This document shows positions 1-64,000 of a DNA stretch of 64,000 nucleotides, in pieces. The notes beneath the pieces were generated by a model, which did not search any database, was not told the DNA's origin, and worked only from the letters and a program-made list of their open reading frames with translations. How positions within the stretch are numbered: the first letter of the stretch is position 1; each line of letters begins with the position of its first letter. The position numbers were made by a program, and so were the translations under genes. The DNA is from Chiloscyllium plagiosum (taxonomy: Eukaryota), in contig NC_057721.1 of the NCBI RefSeq assembly GCF_004010195.1, positions 43,702,163 through 43,766,162 on the forward strand, in the 5' to 3' direction.

Positions 1-490
1 AAGTAACAACTATTCGAAATCTGTACAAACTAATTGTAGTAGAGAGACCATAGCAAGTTATCAAGGTGATACTGTTAAAACAGGACAGTAAGGAAGATTT
101 TACAAATACAGACTATAGTGGGGTTACACATAGGTTGACATGAACCCAAAATCACTGTTGAAGCCGTCTTCATTGGTACAGAACTTGGTTATCAGTTTCT
201 GCTTGGCAATTCTGGGTTGATGTGTATGTCAATAGTCACCTTGGACGACACTTACCTGAAAAGATTGAAGACTGAATGTCCTTGACAGCTGATGTGTTCG
301 ATGACTGGGAGGGAACATTCCAGTCTGATGATTTTTACCCGGTGTCTGTTCATCTGTTGCCATCGCGTCTGTATGGTCTCACCAGTATACCATGCCTCGG
401 GGCATCCTTGCCTGCACCGTATGCAGTAGCCAACACTGGCCGAGTATCTGTCATGTTCATGATTGCCAACGTTCCCACATGTAATGATAG
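1..490 (-). mobile_element. Penelope-like element 3' fragment (GIY-YIG endonuclease)
   Basis: Minus-strand ORF IRCRQGCPEAWYTGETIQT...MNRHR...LPVIEH is a degenerate GIY-YIG (YIGET..R..R..EH) pattern. Confidence 0.75.
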
Positions 491-511
491 CATCCATGTC
501 GATTTCTACCA

Positions 512-730
512 CATGCTCCGTTTTCCTCCCACAGTCCAAAGATGTGCAGGTTGGTGGATCAGCCTTGCTAAATTGCCTATAATATCCAGGATATGCAGGC
601 TATGTGGATTAACCATGGGAAGTGCAGAGTTACAGAGATAGGGTCGGGTAGTGGGTCTGGGTAGAATGCTCTTCAGAAGGTTGTTATGGACTGAATGGCC
701 TACTTCCAAGCTGTAGGGATTCTATTATTC
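512..730 (+). mobile_element. HE1-type SINE, 5'-truncated and diverged
   Basis: tgctccgttttcctcccacagtccaaagatgtgcaggtt...gctaaattgcc core, shared with the full-length copies at 55.6 and 58.2 kb. Confidence 0.8.
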
Positions 731-749
731 TTTAATTCTAACTAATGAT

Positions 750-2230
750 GGGGTAGTGTGGAAGCTCTACAGATATCCCAATTCTCAACAATGGGGGAGC
801 CCAACACATCATTGCAAAAGATAAAGCTGAAATATTTACATCCACTGTCAGCCAGAATGCCAAATGGATGATCCATCTTTGCCTCCTCCAGCAGTCCCCA
901 GCAACCCAATCCCAAGCTTCAACCAATTGGATTTAGCCTATGTGATATCAAGAAACAGTTGAAGGTACTGGATATTGCTAAGGTGCTAAGCCCTGACAAC
1001 ATTGTGGCAATGGTAATAAAGACCTCTGCTTCAGAGTTAGCCATGTTTTCAGCCAAAGTATTCCAAGCCAGCTACAGTCCTGGTATCCATCCAACAATGT
1101 GGAAAATTGTCCAGGTATGTCCTGTGCATGCAGAAACCAGACCAATTATAACATGATTATTCTATTCCAGAGTCATTGGTGTAATTGACAGTGTTACCCA
1201 GAAATGACCTGCCCACTGATACTTAGTTGACTTCCACCAGAGTGACTCAGCTCCTAACCAAAACATACAATTTTGGTCCAAACATGGACAAAAGATCTTG
1301 ACTATACAAGTGAGTTGAGAGTGATTGCCCTGGACATCAAGGGCAACTTTAGACTAAGTATGGGATCCAGGAGCCCTAATAAAACTGGAGTTAATGGGAA
1401 ATGGTGGAAAATCTGTTGATTTGAGTTCCACTTAGAACAAAGGATGGTGATTGTGATTGTTAGAGGTTAGCCATACAAGGCTCAGGACATCACTGCAGGA
1501 GTTTCTCAGGATTTTCCTTTCAGCAAGGTCTTTGGCAAGGTCCCACCGGGGAAACTACTTAAGAAGGTAAAAGCCCATGGAATCCATGGTAACTTCGGAA
1601 GTTGGATCTTAAATTGTCTTCGTGACAGAGTGTGGTGGTGCAATGCGGTTTGTATGACTGGACACTGTTGTGCCATACCACGAGGATCAGAGTTTAGACT
1701 CTTATTGCTTGTGATTTTCATAAGTGAAAGGCAGGAGGTTTAGAGGGGATTTGAAGAAAATCTTTTTCACCCAGTGGGTGGTGGGAGACTGGAATGCAGT
1801 GCCTGGGAGAGTACTTGAGGCGCGAAACCTCACAATCTTTAAAAAGTATAGGAACAAGCACTTGAGTATCATAACATTCAAGGCTACGGCTCTAGTGTGG
1901 GAAAGTGTGACTAGTGTTGATAGTAGTGTCTTTTTAGCAGGACAGACTTGATAGGCTAAAGGGCCTCTTCTGTACTGTAAGATTCTATGATTCTATGACT
2001 CAACTAGCAATAACTGTTCATCAATATCTTCCCGCCAGCATAATGTAAGAAGTGGGGTTATAAGATAATGATCGCACAATGTTCAGTATCATTCACAACA
2101 CTTCAGATATTGAAACAGTCCATGTGGAAGTATAGCAAGATCTGAACAATATCCAGGCTTTGGCTGATAACTGACAAGTTACCTCCTTGTCACACAAGTG
2201 CCAGGCAATGACCATCTCCAGTAAGAGAGA
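750..2230 (+). mobile_element. CR1-group LINE family B RT fragment, interrupted by a CR1 piece at about 1510-1998
   Basis: Degenerate ALDIK..F..VW..GAL.KL and GG....QDI.AGV motifs, homologous to the 48.2-50.1 kb and 56-58 kb copies. Confidence 0.8.
1510..1998 (+). mobile_element. CR1/HER1 LINE fragments with 3' tail
   Basis: DFSK.F.KVP motif, then FFTQ.VV..WN..P, ending in an (attctatg)n tail. Confidence 0.85.
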
Positions 2231-3013
2231 ATCAGTAACTGAATTAATGCAGGAAAGATAAATGTCATTTTACTTTCAGGTGCCAAACACCACAGTTTGT
2301 CTTCCTCAGCTTTCTCTTCCCCTGTTGAATGCATCATTCCTCTGTCTCAAGGCATCTCCTCACGACTCCATTTGTATAGCTAACAATGACGCTTGCCACC
2401 ATCTCAGTGCCATCTCACACCAAGACTCAGAAACACTTACAAATGTTGTCACTTTATCCCCTGCACAATTTCCAATTTTTACATATCTTAAGGTACATTC
2501 CCTCCTTGAAGACAAAGAGTGTATGATGTGATGGAGAGTCAGAAAACTGGGGCTAGATGGTCCACAAGTGATAATTACCCTGATGCTGCTGCACAGGAGG
2601 CTATGGAGACTGGAAGGGTCAATGGTGATGGAGAGATGGGAATCTCCATTACACCTGGTGACAAAATTAGAAATTAGAATATTATTTGGTATTTTACATT
2701 AACTTGTGTTGATGCCTCTCACTCTTAATAATGAAAGGTGAACATCTGCACAGTGATGCCTACTCTGTATGTGAGATTTTTCAATTCTCAGGGGTTTTAC
2801 AACTAACACAGGACACATGCAGAAGGAAACCAAGAAGTTCTCAGAAGAGGTTACACACTCTGAGGACATGTCATGCAGTACTCTGGGGACATAAGTTTAG
2901 ATCCTATCATGGTAACTGGTGAATTTTAACTTAATTATAAGTAAATTAATTAAATATGTGGAATTGAAAATAAATCATCTACCTTTATCTATTCTGACCG
3001 ATAGTGCCTTCAG

Positions 3014-3718
3014 GTGCAGGTTTGTAGTTCCTTAAAAGTGGAGTCACAGGCAGATAGAGTGGTGAAGAAGGCATTCGGTACACTTGTTTTTATTGGTCAG
3101 TACATTGAATATAGGGTTTGGAGGGTCATATTGCAGCTATACAGGACATTGGTTAGGTCAGGTTTGGAATACTGCGTTCAATTCTGGTCTTCCTGCTTTA
3201 GGAAAGATGTTGTTGAACTTGAAAGGGTTCAGGAAAGATTTACAATAATGTTGCCAGGGTTGGAGCATTTGAGCTCCAGGAGAGGAACTGGGAGAGGGGT
3301 GAATACGCTGGGGCTGTTTTCCCTGGAACATTGGAGGCTGAGGGGTGACCTTCCAGAGGTTTAGGGTGTATAGCCAAGATCTTTTCCCGAGAGTAGGGGT
3401 GTCCAAAACTAGAGGGCATAGGTTTAAAATGAAGGGGGAAAGATTTAAAAGGGACCTAAGGGTCAACTTTTTCATGCAGTGGGAAATGAGCTGCCAGAGG
3501 AGGTGGTGGAGGCTGGTATAATTATGACATGTAAAAGGAATCTGGATGGGTACATGAATAGGAAGGGTTTCGATGAATGTGGGCCAAATACTGGCAGGCC
3601 CCATGGAAAATCCCAGTCAGTTTAAATGGAATTAGATTAATTTAGGATATCTGGTCAACATGGACGAGTTGGACCAAAGGGTCTGTGTCCGTGCTGTACA
3701 TCTCTATGACTCTATGAT
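3014..3718 (+). mobile_element. CR1/HER1 LINE 3' end
   Basis: LYRTLVR..LEYCVQFWS...LERVQ.RFT.MLPG; ctatgactctatga tail. Confidence 0.92.
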
Positions 3719-4063
3719 TCAATGTGACCCCCTCCAATAAAGCTTGGCATGCCATTGTTCCAGAAGAGTAAAATAATGAATAGAATTGGAGGGTCCACTT
3801 GGTATCCCAGCAACACTGTCTATGAGTGTACCTATACTAGAGGAATTGCAACTGTTCAAGAAGTCAGACTCCACCAACTTTTCAAAAGCAATTAGGGACA
3901 GACAATAAACACTGGTGCCCAAATCCCATGAAAGAAAGAAAGCCCACATGGTGGTTCATGTTAAACACTGCTCAGCAGAACACAGATACTGAGCTTTAAT
4001 GGCCATCTACAAAGGGCACTGTTCTAGAGTAGCAGCATAATGAGATTGATTTTCAGGTCCAAG

Positions 4064-4705
4064 TGTTATAGACTAGGCCAGACCATTCAAAATATTCTTA
4101 AGCAGGCAGCTCCAGACCATAATTTTACAATTTGTTTTGGTAAGTGTACAGTGAAAATTTCCCGGAGTAAGATAGCAAGGTTGATGACTAGATTTTAAAA
4201 CAGTTAAAAATTTGTTCACAAAATTACACAATGAAACACAAAGAACAGAATAAAGAACCCCTGTAGAACTCAACCTATCCGACTAAACTTAATGATGTTA
4301 TTCCAAAAATACACAACAGTCTCAATTAGCAAACTCCCTTTAAAACCCAGTTTAAATGGAACACATGCTTACAGGTTGAAGTTGAAGGGAAGAAAAGAGA
4401 GAAAGTTTTCACACAGCTCCCTGTTGAACTTCCCAGTTAAAGACTGAACTAAAATCTGCTCAGCTCAGCTAAAGAGCTGACCACTCCCCTTACATTATAC
4501 TTCTAAAACATAAACACTTTGGCCTGAAGTCTCATGTGTTTACATATAAACAAAAGGCCTCTCAAAGTTCTTTTCATCCTGTACCAAATCAGACTGACCA
4601 GAGCCCGGCCCGGTTTATTGCCCCTCTGAAAAAAAATCAAGGACAGAGTCTCCTTGAGCCAAGGAACAGCTTTTAGATAAAAAAAAAGGGACTAGCTTTG
4701 TGATA
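4064..4705. mobile_element. Solo LTR (Gypsy-like)
   Basis: Starts TGTTATA and ends TGTGATA (CA decayed to TA); flanked by a 4-bp duplication CAAG (4060-4063 and 4706-4709). Confidence 0.65.
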
Positions 4706-5424
4706 CAAGGAGAGTAAAGGGTTTAACAGGGGGAGGTAAACAATGCTCTGATGGCTACTATGCTGGTTTCCTTTCTTCAAATCCTCAGCAGATTGTTCTC
4801 AAGTAAAAGTGAGATGGAGGATGAAAGCTACACTCTCACATGTGAAAGGTGCTGACATGGATCATGAAGGGCCAGGTAAAGCCAATTAAGGGAAACTGAC
4901 TGGGATTTTCCATGGGGCCTGCATGTTTCTGCAGGAAGTGCCTGGTCCCTTGCCCCTAAATGTAACAGCCTAGCTGCTAACCCACTTTTGGATTTAAATG
5001 AACTTGCAAAAGCATTGACCATCCTTGGAGAAAGTTTGGAGGAGTCAGTCTCGGACATGAGTGCCAGGATATGTCAAAGTTCCTGTGCTGGTATGAGCAT
5101 CCATTGAAAAAGTAGTAGGGAGCATTGAATGAGGCAGAGAACTGTGTGCATACTTGTCCTGCACTCTTTGCCACTTTATATAAGAGGAAAGCTTTGCCTT
5201 GATTGTTCAACACTTTACTGATGTGCAGTGAACTTCTCTCCTGTTCTTGGACTGCAAGGAAGTGAGAGTTAGGCCATGAGTGGGTAGATGGAGAAAGGAA
5301 ACAAAGCTATAGGAACTCTGAACATGGTCATCTAACTTCCATTCCTAGCTCCCCCACACCCCAACATCCACTTATTAGAGCCCACTCTGCCTCCAGTACC
5401 ACTGACCAAGTTTGTCTCAATTAC

Positions 5425-5985
5425 AGCTCTACAAGTCCCTGGTGAGACCACACTTGGAATATTGTGTCCAGATCTGGTCGCCCTACTATATGAAAGATAC
5501 AGAGGCTTTGGGAAGGGTGCAAAGAAGTTTTACCAGGATGCTGCCTGGACCGGAAGCTTGCCTTATGAAGAAAGGTTGAATAAGCTTGGACTTTTCTCTC
5601 TGGAGAGAAGGAGGAAGAGAGGAGACCTGATCGAGGTATACAAGATAATGAGTGGAACAGATAGAGTCAATAGCCAGAGACTTTTCCCAAGGGCAGGATT
5701 GACTGTTACAAGGAGTCATAGTTTGTAGATATTAGGAGGAAGGTATGAAAGAGAGTGGCAGGTTCTTTACACAGAGAGTTGTGAATGCATCGTTGCCAGC
5801 TGTGGTGGTGGAAGCAGAGTCATTGGGGACATTTAAGCGACTGCTGGACATGCACATGGATAGCAGTGAGTTGAGGGGTGCGTAGATTAAGTTACTGTAT
5901 TTTACATTAGGATTAACCTCGGCACAACCTCGTGGTCCAAAGGGCCTGTTCTGTGCTGTACTTTTCTATGTTCTATGTTCTATGA
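5425..5985 (+). mobile_element. CR1/HER1 LINE 3' end
   Basis: YEERLNKLGLFSLERRR.RGDLIEVYKIM; (ttctatg)n tail. Confidence 0.92.
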
Positions 5986-6459
5986 AGGTGCTACGGAGCT
6001 TTCTTTGAAAAACTCAGAGAATATTGGTAATGGGAATCCCTGCTGATAGGGGAGTAAACAGCTGCTTCTAGTACTGCTGAAGTATTATGTAGGAGTACCT
6101 GGGGAAAAACAATCTTACGCAGCATGAGGAGATTCACTTGAGTGACTATGAAAATGTCAATGTATTAATGTATTGCAAAAAGTTAATGAATCATTCATTT
6201 TATTTTAAATTTCCATTGCCCACGCATCCCTGTTGTTCCTTCCTACCTTTCAAATAGAGTTAACCTTAGTAGAATGATGTACCAGTGAAAGACGAACTAA
6301 GATTGGGAATGTTCTGACTTTGGAATTGCTATGTGTTGCAGAGTGTGGTGGGTGTGATTGAACAGCAGGTTCAGCATTGCTCTGCCGTCTCACAGTCAGA
6401 TTATTTGAACCATGCCTGGATTAGTTTGTCATGGACTTCTCATGACATCTAGGTGAGTG

Positions 6460-7200
6460 ATTGCAGGCACTTGGACACATCAGGCTCCACCCCCTCCTCC
6501 TCCTTTTTCTAAAGATGCTGAGCAACCCTCAGAATCCTCCTCCTGACATTCCAGCCTTCTCTTCATTATGGTGTTGGCAAAAATGTAGCAGACCACCATC
6601 ACAATGCCTTCTCTGGGTACTGCTTGCTTGTATGTACTGAAGGGTGTCCCCAGATCTATTCAGGCATCTGATTCACATCTTTACCAACATAATGGCTTGC
6701 TTCATGAGCAAAATCTTGTGCTTATGTGGCTGCTTGTGTATTTGTTCTTCAATAATGTTGCTGTCTTTATTGATATTAATATTTAGCTTTTAAAGGGTAG
6801 CCCTAATCTCCATTGAGTCACTCACTAAAACTACAAAGCCATTACATGGCAGCTTCCAGGATGGCTTGCACAGACATGCACAGAATCCTACTAAGGCTTA
6901 CCACTAGTACTTTGCTAGATTGGAATCTCATTCAATTGACAGAGACCGCTGGTTGATTTGAGGCCATCTAGATTGCCACCTCAGGCACCATCTTTTGACA
7001 CCGGGCTTACCCGACAACATCTCCTCTGCCAATGTAGCAGCTGATACGGGTTCTGTGCTTGCCCCTCCATCTGCTGCCTTGCTACCAGGGTCCCACCCCG
7101 GGCTCAACAGCTGCCTTGCACCCTCCTCATCAATGCAGTCACCACTGATGCCGCCACAACCGAATTCTTCTCAAAAGGTAAATTGATGCAAACATTAAAG
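6460..7200 (-). mobile_element. Harbinger (HARBI1-like) transposase pseudogene fragments
   Basis: Minus strand reads VHVCASHPGSCH (about 6845-6882; cf. ARYPGSxHD) and KQAIMLVKM*IRCLNRSGDTLQY (about 6634-6702; cf. EQTIGLLKMRFRCLDRSGGALQY), followed by an acidic tail. Confidence 0.75.
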
Positions 7201-9016
7201 TTCACCAAAGTAAAATCTTACCTGTACAGATTTACTCCTTGCAAACCCCTCACCCTGACAATGTTAAATAGAAAAGTCTGTGTGTAAAACTAAATCAAAT
7301 TTTATTTAAGGTTTTCGGTTTGCATTGTTTTTAACAGAGCCTTCTGCTAAAATTATTTCTACTATTTCCTTTTAAAGCCATATGAAGCAACCAGACTTAA
7401 CCTCAGCCACCCTGCCCACTTTTATTGCCTCCAGAAGTAAATAAAGCTGATTCGGTGGTCCACATGACAAGTTTTAAATGCTCAATCAATGAGGTGCTGC
7501 GAGCAACATGTGGCTGAGGTGAAGTTGGTCTGTGAATCCAGAGTGCATAAGTCACAAAGTGGTAGATAGGATGAGTGTATATCCCCATATTAAATTTTCT
7601 GAGTTACTAATGGTAACAGATTAAATATAATATTCATCAGAAACCACTATAACTTTGACTCACTTTGTGTGGAACATTCTAACTCAGACTTTTCAACTTG
7701 AAACTGCATGAGTGTGTTAAGAGAAAACTTGCAAATAGTAAAGTTGCAATTACTGATCACAAAAAGTTATAGTCTCAATTCTAGCTAAGCAGGACTATTC
7801 CTGAGCTGGAAGTGTTAGGTTTTCAATGCAGGGACTGTTTCTGTGCAGATGAGGCAGGATGTTCAGGCCCACTGGAGATGAGGATGGACATAGCCTGATT
7901 AGATGGTGCTGGCTGTCAGGCGATTTCCCAAATCCATTCCCAGCACCAGCCATTTTTGCTCACGTGAATTTGAAGCGAGCAAGGCTAATTGCACTCATGC
8001 AGTCAGATTTTCTAAAGAGCGTTGTTGAGCCTATGTAAAGTTTCCTATATTGACAGTGACTGCTTAGGCAGCTGGAAGATAATCAGTGATCAGCTGGTGA
8101 TTGGTACTTCTGTATTCCTGGAGACTCTCGTTCTCTTGGGTGTGAAAGCAGCCACATGTTACCTTGGACAGGGAGGATACCCACTCACCATCCCTACAGG
8201 AGTAGGTCAGGTTGCAGGAACCATTACTTTAAAGTAACTTTAAAAAATGTTCGTGAAAGGATCCCTCCATGTTTTCACCCCTCCCTTATGTGACTTAACT
8301 ACCATCTCTCCCCAAGATGGAATGCCTGTGATTAGCTTAAGGTTCATCTCCTTCCATGGACATTGAACCTGTCTCCAAGTTAATTAAGGGGGAACCCCAG
8401 TCAAAATTCCAGACCAGTGATTGTTTCCCAACAGGTATGGACCTGAAGGAAAAATCCAGTCCAGGGTCACTGTTAAATTTCAATAGTAACTACCAGAGGG
8501 AAGCATTGACATAGGTGAAAGGCCAAAACCAAAACAACAAGCAAGGGCAATGAAAATATAAAGATGGACAGAACGTTCCCTCTCCGTGGACAGAACTGGA
8601 AGGTTCTGTTGCTAGTATAAGGTTTTACTAAATACTGGCCAAAGATAGGGCTATTACATGTCCCCCCCCGATTCTGCAACCTACCCAGCATTTGTATCTA
8701 CTGAACTGTTGTACCAGTAGCACAACCTTACAATTTCTGAATACATAATTATTTTCACTCATTCTTGTTTTCTTTTTAGTTTTCTTATCCCTCTCACTAA
8801 ATGGAAACTGTAAAAGACAAGCAAGAATGAAGTGGAAAAAGCACAAAACAGATATTTTGAATAATTATGCCAAGTATTCCTAAAAGTAAGCATAAAGAGC
8901 ATGCCCTACACAAAGATTACAAATTATGACAATGTCAGTGACTTTATGATAAATAAATTAGAAGTATTTGACAAGCTAAGTGGGGTTCAAACAAATATAA
9001 CCACAGGGCCAGATTA

Positions 9017-10031
9017 TATAGAACATAGAACATAGAACAATACAGCACAGAACAGGCCCTTCGGTCCACGATGTTGTGCCGAACTTCTAACCTAGATTAA
9101 GTACCCATCCATGTACCTATCCAAATGCCGCTTAAAGGTCGCCAATGATTCCGACTCTACCACTCCCACGGGCAGCGCATTCCATGCCCCCACCACTCTC
9201 TGGGTAAAGAACCCACCCCTGACATCTCCCCTATACCTTCCACCCTTCACCTTAAATTTATGTCCCCTTGTAACACTCTGTTGTACCCGGAGAAAAAGTT
9301 TCTGACTGTCTACTCTATCTATTCCTCTGATCATCTTATAAACCTCCATCAAGTCACCCCTCATCCTTNNNNNNNNNNNNNNNNNNNNNNNNNNNNNNNN
9401 NNNNNNNNNNNNNNNNNNNNNNNNNNNNNNNNNNNNNNNNNNNNNNNNNNNNNNNNNNNNNNNNNNNNNNNNNNNNNNNNNNNNNNNNNNNNNNNNNNNN
9501 NNNNNNNNNNNNNNNNNNNNNNNNNNNNNNNNNNNNNNNNNNNNNNNNNNNNNNNNNNNNNNNNNNNNNNNNNNNNNNNNNNNNNNNNNNNNNNNNNNNN
9601 NNNNNNNNNNNNNNNNNNNNNNNNNNNNNCCTCCTCACTGTGCACAACTCCACCTATCTTCGTATCATCTGCAAATTTACTGACCCACCCTTCGACTCCC
9701 TCTTCCAAGTTATTAATAAAAATTACAAACAGCAGAGTACCCAGAACTGATCCCTGCGGAACTCCACTTGTAACTGGGCTCCAGGCTGAATATTTACCAT
9801 CTACCACCACTCTCTGCCTTCGACCGGTTAGCCAGTTTTCTATCCAATTGGCCAAATTTCCCTCTATCCCATGCCTCCTGACTTTCCGCATAAGCCTACC
9901 ATGGGGAACCTTATCAAATGCCTTACTAAAATCCATGTACACTACATCCACTGCTCTACCCTCATCCACATGCTTGGTCACCTCCTCGAAGAATTCAATA
10001 AGACTTGTAAGGCAAGACCTACCCTTCACAA
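9017..10031 (-). mobile_element. Young CR1/HER1 LINE, 5'-truncated, containing the assembly gap
   Basis: [13 protein letters not shown]...[10 protein letters not shown]...KFADDTK reverse transcriptase motifs; (catagaa)n tail. Confidence 0.95.
9369..9629. other. Assembly gap (261 N)
   Basis: Run of N. Confidence 1.
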
Positions 10032-11014
10032 ATCCTTCACAAATATATTTATCACTTTTCGCTAGAAGACAAAAGCAATCTGTAAAGATTGCCAATCATT
10101 CTGCAGTCAATGAACACTGGGAAGGTTTTGGTACATTGAAAACAGGCAGATATGGAATACTCAAAGTGGTGAATACAAAGAAACAAGCAACCACAGACCT
10201 ATTGATATTACTTCCACTCTATTTAATACAATGAATCAATTATCAGAAGTTGAAGATCATCAGTAAAACAACAATGAAGTAAACATTCATGTTTTGAATT
10301 CAGAAAGGGAGGATCCTGTTAGAGCAATTACCTTGACTTCTTTGGGGAAGTGGTTAATTCCATGACATGATAAACCTCAACTTTCAGAACTTTTTAAGTA
10401 CTACCATAAAGGCTATTAATTAAACATATACTCTGCTGTACTTCCCTGCATTTAGATCAATGAAACCTCAATAGAGAAAGCAGAAAATCTGTGGCCATGC
10501 ATCCTATCACTTTCACTCACAATTCTTTTGTGGCTCTGTTTAATTCCGGATTTTAAGTGCTGTGAACTATTGAAACACTGCAGCAATAGTGGCTTCCACA
10601 TTCCAGAGTCATGTTCCTAACAGGCAGCATTAAGGGAGTTGGAAGGCTGACTGTATTTGTAAAGTGTGGTTGATACTGCAAAGATTGTCAGCATTGGTAA
10701 TGCCTAGCAGTGTTGCTCCGAACATACTTCCAGAGAAACACTTACACACTGAGATAAACCACACAGCTGCTCTTCCTGGAATGAAATGCTCTAAGATTCG
10801 ATATGGTCTAAACATGGGCAAACAGATTCAAATGTGCAATTAATCTTGCATAGTTTCTGATCATTTAAATTATTGCAGGGTGCAGCAAATGGCAAAGCAC
10901 AGTGTTGAGTGCTTACATACTTGCATAAAGGTGCCACATTGTGAGGGCTTGCACCACTTAAAGTTAGCCTGCACTTTGTAAAGGTTGGGAGGGGGAGCTC
11001 ATAGCTATTTCTTT

Positions 11015-12280
11015 ATATCATGTGGAGTGAATCAAATTGACTGAAGACTGGCATTGACTGATGCCAAAGACATTGGGAGGAGATCAAGATGGACTATCAT
11101 TTGACACTTCTGACTGAAGATGCTTATAAATGCTTCGATCTTGCAGTTTGTACTGCCTTACCTTTTTCTGACCACATTGAGAATGGGAGTGGTTGTGAAG
11201 CTTCTTGTGCCCCATTGGTTGTTTGACAGTCCACCTTTCATAATAGATGTGGCAGGACTTAGGAGCTCAGATTCCTTACATTGTTTGTAGCATACTGTTT
11301 CTGGTGTTAATATAAACGTTATCTTATGGTGTAACTTCACCAGTTTAAGATCTTATTTTTAGGTATGCATAGTACTGCATTAAGCCAAGTTGGTATCCTG
11401 ATTTAATAGTATTAATAAAATTTTGGTTATGCTGGGCCATGAGCTTGTAGATTGTGGTTGAATCTAATTCAGGTGCTAATTGCATACAGCACTTCATGGA
11501 TGTCCAATTTTAAACTCTATCTGTTCTGAATCTATCCCATCTGGCACAGTGGTAGTGCCACATAATAACATGACAGTTTCTTTTGTGTGAAGATGAAACG
11601 TTGTCTCCACAAAGATTGTGCAGTGGTCACTCCGACCAAATCTTCCATAGTAGGTTGATAAAGATGAGGTTAAGTAGGATTCTGTCTTGTTGGTTCCTTT
11701 ACCACTTGCTATAGGCCCAATTTTTCAGACATAGCCTTAAGGAGTGAGCCAGCTTGGGCAGTAATGTTGTTAGTGAGTCATTCCTGATGATGGCCATTGA
11801 AGTGCACTTCAAGGGTACATTTTATATTCTTATTATTGTCAGTGCCTCTTCAAAGTGGTGTCGATCAAGGAGTACTGAATTATTGGTTAATGGAGGATGG
11901 TAGATGGAAAGCAGCTAGAGATTTCCTTATTTGAACTGGTACTATGAGGCATCATAGCGTTTGAAATCAATACTCATGAGTGCTTGGCTACCTGTTCCAC
12001 TGTGCAACCATCCCTAGTGCATCTGTCCTGCCAGTGGGGACAGAACATACCGAGAGGTGGTGATAGAGGAGGAGCTTATATCATTGTCTGAAAGATCTGA
12101 TTCTATGAATATAACAATGTCAGGCTATTTGACTGTTGTACAAGCATTGACACAAGCTCCCAGATGTCAGTGAGGAGGACTTTGTAGGGTTGACCAGACA
12201 GGGTGTTTTTTCGCATTTCAGGTACCTGAAGTCATTTGATCTATGTGGTTTATTCTTATCAGACATTTTTATAATTGTCC
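11015..12280 (-). mobile_element. CR1-group LINE family B, endonuclease-side fragment, diverged
   Basis: Similar to 57.5-58.1 kb (ggcacagtggtagtgccaca, gtgaagatg motifs). Confidence 0.7.
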
Positions 12281-12284
12281 TGCT

Positions 12285-12500
12285 AGGCTATTTCAGAGAA
12301 CAGTTACTAATTAGTGTGGTTCTGGAGTTACATTTAGACTAGGTCAGGTCAGAATGGCAGAGTGCCTCTCCTGTAAGAATTAGTGAGTCAGATTTTTTTA
12401 ATGATAATCAATTTGATTCATGATCACTAACACTAATACGAGGTGCTTATTTACAATTTAAAAAGTATACCTTTAAATTTCTGAACTGCTATGTTTGGGT
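12285..12500 (-). mobile_element. Ancient conserved-core SINE, diverged (same family as 14570-14840)
   Basis: Reverse-complement similarity to the cttacctggtctggcc..catgtgactccaga core. Confidence 0.55.
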
Positions 12501-13584
12501 TTCAATCAATAGAGACAACAATGGAGTTCCACCTTTGCGTTTGAAAGTAGGGTGTTTGGCTCCACCAGGACCCAGGTTGTCTGTCCACTCCAAAGAGTCA
12601 TTGACCAATCACAGGATTTACCTGGTGACCTTCTTGTGTGTTGGGGAGCCTCTTTACTGCTGGTTAAGTGCCAGTGGAGGCAGAAAGGATCCCATAGTTT
12701 GCCAAATTGGTCTCTGGGTTGGGGGGAGGGACACCATGTTCTCTTGGCAACTTGGCATATCAGTGTGAAAGTAAAACACATGCCAGCCTGCCTTCCCACT
12801 CCATAACCGCAGCCATCACATCCTGTCTGAGCCCCTCCCCCCAGCCCATCACTAAAAATCTAATAAAGTCGAGACCAGAGATTCAGAAAAAACAATGACT
12901 AAGAAAAATACTGAGTTATGGCCCTACATAGCAAACAATGTGTTTCAGTGTTCTCTAGTGTTACACTGGAGCCCTTGAAGCTACACCAGAGCCCTTGAAG
13001 TAGGAGATACAAAGGAGGTGAGGTGACACTTATCCTTCGGGAGTCTGGAAATGTTTCAGACAAATTCTCAGAGAATTGACAAACATCACACCCAATGACA
13101 AGAGTGTGGGTCCAGGGACCTGGATGCAATGCTACACAAAGTCCATTTGCCTTGACATGAGTCATTGCAGTTAGTGAATATATCTTCAAATACAGAACCC
13201 AAACAATTGCCTCACACAATTCATATTGGCCACAAACCACAAGTCACATATCAAAAATCTCAATTAACCATTCCTTATATTTAACTTGCATTTATAAATT
13301 TTCTACTGCTGCACGTTTCACACTTACATCTTACAGCTGTCACACATGGCCAGCTATTCAACCATGACAGCCATATCATTTAAACACATTGCTCCACACT
13401 AACTCTTGCTGGTGAAAGTGACTCATGTTCAGTGGCAGCATCACTGAACTGGTTGTGGGAAGTGGGTGTAAGGATCAGGCAAAGCTTCATATCCTCACCC
13501 CAAGTAGCAGATGGTGCTTACTAATACTGAACCAGCTATATCTGAAGCCATGGCTGGTAGTGGGGTTGAAAGCTTGAAGATAGA

Positions 13585-14150
13585 GTCATAGTTAGAGTCC
13601 TAAAGATATAAAGAAAACCCTTCAGTGCAACTTGTCATGCCGACCAGATGTCCTCACTTAATCTAGTCCCATTTGCCAGCACTTGGCCCATATCCCTCTA
13701 AACCCTTCCTATTCATATACCCATCCAGATGCCTTTTAAATGCTGTAATTATACCAGCCTTCACCACTTCCTCTGGCAGCTCATTCCATAATGCACCACC
13801 CTCTGCGTGAAAACGTTGCCCCTTAAGTCCCTTTTATATCTTTCCCCACTTACCCTAAACCCTTACCCTCTAGTTCTGGACACCCCAGGGAAAAGACCTT
13901 GTCTGTTTATTCTATCCATGCCCCTCATGATTTTATAAACCTCTATAAGGTCACCTCTCATCTTCCGATGGAAAACAGACCCAGTCTGTTCAGCCTCTCC
14001 CTATAGCTCAAATCCTCCAACCCTGGCAACATCCTTGTAAATCTTTTCTGAACCCTTTCAAGTTTTACGACATCCTTCCGATAGGAATGAGACCAGAATT
14101 GCACGCAATATTCTAAAATTGGCCTAATCAATGTCCTGTTCAGCTGTTAA
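13585..14150 (-). mobile_element. CR1/HER1 LINE 3' end
   Basis: Close reverse complement of 27.28-27.84 kb. Confidence 0.92.
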
Positions 14151-14329
14151 CATGGCCATAATGGTATGTTCCTATTTAATCCCTATCCTCACATCCCACT
14201 TGTCCTTCAACCACAACCTAGGTTTACAAGCTGCACCATGTCTTGTTTTTCCACCTCCCCTCACCTTGTCTTGTGCATTTCTGCTTTCAGACACCTACGA
14301 ATACTAAACTGGTCAGACAGTGGTGAAGA

Positions 14330-14560
14330 GAACCAATCACAGAGCATGCTGGAAAAACTCAGCAGGTCTGGCAGCATCTGTAGAGAGAGAAATAGATGTA
14401 ATGTTTTGAGTCTGGTTTGACTCAGTTTTGAGGAAGGGTTACTCGACCCAAAACATTAACTCTGATTTTTCTCCACAGACACTGCCAGACCTACTGAGCT
14501 TTTCCACTCATTTCTGGTTTTGGCACTAAATTACAGCATCTGCAGTTCTTTCAGTTTTTA
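14330..14560. mobile_element. Palindromic Penelope-terminus derivative
   Basis: ggaaaaactcagcaggtctggcagcatctgtagag ... ctccacagacactgccagacctactgagctttttcc inverted arms. Confidence 0.7.
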
Positions 14561-14569
14561 TTCAGAGTT

Positions 14570-14840
14570 CAGAATCCCACCATTTCAGATGGGAGGGTGA
14601 AATTTGAATTCAGTACAGTCTCGAATAAAGAGCTGGCCTACTGGTGACCATGTAACTATTGTTGATTGTTGTAAAAATGAACATCTAATGCCTTTCAGGG
14701 AAGAAGATTCTGTGCTTACCTGGTCTGGCCGACATGTGACTCCAGACCTACAACAATCTGATTAACTCATAATGCCCTCTGGACAACTAGGGATTGGCAA
14801 CAAATACCAGTGAGATCCACATGCTGTGAGCATAAAAAGA
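14570..14840 (+). mobile_element. Ancient conserved-core SINE with a family-B LINE tail
   Basis: ggtgaccatg...ctaatgcctttcagggaag...cttacctggtctggccgacatgtgactccaga core; 3' end caactagggattggcaacaaatac shared with family B LINE tails. Confidence 0.6.
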
Positions 14841-15045
14841 CGTACCTTAAAGAACATTATCAACCAAGATGACATTTTATAACAATACCCATTAGCTGCT
14901 TGGTCACCAGAGTTTTATTAGGTTCAAATTTCAGACAAACTGCTGTGGTGGGATTTGAATCCTTGGGCTGATGTTCTGAATTACTAATACAGTGACATTG
15001 CCACTATGCTACCACCTTCACCTACTGGAAGGTTTGCTGTGAATG

Positions 15046-15190
15046 AGAGAAAGTGAGGACTGCAGATGCTAAAGAGTCAGAGTCGAAAAGTATTGCGCTG
15101 GAAAAGCACAGCAGGTCAGGCAGCATCTGAGGAGCAGGAGAGTCAACGTTTTTGGCATAAGCCCTTTATCAGGAATGTTCCTGATTCATG
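15046..15190 (-). mobile_element. Penelope-like terminal repeat with a decayed hammerhead motif
   Basis: gagaaagtgaggactgcagatgct...gcaggtcaggcagcatc; same family as 20.2, 25.4, 29.5, 59.2 and 63.3 kb. Confidence 0.8.
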
Positions 15191-15994
15191 CAGAAGGGGC
15201 TCCATTCACTGTCGTTGTAGTTGGATAAGTTGCACGCTGACATTTCAGCAAAAAGGGAATGTGCTGACTACCTCTTTCTTTCCTCTTCCTCCTCCTCCTC
15301 ATCCTTTTCTTGCTCCATTTCCTCATTCCCCATCTTCTCCTCAATTGGTCACTCTATACCTGGTCACAAGGGCTGTGGCTTCAGGATAGCAAGATTATGC
15401 AGCGTGCACTCACATAATGACACATGCTCTGCCAATTACTGATGGGCTCATCCAGAACAATCCACGTTGCAGAAATATTGTTTAAGCAGACTAGTGAACT
15501 CCCCCAAAGACCTTAAATAGATGAGTATGCCTTTTGTTACAAGCAAACTGTCCACTGGAATCACAAGCAAGCTGGTCAGTGAAATGCCCTTGTAAGCAGA
15601 TAGCCACTATTTCTTGGAACAGTGGAAACTGCCTTAGAGCTAAGGCAATAGGACACTGTACATTGATAATTGTGATTCATTGAGAATGGTCATATGCCAT
15701 ACCAAAACAGAAATTGTTGGAGGAGCTCATTAAACTTAACACCATCTATGGAAGAAAAAGTGTTAATAACTTTGAATTCAGTCACCCTTCCTCAGAACTC
15801 AACAGCCATTAAATCTGACAGCTTTCTGATTTTTTTCACAATGAGAAATAGATTTCTTATATTTATTATATGAAGCTATAATTATTTTACATATAATTTA
15901 CGAGGAGATCTTCAGATCAAAAACAATTTCCTCTTTAAAATATTCATTGCAATTGAATCATTCGGCTACAAGGGTTAGGATTTAGTTTGGCTGT

Positions 15995-16122
15995 AGTTTG
16001 TTTATCCCCTCCCTTCCTTCCTGTTAAAGTGCCTGAAAATACTTTCCAATATTTTGTTTAGTTTTCCCCTGAAGAAGGTTGTTCATTAAATCCAAATTTT
16101 AACCAGACAGTTAAAACCAGTC
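15995..16122 (+). promoter_or_regulatory. Putative proximal promoter of gene A with an ETS-type motif
   Basis: Pyrimidine block atcccctcccttccttcctg (CAGGAAG on the minus strand, 16017-16023) about 100 nt upstream of the ATG; a similar block precedes gene B. Confidence 0.3.
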
Positions 16123-16183
16123 ATGATGTCTTCCTATAGCATGTCTTCACAATGTAGCTTCTTTCTACTGATAGCTGTCTCTG
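16123..16183 (+). CDS. Gene A exon 1, signal peptide (MMSSYSMSSQCSFFLLIAVSG)
   Basis: ATG at 16123 with in-frame ATGs at 16126 and 16141; hydrophobic FFLLIAVS; donor G|GTAAGA; 61 nt, the same length as the gene B leader exon. Confidence 0.85.
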
Positions 16184-19100
16184 GTAAGATAAATCAAATT
16201 GAAAATTTTTTAAAAGTTGAAAATAATTGTTTTCAAGCATGTGACTTTTTTGTATTATAATAATTATCATTTGTTTTCTGTTTATTCTTAGGATGGTTTC
16301 TTGTAGAAACTAATGAGAATGTAGAGGATGTTTACAGCGAACCAGGGAGTACAGTACTTGTAAATGTTTGCAATCAAAGCTTCAATACTGAAAATGACTT
16401 TATGTGGTTAAAAGGGAGCTCACAAATAGTTGCACGATACCGAAATGGTTCTAAAGTGTATGGAAAATTTATCAATAGAGTTGAAGCTTTTTCAAATGGC
16501 ACGCTGAAATTTAACATCACAACAAAAGATGATGAAGGAGAATACAAATTCGAAGTACATAACAACGAGGGAAAACTTCAATGCAGTCGAGATTTTAAAT
16601 TGCATTTACTCGGTAAGTTTTTGAAAAAATAGTTTCTGTAGTTTTAAGAAATTTTAAAATTGCCTCGAGAGTTGTAATTTCAGGATCTCTAGCTTTCCAG
16701 ATCTGCACCTCTGAGTATCTGATAGGGAGCAATTCATGTTCAACACTGATCTGATGTGCTGCCACTATTCTTGTCCTGCTATAGATTGTTACAGTGGTTT
16801 GTTGTCACACTTGATTCTGTCTGTCTTTTAATATTTTATTAATCCTTTAAAGGCATTGGATTATGTGGTGAGCAGTAGGCTATTCCATTCGAATAAAAAT
16901 TTAAAAAGTGAGTTATTGTAAACTTATAAGTATTGGGTCAATAGGGATAAACTATTGACCCAATAGTTTGTGTATTATTAATTCTAAACAAAAGTAGAAA
17001 TTGCTGGAAAAGTGCAGCAGGTCTGGCAACACCTGTGGAGAGGAATCAGAGTTAATGTTTCGGGTCGAGTGACCCTTCCTTAGAAACAGCAACTACAGTT
17101 CTCTTGGTTTTTATTTAGTATTATTAATCATTTTTACATTTAGTTTGATTTTCTTTTTCATTAATCTTCCTAAATGAATTTCAACCCCAATGTTCTTCTT
17201 GAGAGTAAAAGCAAAGTATGGCAGATGCCAATGATCTGGAATACAAACAGCAGGTACTGGAGAAACTCAACAGGTGTGACAGTATCTGTAGAAAATGAAG
17301 CAGCGCTAATGGTTTGAGTCCAGTATGACTTTTCTTCCGAAGTTATCCCAGCATTTCATGTTCTTCTTGGGAATGTTAGCACATGACATGAACAATAGAA
17401 GACGTAATCTCAGATCCATTTTATATGAGAACAAATGTGAAAGCTGTTCCAGTGTTATTATAGGTGTCAGCTAAATTTATCCATCACTGTATACATGATG
17501 CCTCTTGGGTCAAAATTCTTGTACATGTGCAACTCAATCCTCAGAGACATAAGTTGCAAATTTGGGAAGCGGCTTGTTTTGGCATTTCTGTAAACACTTT
17601 TCATATTCAATTATGGTGCATCATATTAATTTCAAGTGTGTGACAGCTTGACAAGGCTGCAAATGGATGACCTCAGTCCCAGCCTGGTTTGAGATGTTAA
17701 CAATGGTTTCAGAAAGAAGTCAACAAAACTTTCACCTTTTCAGAAGAAAAATCTTGGATGACTCAAAAGTCATACACCTGTTCATAGTTTCTATATTTCA
17801 AAATATAGGGCAATTATGATATTTCTAATCATGTGGAATAAATATTTTAGATTATAGTTTGAATACTTAATGTAGACATTAGAAACTTCAGAAAGTTTCA
17901 GAGGAAAAATGGCACATCAAATAGTTTCAGTTAAAAACATTTTTAAAAATATTTTGATTATACGGTTGCAAAAAAGCTACCCAGTGACTTTGTTCCACAA
18001 TAAATTGGCAATATCATCTATACTATGGCAATGACTATTGACACCAGGCCACAATTGACCAAGTATGCATCAAGAAGCAGACACAAAAATGTAGTTAACG
18101 CAAATTAGGAGGACTAATCTTTGCTGTTTGAGTCATACTTGGCGTAAAGCATACATGTGGTTGTTGTAGATAGTCATCTCAACTCAGGACATATGTGCAG
18201 GAGTTTTTCAGGATAATGTCCTTAGCCCAACCATCTTCAGCTGCCTTAGCAATGACCTTACCTCCATCATAAGGTCAGATGTGGGAATGTTTACTGATGA
18301 TTGGACAATGTTCAGCACATTTGTGACTCCTCAGATGTGAAACAGTCCATGCCCAAATGCAGCAAGACGTGAACAATATCCAAGCGTAGGTTGACAAGTG
18401 GTAAGAAACATGAATGCCACACAACTGCCAGAGATGCACTGCAGAAATTTACCAAGGTTCCTTACACAGCACCTTCCAAACCATTACCCTTTAGAAGGAC
18501 AAGGACACCAGGTATGTGGAAACACCACCACATGCAAATTTCTCTCCAAGCCACTCAACATCCTGATTTGGAAATGTAGCACCATTCCTTCAGTGTGGCT
18601 GGGTTGAAATCCTGGAATTCCCTCCTTAATGGCATTATCGGTCTACCTAAACCAAGTAGACTGCAATTATCAAGAAGGCCAGTCACCACTACTTTTCAAA
18701 GGCAACTGCAGTTAGGCTGTAAATACTGGCCAGCCTGGGATGCCTATGTCCCAACAGTGTGTTAATCAAAAAATATGTTTTCATAGAAAATTCAATAAAT
18801 GTGGACATAATGATTTTTAACAGGGAAAGACAAGAATTGTGATAAAAATATGAAAACAGGAAATCAGAATGGTATAAAATTATAATAATATTTAGATTCA
18901 GATGGATTACTTGATTACTTCAGTGAGAATTTGTCTTGCTGATATCAAAACCCCAGTAATAGCATATAAATAATTCCAAACATCTAAAAGGATTTATTGC
19001 TATTTTAGAATGACCCGTAAACAATTTGTACAGAATTTCCACTTTTTTTTTTCTTTTTTAGAGAAACTATCAACACCGGTATTGAATATTACTTGTGTAT

Positions 19101-22100
19101 CTGAGCGAGATGTGTTCATGTCATGTGAGGTTCGTGGAGGGATTCCATTTAACTTCTATTTGAATGACCAAAAACTTACTGAAGACAATGCTGTGTTTTC
19201 ATCTGATGGAAAGAAGGCTACACTGAAGAATTCTACCTCAATATTTGGCAATAAAACATTCTTTTGTAAAATTGAAAATCCAGTTAGTAAAATCCAGACT
19301 GCTCCAAGAGAACTTACCTGTGCAGGTAAGTATAAAGCAATGTTCTGTGACTTCCTTTAGTAAAGACAATATGGTTGCAAATTTAAAATCAAAATCTTAT
19401 AAATTAAATTTGAAACTACATTTGATAGATTACATTAATTTCAGATCACCTTTGCAAATATGAATAAATAGGCTCAGGGAATATGATGGTTGTAAACCTT
19501 TAAAATTATTTCCAATATTTTCAGCCTTTAGAAATAGCAGGGGGTGCAGGAACAGGAAGATAGCCAAGGAATTAATGGAGTGAAAAGCAATGCAATCTAG
19601 AACAATAGATCCATTTAGGATATTTGGTCGATATGGATGATTTGGACCAAAGGGTCTGTTTCCATGCTGTGTACCTCTATTACTGTATGACTTTGTAAGT
19701 AATAGAATCTATTGGTAATAAAATACACCATATGACCCTTTTCTCTGACAGCTAACAGTGTAGCACTGTTGCTTGAATGAATGCACTTAGCCTCCCCTGT
19801 TCAGGTGAGGCAGCTTGCTTCATTTGTCGGGAGTTGATTTCCAGTAAATGCCATCTTCAGTTTTTGGCATAGTTGTAGTTCTTGCTTTTTTGGAAAAAGT
19901 TCTATTTTCTGTTGAGCTGATGCATTGTTTTCATAAGGAAAATGCTGTACCTGAAGATCATTTTAAAACAAAATGCCTGTCAATTTCTTCCCGTGTTTCT
20001 GCAAAGCAGACTAAGTTTTATGTATTACTGATTGTGGTTGACATGGTGCTTTCATGCTGTAGTGATCAACTTGCAGGAAATTCTGTACCATTGGGGCACC
20101 TTCCTTTGAGTGTTAGTGCCAAGAACTAACATTCACAGAAGAGACTGTCCTGCCAAATACATGCAGATCTTGAAACTGTTTACAGTTAGCTAGGAGAAAG
20201 TGAGGACTGCAGATGCTGGAGATCAGAGCTGAAAATGTGTTGCTGGAAAAACGCAGCAGGTCAGGCAGCATCCAAGGAGCAGGAGAATCGACAATTCGGG
20301 CATGAGCCCTTCTTCAGAAATGAGGAAAGTCTGCCAAGCAAGCTAAGATAAAAGGTAGGGAGGAGGGACTTGGGGGAGGGGCATTGGAAATGCGATAGGT
20401 GGAAGGAGGTTAAGATGAGGGTGATAGGCCGGAGTGGGGGTGGGGGCGGAGAGGTCAGGAAGAAGAATGCAGGTTAGGAAGGTGGTGCTGAGTTCGAGGG
20501 TTGGGACTGAGACAAGCTGGGGGGAGGGGAAATGAGGAAACTGGAGAAATCTGAGTTCATCCCTTGTGGTTGGAGGGTTCCTCGGCGGAAGATGAGGCGC
20601 TATCCTGTTTAATATCTTGAACTATTATGCCCTATGTATTCACTGAGTGTGTCTGTTAATTCAGGCCACAGTGTTCTGGTTGGGTTGTTCTGGGAAATTG
20701 GCAGGGAGTGTTCTGGAAAAATTCAAACTGCTGCCTACTCCATGCATTCTCACAAGAAAACAATTGAGATAGTTTCATCAAAAATGGAACAATCAGCTTC
20801 CAAAGATGCTAATGTGAGGTGCAATACCCAGGATAAATAACAAGGCTGAAAGTTAACTACATGGTTGACTGATCATTGAGTGTACTCAAGATTTAAGACC
20901 ACAATCAATCCCTTAAATTTAGCTCAACACCTTAGAAATCAGTAGGAGAAACCTGAAATAGGTACATGTCTATTTCATTTTCATTCCTAATGTTACCAAT
21001 CATGTCTTATTGAATTCTTTATCAAATTTATTGTTCTTTATTTTTCAAGTGATGTTAAAAAGCATACAAGAAGGATTTTGTATATCTTTAATGAATAGTT
21101 TATAAGGCATTAATATTCTGCACTGCAGTTCTAGGGCATATTCCAAAGCTGAGACCCACTGTAGATGACTTCTGTTCTACTCTGACAAGCATTCCCCTTG
21201 TACATAAACATCCTTTTTAAAAAAATGTTGATATCCCAAACTACGTAAATTAATAATGCATTGATCTCAGGAATTCTGTGGTAATCAACAAAATGCTATT
21301 CTGTCATATGTGTGATTAGCTGCATGCTGTCATTGCAACTCTCTGCGATTAAAAAAGGCCAGATATTTTCAACCTGTTGCCAACCTGTTGCATGAGGACT
21401 GTTCACAATGACTGGGCAGCAGAAATCAATGGCCAAGAAAGCAGTCCATCAAAGCATCATGGACCATGAAGGACACCACAAGGCACAAACAATGCCATAG
21501 TCCCCACAACAGTCAAAAATGTCTTCAGAAGCAAAGGTTCACTATGCTACTGAACCTAGGAATCTGCAATTGGGAGAGTATGATCGCTCATTTGCAATGG
21601 TTCTCCCATTTTAAAAGCATTCTTGCACAGGTTTTTGAAAAATACATCATCTCTGTCTTTCTTCTGATGTCCTGGAGTAACAGGGGCATGGTGAAATGAC
21701 AGGTGGAGGAGATGACTAGAGGTCATGGAACAGACCTGCTCTCACAGGTGATCCTTGGGCCAATGGCAATTCGAATTCTATCCCTAGAGCAGGAGATGAG
21801 TTCAGCAGCATCCAGGGCAACTGGAAAGTACCCTTCAAGACAGTAATGCCCTATTGCTGACAGCAGGATTTAGAAAATGTACCCCAAACATCTGGTCAGC
21901 TTACCGCAGCTAGCAGGTCATCTGCTAGGTGGCTAAATAACAGCAAAATCAGAGAAGCAGAATGAACCTGGAATATCTAGACTCTATTGGACAGAAATGG
22001 TACAACAAGACCTGAGAGGAGAGCAGCTCTCACAGCCAAAAACCAGCATGGCAGTGCATTGATATTGGTTACACTATGTAAGACAGGCTTGCTGGTAAAG

Positions 22101-25100
22101 GCTCACTAAAGAAAGATTGAGACAGCCATACTTCTGTCTGGAATAGAGGTCAGTTTAGAAGTTGTACGAATGGCTATCAGATCATTTCTAATGGAAAACG
22201 TGACTACATTCCCTGTTGTGAACAAGCACATCATGTTGCCGTGTATTCCACAGAAACAAATGCATCGTGTGATGATCATTAGTGCCTACACACCACTCTC
22301 AACAGCCCTGAGGAAATTTCCTGAAGGATCTTGATTGGCTCATTGGGCAGGATCTTGCCATTTTTGGGTTATGTGTAAGTAATGCTGAGTTTTGCAGAAT
22401 GATTCTCACCTTGAGGCTAAGATGTTTTCTCACTATATCTTACAAAACTCACTGCTTTAATTGTCATTTTAGCCCTTGTGTGTATCAGGCCGTATTTCCA
22501 CCCCAACTTGCCATGCAATGCTCCTGGAACAACTTGCCACCCACTGGAGATCCTGAATTGACCTGCAATCAAGGTGCTGATACCATATTTAAAAGGCTTT
22601 TGTGCACCTGGACAAATATTGGCAGTTTGGACTTGTTCTACATCATTCCTGACATCTGCCCTGAATTGGCAGCCAGTGGGAAATCCTTGCTCTGCTTTGT
22701 GGGCATGATCCTTGAAACCCTGTTGGATAGGTAGTGGTTAGATGAGACTTCCTCTTAAGGAACCAGCAGTCATGGCCATGACATCAGACCATGCCAACCT
22801 GATCCTAGGTTGCCATCTTTATTGAAGCAGTATCAGGCATTGGGAGGAATGTCCAGCATTGTAGGAAGAAAGTCAATGTCTTTCTCCATCTTGCAGGCAT
22901 ATGTACCACCATTTCTCATTGATTCAATTTGTACATTAGCAACACAACACATTTGGAGAAGGTGATAGGGGTACAAGTCTATTTCACTGCATGCAATTAA
23001 AAGCACACAATGAATTACATCATTATACATCTGAGGAATGTACTACACAATGTAAAGATAGATTGCAGATAATCAGAACAATTCTCTATCTGTGAATTGT
23101 GCCAACTCAGTGTAAACAGTCAGAGCTCCCTTTTACTGCATCTAAGCTGAGTGAGATTGCTTGCTATAATCAGTTTCCAAGCGCAATTGATCAACAGCTC
23201 AACGCTAGCATACCTTTAGGTGGAGAATGTCCAGATGTGGAACCAGTTTAAAGACATTGCCACAGAAATAGCAAGTACTGTTCTTAGATCGGAGGAACAA
23301 ATGCAATCGGGATGGTTTTGCGAAAATGAAAAATACATCTCTCTAGTCCTCCAGGATAAAAATAGAGCCAGATACTCTCTCATGGAACAATTCAACCTCT
23401 ACTTCCAAAATAGGCAGGTTCTGAAACATGAAGAGCAATGCACTGAGGGCTGCGGGTTATGCAAGATTGATGGTGGGTTGAAAGGCTGAAAAATTACAGC
23501 AATGCGCATAATCCCACATCTTCAAAAAAGCTTTTTGGTTCTGTTAAATCTCTGCAATGGATCTCTAGGACAGCTTCCACATCATTCCTCTCAGCTGATG
23601 CTCAATCAAAAATCATGCAGAAATAAGCAAAAGATGTGTAGAACGCTTTAGCAACTGCTGTCAAGCTCACAACCTCAGCCAGATTTCTCAATGTGCTTGA
23701 CATCCCTCCTATTGATGAGATCAAGAAAACAATAAAGCAGATGAACTCCAACAAGGCATCAGGTAAAGATGTAATCCAAGCAGGAATCTTTAAACTGGTA
23801 GGCCCTGACAAAATGTTGTCTTGTGCATATGAAATGAAGAAAAGATGCTAAGTAACCTTTTTGACAGCGTGATTGTTATGTTGTGATCCGCATTGATGGT
23901 AATACTGGACAAGAGTGAAACCTGGCTTGATGGATCATAACTTAATGTTTGCGGTTGATTACTGTGTTGGTTAGTCGCTGAAAAATTTGCATAAGGCTGC
24001 CAATATTCTTTGACAAAAGAACACACATTTATTACACAAAAGAATATGAAAGAGAAAGGAAACTATATATAAGACAGTTCAGACAGATCTTAAACAGCAA
24101 AATAAAAGTTTCAATCTTTTCCCTCGGAATATCTTTTATAGATACTCAATCACAGTGATGTGACTTTCCTATTTTAATGTTTTAATTGTTTTACTTGACT
24201 GACTCTTTCCACTTTTAATGGCCCAATACTTCTTCCCCGTTCTGAAGCCTGAAGCTCTTTTTAGTTTGAACAGGTTGAAAAATTCTACAGCTTGTCAACT
24301 TCACAAACTAATCTGCCTTTTAATTGATAGGAAGCCATCCTTCTGAACAGAAACCTGATTCTGAACTGAAGTCAAAAAATATTGACCACTGACCATTTGT
24401 TATTCTTTTTCATAGAACTTAACATTGTAAACATTTCATCAATTATTACTGCAGGTATACTGCTCATGAATGAGCATAAGAGGTTTATTTGCTTGGATTC
24501 TCACTCATTAATACCCTCACTATTGCTTAATCTCACCTCATTAATGTGCAGTTTCCATTCACCCATATTCCAGAGAGAAACACAATGCTTAAAATTTCTT
24601 AAATGAAACTCAGAACATTTAACATGCTGCCCACTTACTCCTCCTGACTCTATCTTGGACACCAGACACCAATATTTCAGGCATTCTCTGTACTACACAG
24701 AGGCATTGACATCCAACATGCACCAGTCCCACCGTGCCTGTGTGATTTATCTCCAATTCACTTACAGTACGGTTCTGCAGTCTAATGCTGCACTTTGGAG
24801 AACACCAACACCTTTCATTACAGTGCTGCTGGCAAAATACTTTGTGCACTGGGCAAGGCACCTAATTCTTGGATTGGTCCAGGGTGTATCTGAAGGATCC
24901 TCATTTGTTCTTTTAGTGTTCACTCACTTTGAGCATAATTTGATTCTTCCTAGCCTTGTGCCTTTTTATACATGGCTATTTTGGCTGCCTTGGCCGCTTT
25001 GGCCTGAGCTAACAGGCTGACAGTACTTCTATCCTCTACATTGGTCTCCTCTACATTGGGGAGACTGGACGCCTTCTCGCAGAGCGCTTTAAAGAACACC

Positions 25101-28100
25101 TCTGGGACACCCGCATTAATCAACCCCACCACCCCATGGACAAACATTTCAACTCTCCCTCTCACTCTGCCGAGGACATGCAGGTCCTGGGCCTCCTCCA
25201 TCGCCACTCCCTCATCACCCTATGCCTGGAAGAAGAACGCCTTATCTTCCACTTCAGAACCTTCAACCCCAGGGCATCAATGTGGACTTCACCAGTTTCC
25301 TCATTTCCCCACCCCCCACCTTATCCCAGTTCCAACCTTCCAGCTATCCCCCTATTGCACACTCAGCTACCTTCTCCCCAGCCCCAACCCCCTCCCATTT
25401 ATTTCTCCACCCCTGAAGCTCCCAGCCTCATTCCTGATGAAGGGCTCTGGCCTGAAACGTCGATTTTCCTGCTCCTCGGATGCTGCCTGACCTGCTGTAC
25501 TTTTCCAGCAACACACTCTCAGTACTTCTGTCCAGACGTGCCTTTTAGCATCGACACAAAGCTAGGCAGCTTGGTTGTGAGCAGTCATTGTTCGAAGGGG
25601 TAGATGTGTTACTCTATAGCACTGTGCTTTGTCAGTTCGAACCTTGTATGCACCAAATGCACTACATGTGGTTCAAAGAAAAAGCCATGTCTCAAAGTCT
25701 AAGGGGAATAATCCTCAGTTAAATCAAGGGAGATAACCTTCAGGCAGGGGGTGCTGGCATGGTAAGTCAAAAGTATCTTCCAATGTCAGTCCTGGGCCTT
25801 GGGCATGGTTAGTTGGCTGCTCAGGATGGTTATTCTCCTTCTCGTGGGTGTGTTCACACCTGTGTCTCTAACCACACTGGCCAGGATCTTGTGCAAAATC
25901 TGAAACTTTTGGAAAATTCACCGAAGTTCTATTTGTCAATGATTATGCTCTAATCAGAAAACAAGCGTTTTGTGTACTGTGATTGACAGACTTTCAGAGA
26001 AATCAAAGCTATTTGGATTGACCATTAGTCTTGGAAAAATTGAGGTTCTGTACCATCCCTTGTCAAATTGCAATGCTATTCAATTAGACATCACCATATA
26101 TACTGGTAAGGCAGACATTTAATGGCAAACCTGGAAACTCCGGTTTTATTTTTTGCATTAAAAATGAAACTGCCTTTCAAAGATATTATTAAATGTACAT
26201 GTTGGTATGTAATGGGACTTCCAGCAGCAGGTTGTGATGGTGATGGAGAGGCAAGGGAGCTGAGCAGTTCTCTACAACCCCTACCAGTCGAGGGAGGACA
26301 GATGGAATAATTAAATGGACTCTGACTGGGAAAAGTAAGAATGTCTTTGGTTGATGGGAAGGAAGAGGAGACATATAAAGTAATTCCATAGCTCAATGTA
26401 ACCCACATGTACATAGTCCTAGAGGCATACATCGTAGATACTGGCCCTTTAGCCCATTGTGTGTGTACGCTGACCAACAAACACTAAATTATCTTAGTCC
26501 CATTTCCCTCCACTTGCTCCATAGCCTACTATGCCCTGGTATTTTAAGTGCTCACCCAGATGTTTCTTAAATGTTATGAGAATTATCTGCCTCTCCCACT
26601 CTCTCGGACATCTCACATTTGCGTCACACTCTGCATGAAAAGAGGACTTCCTCAGATCCCCATCTATTTCAGTAAGGCGTTCAACAAGGCTCCCCATGGG
26701 AAATTGATTAGCAAGGTTAGATCTCATGGAATACAGGGAGAACTAGCCATTTGGATACAGAACTGGCTCAAAGGTAGAAGACAGAGGTTGGTGGTGGAGT
26801 GTTGTTTTTCAGACTGGAGGCCTGTGACCAGTGGAGTGCCACAAGGATCGGTGCTGGGCCCTCTACTTTTTGTCATTGACATAAATGATTTGCATGCGAG
26901 CATAAGAGGTACAGTTAGTAAATTTGCAGATGACACCAAAATTGGAGGTGTAGTGGACAGCGAAGACGGTTACCTCAGATTACAACAGGATCTGGACCAG
27001 ATGGGCCAATGGGCTGAGAAGTGGCAGATGGAATTTAATTCAGATAAATGCGACATGCTGAATTTTGGGAAAGCAAATCTTAGCAGGCCTTATACACTTA
27101 AGGTCCTAGGGAGTGTTGCTGAACAAAGAGACCTTGGAGTGCAGGTTCATAGCTCCTTGAAAGTGGAGTCGCAGGTAGATAGGATAGTGAAGAAGGCGTT
27201 TGGTATGCTTTCCTTTATTGGTCAGAGTATTGAGTACAGGAGTTGGGAGGTTATGTTGCGGCTGTACAGGACATTGGTTAGGCCACTGTTGGAATATTGC
27301 ATGCAATTCTGGTCTCCTTCCTATCGGAAAGATGTTGTGAAACTTGAAAGGGTTCAGAAAAGATTTACAAGGATGTTGCCAGGGTTGGAGGATCTGAGCT
27401 ACAGGGAGAGGCTGAACAGGCTGGGACTGTTTTCCCTGGAGCGTCAGAGGCTGAGGGGTGACCTTATAGAGGTATACAAAACTATGAGGGGCATGGATAG
27501 GGTAAATAGACAAAGTCTGTTCCCTGGGGTCGGGGAGTCCAGAACTAGAGGGCATAGGTTTAGGGTGAGGGGGAAAGATATAAAAGAGACCTAAAGGGCA
27601 ACTTTTTCACGCAGAGGGTGGTACGTGTATGGAATGAGCTGCCAGAGGATGTGGTGGAGGCTGGTACAATTGCAACATTTAAGAGGCATTTGGATGGGTA
27701 TATGAATAGGAAGGGTTTGGAGGGATATGGGCCGGGTGCTGGCAGGTGGGACTAGATTGGGTTGGGATATCTGGTCGGCGTGGACGGGTTGGACTGAAGG
27801 ATCTGTTTCCATGCTGTACATCTCTATGACTCCATGACTCTAAACTACTCACTTTAAACTTATGCTTTCTGGTCTTAGACATGTCTTCCATGGGGAAAAT
27901 ATTCTCACAATCACTTTAATTTCTCTGCCCCCTCACCCATTCAAACATTCTTCTCACTAAACTGACTGCACTCAGTGCTCTCAGATCCAACCCTGACTTT
28001 GTCATCAAGTCTGCTAGCGAGGTTGGTGCTGTTATTGTTTGGTGGACTGACCTCTACATTGCAGAGGTTGAGAAACAGCTCGCAGACACTTCCTCATATC

Positions 28101-31100
28101 TCCACCTAGACCCTTATGCAACCATTGAAATTCAGGAAATGGTGAACACAATCCCTTTACATGTCTATCCCCTTCAGGATGGTCTCAGGACTCTCTGTGT
28201 CTTCGTAGAAGAAGGGTCTGAACTATGCCCATCCACCACTGCCCACCTCCGCCTTACCGAGCTCATCCTCACCCTGAACAATGTCTCCTTTAACTCCTCT
28301 CATTTTCAGTCAAAGGGGTGGCCATGATACTCATATGGGCCCCAGTTATGCCTGTTTCTTTGTGGGATATGTGGAACATTCCTTTTTCCAATCCTAATCT
28401 CGACCCCACCCACAACTCTTTTCTAGTACATTGACGACACTATCGGTGTGGCTTCTCTCTCTCGTCTGGAATTGGAAAAGTTTATCTATTTCACTTCCAA
28501 TTTCCGTTCTGCTCTCACCTTCATGTGGTCCATCTCTGACTCCTTCCTTCCCTTCCTCGACATCTCTGTTTCCATTTCTGGGGATAGACTGGCCACCAAA
28601 ACCACAACAAACTCACGGACTCCCACACTGGAGTATACTTCACGCACCCTACTTCCTGTAAAAGCTCTATTCCATTCTCCTCGTTCTTCCATCTCCATTG
28701 CATCAGTTCTGATGATGCCAGCTTTTGCCAGTGGGCCTCAGAAATGTCAATTTTTCCTCAATCAAGGATTCCCCACCACTGTGCTTGACAGAGCTCTTAG
28801 CTCTGCCTGACCCATCTCCCACACTTCTGCCCTCACCCCTTCTCTTCCCTCCCACAACAGTGGTTCCTTTATTCATCACTTACAATCCCACCTACATCCA
28901 TATCCCAAGGATCATTAGCCTCCAATTTTGCTACCTCCAGTGGAAGCCACCACCAGACAAATATTCTCCTTCCCTCCTTTGCAGGCCTTCAACAAGGACC
29001 ATTCCTTCCAGGACACCCTGGTCCAATCCTCCCAGCTGAGATGAAGTGGATGGTGGAGGAGTTGAAACTGGCAATGTCTATGAAGGAAGCTGAAATTGTT
29101 GAGGGATTATTGGAGGCTCAGGTATTGGCAGAACGAATTGGCCTCTTTAAGCCAAACCTTGCAGAGGCTCCCCATGTGCATCCCATTGCTCCTGCAGAGA
29201 AAGGAGTGGTACTTGTTGATGAGTGGGAAGCTGGACAGATTTAGATGAAGACCAGAAATACCTTATATAGGAACTGAAGACCAAAATGAGGATGCTTAGC
29301 TGTTTATGGCATCTAGAAATCTCAGTGCTTGTCAGCAGGCAGCGTTTGTGATTGAACATCTATTCAGAAATGCCCATCAGGAAATACTGGGAAGTGGTAC
29401 AGATATTCTGTAGGTTATTGAGGATGGCAATAGCCTGATGCATATACAGCAGAGGTTTTATGTAACAGTCTCGATTAGAATGGTGCTGGAAAAGCACATT
29501 CTGGTGAAAGGCTTTTGCCCAAAACGTCGATTTTCCTACACCTCGGATGCTGCCTGACCTGCTGTGCTTTTCCAGCACCACTCTAATCTAGACTCTGATC
29601 TCCAGCACCTCTGTCCTCACTTTTGCCTAGTCATTTTGTGTAAACATACATGCAAAAGTTGGGGGGAGTCTAGTTTCTGTGTACTGTCTTGGGACTGGTG
29701 AAGTTGTTTGTTTGCATTGTTCTCCTGGATCCCTCCTTTCAAATGACTAGAGACAGAATAATAAGGACTGCTGAGCAGGAACAGTAAGGGATGGGAATAT
29801 CCAAATACAGCAGAGAAGACTTAACAGTGGCAAACTTTAATCATCTCTCTAGGAAGCATAAGATCACATTATTGGCATCATGGAGAGAGACTGGATTCCT
29901 AAGACCATGAAAGAAGGTCCCAGGGAGTTGGCTGTTGGCACAGTTGGGGAAGTTGATCTCAGGCAGAAAGGCAGGCAGAGTTGATTGTTACCCAGCAGCC
30001 ACCGGACCAACCCTTGCTGTCCTATCTCCAAAGTTAGTGTCATGGCTGATACTGCTCAAGGGACACTCTAAAGAGGAACTGCAATTGTGAAGTGTCAAAA
30101 AAGTTTACATTCACCTTTCAGAATGACATTTCAAACGAGACTGCCTGCAATGACTCGTGCCAGCCCCTATCCTGTGCAATGGCCGTCTCTTCTCAACAGG
30201 CGTTAAACTACTCAGGCATCCCACTGAGTGCTAGGTAGCGGGTGAGATTCCTTTAGGAGGAGGCTGTCTTATATACAGTAATGGGGACTTGCCCTGCAGT
30301 GAGTGCAGAATTTGGCAAGGTAGAAACATTGCACCTAAATGACAGCAGGAGCAGAGATTTCAACCATGCCTCACCAGATTTTCTGTGAGTGTATGTGAGC
30401 CTGATTGATATTGTTCCCACATCCGAGTCTCTGTTTTGCAGGTGTTGGACATTCCTTATCATTGCTATATTGAGCTCTCCCTGTATGTGCTCAATTACAC
30501 TGTAGGTTAGGCCATAGCTGGAGCACTATGTGCAGTTCAGGTCACCACATTATACGAAGGATATAATTGCATTAGAAGGGTGCAGAGAAGATTCCCTAGG
30601 ACGTTGCCCGGGAATAAGCATTTTAGCCATGACGAGAGGCTGGATAAACTCAGGTTGTTTTCTTCAGAGCAGAGAAAACTGGGAGGGGACCTAATTACGA
30701 TATATAAGATTATGTGGAGCATGAACAGATTGGTTAGAAAGCAGCTCTTCCCCTTAAGTTGAAGTGTCAACAATATGATGGTACAATTTTAAAATGAAGG
30801 GCAGAGATTTAGAGGGAATTTGGAGAAAAATCTTTTCACCTAGAGGGTTGAGGCAATCTGGAATGCACCACCTGGGAGGATAGTACAGCTGGAAAGCATA
30901 TTTGATGAGCATTGAAATGTCACAATGTTCAAGGCTACGTGGTAAGTGCTGGAAATTGGGATTAGTGTGAATAGGTTGCAGCAGACCTGCTGGGATGAAG
31001 GCCTTCTTCTGTCCTCTAAAACTCTATAACTATTGCTGTGGTTCTGTTCGCCGAGCTGGAAGTTTTTGTTGCAAACGTTTCGTCCCCTGTCTATGGGAGC

Positions 31101-34100
31101 CTCCTGTGAAGCGCTTCTGTGGTGTTTCCTCCAGCATTTACAGTGGCCTGTCCCTGCCGCTTCCGGTTGTCAGTTTCAGCTGTCCGCTGTAGTGGCCGGT
31201 ATATTGGGTCCAGGTCGATGTGTTTGTTGATGGAGTTTGTGGATGAGTGCCATGCTTCTAGGAATTCCCTGGCTGTTCCTCGTTTGGCTTTATTTTGTGC
31301 AAACTGTTCTTGTCGTTTAGTAAGAATGAAAGTTGTTAGATATTGAGAATTTTTAACAATTCCATCCCGAAGAATGAGGATTTAATAATTTAGCTTCATG
31401 TTGCTGTGGTTCTGTTCGCCGAGCTGGATGTTTTTGTTGCAAACGTTTCGTCCCCTGTCTAGGTGACATTCTCAGTGCTTGGGAGCCTCCTGTGATGCGC
31501 TTCTGTGGTGTTTCCTCCGGCATTTATAGAGTGCCATCCACAATCTCCATCAACAAACACATCGACCTGGACCCAATATACCGGCCACTACAGTGGACAG
31601 CTGAAACTGACAACCGGAAGCGGCAGGGACAGGCCACTATAAATGCCGGAGGAAAAACCACAGAAGCGCTTCACAGGAGACTCCCAAGCACTGAGGATGT
31701 CACCTAGACAGGGGACGAAACGTTTGCAACAAAAACTTCCAGCTCGGCGAACAGAACCACAGCAATGAGCACCCGAGCTACAAATCTTCTCACAAACTTT
31801 GAACTCTATAACTATTATACAAAGCTGAAGAATATTGGTTGTTTTAAATGCCTTGCAACCCTTATCTTCAGTGATGAATTGATTGATAGAGAGTAACAGC
31901 TAGGATCAGCAAATGAGATGGGTGCTCAGAAGGCTTTACACTGAAGTATTAAATTATCACAACATTAGATGTCCATGATGTTTGCACTCTGGTTATTACT
32001 TCCCTCATTTATTCTGTGAAACTTCACCTCTATATTTTTAATACATGAGGCAGTTGAAACAATATTGCATGTGTACTCTTTGGTCCATCCTCAACATCCA
32101 CTGACAAGACATGATTAGAAATCTCAAAATCTTAGACTGAGGCCGGTGAACCAGTATTGAGGCAATTCTCCTGATAGCTGATCTGTGCTGGGTAGGACAT
32201 GTCATTAGAATGGATGACCATCGCATTTCCAGAGAGTTGCGTATGGAGGGTTAGTGGCTGGCAAAGGAAGCCAAAGTTGACTGAGAAAGCACTACAAGAC
32301 ATGCTTCTGAAAAACTTGAAATGTTCTGGTACTCATTGGAGACCTCCAAATTGTATGTCACTTTGAAAAGGATCAATGTCAACATCTTATTGCTGCTCAT
32401 GAATAGTATCATACAGCAGGATCTATCTGTCTCAACAATATATCAATCTCAATGCCCCAACTGTTTTGATAGTTGTGTGTTCAGACTGGGGCTACGTAAC
32501 TGTTACTGTGTTCTTTGTTGATGAGTTGCCCTTCATTTTAAAATTGTATCATCATATTGTTGACACTTCAACTTAAGGGGAAGAGCTGCTTTCAAACCAA
32601 TCTGTTCATGCTCCTCATTGTTGATGTTGAAGGATAACCAGCATCATCATTATTGATGCAAATTCTGGGCAATTAACATCATGGAATTCCTTTAACTCAT
32701 ATATGTTCAAAGCCATTACATATTTTAGCAGTAAAAGATCCTCACATTACCTGGAGACAGTGCAGATATCTTTAACCAGTATTGTATAAGTCCTTGATTA
32801 ACTCAATTGCCCTTGAAGAGCCTAACTTTGCTCATAAATGGAGCTCACAATCTCAGACAAAAGAAAACCCTCATTCAGTCCATTCTGGGTGTATTAACAG
32901 CTGGTTTCCATTTCCATTGCACAATTGTGATTTAGATGAGGACAGGAGGCAACACAATGCTTCAGAGAGTGAGTTATAGGCTCATTATCAATTCATGGGA
33001 CTCTCCTCACCTTCATGTTCCTTTCTGACTTGCCCTACCTGTCAACCCATCAGGTTTGAGCCTCCCATTCCTAAAAAAAACATTTTTCATTTAATACTTC
33101 ATCTTTCCATTTTACACCCAAGCCTCAGGCCCACAGCTTAATTATGTCAAGCATTGTTACATACTGTTATGAAGATATGGGTGTACTGTACCTTTAAGAA
33201 AGTTAAAAGCTAGCAGAACTATCTGACAGCACCAAGTGTTCTCAACAAGATACAATGTAGCATGTGGTCCAGCAGTTAGTGTAGCTGGTTGCCTGTAGAC
33301 AAAAACAGATTTGATTTATGCCAATCAGTTTAAATTATACCCTCCCAAAAAAAAATTCTAATCAATTTTGAATTTAGTATATTGACAATCTTAAAAGCCA
33401 GTGACATAATCCAGTGCTTTGAGGGGAAAATTGAACAGTTGGGAGGAGAACTGCCACCAGACCAACAGATGTAGACTGCTAGTCAGAACTGTCTGAGAGG
33501 TACCTGACTAGAGAAGGAGTTTGCACAGAGAAATACATCGACACTGACCTGGAGAGCAAATCTGCAAAGAGAAGATTCAACAGTTGGCTGGTTTTGAAAT
33601 TTGGATTTTTCAGTAAATCTTAATCAGGGGTTTTATCCGACTAGTATTAAAAGAAGGGAAGATAAAGGATAGGTTAGAGGAAGTAGTTGTAAATAGTTGT
33701 TAGTTAATTATTCTCTGTTATACTTTAAGAAATAAAGTTGCAAATTTTTATTTTAAAAATTTCTTGGCCTCTCAAGTTTCACAGATTACTGCATGGGATA
33801 AATCTTTTCTGTGTTGTTGGTGTAAATTAAGCAGGAGGGCTTACCCTGTGTTGTAACATGTATAGTCCACCCATTGAAGCCAGGATGGTGGTGACCATTG
33901 CTCCCTCACTGTCTCAATGCCACACTCTGTGCTCTCCCATGGTGTGTTGTTTCCTAGCCTTATATATTGGCTTGCCCACAGCCCATCCCCTTCACAATTA
34001 TTGTCCCCTCTGCATCCCATAAGCTGCCTTTAACCAATACACTTAACTTCCCAACATATCAACACAGCAATGGCCTCTGTCAATCACTCTTAACTTTCAG

Positions 34101-35796
34101 TGGACAGATCTCAGGACTGATCTTGGCCCAAACCCTTGACTGACTGATAATGACAATCCTGACTGATGGTGGACCAGAACCCTGAATGATCACTGCGCAG
34201 CTTCTGATTTATTTATTACTGAACCTTGATTCATTGGACTCGACCTGCAGGATGGTCTATTGGGCATCCCCGGATTGTAGTGAGATGGAATTCCTGACCA
34301 TGATTATCTCAAGCAACTGAACAGACCCTTTCAAGCCTCTGGATATGTGATCTCCTTCACTGATTGTGGCTTCACCCTCTGACTGACCAAAGCTCCCTTT
34401 GACTAAACTAGGGAGGCTCTCCTTAGAATTTGAATCATAGTCATTTGGTTGAAACACATTCAGTGTGTTTGCTTTTCAAAGTTGATGACACATGCTGCAA
34501 CTGATCTACCTCTCTGTCTGTGCTAAAAGGCAAGGTAAGACAGACAGGCCATAAGTTCTGAATAAAGCAATAATGTGCAAGAAATGCAAGACAATGTGAA
34601 GATGCAGTGAGCATCCATGCAAGTATAAAGTGAGAAAGCACTACAAAAGCAAGCAAAGAGCCTTAGATGCAGCCTATTCAAATAAATGAGATGAGTTCCT
34701 GTCCCTGTATGCAAAGTGGCCTTGTAATGAAACATGTCCAAAGTGCAGTATTGAAGGAGCTGAACTATATTATAGGTATTCATTTCCCAGCCCTATATTT
34801 TGACTATTGAACCTGTGCTGACATGCTACTGCACACGACTGGGGTAAGTGACAGTTGAATCTGGGCTGCCTCACTCAGAGTTATAAAACTACCACTGTGC
34901 CACAGGAGTCTGATTTTCACACAGATTGCTAAACAACCTCTGCTCCTAATCTATTTATAGCTATTGTAAATGCACGTAGTCCCTGTCCATGGACATACCC
35001 TGGGATGTAGGGAATTATGGCCGGAGTAGGTGCTGGTGAGTTGCCAGGTAACCACTCTGACCTTCAGATCAGGAATTGGGGCCATCCATTTCTCTCTGCC
35101 ATGTGGGAAAACAGCAAATTGCATACAGATAAAGCAAGCTTAGTTAGTAATGAGATATTAATGCATGAAACAGACCCCTCACCAATCTCTGACGAAATTC
35201 TAAGCTCGCCATTGCAACCTTGAGTGGAAAATCTGACTTTTTTTCTCATTATTGAGAATGTCATGTTTGCATTCATGCTGTATTTCCCAGCTGTCTTTGC
35301 AATTGCCTGCATTGTTCAGGGACTGGGAAAATTCTGCTTAATATTTCTTTTCAAATGTAATAGCTCAAATTTCCTGGAAATGAGCTACTCTGCTGTGACA
35401 CCTTTTCAAAAATGTTTGGCCTGATTTCAAGCCTGTCTGCACATAGGAACATGTAAGGTCGAGAGGTTAAATGATGGTAGGTACTTACATGCTGCATTTC
35501 CAAAAAGTTTGGGTTTGCTGTCATTTTAATTGTTTGGATACTGACAGCATTAGTGCCATGTAGCGGAGGGAGGTACCCAGTCTCATTAACATTAAAAAGT
35601 TGGATCACTTACAGCTTTGTTCAAAAAAAGCCTCATTTTTTGTATGTTCTCATCATGTCTCTTTGTTTCCTTTCTTACTTTAGGTACAAAAGAAGGTCAT
35701 CATTATGTGCAGGTTATTATTGTTATTCTGGTGGTAGTGGTTGGACTGATTATTCTTGTGGGCGTGGCATATTGTTTTTTTCAGAAAAGTCTTTAA
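16123..35796 (+). CDS. CD2-family IgSF membrane protein, gene A (CD2/CD58-like; 4 coding exons 16123-16183, 16292-16612, 19062-19325, 35684-35796; 252 aa as assembled)
   Basis: All three introns are GT-AG and phase 1. Exon lengths 61+321+264+113 = 759 nt give one open frame: signal peptide, IgV lacking the canonical disulfide, 4-Cys IgC2, TM, stop. This matches CD2/SLAM family architecture. Confidence 0.88.
16292..16612 (+). CDS. Gene A exon 2, IgV domain, CD2-like
   Basis: Acceptor tttattcttag|, donor G|GTAAGT, 321 nt. Reads ...DVYSEPGSTVLVNVC...DFMWLKG...ARYRN...FSNGTLKF...DDEGEYKFEVHNNEGK...FKLHLL, recognisably parallel to human CD2 domain 1 (DIKWEK...AQFRK...FKNGTLKI...DDQDIYKVSIYDTKGK). 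Confidence 0.93.
16985..17360 (-). mobile_element. Two Penelope-like terminal fragments in gene A intron 2
   Basis: attgctggaaaagtgcagcaggtctggcaacacctgtggag and gcagatgcc...ctggagaaactcaacaggtgtgacagtatctgtaga. Confidence 0.65.
18100..18770 (+). mobile_element. CR1-group LINE family B 3' part, internally deleted
   Basis: PTIFSC..NDL.SIIRS.VGMF.DD motif and the characteristic 3' UTR (aaatcctggaattccctcc). Confidence 0.82.
19062..19325 (+). CDS. Gene A exon 3, IgC2 domain with four Cys
   Basis: Long poly-T acceptor ending ttttag|, donor CAG|GTAAGT, 264 nt. EKLSTPVLNITC...MSCEV...FFCKIENPVSK...ELTCA matches the CD2 domain 2 pattern (ERVSKPKISWTC...LTCEV...FKCTAGNKVSK...VSC). Confidence 0.93.
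20192..20600 (-). mobile_element. Penelope-like element 3' end
   Basis: Minus strand ERLIFRRGTLQPQGMNSDFSSF (GIY-YIG C-terminus), C-rich UTR and terminal repeat. Confidence 0.88.
23880..24624. mobile_element. Possible solo LTR interrupting the RTE element
   Basis: About 740 bp of non-RTE sequence starting TGTGA and ending TTAACA; no clean target-site duplication. Confidence 0.3.
25035..25520 (+). mobile_element. Penelope-like element 3' end (GIY-YIG plus terminal repeat with hammerhead motif)
   Basis: LYIGETGRLLAERFKEHL...HFNSPSHSAEDMQVLGL...LEEERLIF. Confidence 0.92.
25430..25465 (+). ncRNA. Minimal type I hammerhead ribozyme motif (Penelope-associated)
   Basis: CTGATGA (25434-40), stem II gggc/tctg/gcct, GAAAC, GTC; stem I is weak. 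Confidence 0.55.
26415..26660 (-). mobile_element. Diverged CR1 3' end
   Basis: Minus-strand TFKKHLGEHLKYQGIVGYG and CR1 3' UTR. Confidence 0.75.
26665..27840 (+). mobile_element. Young CR1/HER1 LINE, 5'-truncated, about 310 codons of RT still open
   Basis: FSKAFNKAPH...[14 protein letters not shown]...[10 protein letters not shown]...LEYCMQFWSP; ctatgactccatgact tail. Confidence 0.96.
27950..29035 (+). mobile_element. Penelope-like RT fragment, degenerate
   Basis: SNPDFVIKSA..GAVIVW.TDLYIAE, KGVAM.THMGPSYA..FVGYVEHS and YIDDTIG motifs. Confidence 0.88.
29465..29630. mobile_element. Palindromic Penelope-terminus derivative
   Basis: gattagaatggtgctggaaaagcaca ... tgtgcttttccagcaccactctaatc inverted arms around a decayed hammerhead. 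Confidence 0.8.
30495..31034 (+). mobile_element. Diverged CR1 3' end
   Basis: ERLDKLRLFSSEQRKLGGDLITIYKIM. Confidence 0.85.
31035..31801. mobile_element. Compound Penelope-like insertion (two minus arms and one plus arm) with a 15-bp flanking duplication
   Basis: Arms about 31033-31278(-), 31401-31530(-) and 31530-31801(+); REFLEAWHSSTNSINKHIDLDPIY GIY-YIG tail; aactctataactatt at 31020-31034 and 31802-31816. Confidence 0.88.
31687..31728 (+). ncRNA. Minimal type I hammerhead ribozyme motif with intact core
   Basis: gca-CTGAGGA-t-gtc.acct(agac)agg.g.gac-GAAAC-GTT-tgc; stem I gca/tgc. Confidence 0.65.
32527..32614 (-). repeat. 88-bp inverted local copy of 30716-30803
   Basis: 86/88 identical by eye to the diverged CR1 copy 1.8 kb upstream. 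Confidence 0.9.
33165..33858 (+). mobile_element. Solo LTR
   Basis: TGTTAT...GTAACA inverted termini; AATAAA near 33731; no clear TSD. Confidence 0.65.
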
Positions 35797-35819
35797 CATC
35801 ATCTGGAAGACAAGGGGAG
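35684..35819 (+). CDS. Gene A exon 4, transmembrane exon (stop TAA 35794-35796 as assembled; donor after 35819)
   Basis: Polypyrimidine acceptor tttcttactttag|. The phase-1 frame gives GTKEGHHYVQVIIVILVVVVGLIILVGVAYCFFQKSL*. Strong donor GAG|GTAAGT at 35819/35820. Confidence 0.85.
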
Positions 35820-36054
35820 GTAAGTTTATAATTGAATTTACAACAGAGTCTCACGTACAATGACTTCACTGGTGTCACTGTTGTCTCTGGTGTCCCCCAA
35901 CGATCAATCATTGGTGGGTGGTATCGTCCAAAAAAACAGAATTAATTTTCACTGCAACGAGCTTTACCTTAGCATTAACTCTTTGCATTTTGCTTTTATT
36001 GCTGAATTATCAGACTATTTCTTTGGATCAGCAGAAATAACTATTAAGTAAATA

Positions 36055-36260
36055 TTAGGAAACAAGAAACCTAAGAGGGGTGCCGACTCCAAACACCATT
36101 TCCTAGCCACCAACCACATCCCCTCTTACCTAGCTGCGGGTCTGAGACTAAATCAGTCTGTTCATAAAATTGGTGTTGCATTTGACCCTGAGATGTGCCT
36201 CTTACAACATATTGATGACATCAGTAAGATCATCTACTTCCATCTCTGTCCAATCTGTTG
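36055..36260 (+). mobile_element. L2-like LINE fragment
   Basis: LRLNQSVHKIGVAFDPE motif. Confidence 0.55.
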
Positions 36261-36358
36261 CAGACAGAACATATATGGCCCATGTTTAATTCTAGAGAAC
36301 GGTATTCATTGAATTACATTCTGTAACAATTCTTTTTATTTCATTTATTTTTTTCCAG

Positions 36359-36620
36359 CTGGGAATCAGTGAAGAAGTGGGCATTAAAATGCAATTATGC
36401 AGTGCAACAAAGTGGACTGAGGGAAAAAAGTCTATTTGAATAAGCAACTGACCTGCAAGATTTTCAAGTGTTTGACTGGTGGCTTTGCAGAATTAAATAC
36501 AATCAACAATCCATAAATGTTTTTTCACAATTGAACAGAACCATCTGGTACATCAATTTGAGTCATGGAACTTTTGTCTGTTTTGTAAACTAATATTACC
36601 CTGTTTTATTTTTTAAATTC
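36359..36620 (+). other. Probable last exon of gene A (3' UTR, or a few tail codons); 3' end uncertain
   Basis: Strong acceptor tttattttttttccag| at 36358, 539 nt after the exon 4 donor; non-repetitive AT-rich sequence with ATTAAA motifs follows. Confidence 0.6.
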
Positions 36621-39600
36621 TTGTTTCTCGAGATGTTCCACTCAAAGATTTGAGAAACAGATGTAAAGCTGTGCACTCAGCATGAAATTATTATTGCAAG
36701 GTTTGCTTTGCGAATGCCTAGCCACTGAATATTTTCTGAGAGGACATGACTCTCCTAAAGGTGGCTGTGCCTGTAAAGCCTGATTTTCCTTTGTACCCAT
36801 TTGTGTGTACATTTAGCTGTCCCCAAGCCCATTACTTTGATTGCGTTTCTTTCCCACTTCTCTTGTCATTTTTCTCCTTGCTCATCCATTTCTAAGAAAT
36901 AATCATGTTGTTTCTTACCTCTCCCCTCTTGGGTACTTTTCCCCTCTGTCCTTATTCCAATCCATTTCTACTCTGTCTCTCCAGGCTTGATTTTTCTTGG
37001 ATCAATTTAAGACATCTGTGCATCTCTTAGCATTCTGGAAAACTCGCTTTGTGGCATCCATCACTGCATCCTTGTAAGCAGCAATCTTAAATTGTCCTCC
37101 CTTCCCAATTAGGTAAGGTCAATGGATATCCTGTTACACTTCCCCAAATCACCCAAAATCTCTCTGTATTCTGTAAACAGAAAAACAATCAATATATTTC
37201 TCTGCGTTTCTGGTTTGAATATGTATTCACTCAAACAAGGATAAACCATCTACAAAAATACTGTGGATAATTGTATTAGCATTATGGCTTTTACTAAAGT
37301 TTGGCTTAAATGGATTCTTACTGAAGCTTCACGGCTGGTGAAACATTCCATATCTGGCACAGCCAAACTTCCAGAGTATGATATGTGGGCAAAGCACATC
37401 TCGATCTCTTACCCCTTTCACTTTGTATAAATTCTTCTTTGAGCATTTCTTCTTGTTCCATCTTCTCACGATGATTTTTCTTCATGGTACATCAAAACCA
37501 CCCTGAGATGTCATCCCTTCTTTTTCCTTGGTATTTGCACCAGGTGACTTCCCATCCTCAATAATTTTGATCTTTATCTTAATTCACCTTTGCCTCATTT
37601 CATCCTCCTATTCTGCAAGAGGTATGAGGACGGGTGATGAGTTTCTTCTTCATGAAATCTTATATTAACTGTTCAGTTCCCTCTGCTGCATCCTCTCCTG
37701 TCCTTTTTTATAAAATGAAATTCCTGGGTTCCCCTCTTGCCTTGCAATGATTCTGCATGTTTGTCTGGTGCCTCTCCTAATACCTGAGTCCATCTGATCT
37801 TTAAAATTCACTGACAGCTTTTGGTATCATTCTCACACTCATCTGCTGATCCCTAGTGTTGGCTGATGTTGTAAACTATCTATCTCTTCAAACAGGCCTA
37901 TTTCTCAAAATTACCATCATCAATTTATTCATTCAACATTTTCATCATTACAAACTACCATTTCATTTCCTTTTGTTATTCAAAGTCCCTAAAAGCATTG
38001 TCACCTCTGAAATCTGTGTCCACTTTATCAGAATCTTTGGAGATGGCACCCTGGAAGTGAACCAATCTCCTGGAGGAATGTGCTGCCCAAAGTAACTGAA
38101 GTTGTCTAAATGTGACCACCCCACTGATTGACCGAACATCCATTTTCTAAATTTAGAGCAACAGGTCCATTCAGCAGGTTCACACATCATTAAACAAAGA
38201 TCAAGCAATCGCATGAATTAAGGCAGAACACAAGTATTAATTGAAGAGGCAGGAACCCAACTTGCAGTTATGATAGTTATGAAAAATGCACAATATTGAA
38301 ATTAAATGGAAAGGCAAAGGTATAGGTAATCTGTTCCTTGTGACAGCTATGGGGTACAATTGCAGTGTCTCTGTGTTTACAGTAAAACAAAGAGTGAAAG
38401 AAAACAGAAACTGTAGTGTGAGAAAGCTCTGCACAATGCTGCCTATCAACTTGGAGCTGGAATCTTCTGTTCTTTTCAACAGGAGCCTATCTGCAAGTGC
38501 ACAGCATCTCTGAGCTCATGTTCAGCAATGTCCTCCTATATGCCACCCCATCAATGTCCATGTGAGTTCTCCATAGCAGATGTTGTTTACAACATCACCC
38601 TCCAGTGAGCAGGAAAACCATTCTTTAGCCTTGGCCTAGGTGCAACCTAATCATGTCTAAATGACTGACCACACACTTTATATGAGCTTCCAATGTAGGT
38701 GCAGTGGCAGTGTCTGGGTGGGTGACTGTGAGAGTCAGCACCAATGGCAAGGCCTCTATGCCAGTATTATTCTGTTATTGTTTCTTTCTCCCCTTGTTTG
38801 CTGGTGCTAGGCAGCTACATGTTTGAAAGCAAGAATGAGCAGAGAAGGTTGTGGTAACAGAGGTACAGGAATGGGTGTAAAGCAGGTAACTTCATCATCA
38901 GACCAAACAGTAAGCTGGAGATATGAAAACATTATAATCAGAAAAATACCACTATCCTGAATGATCAAATTAATGCTGGTTAATCTCTACCATGATGTAG
39001 AGAGTTATTTCCTCCACAGGACTCAGGAGAATCAGAGGTCCATGTCCCCCATCAGCTCTGCTCCTTTTCACTCTGTGCTGTCTTGCCCTCCTTAGGATAG
39101 GGAAGAACTCTAGTTGAAGCTGTTTTTTAGTGAGTCACCCTCTGTAACTGCAGTGCTGAAGGTTGTGGCAGTGAGAGATTGGCGTAAGGCTACCAGGCTT
39201 GGTAACTGTGTGACGAGGAAGTAGAGCATTTGGATGTTATGTTTGGATGTTATATGCCAGGGAGTATTGCTGGCTGAGTGTTGGGTGTAGTGTATTGATC
39301 AGCTTGAGATGCCAGTGGAGACATCATGAGAAGATAGATCTGTTGGTCTTGATCAATCATGTAAGTTCTGTGACACCACTGCAGGTCCTTGAGTCAGAGG
39401 CTGAGAATTGACCAGGCCACTTCTTCCCATTCCCTTCTGAAGGTTGTGCTGAGGGCCTCTTGCCTCCATTTCAGAACCATGAGTGCCCGAGTGCCTCCAG
39501 TACCAAAACCATGACTTTGGGGTCCTCTATCTACCCTGATGTTCCATTTTTTGGGCTTTGAAGTGCAGCAATAGTACTCGCCACCAAACTGCTAGATTCA

Positions 39601-40039
39601 GTGGCACTCCCCTCTGAGAGATAGACCATACCATGTGCCTTCAGTGATTGCAGAAGCAGTTAGCAGCATGATAGACAGCGTTATATTTTTACCAGATAAC
39701 CGGGGTGGAAACTTCAAATTTGTGTGCTGCCTCCCTTCACTGGGACCAGCATCGGGAGAAGTCATCGATTATGAACCCCAAACACAAACCTATTTTTACC
39801 CCTCCATCTTGTTGCTTTTTGTTCCTGTATTGCATTCAACAACCCTAATTAGAGTTCTAAATAATAACTGCTGTGTTTTTGTTCTCCTCAAACTCAGTGA
39901 AACCTTTGATGTGGTTAATATTCTCCAATGCATTTTCTCCATTGTTGCAGTCAACAGAAATGGAGTGGGTAGCTCACAGCTTCAACTAGACAAGTCTTGT
40001 CACCTTTCTTATGGGTTCTTGCATTCCTCCAAGACTGAC

Positions 40040-41680
40040 CTCTTGCATAGCACAAAAGTGTAATGGTGCAGCAGGAGGCTATTCAGTTCATCATGTCTAG
40101 GAGAACAGGAACGAAGGGAGTCAGTTGAGTCCATTCAACATGATAATGGCTGATCAAACACATTTATATATTCCCATAACCCTGAACTCCCTGAATCAGA
40201 AATCTATCAGTCTCTAATTAAATGTATATAAAGACTGAGCCTCCATAGTCTGCTGTCGTAGAGAATTTGAAAGGTTCTTAAACTCTTGATTAATAATATT
40301 TCTCCTCATCTTGGACCTACATAGCATCCGTCTTATTTTTAAATTATGCCCCCGGTTCTAAACTCCCCCACCAGGGGAAACATCTTAACTGCATGTACCC
40401 TATCCATCCTTTAAATATTTTGTGAGGTTGAATGAGATCACCTTGCACCCTACAAAACTCGAGAGAAAAAAGGCCCAGTTACGAACTTCTCTTCATAGGT
40501 CAGTGATGCCAACCCAGGGCCAAATTTGTGACGCTCTGACACACTCCCTCTGTGATAATAATATCTTTTCTGTGTTAAGGAGACTGAAAACTGCACACAA
40601 CACTTCATATGCAGACAAGTCAAACTTCTATACAATTGAAGCAAGACTGTCTTCTGTACTCAAATCCTCTTGTGTTAAAGGCTAATGTTCTATTGACATT
40701 ACTAATAGTTTGCTGCATTTTTTTTTAATTACTTCACAGGATATGGGTTTTGCTGACTGGGCTGGAATTTATTGCCCATTCCTAGTTACCCTCGAGAAGG
40801 AGGTGGTGACCATGCATTTTGGCCTTCAGTAACTTAGTAACAAGGAAACCTAGGTCACTTTGTGCCCCTATACTTTTCATTTAACAATATTATCCATGTC
40901 TGTTTCTCCTACCAAAGTCAATAACCTCACATTTTTCTAACATTATAATTTATCTGCTCATTCACAAGGACCCTCACCAGCTTTTACAGATGCACCATAG
41001 AGAGCATTCTATCCGGTATGGTATGGCAACTCTCTGCCAAGGACCATAAGAAACTATTAACTTTCAGGTTGTGTGCACAGCCCAGACCACCACAGAAGCC
41101 AACCTCTCATCCATGGACTCTATTTACACTTCTTGTTGCTGTGGAATGGCTACCAACATCATCAAAGACCCTCCCACCCCGGTAATGTTCTCTTCCAACC
41201 TCTTCCGTCAGGTAGAAGATACAGGAGCTTGAACACACATCAATGGGTTCAAGAACAGCTTCTTCCCTGTTGTTATTGGACTGTTGAATGGACCTCTCTA
41301 ACTCCAAATAATGGTGATCTCACTAATGTTGATCTTGCTTTGCACACCTCCTGTGCAGTTGTAATCTTGTATGCCTCACTCTAAGCCCCCTATGATTTGT
41401 ATACTGCTCACAAAACAAAGCTTTTCATTGTACTTAGGTACATGTGACGACAATAAATTAAATCAAATCAAGTCAAAATCATCTTGAAGCCATGTTACAT
41501 TTTGTTTATATTCCATATTTCCACTTAGCTTTGTATCATCCACAAATTTGGAAATGCTACATTTGGACCCAGACTGCAAATCATTAATATCAGCCAAAGC
41601 CCAAGTTCTGATTCTTGCGGTACCCCACTAGTCACAGCCTGAAAATGCAAGGATTTTTACTACACTCTGTTTTCTTTCCT
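40040..41680 (-). mobile_element. Fragmented CR1 LINE(s) with nested insertions
   Basis: Minus-strand LQLYRSL...CCVQF; reverse complement of the SGVPQ.S.LG motif at about 41.6 kb. Confidence 0.75.
40968..41478 (+). mobile_element. Rex1/Babar-type LINE 3' end
   Basis: TLTSFYRCTIESILS..WYGN and SHPGNVLFQPLPSGRRYRSL motifs; (aaatc)n tail. Confidence 0.82.
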
Positions 41681-41699
41681 CATTAGTTTCCACAGCTTC

Positions 41700-41955
41700 C
41701 TTTACCCCTCTCTGACTGAGAGGCCACGTCATTAGTTTTCTAGGGTATAATATTGGGAATTCCCTCCCCTAACCTCTGTATCCCTATCTCGATCCTCTCC
41801 TTGAAAGCACAGCATAAAATCTAATTCTTTGAGAAAGCTCATGTTGTTTTGTCCTAATACTGTTCTGTGTGGTTTGGTCAAGTGAAACTGTGAAATGTTC
41901 TGGGACATCTTATAATTTTAAACAGGCACTATTCAAAAGCAAAGGTAAAAAACTT
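41700..41955 (+). mobile_element. L2-like 3' end
   Basis: gggaattccctcccctaacctct...gtgaaatgttctgggacatcttataatttaaacaggcactattcaaaagcaa tail pattern. Confidence 0.5.
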
Positions 41956-42984
41956 CCTTTTTTTAAAAAACTGTCCCAATATAAGAAAGGTCTCCCAAGC
42001 CGATCCTTACGAAGACCTTTCAGTTACTTGTCCCCTTCTGGGTCACCCTGAGTTTAAAAAAAAATCAAGTAAGTCACTCTTCTCTGTTCTGAATGTCAGA
42101 AGATGAAATCTTAACCCAAATTAAGGTGGGAAATAATGTACTGAATTCAACTTTTTGATCAATCTTGAATTTATTTGTTCAAATTATCATTGATCCCAGA
42201 GCTGCAGTTAGGAAACCTTAGTTGTGTGAACAAACTTGTTGTTCATTATAATCCAAAGTAACCTACCTATTGGAATTGTGAAACTGTTGTTGGTACTTAT
42301 CTGCAACCTGTTGCATTTATTTTCTTGACTATTAGATTCTTCATTCTCTTTTACTTTTCATTTTTCAACACACTGGGTATTAAATATTTTGTACTTCCTG
42401 TTAAATAAATATAAAAATGCACAATACATTTTGATCATTCATTTACTGAAGGTGTACAACTATGTTGCAGGCAAACACTGGAGGCTCTTGCACTTCATGC
42501 CAAGTTAAGAGTCCAGAAATGTGCGACAGTTGGCAAGTTATTCATCTGTGAGGACATTACAGTAGAGATTGGTCCAGCACTCCCTCAATATTCATAAACA
42601 CAGTACAACATATAACAAAAGTTCAGGAAAAGAGAACCACAAAATTGCAAGAAGGCATGCAAATATAAATGCAAAAGATGCAGAGAAGTGTATGGTAACA
42701 CATTGTGAGGATGGGAGAACATAATCAAATGATAGATTCTGAAAGTGGTTTTGAGTACCAGACCTCATTTGAATTTGGCAGGTGAGCTGCAAGCCCAAAA
42801 CATGCTTCTAGATGTAGCTCATTGTTCTTCAATGGAGGATTATCAACTTGATGAGAGGCCTGATGGGGACTAAGAGAGATGGTGGAGACTGGCACGGAGA
42901 AGCACGATACCAAGCTATTCCTGCACCTTTGGATACAGAAAAAATATTGAATATATTTTCTGAGTGCTGGAAAGAAGGGGCTGA

Positions 42985-43410
42985 CTTATCAAGAAAGGCT
43001 AAACAGATTAGACCTTTATTCATTAGCGTTCAGAAGAATGAGGCGTGATCTTATTGAAAAATATATGATTCTGAAGGGACTTGACAGGGTGGACGTTGAG
43101 AAGCTGTTTGCAGTAATGGGAAAATTTTGAACTAAGGGGCATAGTTTCAAAATAAGAGGATACTCATTTAAAATAAGATGCAAAGGAATTTCTTCTCTTA
43201 GAGGGTAGTCAATGTCTGGAATTCCCTGCACCGGAGATTTGTGAAGCCTAGGTCAGTTAAAGAGGATGTAGAAAGATTCCTGAAAAGTTAGGAAGTTTGA
43301 GGGCTATGAAAGAGGAGTTGAGGCATGGGAGAAGATCAGCCGTCGCCTTATTGAACGCAGGAACAAGCTTTAAAGAGCCAAATGACCTACTCCAGCTCCA
43401 GCTTCTTATA
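42985..43410 (+). mobile_element. CR1 3' end
   Basis: FRRMRRDLIEKYMILKGLDRVDVEKLF. Confidence 0.85.
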
Positions 43411-44477
43411 ACATCCATCTTTTGCATCTGCATAAAATACATGTAAAGTTAATTCCTTGCCACTCACTCACTTTGTGCTTACTTGAAGGTTGCCAACCTC
43501 TGTGTCTTGTATTGCTTTTTCGGCAAAGCAGGAGAGGCAGGTATCTGGTATGGTTTGGAGCACTAAGTAGCCAAGGGAGGGTTGGGATGTTGCTGTATGG
43601 CACCTTGCTGTGACAACATTTCAGTTGCAGCAGTTTTGCAACACACTGCATGTGCTTCAAGAAAATGGTCAAGTGTGAAAATCCAAGTGAACCAGTCCTT
43701 AGTGGATTCAAGGAAGAGTATGTTCAGTTACATAGACAGTCGGTCAAGGGGCTTGTCTGATTACAGTCCATAGAGTTGGCTGTGATACAATCCTACCAGT
43801 GTCAAGGGATCTATGTCTTTGCAATCCAGGGATTAATCCATAGTTTGTCCTGGAGGTCTAGTGCAACCAATCCAAAAGTTAAAGGTAGGTCAGGTGGGGT
43901 GTACTTGGAGACATGTATGGGCAGTAATGGTCACAGGGTTTTTTTGGGGGACATTCAGTGGAGTGTTTGGAAAATTGGGAAGCTCCTATCTAGAATAGGG
44001 TTCATTCCTCAGTCACTGAGGAAATATTACAGTTAATTGAGACAATTCCAACTAGAAGGGTGGGATCTCATAGACCACAGGAGAGGATAGGGAGATCCGA
44101 TGTTTGAGGGTTGGCAGAGGTGGGGACGGGGATGTGGTGGCTCACAACTCACAATCACTCTGGCCTGTATATGGGGAGATATGGCCAACAAAGACATGGC
44201 AGGTCACAATAACCTGGGCTCTGTGGGTAACTTGGGAACATAATAGCAATAAATGGGGCTGAACAAACAAAAAGGGGAATTTTGAAAAGTCAGTCACAGG
44301 GACTGCGACACAAAAGGGAATCTGATGGAAGGAGATAATCTGTATCTTAAATGGAACATATAACTCACTCAAAGAGTAGAGATGTCTTACTGCAATTATA
44401 CAAGGCCTTGGTGCGACCACACTTAGATTATTCCATGCAGTTTTGGTCACCCTACCTAAGAAAGGATATACTTGCCA

Positions 44478-45262
44478 TTTTTATTTATTCACTTGTGGGA
44501 CGTGAGCACTGCTGGCTGATTGCCCCTTTCATTGCCCATCCCTAGTTGTCCTTACGATGGTGGTTGGCTGCCTTCTTGGACTGCTGCAGTCTATGTGCTG
44601 TAGGTTGACCCACAATACGCCCAGGGAGTGAATTCCAGGATTTTGACCCAGTGAAGGTGAAGAAATGGTGATATATTTCCAAGTCAGGATGGTGAATAGA
44701 TTGGAGGGGAACTTGCAGGTAGTGGTGTTCCCATGCATATATTGCCCTGTCTTTCCAGATGGAAGTGGTTGTGGGTTTGGAAGGTGCTGCCTAAGGATCT
44801 TTGATGAACTTCTGCAATGCATCTGTAGATAGTGATCAGTGCTGCTACTGTGCAGTGGTTATGGACTGAATGTTTGTTAATATGGTGCCAATCAAACAAG
44901 CAGCTTTGTCTTGGATAATGTCAAGCTTCTTTAGTATTTTTAGGGCTACACTTGTCCAGGCAAGTTGGGAATGTTTCATTATACTCCTGGCTTGTGGCTT
45001 ACAGGACGGGCTTTGGTGAGTCAGGAGATGAGTTACCTACTGCAGGATTCTCAGCCTCTGACCTTATTTTGAGCCACAATAATGATATAACTAGTCCAGT
45101 TCAGTTCCTGGTCAATAATAACTCTGAGGATAATGATAGTCGGGGATTCAATGATAATGCCATTGAATGTAAAAGACAATGGTTGTTGGAAATAGCCATA
45201 GTCTGGTACAAATGTCATTTGCCATTCATCAACACAAATCTGGATATTGTCCAGGATTGCTT
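44478..45262 (-). mobile_element. CR1-group LINE family B 3' end
   Basis: HGNTTTCKFPS 3' region; homologous to 55985-56770. Confidence 0.85.
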
Positions 45263-47429
45263 CACTATCTAAGAAAATATGAATCATACTGAAGTACTGC
45301 ATTTATACAATGCCATGGTGGAACCACACTTAGAGTATTGCATGCAGTTTTGGTCATCGTACCTGAGAAAGGATACACTTGCCAAAGAGGGAGATTTTCT
45401 TCTTTATTCACATGTGGGATGTGACCATTTCTGGCTAATCAATGTTTTTATTCTAATCGTTTGCATAATAAACTGTCAATTCCTGAACCTGGAGCCATTG
45501 GCTGAGGGCCAAATGCACATGATTAACATGGGAAGCATAGTAATTACTGGATATCTGCAAAACTTCGCCCTAAACACACTTCTGGTACACATGACTACAT
45601 TTTTCTTGATTGTGGCTTCCTCAACAAACCCAAACCTATAGTTATAACTAAGAGTATATAATTGCTTAAGGAAATATAAAAGATGCTCATCCATTTGATT
45701 AAAGTCATAATGGAAGGAAAACACTTCACCTCAATGTTTCATTCTCACCCCTTAGGTTTACAAATCATTGATTAACTTCTTTGAAGTACAGATCATCATC
45801 ATGGGGTCTCCTTCATTTGTGTTTCCTGTTGCATAAACAAAAATATTTGATTCATTATGAGTAAAGCTATGTATTAACCCTTCATAGGCAGCAGATAAGT
45901 TGTTGTTTGAAAAAGTGTTAAATTGGTTCTCTCTCACCGTCCAAGTTAATATATCACAAGAAATGAGAGTTCTGGTGTCCTATGCAAATTATTTCCTCAA
46001 TTAACTGTTTATTTATCTCAGTATTTTTTCCACTGAAGGAGGGTCATTCTTCTGAGATTGGAGGTGACTAACCATGGAGAGGGGACCATCCCCGAAGCGT
46101 TAACTCTGATTTCGCTCCACAGATGCTGTTCGACCTGTTGAGTTTTTTCCAGCAATTTCTGTTTTTTTTTATTCTACACACTACAGTCAGTACACCGACA
46201 TGAATCACAGCATTGATTTTGAGTTCTGGATGTTGCTGCCACACAGATCTCGGAGATCCACACAGAAGAAAAAGAAATTAGAGGTAACACTGCTTACTAT
46301 CACTGTAACTTCAGAGCAAGCACAGAAGTTTTAGAAACTAATTTCAATTGTTTTCTGCCAGATTTTAACATTGCAGCCTCCACTCTGGTTCACTTACAGA
46401 GCAACTGATTAATTTCCTTCTAGATTTTTCTGTGTTTCACTAAACACCTGTCTCTAGGCAGCAGCACCTTTTTTCTTCTCTTTCTACCTTTTTTAATGCA
46501 CTGAATGATTCACCCTCAGTTCTTTACTTCAAAGTTGTCAAATCTCATTAAACCGCAAGTAAACATGCAGTGCTGATTCTTACTTTTTTCAGCTATATGG
46601 GGTTTTTTGGAGGTTTTTTTGCTACAAGTCCTAATGAGTTTTCTGGCAATTTCTTATCAAATGTGACTCATTATCAGTCTACACCTCCTATATGATGTCC
46701 TGTTCATCCAATACTTATCTTGTGCCATTTCCAGAAGAACTCACTGGGACAACCTAGAGTGGACCAGCATCGGTGCCATCTTTAAAATGCTATTGTGTAC
46801 CCCAACAAGCCAAGTCTTGCCAGTTCAGAGTTGCTCCACACAGTTCCTGGGCAGGGCTATTAAAGGAAACTTGGCACCCCATTTTGATGGCCTGAGCCTC
46901 TAGATGCTGAAGGATTGGGTGGTGCAGAGCCAGGACTTCCTCTTCTCCTATGGACCAGCAGAGGAGCCTGGGCTGGGGGTCACCATTCAGGTCAGTGCAA
47001 TATCAGCCTCAGTGAAGATGAAAGGTAGTGTAGAAAGAAAGTCAATGACCTTTATACTCTGCCCACATAAGTGCTACCATCACTCAATCTCGGTGTAAGG
47101 CAAACTAGCCTATTATGATACTGAAGTTGTTCAGGGCACAGTTTGCTACAGATATGCAGGCACACAATTGGAAGCCACAGCACGAACCACTCTTTCGCAA
47201 TGAAGCAGCAAAATGTCCATTTTGAGTCACAGTAATCTTTTTAACAGCTGCTCTAACACAGTAGCATATACATTGCTCTGCTGCTCCATTGCTTCTAGTC
47301 AGGTCACAGCTATGGCTATTTTTCATAGGGATAGAAGTTATGTCTTTTGGTCCACAAGCTTTTTGCTGACTTTACTCTATACCCTGGAAACGCCAATGAA
47401 GATTAGATTTTGAAGGATTAAGTCATAAG

Positions 47430-50070
47430 GGACATCACTTATTGGCCATTCCTACTTGTCTTTGAGAAGGTGATGGTAAGCTGCTTTCTCAAACCAGCAC
47501 AGTTAATTTGTTATAGTTATACAGAGGAACCTCGATTATCTGAACGAGATGGGCGGGCACTATTTTGTTCAGAAATTTGATTATTCGGTTAATCGATTTA
47601 ATGCCTCTCCTCTAGAGCTCTGAGTTTTCAGTTAAATCCGCTCCCCATTCAGGAGAGTGCAGCACACCCCGTGCAGCAGCACACCGCGCGTGAGCCCCGC
47701 CCCCAACCTGATCCAACATCGCCCCCTGCCCCCCCACCCCCGTCTGCCCCCATCCACTGTCCAACCCCGTCTGCAGCTGCGCCCCTGCCCCCGTGCAACC
47801 CTGCCCATGTCAGCTTCCCTCTCTCCCCGGGGCAGTCGGGCTGCCACCAGCAGGAAGACTGCTGCTGTTTTTGTGGGGTGTCTCCAAGTAGCACGCACAC
47901 ACACAACTTTTTGACAAGTTCCACCTCTGCCCTGTACAGGACAATGGTAGGGAGATTATCTGAGGAAGGGGGGTTTAGGGTTCACCCCTATGTAGAGCTC
48001 CAGGGAAAGTGTTGGCGGAGAGAGAGAGAGGGGAGAATGTCAGTCATTTGGAGACAGTGCCTGGGCTTCCATCAATGTCCAGGACTGTTCTCTGCAGCAT
48101 TTCAGTAAGCCCATTGTAAACAAAAGACACGATCAAGGTTGCAACAGCTCTCTGATGTAATGTTTCTATCGGGACCTTGAGATCTCTTTCGGATAATCCG
48201 ATATTCGGATAATTGATATTCGGATAATCAAGGTTCCTCTGTACCTCTCAATGCCACTAAGAGGTGAATCCTAAGACCCAGTGTTATTCACTCCAAGTAG
48301 CTTGGAGGGGAACCTGCAGGTGGGGTTCCCATGTATCTGCTGCCTTTATCCTGCTGGGTGGAAGTGGTCATGGCTTTGGAAGGTGCTGTCAAAGGAGTAT
48401 AGGTCCATTTCTAGTAAATGGTACATACTGCTGCTGCTGAACATTGACGGTGAGTGGACTGAGTGGAAGCTCGTGGCTATTGTGAAAATTGAGCAGTCTG
48501 CTTTGAGTTGGATGGTGCTAAGCTGGAGATTCAGTCACTCAGACAAGTGAGGTATATTCCATCCCACTCCTAACCTTTGCCTTGTAGATGGCGGACAGGC
48601 TTTGGGAAATGAGTTACTCACTTTAGGTTTTCTAGTCCCTGACTTTCTCTTAGAGCAGCTGTATATATAAGACTAGTCCAGTCAGTTTCTGGTAAATGGT
48701 CACTCCAGGATGTTCGTAATGAGGGAATTTAGTGACAATGATGATGCATGGTGGTAATTGGATTCGCTTTTGTTGGAGATGGTCATTGCCTGGCATTTCT
48801 GATGTGGAAATGTTACTTGTGATTTGTCAACCAAAACTTGGAGATTGTACAGGTCTCGCTGCATTTAGAAATTGACTACTTCACTATCTGAGCAGTTCCA
48901 AATAGTGCTAAACACTGTACAATCATCTGTGAACATCCTGACTTTTGAGTTTATGATGAAGGGAAGGTTAATGATAGTTGGGCCTAGGACACTACCCTGG
49001 GGAAATCCTGCAGAAATGCCCTGGAGTTGAGATGACTGACCTCCAACAACCAAAACCATCTTTCTTTGTCCTAGTTATGAGTACGACCAGATTCCAAACT
49101 CACTCCAGTTTTGCTAGCATTTCTTGATGCCACATTCAGTCGAATGCTGCCTTGATGCCAAGGGCTGTCACTCTCACCCCACCTCTGGAATTCAGCTCTT
49201 TTGTCCATGTTTGAACCAAAGCTGTAATGAGGTCAGGAGCTGAATGGACTTGGCGGCATCCAAACTGGGTGTCAATGAGCAGGTTATTGCTGAGCAGGTG
49301 CTGCTTGATAGCCCTGTTGATGACACCTTCCACCACTTTACTGATGAGAATAATTGTTGGGGAAGTAATTGAGCAGGTTGGAATTTCCTGCTTTTATGGC
49401 ATAGGACATACCTGGGCAATTTTTCTCATTGTTAGGTAGATGCCAGTGATGTAACTGTACTGGGACAGCTTGACTAGGGGAGTGGTAAGTTCTGGAGCAC
49501 AAATCTTCAGTACTCTTGCCAGAATGTTGTCAGGGCCCATAGCCTTTGCAAGACACTGACACTGTTTCTTCATTACATGTGGAATGAATTGAATTGGTTG
49601 AAGACTGGCACCTGTGATACTGGAGACCATTGGAGGAGGCCGAGATGAATCATCCACTTGGCATTTGTTGCTAAAGATTGATGGAAATGTTTCATCTTGA
49701 TCCTTTGCACTGATGTGCTAGATTCCCCCATTGTTGAGATGGAGATTTTCATGTAGGCTCCAACTCCTGTTAACTATTTAATTGTCCATCACTATTTATG
49801 ACTGGATGTGGCAAGAATGCAGAGCTTGGATCTAATCAATTGGTTGTGAATTGCTTAACCTATCTATCACTTGCTATTTTTGTCGTTTTGCACATAAGTA
49901 TTCTATTTTGCGACTTCATCAGTTTTACACCTCATGTTTTGGTATGCCTTGTACTGCTCTGACATGCCGTCCTGCAATTTTAATTGAATCCTGGTTGATC
50001 CCCTGTCTTGATGGCAATGGCAGGTTAAGGGTTATGCTAGGCCATGAGGCTGCAGATTATGTTGGAGTAT
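47430..50070 (-). mobile_element. CR1-group LINE family B, split by the Tc1/mariner MITE
   Basis: HSAPDLITALVQTWTKELNSRGGVRVTALGIKAAFD and AGFPQGSVLGPTI...MFTDDCTVF. Confidence 0.88.
47522..48241. mobile_element. Non-autonomous Tc1/mariner (Tigger/pogo-like) element, 720 bp
   Basis: TIRs CAGAGGAACCTCGATTATC / GATAATCAAGGTTCCTCTG; TA duplication on both sides; subterminal cggataat repeats; GC-rich core. Confidence 0.92.
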
Positions 50071-50653
50071 GCAACATATTTTGCATTCATGGACAGAGTG
50101 CTTAGCACGCACCACATGAAATCAGCAAGTATTCAAATCTTGACCAGTCCTGGTGGAAATATGAATACATATACAAAAGGCACGATCTGGTGATGGGGGT
50201 GTGTTACTGTGTTAAATCCACAAGGTGGTGCTATTATGTAGGAGGACATTGGTCAGAGTGAGTTGAACGCAATGGATTCTGCTTGTGGGAGTCGTTGATG
50301 TTATTGCACTGAAAATGTTTGAAATCTGAATTTGGAACAATTAGTAATTTAAAATTTTGAAGAAGTAACATTGATAGTCAGCACGGACAAGTCGAATCGA
50401 AGAGTTTGTTTCTATGTTGTATGATGCTATGTCTATGACTAATAGGCTTTGAACTTGTAAAATCCACTAATGAAATAAAAGACAAAACCATGAAGAATGA
50501 ATCAGAGTTAAGCTGAAATATGTTTGCTTAAGTTGACCATAGCTGAATGTTACAACTGTGTGGTATTACAACGGTGTTACGACCTATTTGGCAAAGTTTG
50601 TTAGTTCCACTACTCCTGGGATCGTTACAACAGTTAATGATTTAATCTCAGTT

Positions 50654-50857
50654 CAGTCGGTTCTGACATAACGTGATAGTTCCATTCTCGTGTGATCTCA
50701 CGTTATAAGAAAACTGAGCAATATCCGCACCATTTAAACTAATGTGGCTGGAATTGGATTATAGCTGATACAGGTAAGGAAAGTTCGTGTTCTACAAATA
50801 ACGGTCTAATTTCTTCAAACGCTTTAAAGCCAATTAGCATTATAGCAGATCCGAATG
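50654..50857. mobile_element. Short Tc1/mariner-type MITE
   Basis: CAGTCGGTTCTGACATAACG ... CATTATAGCAGATCCGAATG imperfect TIRs; TA on the right side. Confidence 0.65.
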
Positions 50858-53459
50858 TACCAAAAGCCCCTTTGTAGTGTCTGATGGAGTAAAATCAACA
50901 TATAATACTGACGAGGTTCAGTAACTAACTATCTAATAAAAATAAATATGCTCTAACCATAGCTAAACATAACTATGAACTATCAGCATTTATAATTCTA
51001 ACCCCTCAAATTTAAAACCACTATATCGGCAGACACTAACAAACAAGAAAACATTGGTGTTATGAGTAGAGGAACAAAGTTTTGGGGAAACACAATTCAG
51101 TAGCACTAGTCCACAGGACTGTAGACCCACATCAAGCATGGAAGTTATCATTGCATGTATTAGCAGCATCTATCACTACACTGACAGTTCAGGTGTCAAG
51201 GGGATTGGTTCTGTCCCCAGAGTACAGTCTTGAAATCTCGCAAGTATCATATTGGTTTTGGCAAGTATCTGCCCTTTTAAAGTTGATGGTAATAATATCT
51301 GCTTCACTGAAATCTCACTGAGCAACTTACAAGGACCAATGACAGAATGGACATTGCCTGTGACCAGTTTTTGAACTTCAGCACTGTGGTACTGCCTGCA
51401 TTTCACATGCTCAATGATAGGATCACAAACGAAGTGTTGCTGCATTTTGCAAATGCACGATTGATGCTTTTGCCCCGTCATGGTCTTCATGTTCGGCAGA
51501 AGTAGATGAAGCCCATACATTCACCCCCCACAAACTGGCACTGACTCTGCCCACCCTGGGCATGGGTTTAGGCACCTTCCAGTTGTAGGGCACTTCCAGA
51601 CAATAGCAAGTGATGGCAAGGAACAAGCTGGGGGTGAAAATTCTCAGCATCGAGACCCACACCCTGGAGTGGAGTCAGACACCATTTCCCCTCCTCCACC
51701 CGTGACCCGCGACCTGTGGCCATGACTAAGCCCCAGACAGTGTATAGACTCAAACCTTGATTAACAGGACTAAGACTCCCTCCATGTTCCCATAACTGAC
51801 AGCAGCCCCTGCAGTGCCCCCCCTTGACAAAGGACTGCCCTCCCCCCAGATAATTTGAGACATGACCATTTTGTTGAAAAACCATACGGTGCATTTTCTG
51901 TGCAGGCAGCCGGCAAATACTGAAGTTGTGAAATGGATGTATCACTGTCATACAGTAAGATGTACAACCCTGACTGATTGCAACTGACAAGCGTAACAAT
52001 CTAACTGCAAAGGTGCAAGGCAACGTAAGAGTACAGTGAGCCTTTGCGCCATGGGTGAAGCACAAATGTGCTCAAAGTCATAGTATGGCAAGGTATGCAA
52101 GAGTGCTGTGAGCTAGGTGCTAAGGGAGTGAAAATTGTGAGGACAAGTGAGCTGTAGACTGGTCCTGTCCATGAGTGCAAGGAATCTTTGCAGCAGTATT
52201 ACAAGGCTTGTTAACAGTGCACCACAGAGTGCAGCATTAAAATGCAGAGTATCCTGTAAATGAGCATGGAGAGGAGCCCCAGGGTCACATGCCTGTAGTT
52301 ATAAATGTGTGCATGAAACCAGTGCCCATGAGGTTGTCTCCAGCTATCCAACCTGGTGGTCCTGAGGAGTAAGTGGTGAGCTGGAGACATTAGGTTCAGA
52401 TTGGGAATTGTCAGCGTCTAGTTTCCTCACAGCTGGTGGTAGGGTAGGATGTTGTAGGTGTTGGTGAGGATGTTAAAAAATGATAATCCATGTTAATAGA
52501 CATCTCGTGGCCGACTGACAAGAATCTCATCTCAACATCTGGGACTTGGAATATGCAGGTGGTTTCCCACAGTGTCCAGAAAGACCTTGTTGGACCTCTC
52601 TCAGTGATTCGCCAGATCTCTCGCTATAGTCCACATTGTTTCAGGTTCCTCTAAGATTCTACTCCATTGGTAGAATTGAGTCACATTTGGGCTTGATGTC
52701 AATCTCATTAAAATTCATGGAAGCTTTTCTCCATGAGGCCCACCAAGATTTCTTGCTGTCTTGCCCCAAACTTGCCTCATTAACTACCAACTGCACCCCT
52801 ATGGTAATGCTTTCGTCCAATACCAGCCTGATGCTGCAACTCACTAAATGGGGAAGAGCTCACTCCTGCCACGCTGTCTGGAATGGACCAGCATCCCTGG
52901 CTCCGGTGTCATCCTAAACTGGTCATTGTGCATCCGGACAAATGTAGTTTCGTTCAGGTAAGAGATGTCTTTGGTTTGTTTCAATAGAGTCAAACTCCAA
53001 TTTTGTTCGTTTCTTTGATACGCCACTGTAAAGAACTGAATTGCAAATGTGTATATAAGGATATTCTTTATGAATAAAGTAGATTTTTGAAATTTAAAAA
53101 AAAAGTCCTGTCAATCCAGAGCCACACTGCACGGTGATTGACATTTGTCTCAAATCTAGCAGAGAAGGGTAGGTTTGTCCCTTGCTGTGTGCAAGCAGAG
53201 GTTTGGAGATCTGGGTGGATGGGATAATGCGGAGGAGGACTGTCCCCTTCCTGCAAGAGCAGCACTGGAGACGACAACACCAGATCCTGCCAGCCTGGGC
53301 TGAGGTTACCATCCAAGTGAGCAGACCAATGCTGTAGGGAGAAGGTTAATGACATTTTCCATACTGCCAGGGTAAGAGCCACTTCCTCTCTCTGCTGCCT
53401 CACACTCACTGTGTGCCACTGATTGCACACACCATCCACCAAGGCTCATAGGTTACAAA

Positions 53460-54360
53460 CTTAAAAATCACACAACACCAGGTTATAGTCCAACAGGTTT
53501 ATTTGGAAGCATTAGCTTTTGGAGTGCTTTCGGTGGTTGTAGAATATAACACAATAAAACACAGAATTTATTGCAAAAGCTTACAGTGTCATACAGTAAT
53601 ATGCAGGTTTTGGTTCATTAATATGTAAATCCCAGAACTTCTTTTCAAGTCACCTTCTCAAGATATTAAGTTACCTACAGTATAGAAACAGGCCATTTGG
53701 CCCAACATGTCCACACCGACCCTCTGAAAAATAACCCATCCAGACCCATTCCCCTAACCTATTGCTCTACATTTATCCCTGACTAATGCACCTAACACTA
53801 TGGTAAATCTAGCATGGCTAATTCACCTAATCTGCACTTCTTTGGACTGTGGGAGGAAACCAGAGCACCTAGAGGAAACCAATGCAGACACAGGGAGAAA
53901 ATGCAAACTCCATACAGACAGTAGCCAGAATCAACCCCGGGTCCCTGGCACTGTGAGGTAGCAGTGCAAACCACTGAGCCACCATGCAAAAGGTGACATC
54001 TCAGCTCAGACAAATGTATTAAAGGTGTGAGGTCAAAGTCTGTCTGTATCTTGAGTCAGACTGGTTCTATTTCCAAAGTGGAACTTACAAAGTATTACAT
54101 GGATTGACTGTCTGCATTGACTGCCTGCAGATTGTGCATTTTTTGAGCAAAATAGAATGTATCTGCAAATGTATTTCTGCAAATACAAACTCACCCCATT
54201 GACGTGTGTGTGTGTGCATGAGAGAGAGAGTGAATGTGTGCATGTGAGTGCACGTGAGAGTGTGTGTTTGCGTATGTGAAAGCTTGGTAAAGTGTGTGTG
54301 TGGGTGTGATGGAGTAGAAGCTTGTGAGAGGGTGTGTGCGTGGGCAGTGTGGGTGTAGGC
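53460..54360 (-). mobile_element. Penelope-like 3' region with a (TG)n-rich tract, interrupted by an HE1 SINE
   Basis: cacacaacaccaggttatagtccaacaggtttatttggaagc terminus; TG/GA microsatellite at 54205-54360. Confidence 0.7.
53670..53987 (-). mobile_element. HE1 SINE, near full length
   Basis: tRNA-like head, conserved core and CR1-type tail. Confidence 0.9.
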
Positions 54361-54779
54361 AGTCTCACCACTGACTGCAATGTCATCCCTCATTCATTCT
54401 TACCTAGCCCAAAGCCTGACAACACCAACCCTGATCAGTGCCACCTGTACTGCCCTACTCACTCGCTCAGGAAAGCTCATCATTTTCCTGCACTTGCAAT
54501 AACAGGTGCACCGCACACTGTCAGCTCAATCAATCCTTCCCTTTCTCTCATTTCATCAGATAACAACTCACACTAGGGCAGAAAGAGTCATGATGGATTG
54601 CCTGATGCTTGGCTTCTTACGTGTTATGAAGAGACATGGTTGCAAGGGGGCAGGGCTGGTATAGAATCTTCAAGCAAGACAAGGAAGGATTTAAAAGAGA
54701 AGTCAGAGTCAAAATATTGTTGAAGAAGTCAATTACTGCAATAAGGAAGGATGATATCTTTGAAGGTTCCTCAATGAGG

Positions 54780-54905
54780 CCATGTAGGAAACTAGAGCAC
54801 CCGGAGGAAACCCATGAAGACATTGTGCAAACTCCAAACAAACGGTTTAGGTTGTGGAATCGAACCTAGGTCCCTGGGTCAGTATTGCTAACCACTGAGT
54901 CACCC
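54780..54905 (-). mobile_element. HE1 SINE 5' fragment
   Basis: ggaaactagagcacccggaggaaaccca...tgcaaactcca...gctaaccactgag. Confidence 0.75.
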
Positions 54906-55189
54906 CCAATGATGGTCTCTAACTCCTGCAGCTCTCAGAACTCAGTAAGTATCCGGTACAGTTCTTTCATGGTGTTGTGGGAAATAGAGTTGGGGCCAAA
55001 AGGTTCTGGGCCTCCACCCACTGCGCACATCCTAAGAGACCCTGAGGCTGTGACTGCTCCCTGAGCAGGGTGCTCCTTATACCCCATGCTGTTCCAATGT
55101 TGCTCCCTCATCTATCATTGGCCCTGGCCATCCTACTTCACCTTCTTAGGAAAGATGCCACATAACCAGCATGCCAGCAATGGAGGGTC

Positions 55190-55440
55190 CATCACTCTCA
55201 GTGGAAATGTCCTACAATGGGAACAGAGCTGCAAAAGAAGTTCGTAGATCTCAAAACAGCTGTCAGTGTATACTCCACAAATGAGGCTTGGCACACTTCT
55301 CCATACAATGAGACATGCTGCACCTTGATAATGAGGGACATGTCTCCTTCATCCATCCACACTCAGGCTTGAGTGTTCACACCAGTTGAGCGACTATCCA
55401 ATGTTTTCGAGAAGGTAGAGCCTGCAATGGTCCGACACCC
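55190..55440 (+). mobile_element. Harbinger Myb/SANT-protein relic
   Basis: ELQKKFVDLKTAVS (cf. QCRKKxNDL) followed by VFTPVERL (cf. LTPxEE). Confidence 0.4.
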
Positions 55441-55603
55441 TTCCTATCTCAGACCCACATCAAAGATTCAACTCTTCATTGCATTCAATCCAGACCACTG
55501 TTACACCTTTATAACGGATGATGAGTTGATGTTGTGTGACTCACAGAGTCTTTGTAAGTTGCGCAAGTAATGGTTTCACTTGAGCTAACAATAACCTTTT
55601 GTA

Positions 55604-55924
55604 AGATTATATTAGATTACTTACAGTGTGGAAACAGGCCCTTCAGCCCAACAAGTCCACACCGACCCGCCGAAGTGCAACCTACACAGACCCATTCCCC
55701 TACATTTACCCCTTCACCTAATACTACAGGCAATTTAGTGCGGCCAATTCACCTAACCTGCACATTGTTTGGACAGTGGGAGGAAACCGGAGCACTCAAA
55801 GGAAACCCACGCAGACACGGGGAGAATGTGCAAACTCCACACAGTCAGTCACCTGAGGCAGGAATTGAACCCGGGTCTCTGGCGCTGTGAGGCAGCAGTG
55901 CTAACCACTATGCTACCGTGCACC
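55604..55924 (-). mobile_element. HE1 SINE, full length
   Basis: A box (agtggttagcac), B box (ggttcaattcc), conserved core and (taatc)n tail. Confidence 0.94.
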
Positions 55925-55984
55925 AAGATCATTGCTGCTAATGTCAACATAATTCAGAGTTCAATTTGCAAACATCATAACTTT

Positions 55985-58140
55985 TTTTTGAATTCACATG
56001 TGGGATGTGGATGTCACTAGCTCATCTGTGTTAATTGCCTGTCCCTAGTTGCCATTGAGAAGACGGTGGTAAGCTTTTTGAACCACTGCTATTGGGAGAC
56101 TCATATGACCTTAGGGAGGGAATTCCAGGATTCTGACCCAGCAACAATGAAGGGACAGTGACGTATTTCCATATCAGGATAGTGAGTGACTTGAAGGGAA
56201 ACTTGCAGTTGGTGGTGTTCCCATGTATCTGCTGCCATTGACCTTCCATGTGGAAATGGTTGTGGGTTTGGAAGGTGCTGACTAAAGACTTTGATCAATT
56301 TCCGTCATGCATTTTGGAAATAGTACATACCGCTGCGACTGAGTGTCAGTAGTAGAGGTAATGGATGTAGTGCCAATCAAGTGGGTTGCTTTGTCCTGAG
56401 TAGTGATGAGCTTCTTGACTCTTTGTTGGAGCTGCACTCATCCAGGCAATTGGGGAGTATTCCATCACACTCCTGACTTGTAGATGGTGGACAGGCTTTG
56501 GGGAGTCAGGAGGTGAGGTGCTGGAGTATCCCTTGCCTTTGACTTGCTCTTGTAGCCATTGTGTGTATCTGATGAGTCCACTTAAGGTTATGGTCAATGA
56601 AAACCCCAAACATGTTGATAGCATGGGATTCAGTGATGGTAAAACTTCTGAATGTCAAAAAGCAGTGGTCGGATTGTCTCTTATTGGAGATGGTCATTGC
56701 CTGGAATTTGTGTGACACAAATGTGATTTGCCATATGTCAGCCCAAGGCTGGATATTGTCCAGATCTTGTTGCATATGAACATGGACTGCTTCAGTATCT
56801 GAGGAGTTGTGCATTCATTGGTGAACATTCCCACTTCTGACCTTATGACGGAGGGAAGGGCATTGATGAAGCAGCTGAAGATGATTGGGCTTAGGCCACT
56901 AAGCTCTGAGGGACTCATGCAGTGATATCCTGGAGCTGAGATGACTGACCTCCAACAATGACAACCGTCTTCCTATCTGTCAGGTATGACTCCACCAGAA
57001 GAGAATTTGCCTCTGCTGCCCATTGGTTCCAGTTATCAGGCTCCTTGATGCCACAGTCAGTTGAATGCAGTTTTAAAGTCACTTCACCTCTTGAAGTCAT
57101 CTGTTTTGTCCATGTTTCAACCAATGCTGTAATGATATCAGGAGCTGAGTGGCCCTGGCAGAACCCAAACTGGGCATCACTGAGCAGGTTATTACTGAGC
57201 AGTGCTGCTTGATAGCACTGTTAATGGCACCTTCCATCGCTTTACTGATGATTGAGAATAGACTGGTAATTGTCCAGATTGGATTTGCCCTGCTTTTAGT
57301 GTACAGGATATACCTGAGCAATTTTCCACATTGTCAGGTGGACCCCAGTTTTGTAACTGTATTGGAACAGCCTGGCTGGGGGAGCACAAGTCTTCAGTGC
57401 TATTGGCAGAATGATGTCAGGTACATATATATTGCAGTGTCTAATGCTTCCAAACATTTCTTGATATCACGTGGAGTGAATTGAATTGGTAAAGACCAGC
57501 ATCTGACATGCTGGGGGCTATTGGAGGAGGCCATGATGGATCATCCACTCGGCGCTTCTGGCTGAAGATTGCTGCAAAAGCTTCAGCCTTATCTTTTGCA
57601 CTGATGTGCTGGGTTCTTCTATCCTTGGGGATGGGGATATTTATGGAGTCTCCTCCTCCAGTGTTGTTTAATTTTCCACTGCCATTCATGACTGGATATG
57701 TGGGACTGCAGTGTTTTAATTTGATCTGTTGGTTGTGGGATCGCTTAGCTCTATCACCTGCTGCTTATGCTGTTTGACACGTACGTTTGGTGGATTCACT
57801 AGGTTGACACCGCATTTTTGATATGCTTGGTGCTGCCCCTGGCATGTCCTCCTGCACTCCCTGTCGAACCAGGGTTGATCCCCTGGCTTGAGGGAAATGG
57901 TTGAAGTGAGGATATGCCAGGCCATGAGGTTACAGATTGTGTTGTAGTTCAATTCTGTTGTTGATGAGCTTCATAGATACCCAGCCTTGAGTTGCTGGAT
58001 CCGTTCAAATCTGTCACATTTAGCACAGTGATAGTGCCACACAACATGATGGACGGTATTCTCAATGTGAAGATGGGAATTGAGCTCTATAAATTCTGTG
58101 CAGTGATCACTCTTCCCAACACTGTCATGACAGATGGTAT
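55985..58140 (-). mobile_element. CR1-group LINE family B, about 2.1 kb, degenerate
   Basis: IFSCFINALPSVIRSEVGMF, QQDLDNIQPWADIWQITF...K.QAMTISNKR, SAKDKAEAFAAIFSQK. Confidence 0.9.
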
Positions 58141-58144
58141 CTGA

Positions 58145-58455
58145 TTGGATTAGATTCCCTACAGTGTAGAAACAGGCCCTTTGGCCCAACAAGTCTACAC
58201 CGACCCTCTGAAGAGTAACCCACCCAGACCCATTTCCCTCTGACTAATGCACCAAACACTATGGTAAATCTAGCATGGCTAATTCACCTGACCTGCACAT
58301 CTTTGGACTGTGGGAGGAAACTGGAGCACCCGAAGGAAACCCACGCAGACACAGGGAAAATGTGCAAACTCCACACAGTGACCCAAGGCTGGAACAGAAC
58401 CTAGGTCTTTGGCACTGTGTGGCAGCAGTGCTAACCACTGAGCCACCATGCCACC
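58145..58455 (-). mobile_element. HE1 SINE, full length
   Basis: ggtggcatggtggctcagtggttagcactgctgcc head, core and tail. Confidence 0.94.
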
Positions 58456-59132
58456 ATTGTTGGAGGTCAGTATCCAAAGTATCCTTGGTGCAACCATTAA
58501 ATACTAACGTCTGGTGTGTGCTTCAAATGAAACAATGGAGTCTATGCTTCCTCAACAGCCTGCTGGTGTATTGATGAGGTGTCCTGATGGTCACAAGAGT
58601 AGGGTAGGTGCGAGATGGCAATGTCTGTGGGTAAGTGGTGTGTGGAGCTGGTTCTCGTGGAACATGCCCTGAGCCACAATTTAGTCTTAAGTGACATGGA
58701 GTTCATTTGGAGCAAGTGGTGATCTGAATCTGCCAGGTACCTGCTGTTTTCCATTTCAAGCTTTCTTGACATCTACCTTGTTTAGAAAGTTAGGCAAGTA
58801 AGAATGCTGAATATTAATGAGGTAATTTGGGCTATCTAATGAAGAGTAATCCCCCTTAGTCGGCCTAATGAGAAACTCACTTCATCATTTGTCAAAAAAA
58901 TGAAAAAAAGTGAAAACACCCAGCATTGAGATGGACATTGTCAGACTTCTTCTCTGACTGTCTCAAACCTCATCACAGTCCATGCAGCTCAGTTCCCTAC
59001 AAGATTCTGTGCCAGATTTCAGACCAGCACCCTAATGCCACAGAGGCAAGTTGTTGGAGAGGAATATCTGAGTGTCAGCAGCAAGTCTGCAAGAGTGTCC
59101 CTATGCCTGTGAATAATTGGCAATATGTGGAT

Positions 59133-59320
59133 GAGCTGAAAATGTGTTGCTGGAAAAGCGCAGCAGGTCAGGCAAGGATCTTGCAAGGATCCTCTTGCAA
59201 GGATGCCTTCCTTGAAGAAGCTCTCTTCCTCCCTCTACAAGGTGCCTGACCTGCTGTGCTTTTCCAGCAACACATTTTCAGCTCTGATCTCCAGTATCTG
59301 CAGTCCTCACTTTCTCCTCC
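59133..59320. mobile_element. Fold-back Penelope-terminus derivative
   Basis: 42-bp inverted arms 59133-59174 and 59243-59284 with 1 mismatch. Confidence 0.88.
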
Positions 59321-59684
59321 AACATGTGGGTGAGGAAGACGACTGATTCCCTGGAAATTCAGTGTGCATAGTAAAAAAGTACTTTGAAAATACAGTAGTG
59401 AAATTATTTTCTTCCTTATCTATGCAAAGTTCATACTGCAGTCTTTTCCTTTTCCTCTGTTGAGCACGGATGCCTGCCAAACTCTCCACATCTACAAAGA
59501 ACTATATGCTACATATAACCCCTCTTGCTGATGCAGATACAGCCCTGTTCAGTTTTTACCCCTTCCCTTCTGCTTAGTGCTACATATCACAAATCTATCT
59601 TTAACATACACAGCAGTTCGAGCCCTTTCCTACCATTCAGAGCTGCCTGCCTATCATGGGCCGTCCCTTGCACTCAGAACCGCC

Positions 59685-59819
59685 TAATATATCCCTCTGT
59701 TTCCTTTTCCCCTCCCACCCAGAAGTGAGCTACTTACATCAATTTCTTTATTGTAAAAGACCTTCTTGTTTAAGTAAACCTGTTTCAAACACTGGCATAA
59801 CAAGCAAAATTCAGTCAAA
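59685..59819 (+). promoter_or_regulatory. Putative proximal promoter of gene B
   Basis: atccctctgtttccttttcccctccc about 120 nt upstream of the ATG; cagtc shortly before the ATG, as in gene A. Confidence 0.3.
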
Positions 59820-59880
59820 ATGCTTTGTCATCGAAAATGCTCACTACAGCTTGATGTAATTTTTCTTCTAGCTATTTCAG
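59820..59880 (+). CDS. CD2-family gene B exon 1, signal peptide (MLCHRKCSLQLDVIFLLAISG)
   Basis: aaaATG at 59820; hydrophobic VIFLLAIS; donor CAG|GTAAGG; 61 nt, phase 1, paralogous to gene A exon 1. Confidence 0.82.
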
Positions 59881-61087
59881 GTAAGGATATTTGATTTTCA
59901 TGCATTTTTAACTTTATGTATTCAGTTCTATGAGGATATTCTTAACTTTTTCAAAGTATAAGCAGGTGGTACTGTTCAGTTAACCATTATACCAGCACCT
60001 GATTTTTCATTACATTTAACTCAATGGACAGCTGCTTTGACATCCATGGCTGTATGTAATCATCAAAATGTTAAATTATTCTTATAAATATTCTTATAAA
60101 TTATGTTTAATCAATCCTGTTCTCATTTGTCATGACACACTGAGTCTTGAACCCAGACTTTCTACCCTAACAATAGGGAAAATCTTTCCTTATATATTTA
60201 ACTTCCAAATAAACTCTGGAAATTAGAGTTCATTTAATTAATTGTAAATTAGGTGTGTTTTTTTTTATTGTATCAGCTGCTGCTACGAATATTTATTATA
60301 TTTAATCAAATATTTATTTTGTATCTTTTGCTGTTATTGACAATGCTGTAGTACATTCTATGTTGTGAGTGCATGGCCAAAAGCTAAAATAGCCAATATT
60401 CACAAAGATGTGTGTGGGCAAAAGATACATTAATTATATCTTCTCAATATAAATTCCTTCACATTCAATGTTTCATTCAAAATTTTAGATTAATTACTTC
60501 TAAGAGATTATAACAATTACAATTTTTACTTTTGGACATTAATAATACTGATTTCTGATGAAAATATCGCTGACACAACAGTTTTGCCAGCTTGTCCTTC
60601 TTGGAAACAAGTCAATACACTGGGGCAGGTCTAATGATATAATATCTGATCTATTGTAAGCAGATTTGACAGGATCTTAGCTACTATTAATAATTCATTC
60701 TAAAAGGGTGAAACCATTATGGCACCTGGGAATTTTCTCAATCAGTTGCATGTAACCATATAAACTAATGTCCTTAGTCCTAGCTCACAAGCAGTGTGAA
60801 CTTGCCAGTGCTTTGTGCTCTCAGACTCTGAGATTTAGCTGCTTAAACTTGAGCAGTAATTAATTCTGTACATATTTTGAGTTCTCTATGCCTTGAATCT
60901 TTCATGCTCAGCCAAAACCCCTTGGATAGGTTACATCTAATGTCTGCAACTATCAAAGGCTAACTGATATTCTTTAGTATCTTGGATTAGATACTCAAAC
61001 TTGATGATGGGTTTCCTTGTATGGCAGAGACAAAATTGACCAAAAACAAATGAATACATTTAAACAATTTTATCTTTCAATTTACAG

Positions 61088-61402
61088 GTTTGTTTCTTGC
61101 AGAAAGCAAGGGTAAGGCAACAGATGTTTATGGAGAAATTGGAAAGTCGATATTTTTACATGCTAAGAGTGAAAGCTCTAAAACTGATGACATTAAATGG
61201 ATGAAAGGAAATTTAATGATTGCACGATACAAAAATCAAATTTCTAGATCCTATGGGAGTTATATCAATAGATTTACTGTTTACGCAAATGGGACCCTGA
61301 CATTTAAAATCATGAATAACAGTGAAGGAACATATCACTGTGAAATATACAGTACAGATGGAAAGCTAAAATCTCTCCAAAGCATTCAACTGCATGTACT
61401 TG
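61088..61402 (+). CDS. CD2-family gene B exon 2, IgV domain (gene continues beyond the window)
   Basis: Acceptor tttacag|, donor G|GTGAGT, 315 nt. GLFLAESKGKATDVYGEIGKSIFL...DDIKWMKG...IARYKN...YANGTLTF...EGTYHCEIYSTDGK...IQLHVL; DDIKW is identical to human CD2. Confidence 0.93.
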
Positions 61403-61664
61403 GTGAGTGTGCTTCTTTTAAACCATTTTTCTTTAGAGTATTGCATAACGCTTTGAGCCAAATTTTTGGGGTAAAGATTTGGAATTCTAAATTGCTTGAA
61501 TAAATAATTTACTCCAGGTAGTTCAAGCATTTCAGGAAATATTATCCAAGTCCTGATTAAAATTTAGCAGGACTCTGTCGAAGCTACAAATTCTTCTGAA
61601 TCATGAAGTATCAGCTGTAACATGAGCCTGCCTACATGTTCTTACACATAGAGTGCATGCTATT

Positions 61665-61845
61665 AATTAGATTAGATTAGATTAGATTACTTACAGTGTG
61701 GAAACAGGCCCTTTGGCCCAACAAGTCCACCCCGACCCGCCGAAGCGCAGCCCACCTAGACCCATTTCCCTACATTTACCCCTTCACCCAACACTATGGG
61801 CAATTTAGCATGGCCAATTCACCTAATCTGCACATTTCTGGACTG
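61665..61845 (-). mobile_element. HE1 SINE 3' half
   Basis: (attag)n tail plus acagtgtggaaacaggccctttggcccaacaagtccac. Confidence 0.9.
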
Positions 61846-63304
61846 TTTCTTTGCACTTTGTGTAAAGTTGCACTCTGTGAGCAGGAAGAGTGCAAGATAA
61901 CTGCATTGGTACCATCTGAACATTGTCTGACTCAATGGAATTGCAAATTGATGTGATATATAAATTTCAATGTCATTGCACTGAGTGCAATTTAAATGCA
62001 ATTTTAATGTAAGGATGCAAGTCTCCTATTGATCTGGCATTGTAACAAATTGTTGCAACTCTGCTGTAAGCACTGGATATTAGCATGATTCTGGTAAAGG
62101 CGTGGAATTGGAATTGGCACCGATAGAGGTTTGAACAAATATCACCCTTAGATTGGTGCTAGATTGGTCTTGTAACTGTTCTGGTACTGTCATCATGTTT
62201 GTCCAGCAGATACTGTCTGTGTATGATACTGGGCTTGCATTCTGATAGTCTTGCTATTTTGGATGGTCATGCCCCAGAGCTACAACATTCCTGTCCAGTA
62301 TGACATGAAAAAACAAAAGAGTCTAAGCATGATTGGAATACACAATATAAAGCAGATCTTAGTAATATTTGTCATCACAATAAATCATAGGAAATTAAAT
62401 CCTAAATGAGTAGACATTTGCTGGTTTCTAGGCAAAAATAAATTAAGTGTTTTAAAAACTTATTTCTTTAGAATGACTTTGCACAAATTACAAGCAATTC
62501 AGAATAGTTACTATAAACCAGGAGCAAAATGCAAAGCTGTTGTCCCATAATGTACAATTTAATTGGAAATCACGTAACTCCGATTTCAGTCTAGGATGTC
62601 TAAATCATAAACTAATCTGTTCTACATTATGTTAACTGGATATCTAAATGGTTCTTTCTCAGAATTGTTTTAGTAAATTGTACAAAGCTATTTCTTTCTT
62701 TCAATTTGGTTTGTCTTAGATAATTAAAATTATTAAATTTGAAATTTTCCATGTTAAAGAACTACACTTGTTCAGTTGTTCTATGTATAACAATACTAGG
62801 GAAGATGTAAAACCTTTAGAAGATTTAAGTTAAGTGAATCATTCCCACATTAGCAACATTTCCAGAATGGTCAATAAGATGTCCAGCTTGTTTTTCATAA
62901 TTTTATATTAATTGATTTTGTCACTGCATTTTCTTCAAAGCTGTTTATACCCCAAAAGATTTGTTACACATTGGAGACTAGTGCCAGCTTTTTTATTTGT
63001 CAAATTTCATATCACTGTGCAAATCTGTTTGCCAAGGTTGAAGAAACAAAGACGGGAGAACATTTTCATTAGCCCTTCTACTCATGTCAAACCACCTTGT
63101 AGGCTGTGCGTTGTTTATCAAGAAATCACAGCTGCACTGTCCTTTACTGTACATTGATCAAATGCTACTAAACAAAGTACTGGGAATACATATGAGAAAT
63201 CAAACTATAAAAATCAACATTTGAAGGAAAATGATAACTGTCTCCTGTTCTGCCAAAATGTCATTCTTGAAATAAGCTTAGTCCTTCTTCTTTAGTGGGA
63301 TATA

Positions 63305-63480
63305 GTAGGACTGCAGATGCTAGAAAGTCAGTCGAAAAGTGTGGTGCTGTAAAAGCACAGCAGGTCAGGCAGCATCCGAGGAGTAGAAGAACTGACATTA
63401 TTCCTGATGAAGGGCTTATGCCCGAAACGTCAACTCTCGTGCTCCTGCTGTGCTTTTCCAGTGCAACACTTTCTGACTCT
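63305..63480. mobile_element. Palindromic Penelope-terminus derivative with a hammerhead core at 63404-63431
   Basis: Inverted arms gaaaagtgtggtgctgtaaaagcacagcagg / cctgctgtgcttttccagtgcaacactttc; CTGATGA-a-gggc ttat gccc-GAAAC-GTC. Confidence 0.82.
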
Positions 63481-64000
63481 TTTTTTTATTGGTGTATCAA
63501 ATTGAGATACTTTTTACTTGCACTTTTTTCAGATTTTGCACAGTCCAAAACTGTAATTTATATGAAACATGGATTTCAAATTTCTGCTAGGTTTTCTTCA
63601 TTTGTTAACATATGTATCACAGAAAATTATGGGCTACAGAGTTACAATTGTCCTAAAAATCCTTAAAAACATGGGAAGCAATTGACAAGGAATATATAGA
63701 GCTAAATCAGAGGGATCCCTAATGTTAGCTAGAATCAGAAAACTAAAGTAGTTAAACATGATAAACATCAGTAGTGTGAAATTAAATTACTTCCTTAGGC
63801 TTATTCTGTGTTATTTGATTTTCTATGTTATACATTCTGCAATATAGGGTGACATCTATTTCCAGCATTACTTTTACATGAATTGATCACTGAGCACCAT
63901 TTAACTTCTTGTTGTGGATAAGAGATGGAAAAATTCATTTGCTCCACTTTTTAAAAAAAATGCCTATTATCTTAACAGATTATCGATGGTAGAGTGTAAA

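Follow-up and report, generated by a model that had tools for sequence, protein, structure and literature searches.

Results

Two CD2-family genes at the locus

We analysed a 64-kb stretch of Chiloscyllium plagiosum DNA (the window) and found two CD2-family genes on its plus strand, gene A with its ATG at 16123 and gene B with its ATG at 59820. They lie 43.7 kb apart, as an earlier note on this DNA had stated (two same-strand genes about 44 kb apart). The features are as follows.

16123..16183, plus strand: gene A exon 1, signal peptide, 61 nt, phase 1, GT donor; matches NCBI protein P0001
16292..16612, plus strand: gene A exon 2, CD2-type IgV, 321 nt; supported by Pfam V-set, PDB CD2 and P0001
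19062..19325, plus strand: gene A exon 3, 264 nt, IgC2 with four Cys (139, 149, 196, 214) and unusual conservation in the shark A-type proteins
35684..35819, plus strand: gene A exon 4, stalk, uncharged TM helix, tail of about 6 residues, TAA at 35794-35796
36359..36497, plus strand: gene A candidate untranslated last exon
59820..59880, plus strand: gene B (CD2) exon 1, signal peptide, 61 nt, phase 1, GT donor; matches P0003
61088..61402, plus strand: gene B (CD2) exon 2, IgV, 315 nt; matches P0003

No gene besides A and B was found in the window. With tblastn and hmmsearch a third CD2-family copy was not detected in the 64 kb; the total was two V exons, one C2 exon and one TM exon, so that the larger array suggested earlier was not borne out within the window. 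The 16 kb upstream of gene A and the interval between the genes held no further CD2-like copy or relic, and no IGSF3-like exon was present in the interval. An Ig domain was found in none of the 59 other long stop-to-stop frames of the window. Two of these 59 frames were RT relics. A Pro-rich frame at 47602-48105 was ruled out as a tail exon of gene A: it has no Pfam match and lies inside an element (47520-48243) with 25-nt terminal inverted repeats.

Gene A encodes an almost tailless two-domain protein

Spliced by its coordinates, gene A gave P0001, a complete protein of 252 aa with a V-C2-TM layout. The V exon matched Pfam V-set (E 1.2e-6), was 100% identical to P0001 and had CD2 as its top PDB match. 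Its two cysteines, Cys47 and Cys118, are both variable among the A-type proteins. The TM helix has zero charged residues and six residues follow the best TM window, the stop lying right behind the membrane, which agrees with the earlier description of gene A as almost tailless. A GT donor follows position 35819, 23 nt beyond the stop. The candidate last exon has a pyrimidine tract and an AG upstream of 36359, and ATTAAA occurs at 36383 and 36492.

A run of seven T (35775-35781) lies just 5' of the stop, and another frame is open through to the donor. An assembly slip was rejected as the source of the tail loss, as the proteins of R. typus, H. perlo and M. asterias stop at the same place. The S. 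canicula A-type record, unlike these three, fits a shifted frame at the tail. The AlphaFold model of gene A was poor (pLDDT 55) and a fold search with it was uninformative. The NCBI name of gene A is HepaCAM, which looks like an automated misnomer because the orthologs of four other named species are called CD2-like.

Gene B is the C. plagiosum CD2

The leader and V exons of gene B correspond to residues 1-125 of P0003, and its C2, TM and tail exons, located past the end of the window, are known from that protein. Gene B is the CD2 of C. plagiosum. P0003 has 400 aa with a tail of 158 aa, in line with the earlier view of a CD2 with a signalling tail. The V domain contains a single Cys. The gene B model matched rat CD2 over 170 residues (Z 17.7, rmsd 2.3) and human CD2 with Z 16.6. 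Adhesion-residue positions were transferred via sequence alignment to CD2, and five of the six (D32, K34, K43, R48, Y86, G90) were kept in gene B, with K43 lost, as compared to three in gene A and three to five in A-type V domains. The CD2-like adhesion residues claimed for gene B were thus confirmed.

Arg makes up 21% of the gene B tail, Glu 16% and Pro 8%. The tails of all four shark CD2s were similar (Arg 21-23%, Glu 15-16%, Pro 7-8%) and were not Pro-rich like those of mammals, which argues against a mammal-like tail but not against orthology. Arg recurred at period 3 in gene B (16 of its 24 Arg, a level reached in none of 2000 shuffles). The CD2 tail adaptor motif PPLPRPR (PMC5990624) was absent in its exact form from the shark CD2 tail. 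PxPxPR (as PIPGPR) was found in three of four orectolobiform CD2s, and a C-terminal RGP-aliphatic-P-aliphatic-P motif in 7/8 rows. The ITSM TxYxxV/I was found in none of the four B-type tails, gene A having no tail.

T clusters of nurse shark have been marked by 'Cd2' under the whale shark annotation (PMC10529500), and this annotation names the gene A ortholog CD2-like too. Single-cell 'Cd2' counts in sharks may therefore combine genes A and B, gene A carrying the label 'HepaCAM-like' or 'CD2-like'.

Comparison of the two genes

The leader exons had been described as identical 61-nt phase-1 exons. Length and phase agreed, both with GT donors; sequence did not (28/61 nt, 6/20 aa). A match of 28/61 was reached by 18 of 10000 shuffles, indicating that the leaders are homologous although equal in length only. 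The V exons were 38% identical in protein (40/106, E 2e-24; 204/311 in DNA), within the 35-40% proposed for paralogs, and CD2 was the best match for both genes. The old duplication in the CD2 family proposed earlier was supported. Heavy glycosylation, put forward as a distinction of gene A, failed to separate the two: seven N-sequons were counted in gene A and six in gene B (3-7 in six A-type proteins, 5-6 in five CD2s).

The V face of CD58 is acidic and complementary to CD2. An acidic face of this type was found in none of the six A-type proteins at 15 mapped positions, their net charge being +1 to +3 (6/6) as compared to -2 to +2 in CD2; these charges are alignment-based, with no reliable structural model of gene A. 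The faces of A and B are thus similar rather than opposite in charge, which weakens a CD58-like electrostatic match.

On human V domains, gene A scored 32.4 bits against CD2 and 18.5 bits against CD58. The shark CD2 profile scored CD58 at 23.8 bits, so the resemblance of gene A to CD58 does not exceed that of shark CD2. Grouping with SLAMF had been named as a result that would speak against a CD2 origin, and neither gene grouped there: the shark CD2 profile gave SLAMF6 19.7 bits versus 99-102 for CD2, and the gene B model gave NTB-A Z 13.6 versus 17.7 for CD2.

Orthologs in chondrichthyans

Gene A was present in C. plagiosum, R. typus, S. canicula, M. asterias and H. perlo and in record P0010, and no second A-type protein was returned for any named species. 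The A-type tails were 5-20 aa long (6/6) versus 94-163 aa in five CD2s. For V, identity was 41% between A-type proteins and CD2 and 57% among A-type proteins; for C2, it was 30% and 73%, respectively. The gene A C2 domain was 26-30% identical to CD2s, and the four C2 cysteines (two disulfides) were invariant in 7/7 aligned rows. Invariant positions were more frequent in C2 than in V, both in A-type proteins (42/87 vs 24/95, p 0.002) and in CD2 (26/80 vs 17/93, p 0.035). The higher conservation of the gene A C2 could indicate a cis partner instead of a trans ligand. The H. perlo A-type V domain was 62% identical to CD2-type P0015, which exceeds its identity to four of the five other A rows.

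A separate chimaera A-type protein was not seen among 32 of 150 matches or in 7/7 matches of another search. Chimaera P0159 is a separate CD2-V paralog, 62% identical to chimaera CD2, with Tyr motifs and a paired-receptor layout, which indicates that CD2 duplicates recur by lineage.

Phylogenetic analysis

Trees were based on about 90-100 columns per domain and included no CD58 sequence. Teleost row P0120 was left out of the later V and V+C2 trees as its 3.25-long branch had landed inside A, and P0039 and P0159, which have no C2, were used in the V tree only. The rows that we took for the teleost CD2-like (cd2f) group carry Tyr motifs in their tails and form a C2 clade of their own.

In the V tree all six A-type domains, seven elasmobranch-type CD2 and one V-only fragment formed a clade (support 100/96) with Callorhinchus CD2 outside. 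A chondrichthyan CD2 V clade excluding A was rejected (p-AU 0.029), in a test that was set after viewing an earlier tree. Monophyly of the A-type V domains was compatible with the data (p 0.083), and the V domain of P0010 clustered with two CD2-type rows (93/88). Judged by these sequences, the V exon of gene A postdates the chimaera split.

In the C2 tree A fell inside a CD2-type clade (96/93). A was sister of bony-type CD2 rows in the free C2 tree (82/86), with chimaera and elasmobranch CD2 on one side (78/73), and a grouping of A with elasmobranch CD2 was acceptable (p 0.28). In the V+C2 tree A was a single clade (100/99) inside a chondrichthyan clade (89/86), and a position of A outside all CD2 was also acceptable (p-AU 0.19 and 0.36). 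A duplication predating the chimaera/shark split was thus rejected by V (p 0.029), but not by C2 or V+C2, in trees with no CD58 rows. With chimaera CD2 as sole outgroup, A joined the crown of elasmobranch CD2 in both domains (CD2 stem 0.03 and 0.00). The stem between A and CD2 was 0.03 (0-0.16) substitutions per site for V and 1.30 (0.85-1.92) for C2, with 60 bootstraps each, so a duplication within elasmobranchs needs a strong burst in C2.

Discussion

Origin and role of gene A

The structure of gene A, the loss of its tail, its conservation and the ancestry of its V exon are shown by the data. From these we infer that the whole gene was rather probably duplicated in the elasmobranch lineage after the chimaera split. 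Whatever its origin, a role as a putative CD2 ligand has nearly an even chance. Having neither a tail nor a charged TM residue, gene A would not signal alone, and a surface counter-receptor is the most likely function. Our tentative overall reading, held at somewhat less than even, is that gene A arose from CD2 by duplication in elasmobranchs, lost its tail and became a non-signalling counter-receptor. The V domain of gene B would bind a ligand across the cell contact, and the gene B tail may recruit SH3 adaptors via short Pro motifs flanking the Arg/Glu repeat. Gene A would have arisen as a tandem copy of CD2, lost its tail via a stop just behind the TM helix and had its C2 remodelled and then strongly constrained. 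It would bind CD2 V-to-V across the cell contact, performing the job of CD58 or CD48 with a separate origin.

The short tail and intact two-domain ectodomain of gene A are also the usual ligand layout, as in human CD58 and CD48, which counts against a putative non-signalling decoy or cis modulator that competes for the ligand of CD2 or of a pathogen, or that forms a cis pair with another receptor via C2. This role seems rather unlikely, even though A-type V domains keep three to five adhesion residues and a basic face, conservation is much higher in C2 than in V, the TM helix is uncharged and P0159 provides a CD2-V paralog with Tyr motifs and a paired-receptor layout. As for origin, the C2 domain, distant from CD2 yet strongly conserved, would also suit an old gene, possibly of the CD58 lineage, with a V exon overwritten through gene conversion by the adjacent CD2 up to roughly the time of the shark/ray radiation; A and B would then be the ancestral pair of receptor and ligand, their binding domain homogenised. 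The stems (0.03 in V, 1.30 in C2), the opposite trends in identity, the H. perlo V domain resembling P0015, the P0010 V domain among CD2-type rows and the acceptable ancient placement on V+C2 are consistent with this. However, monophyly of the A-type V domains was not rejected, leaving gene conversion undemonstrated, nor was A with elasmobranch CD2 on C2; no chimaera A occurred among the matches examined, and no IGSF3 separates A and B, unlike the human order CD58-IGSF3-CD2 (PMC8707797). We consider such an origin unlikely. A self-binding ancestor has been proposed for the CD2 family, and V exons homogenised by conversion would make adhesion near-homophilic, close to this ancestor. It is quite improbable that an ancient tandem CD2/CD58-type pair combines such a ligand V domain and near-homophilic adhesion with a separate conserved cis function of C2 and CD2 signalling by Arg triplets.

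The earlier note had favoured an ancestral CD2/CD58 pair, which in its simple form found no support, as the gene A V domain is nested in elasmobranch CD2 and CD58 scored 18.5 versus 32.4 bits for CD2. An unmodified CD58 ortholog, in a pair that predates the shark/bony-vertebrate split, is very improbable: tandem linkage, the short tail and a C2 just 26-30% identical to CD2s would fit, but the V exon, the bit scores and the missing acidic face do not. Zebrafish Cd58 carries a long tail (PMC5990624), which makes a short tail a weak criterion and no CD58 hallmark in fish. CD58 has been counted as 0 in Chondrichthyes, but CD2 likewise (PMC13262535 Table S3), so this count is too insensitive to judge shark CD58. 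The literature covered, mainly from outside subscription journals, contained no account of a shark CD58 or of gene A. Membership of A and B in a large fast-turnover CD2-like array is very improbable; multi-domain CD2-like proteins occurred among the database matches and the view of the locus is limited to 64 kb, but neither a copy or relic in the 16 kb upstream of gene A or between the genes nor a second A-type protein per named species was found, and A forms a single clade. Overall, the locus looks more like a shark-lineage CD2 copy than the ancestor of mammalian CD58.

Among vertebrates with T cells, the lineage of sharks is the oldest, and gene A is a concrete candidate for its CD2 ligand. 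Should gene A bind CD2 and be a duplicate of the shark lineage, tail loss would have produced a CD2 ligand anew, in addition to CD58 and rodent CD48. Should its C2 derive from CD58, the pair would go back to the ancestor of jawed vertebrates and would provide a case of exon conversion between a receptor and its ligand.

Comparison with known systems

The closest sequence for both genes is CD2 (PDB 1hnf, 1hng; nurse shark V9NIT6; Callorhinchus milii), with which they share a V domain without the canonical B-F disulfide and a four-Cys C2. They differ in the shark tail, which is Arg/Glu-rich without exact PPLPRPR, and in the missing tail of gene A. Gene A resembles CD58 (PDB 1ci5, 1ccz) in being a CD2 paralog with two Ig domains, in its linkage to CD2 and, as far as mammalian CD58 is concerned, in its short tail, and the CD58 role is proposed for it by analogy; but it is closer to CD2, has a CD2-type neutral-to-basic face and lies directly upstream of CD2. 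Its C2 has four Cys, as compared to two in zebrafish Cd58 (PMC5990624).

Teleost CD2-like (cd2f) and CD48 offer two further comparisons. CD48 is a GPI-anchored product of a SLAM-locus gene, whereas gene A has a TM helix; CD48 V scored 24-29 bits versus 32-44 for CD2 V domains. The cd2f arrays are lineage-specific CD2-family duplicates, as gene A would also be. Rodent CD48 is a replacement CD2 ligand (PMC13262535) and thus a precedent for another family member in the CD2-ligand role. In contrast to cd2f, gene A is single, tailless and conserved.

Gene models and family assignment

The pair of plus-strand genes, gene A upstream and gene B downstream, is real and already machine-annotated.

Exons of gene A and gene B within the window
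16123-16183, plus strand, gene A leader exon, 61 nt
16292-16612, plus strand, gene A V exon, 321 nt
19062-19325, plus strand, gene A C2 exon, 264 nt
from 35684, TAA at 35794, plus strand, gene A TM exon
59820-59880, plus strand, gene B leader exon, 61 nt
61088-61402, plus strand, gene B V exon, 315 nt

Gene A is complete in the window, and its coordinate-spliced product is the 252-aa C. plagiosum NCBI protein named 'hepatocyte cell adhesion molecule-like isoform X1'. The leader and V exons of gene B encode the N-terminal part (residues 1-125) of a C. plagiosum 'CD2-like' protein of 400 aa. The V domains were found to be 38% identical, in line with the 35-40% that the earlier note had estimated for paralogous V exons. 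It had also described identical 61-nt phase-1 leaders; length and phase are indeed equal, but just 28/61 bases are shared (reached by 18/10000 shuffles). Human CD2 likewise has first exons of 61 and 321 nt. A stretch at 60222-60296 weakly resembles the N-terminal end of isoform X2 of Hemiscyllium CD2 (52% over 25 aa, E 2e-4) and may be an alternative first exon of gene B.

CD2 was the first PDB match of both V exons, and also came first for profiles built from 6 A-type proteins (gene A and its shark orthologs) and 8 CD2-type proteins (gene B and its orthologs), with CD58, CD48 and SLAMF6 scoring far below. Of the AlphaFold models, that of gene A was too poor for use. The gene B model has a confident ectodomain and aligned best with rat CD2 (Z 17.7, rmsd 2.3, 170 residues), followed by human CD2, CD48 and CD58 entries and then NTB-A (Z 13.6).

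Gene A across sharks

Orthologs of gene A were detected in R. typus, S. canicula, M. asterias, H. perlo and one further record, P0010 (52-86% identity), and gene A therefore spans galeomorph and squalomorph sharks. Gene A had been called almost tailless, and all A-type proteins (6/6) have tails of 5-20 residues. An assembly slip was considered for the stop of gene A and is ruled out, since three independent species end at the same position. The stop lies 23 nt upstream of a donor site, within the usual distance for escaping nonsense-mediated decay. The A-type record P0010 continues past this position to a 20-aa tail. In the S. canicula ortholog (P0157) the TM end matches a shifted frame of exon 4 of gene A, and this frameshift is either real or artefactual. 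The TM helix of gene A has no charged residues.

Heavy glycosylation had been read as ligand-like, which does not hold: N-sequons number 3-7 in A-type proteins versus 5-6 in CD2s, and the overlapping counts are therefore no ligand mark. Using the six CD2 adhesion residues listed in PMC5990624, we found 3-5/6 kept in A-type V domains versus 4-5/6 in chondrichthyan CD2; gene B retains CD2-like adhesion residues, as proposed. The mapped V-face charge was +1 to +3 in A-type proteins versus -2 to +2 in chondrichthyan CD2.

Gene B and its tail

Gene B is CD2, an expected gene, with orthologs in C. punctatum (hypothetical), Hemiscyllium, nurse shark (V9NIT6, 'CD2') and Callorhinchus; its type of tail also occurs in three further records. 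The long Pro-rich tail that had been anticipated is long (158 aa) but not Pro-rich (8% Pro, against 21% Arg and 16% Glu). No ITSM was present in it. A PxPxPR motif was found in 3/4 orectolobiform CD2 proteins and a C-terminal RGP-x-P-x-P motif in 7/8 CD2-type rows. Between these motifs Arg stands at every third residue (16/24 Arg in C. plagiosum; 0/2000 shuffles), a period that was clear in 4/7 proteins tested, marginal in the chimaera and absent in two rows. In C. plagiosum this stretch covers about 90 aa, residues 299-390, past the window end; AlphaFold gives residues 303-367 as helix with low confidence. Further features of the shark CD2 tail are a Cys-Cys pair next to the membrane and a tyrosine in an acidic EEY sequence. 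Because a role of PPLPRPR in the CD2 tail is described in PMC5990624, the gene B tail would be expected to recruit SH3 proteins. One CD2-type protein (P0031) has no TM segment, through either a skipped exon or misprediction.

Further copies and other content of the window

In the window, tblastn and profile searches returned nothing beyond the known exons, and neither a third V exon nor a relic nor any other gene was seen. There are 69 stop-to-stop frames of at least 95 aa, and 59 of them were scanned (one with an N-run trimmed off); the remaining 10 were 4 known exon frames, 5 entering the N gap and 1 simple-repeat frame. Among the 59, none contained an Ig domain and 2 matched reverse transcriptase. 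LINE reverse-transcriptase relics lie at 9364-10095 (minus strand) and 26548-27591 (plus strand), SINE copies are numerous throughout, and the assembly gap comprises 261 N at 9369-9629. An element at 47520-48243, with 25-nt terminal inverted repeats enclosing a GC-rich, Pro-rich open frame, is likely a non-autonomous DNA transposon. The third intron of gene A holds nested inverted repeats (31032-31766; 67-163 nt, 93-97% complementarity).

Ancestry and proposed role

Trees were built without a named CD58 and with outgroup rows labelled by tail motif or similarity; of the 150 matches of one search, 32 were examined. In the tree of V domains, built on 32 rows and 96 columns, all A-type and elasmobranch-type CD2 V domains formed one starred clade (100/96), with both Callorhinchus rows outside it. 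Holding chondrichthyan CD2 V together without A was rejected (p-AU 0.029), and A-V monophyly was not (p-AU 0.083). In the C2 tree, with 31 rows over 88 columns, the A-type proteins formed a long-branched starred clade within a CD2-type clade (96/93), with bony-type CD2 rows as weak sister (82/86); A with elasmobranch CD2 was not rejected (0.28). The joined V+C2 tree placed the A-type clade (100/99) inside chondrichthyan CD2 (89/86), and placements outside CD2 were not rejected (0.19, 0.36). With the topology fixed, the stem from A to CD2 was 0.03 (0-0.16) for V versus 1.30 (0.85-1.92) for C2, entirely on the A side.

The history of gene A is a V/C2 mosaic, and two accounts fit it: gene A may have arisen by duplication close to the elasmobranch crown, with a burst in C2, or it may be older, its V exon having been converted. 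We consider the second account rather unlikely. The ancestral CD2/CD58 pair of the earlier note is not supported in its simple form, as the V domain of gene A nests with elasmobranch CD2 V. A plain CD58 ortholog, set beside the CD2-first profiles, is highly improbable. Membership of both genes in a large array, also raised earlier, is very improbable, and the window searches gave no extra copy.

What is established for gene A is its structure, the loss of its tail, its conservation and the ancestry of its V domain. We infer that it would be unable to signal alone and would hold up a V domain resembling that of CD2 on a stalk of two Ig domains as tall as CD2, which would suit a trans counter-receptor of CD2. 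Judged from sequence, gene A is a good candidate for a CD2 ligand, and that it is a shark-lineage CD2 duplicate acting in this way is our tentative reading. A decoy or cis partner, likewise without signalling of its own, seems unlikely.

Invariant columns in A-type proteins were more frequent in C2 (42/87) than in V (24/95; 5 proteins, p 0.002), a trend also seen in CD2, more weakly (p 0.035). The higher C2 conservation of gene A suggests a possible second partner. Its C2 exon (19062-19325) has a long run in the C'-E region that is invariant across sharks. In Callorhinchus milii, P0159 combines one V domain of CD2 type (62% to the chimaera's CD2) with a TM segment and a tail with three Tyr motifs of ITIM/ITSM-like form, and could be an inhibitory CD2 paralog.

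Comparison with known CD2 and CD58 genes

Gene A is a shark-wide tailless CD2 variant that is apparently undescribed in the literature; our search, with most subscription papers outside its coverage, turned up descriptions of neither this paralog nor a shark CD58. Nurse shark T clusters in snRNA-seq are marked by Cd2 under whale shark annotation, according to PMC10529500. The whale shark ortholog of gene A (P0002) is annotated 'CD2-like', and this marker could therefore mean either gene. The portion of PMC5990624 consulted does not mention sharks; it places a long-tailed zebrafish cd58 near igsf3/ptgfrn/ttf2, with cd2 on a different chromosome. In human, a CD58-IGSF3-CD2 block is described in PMC8707797.
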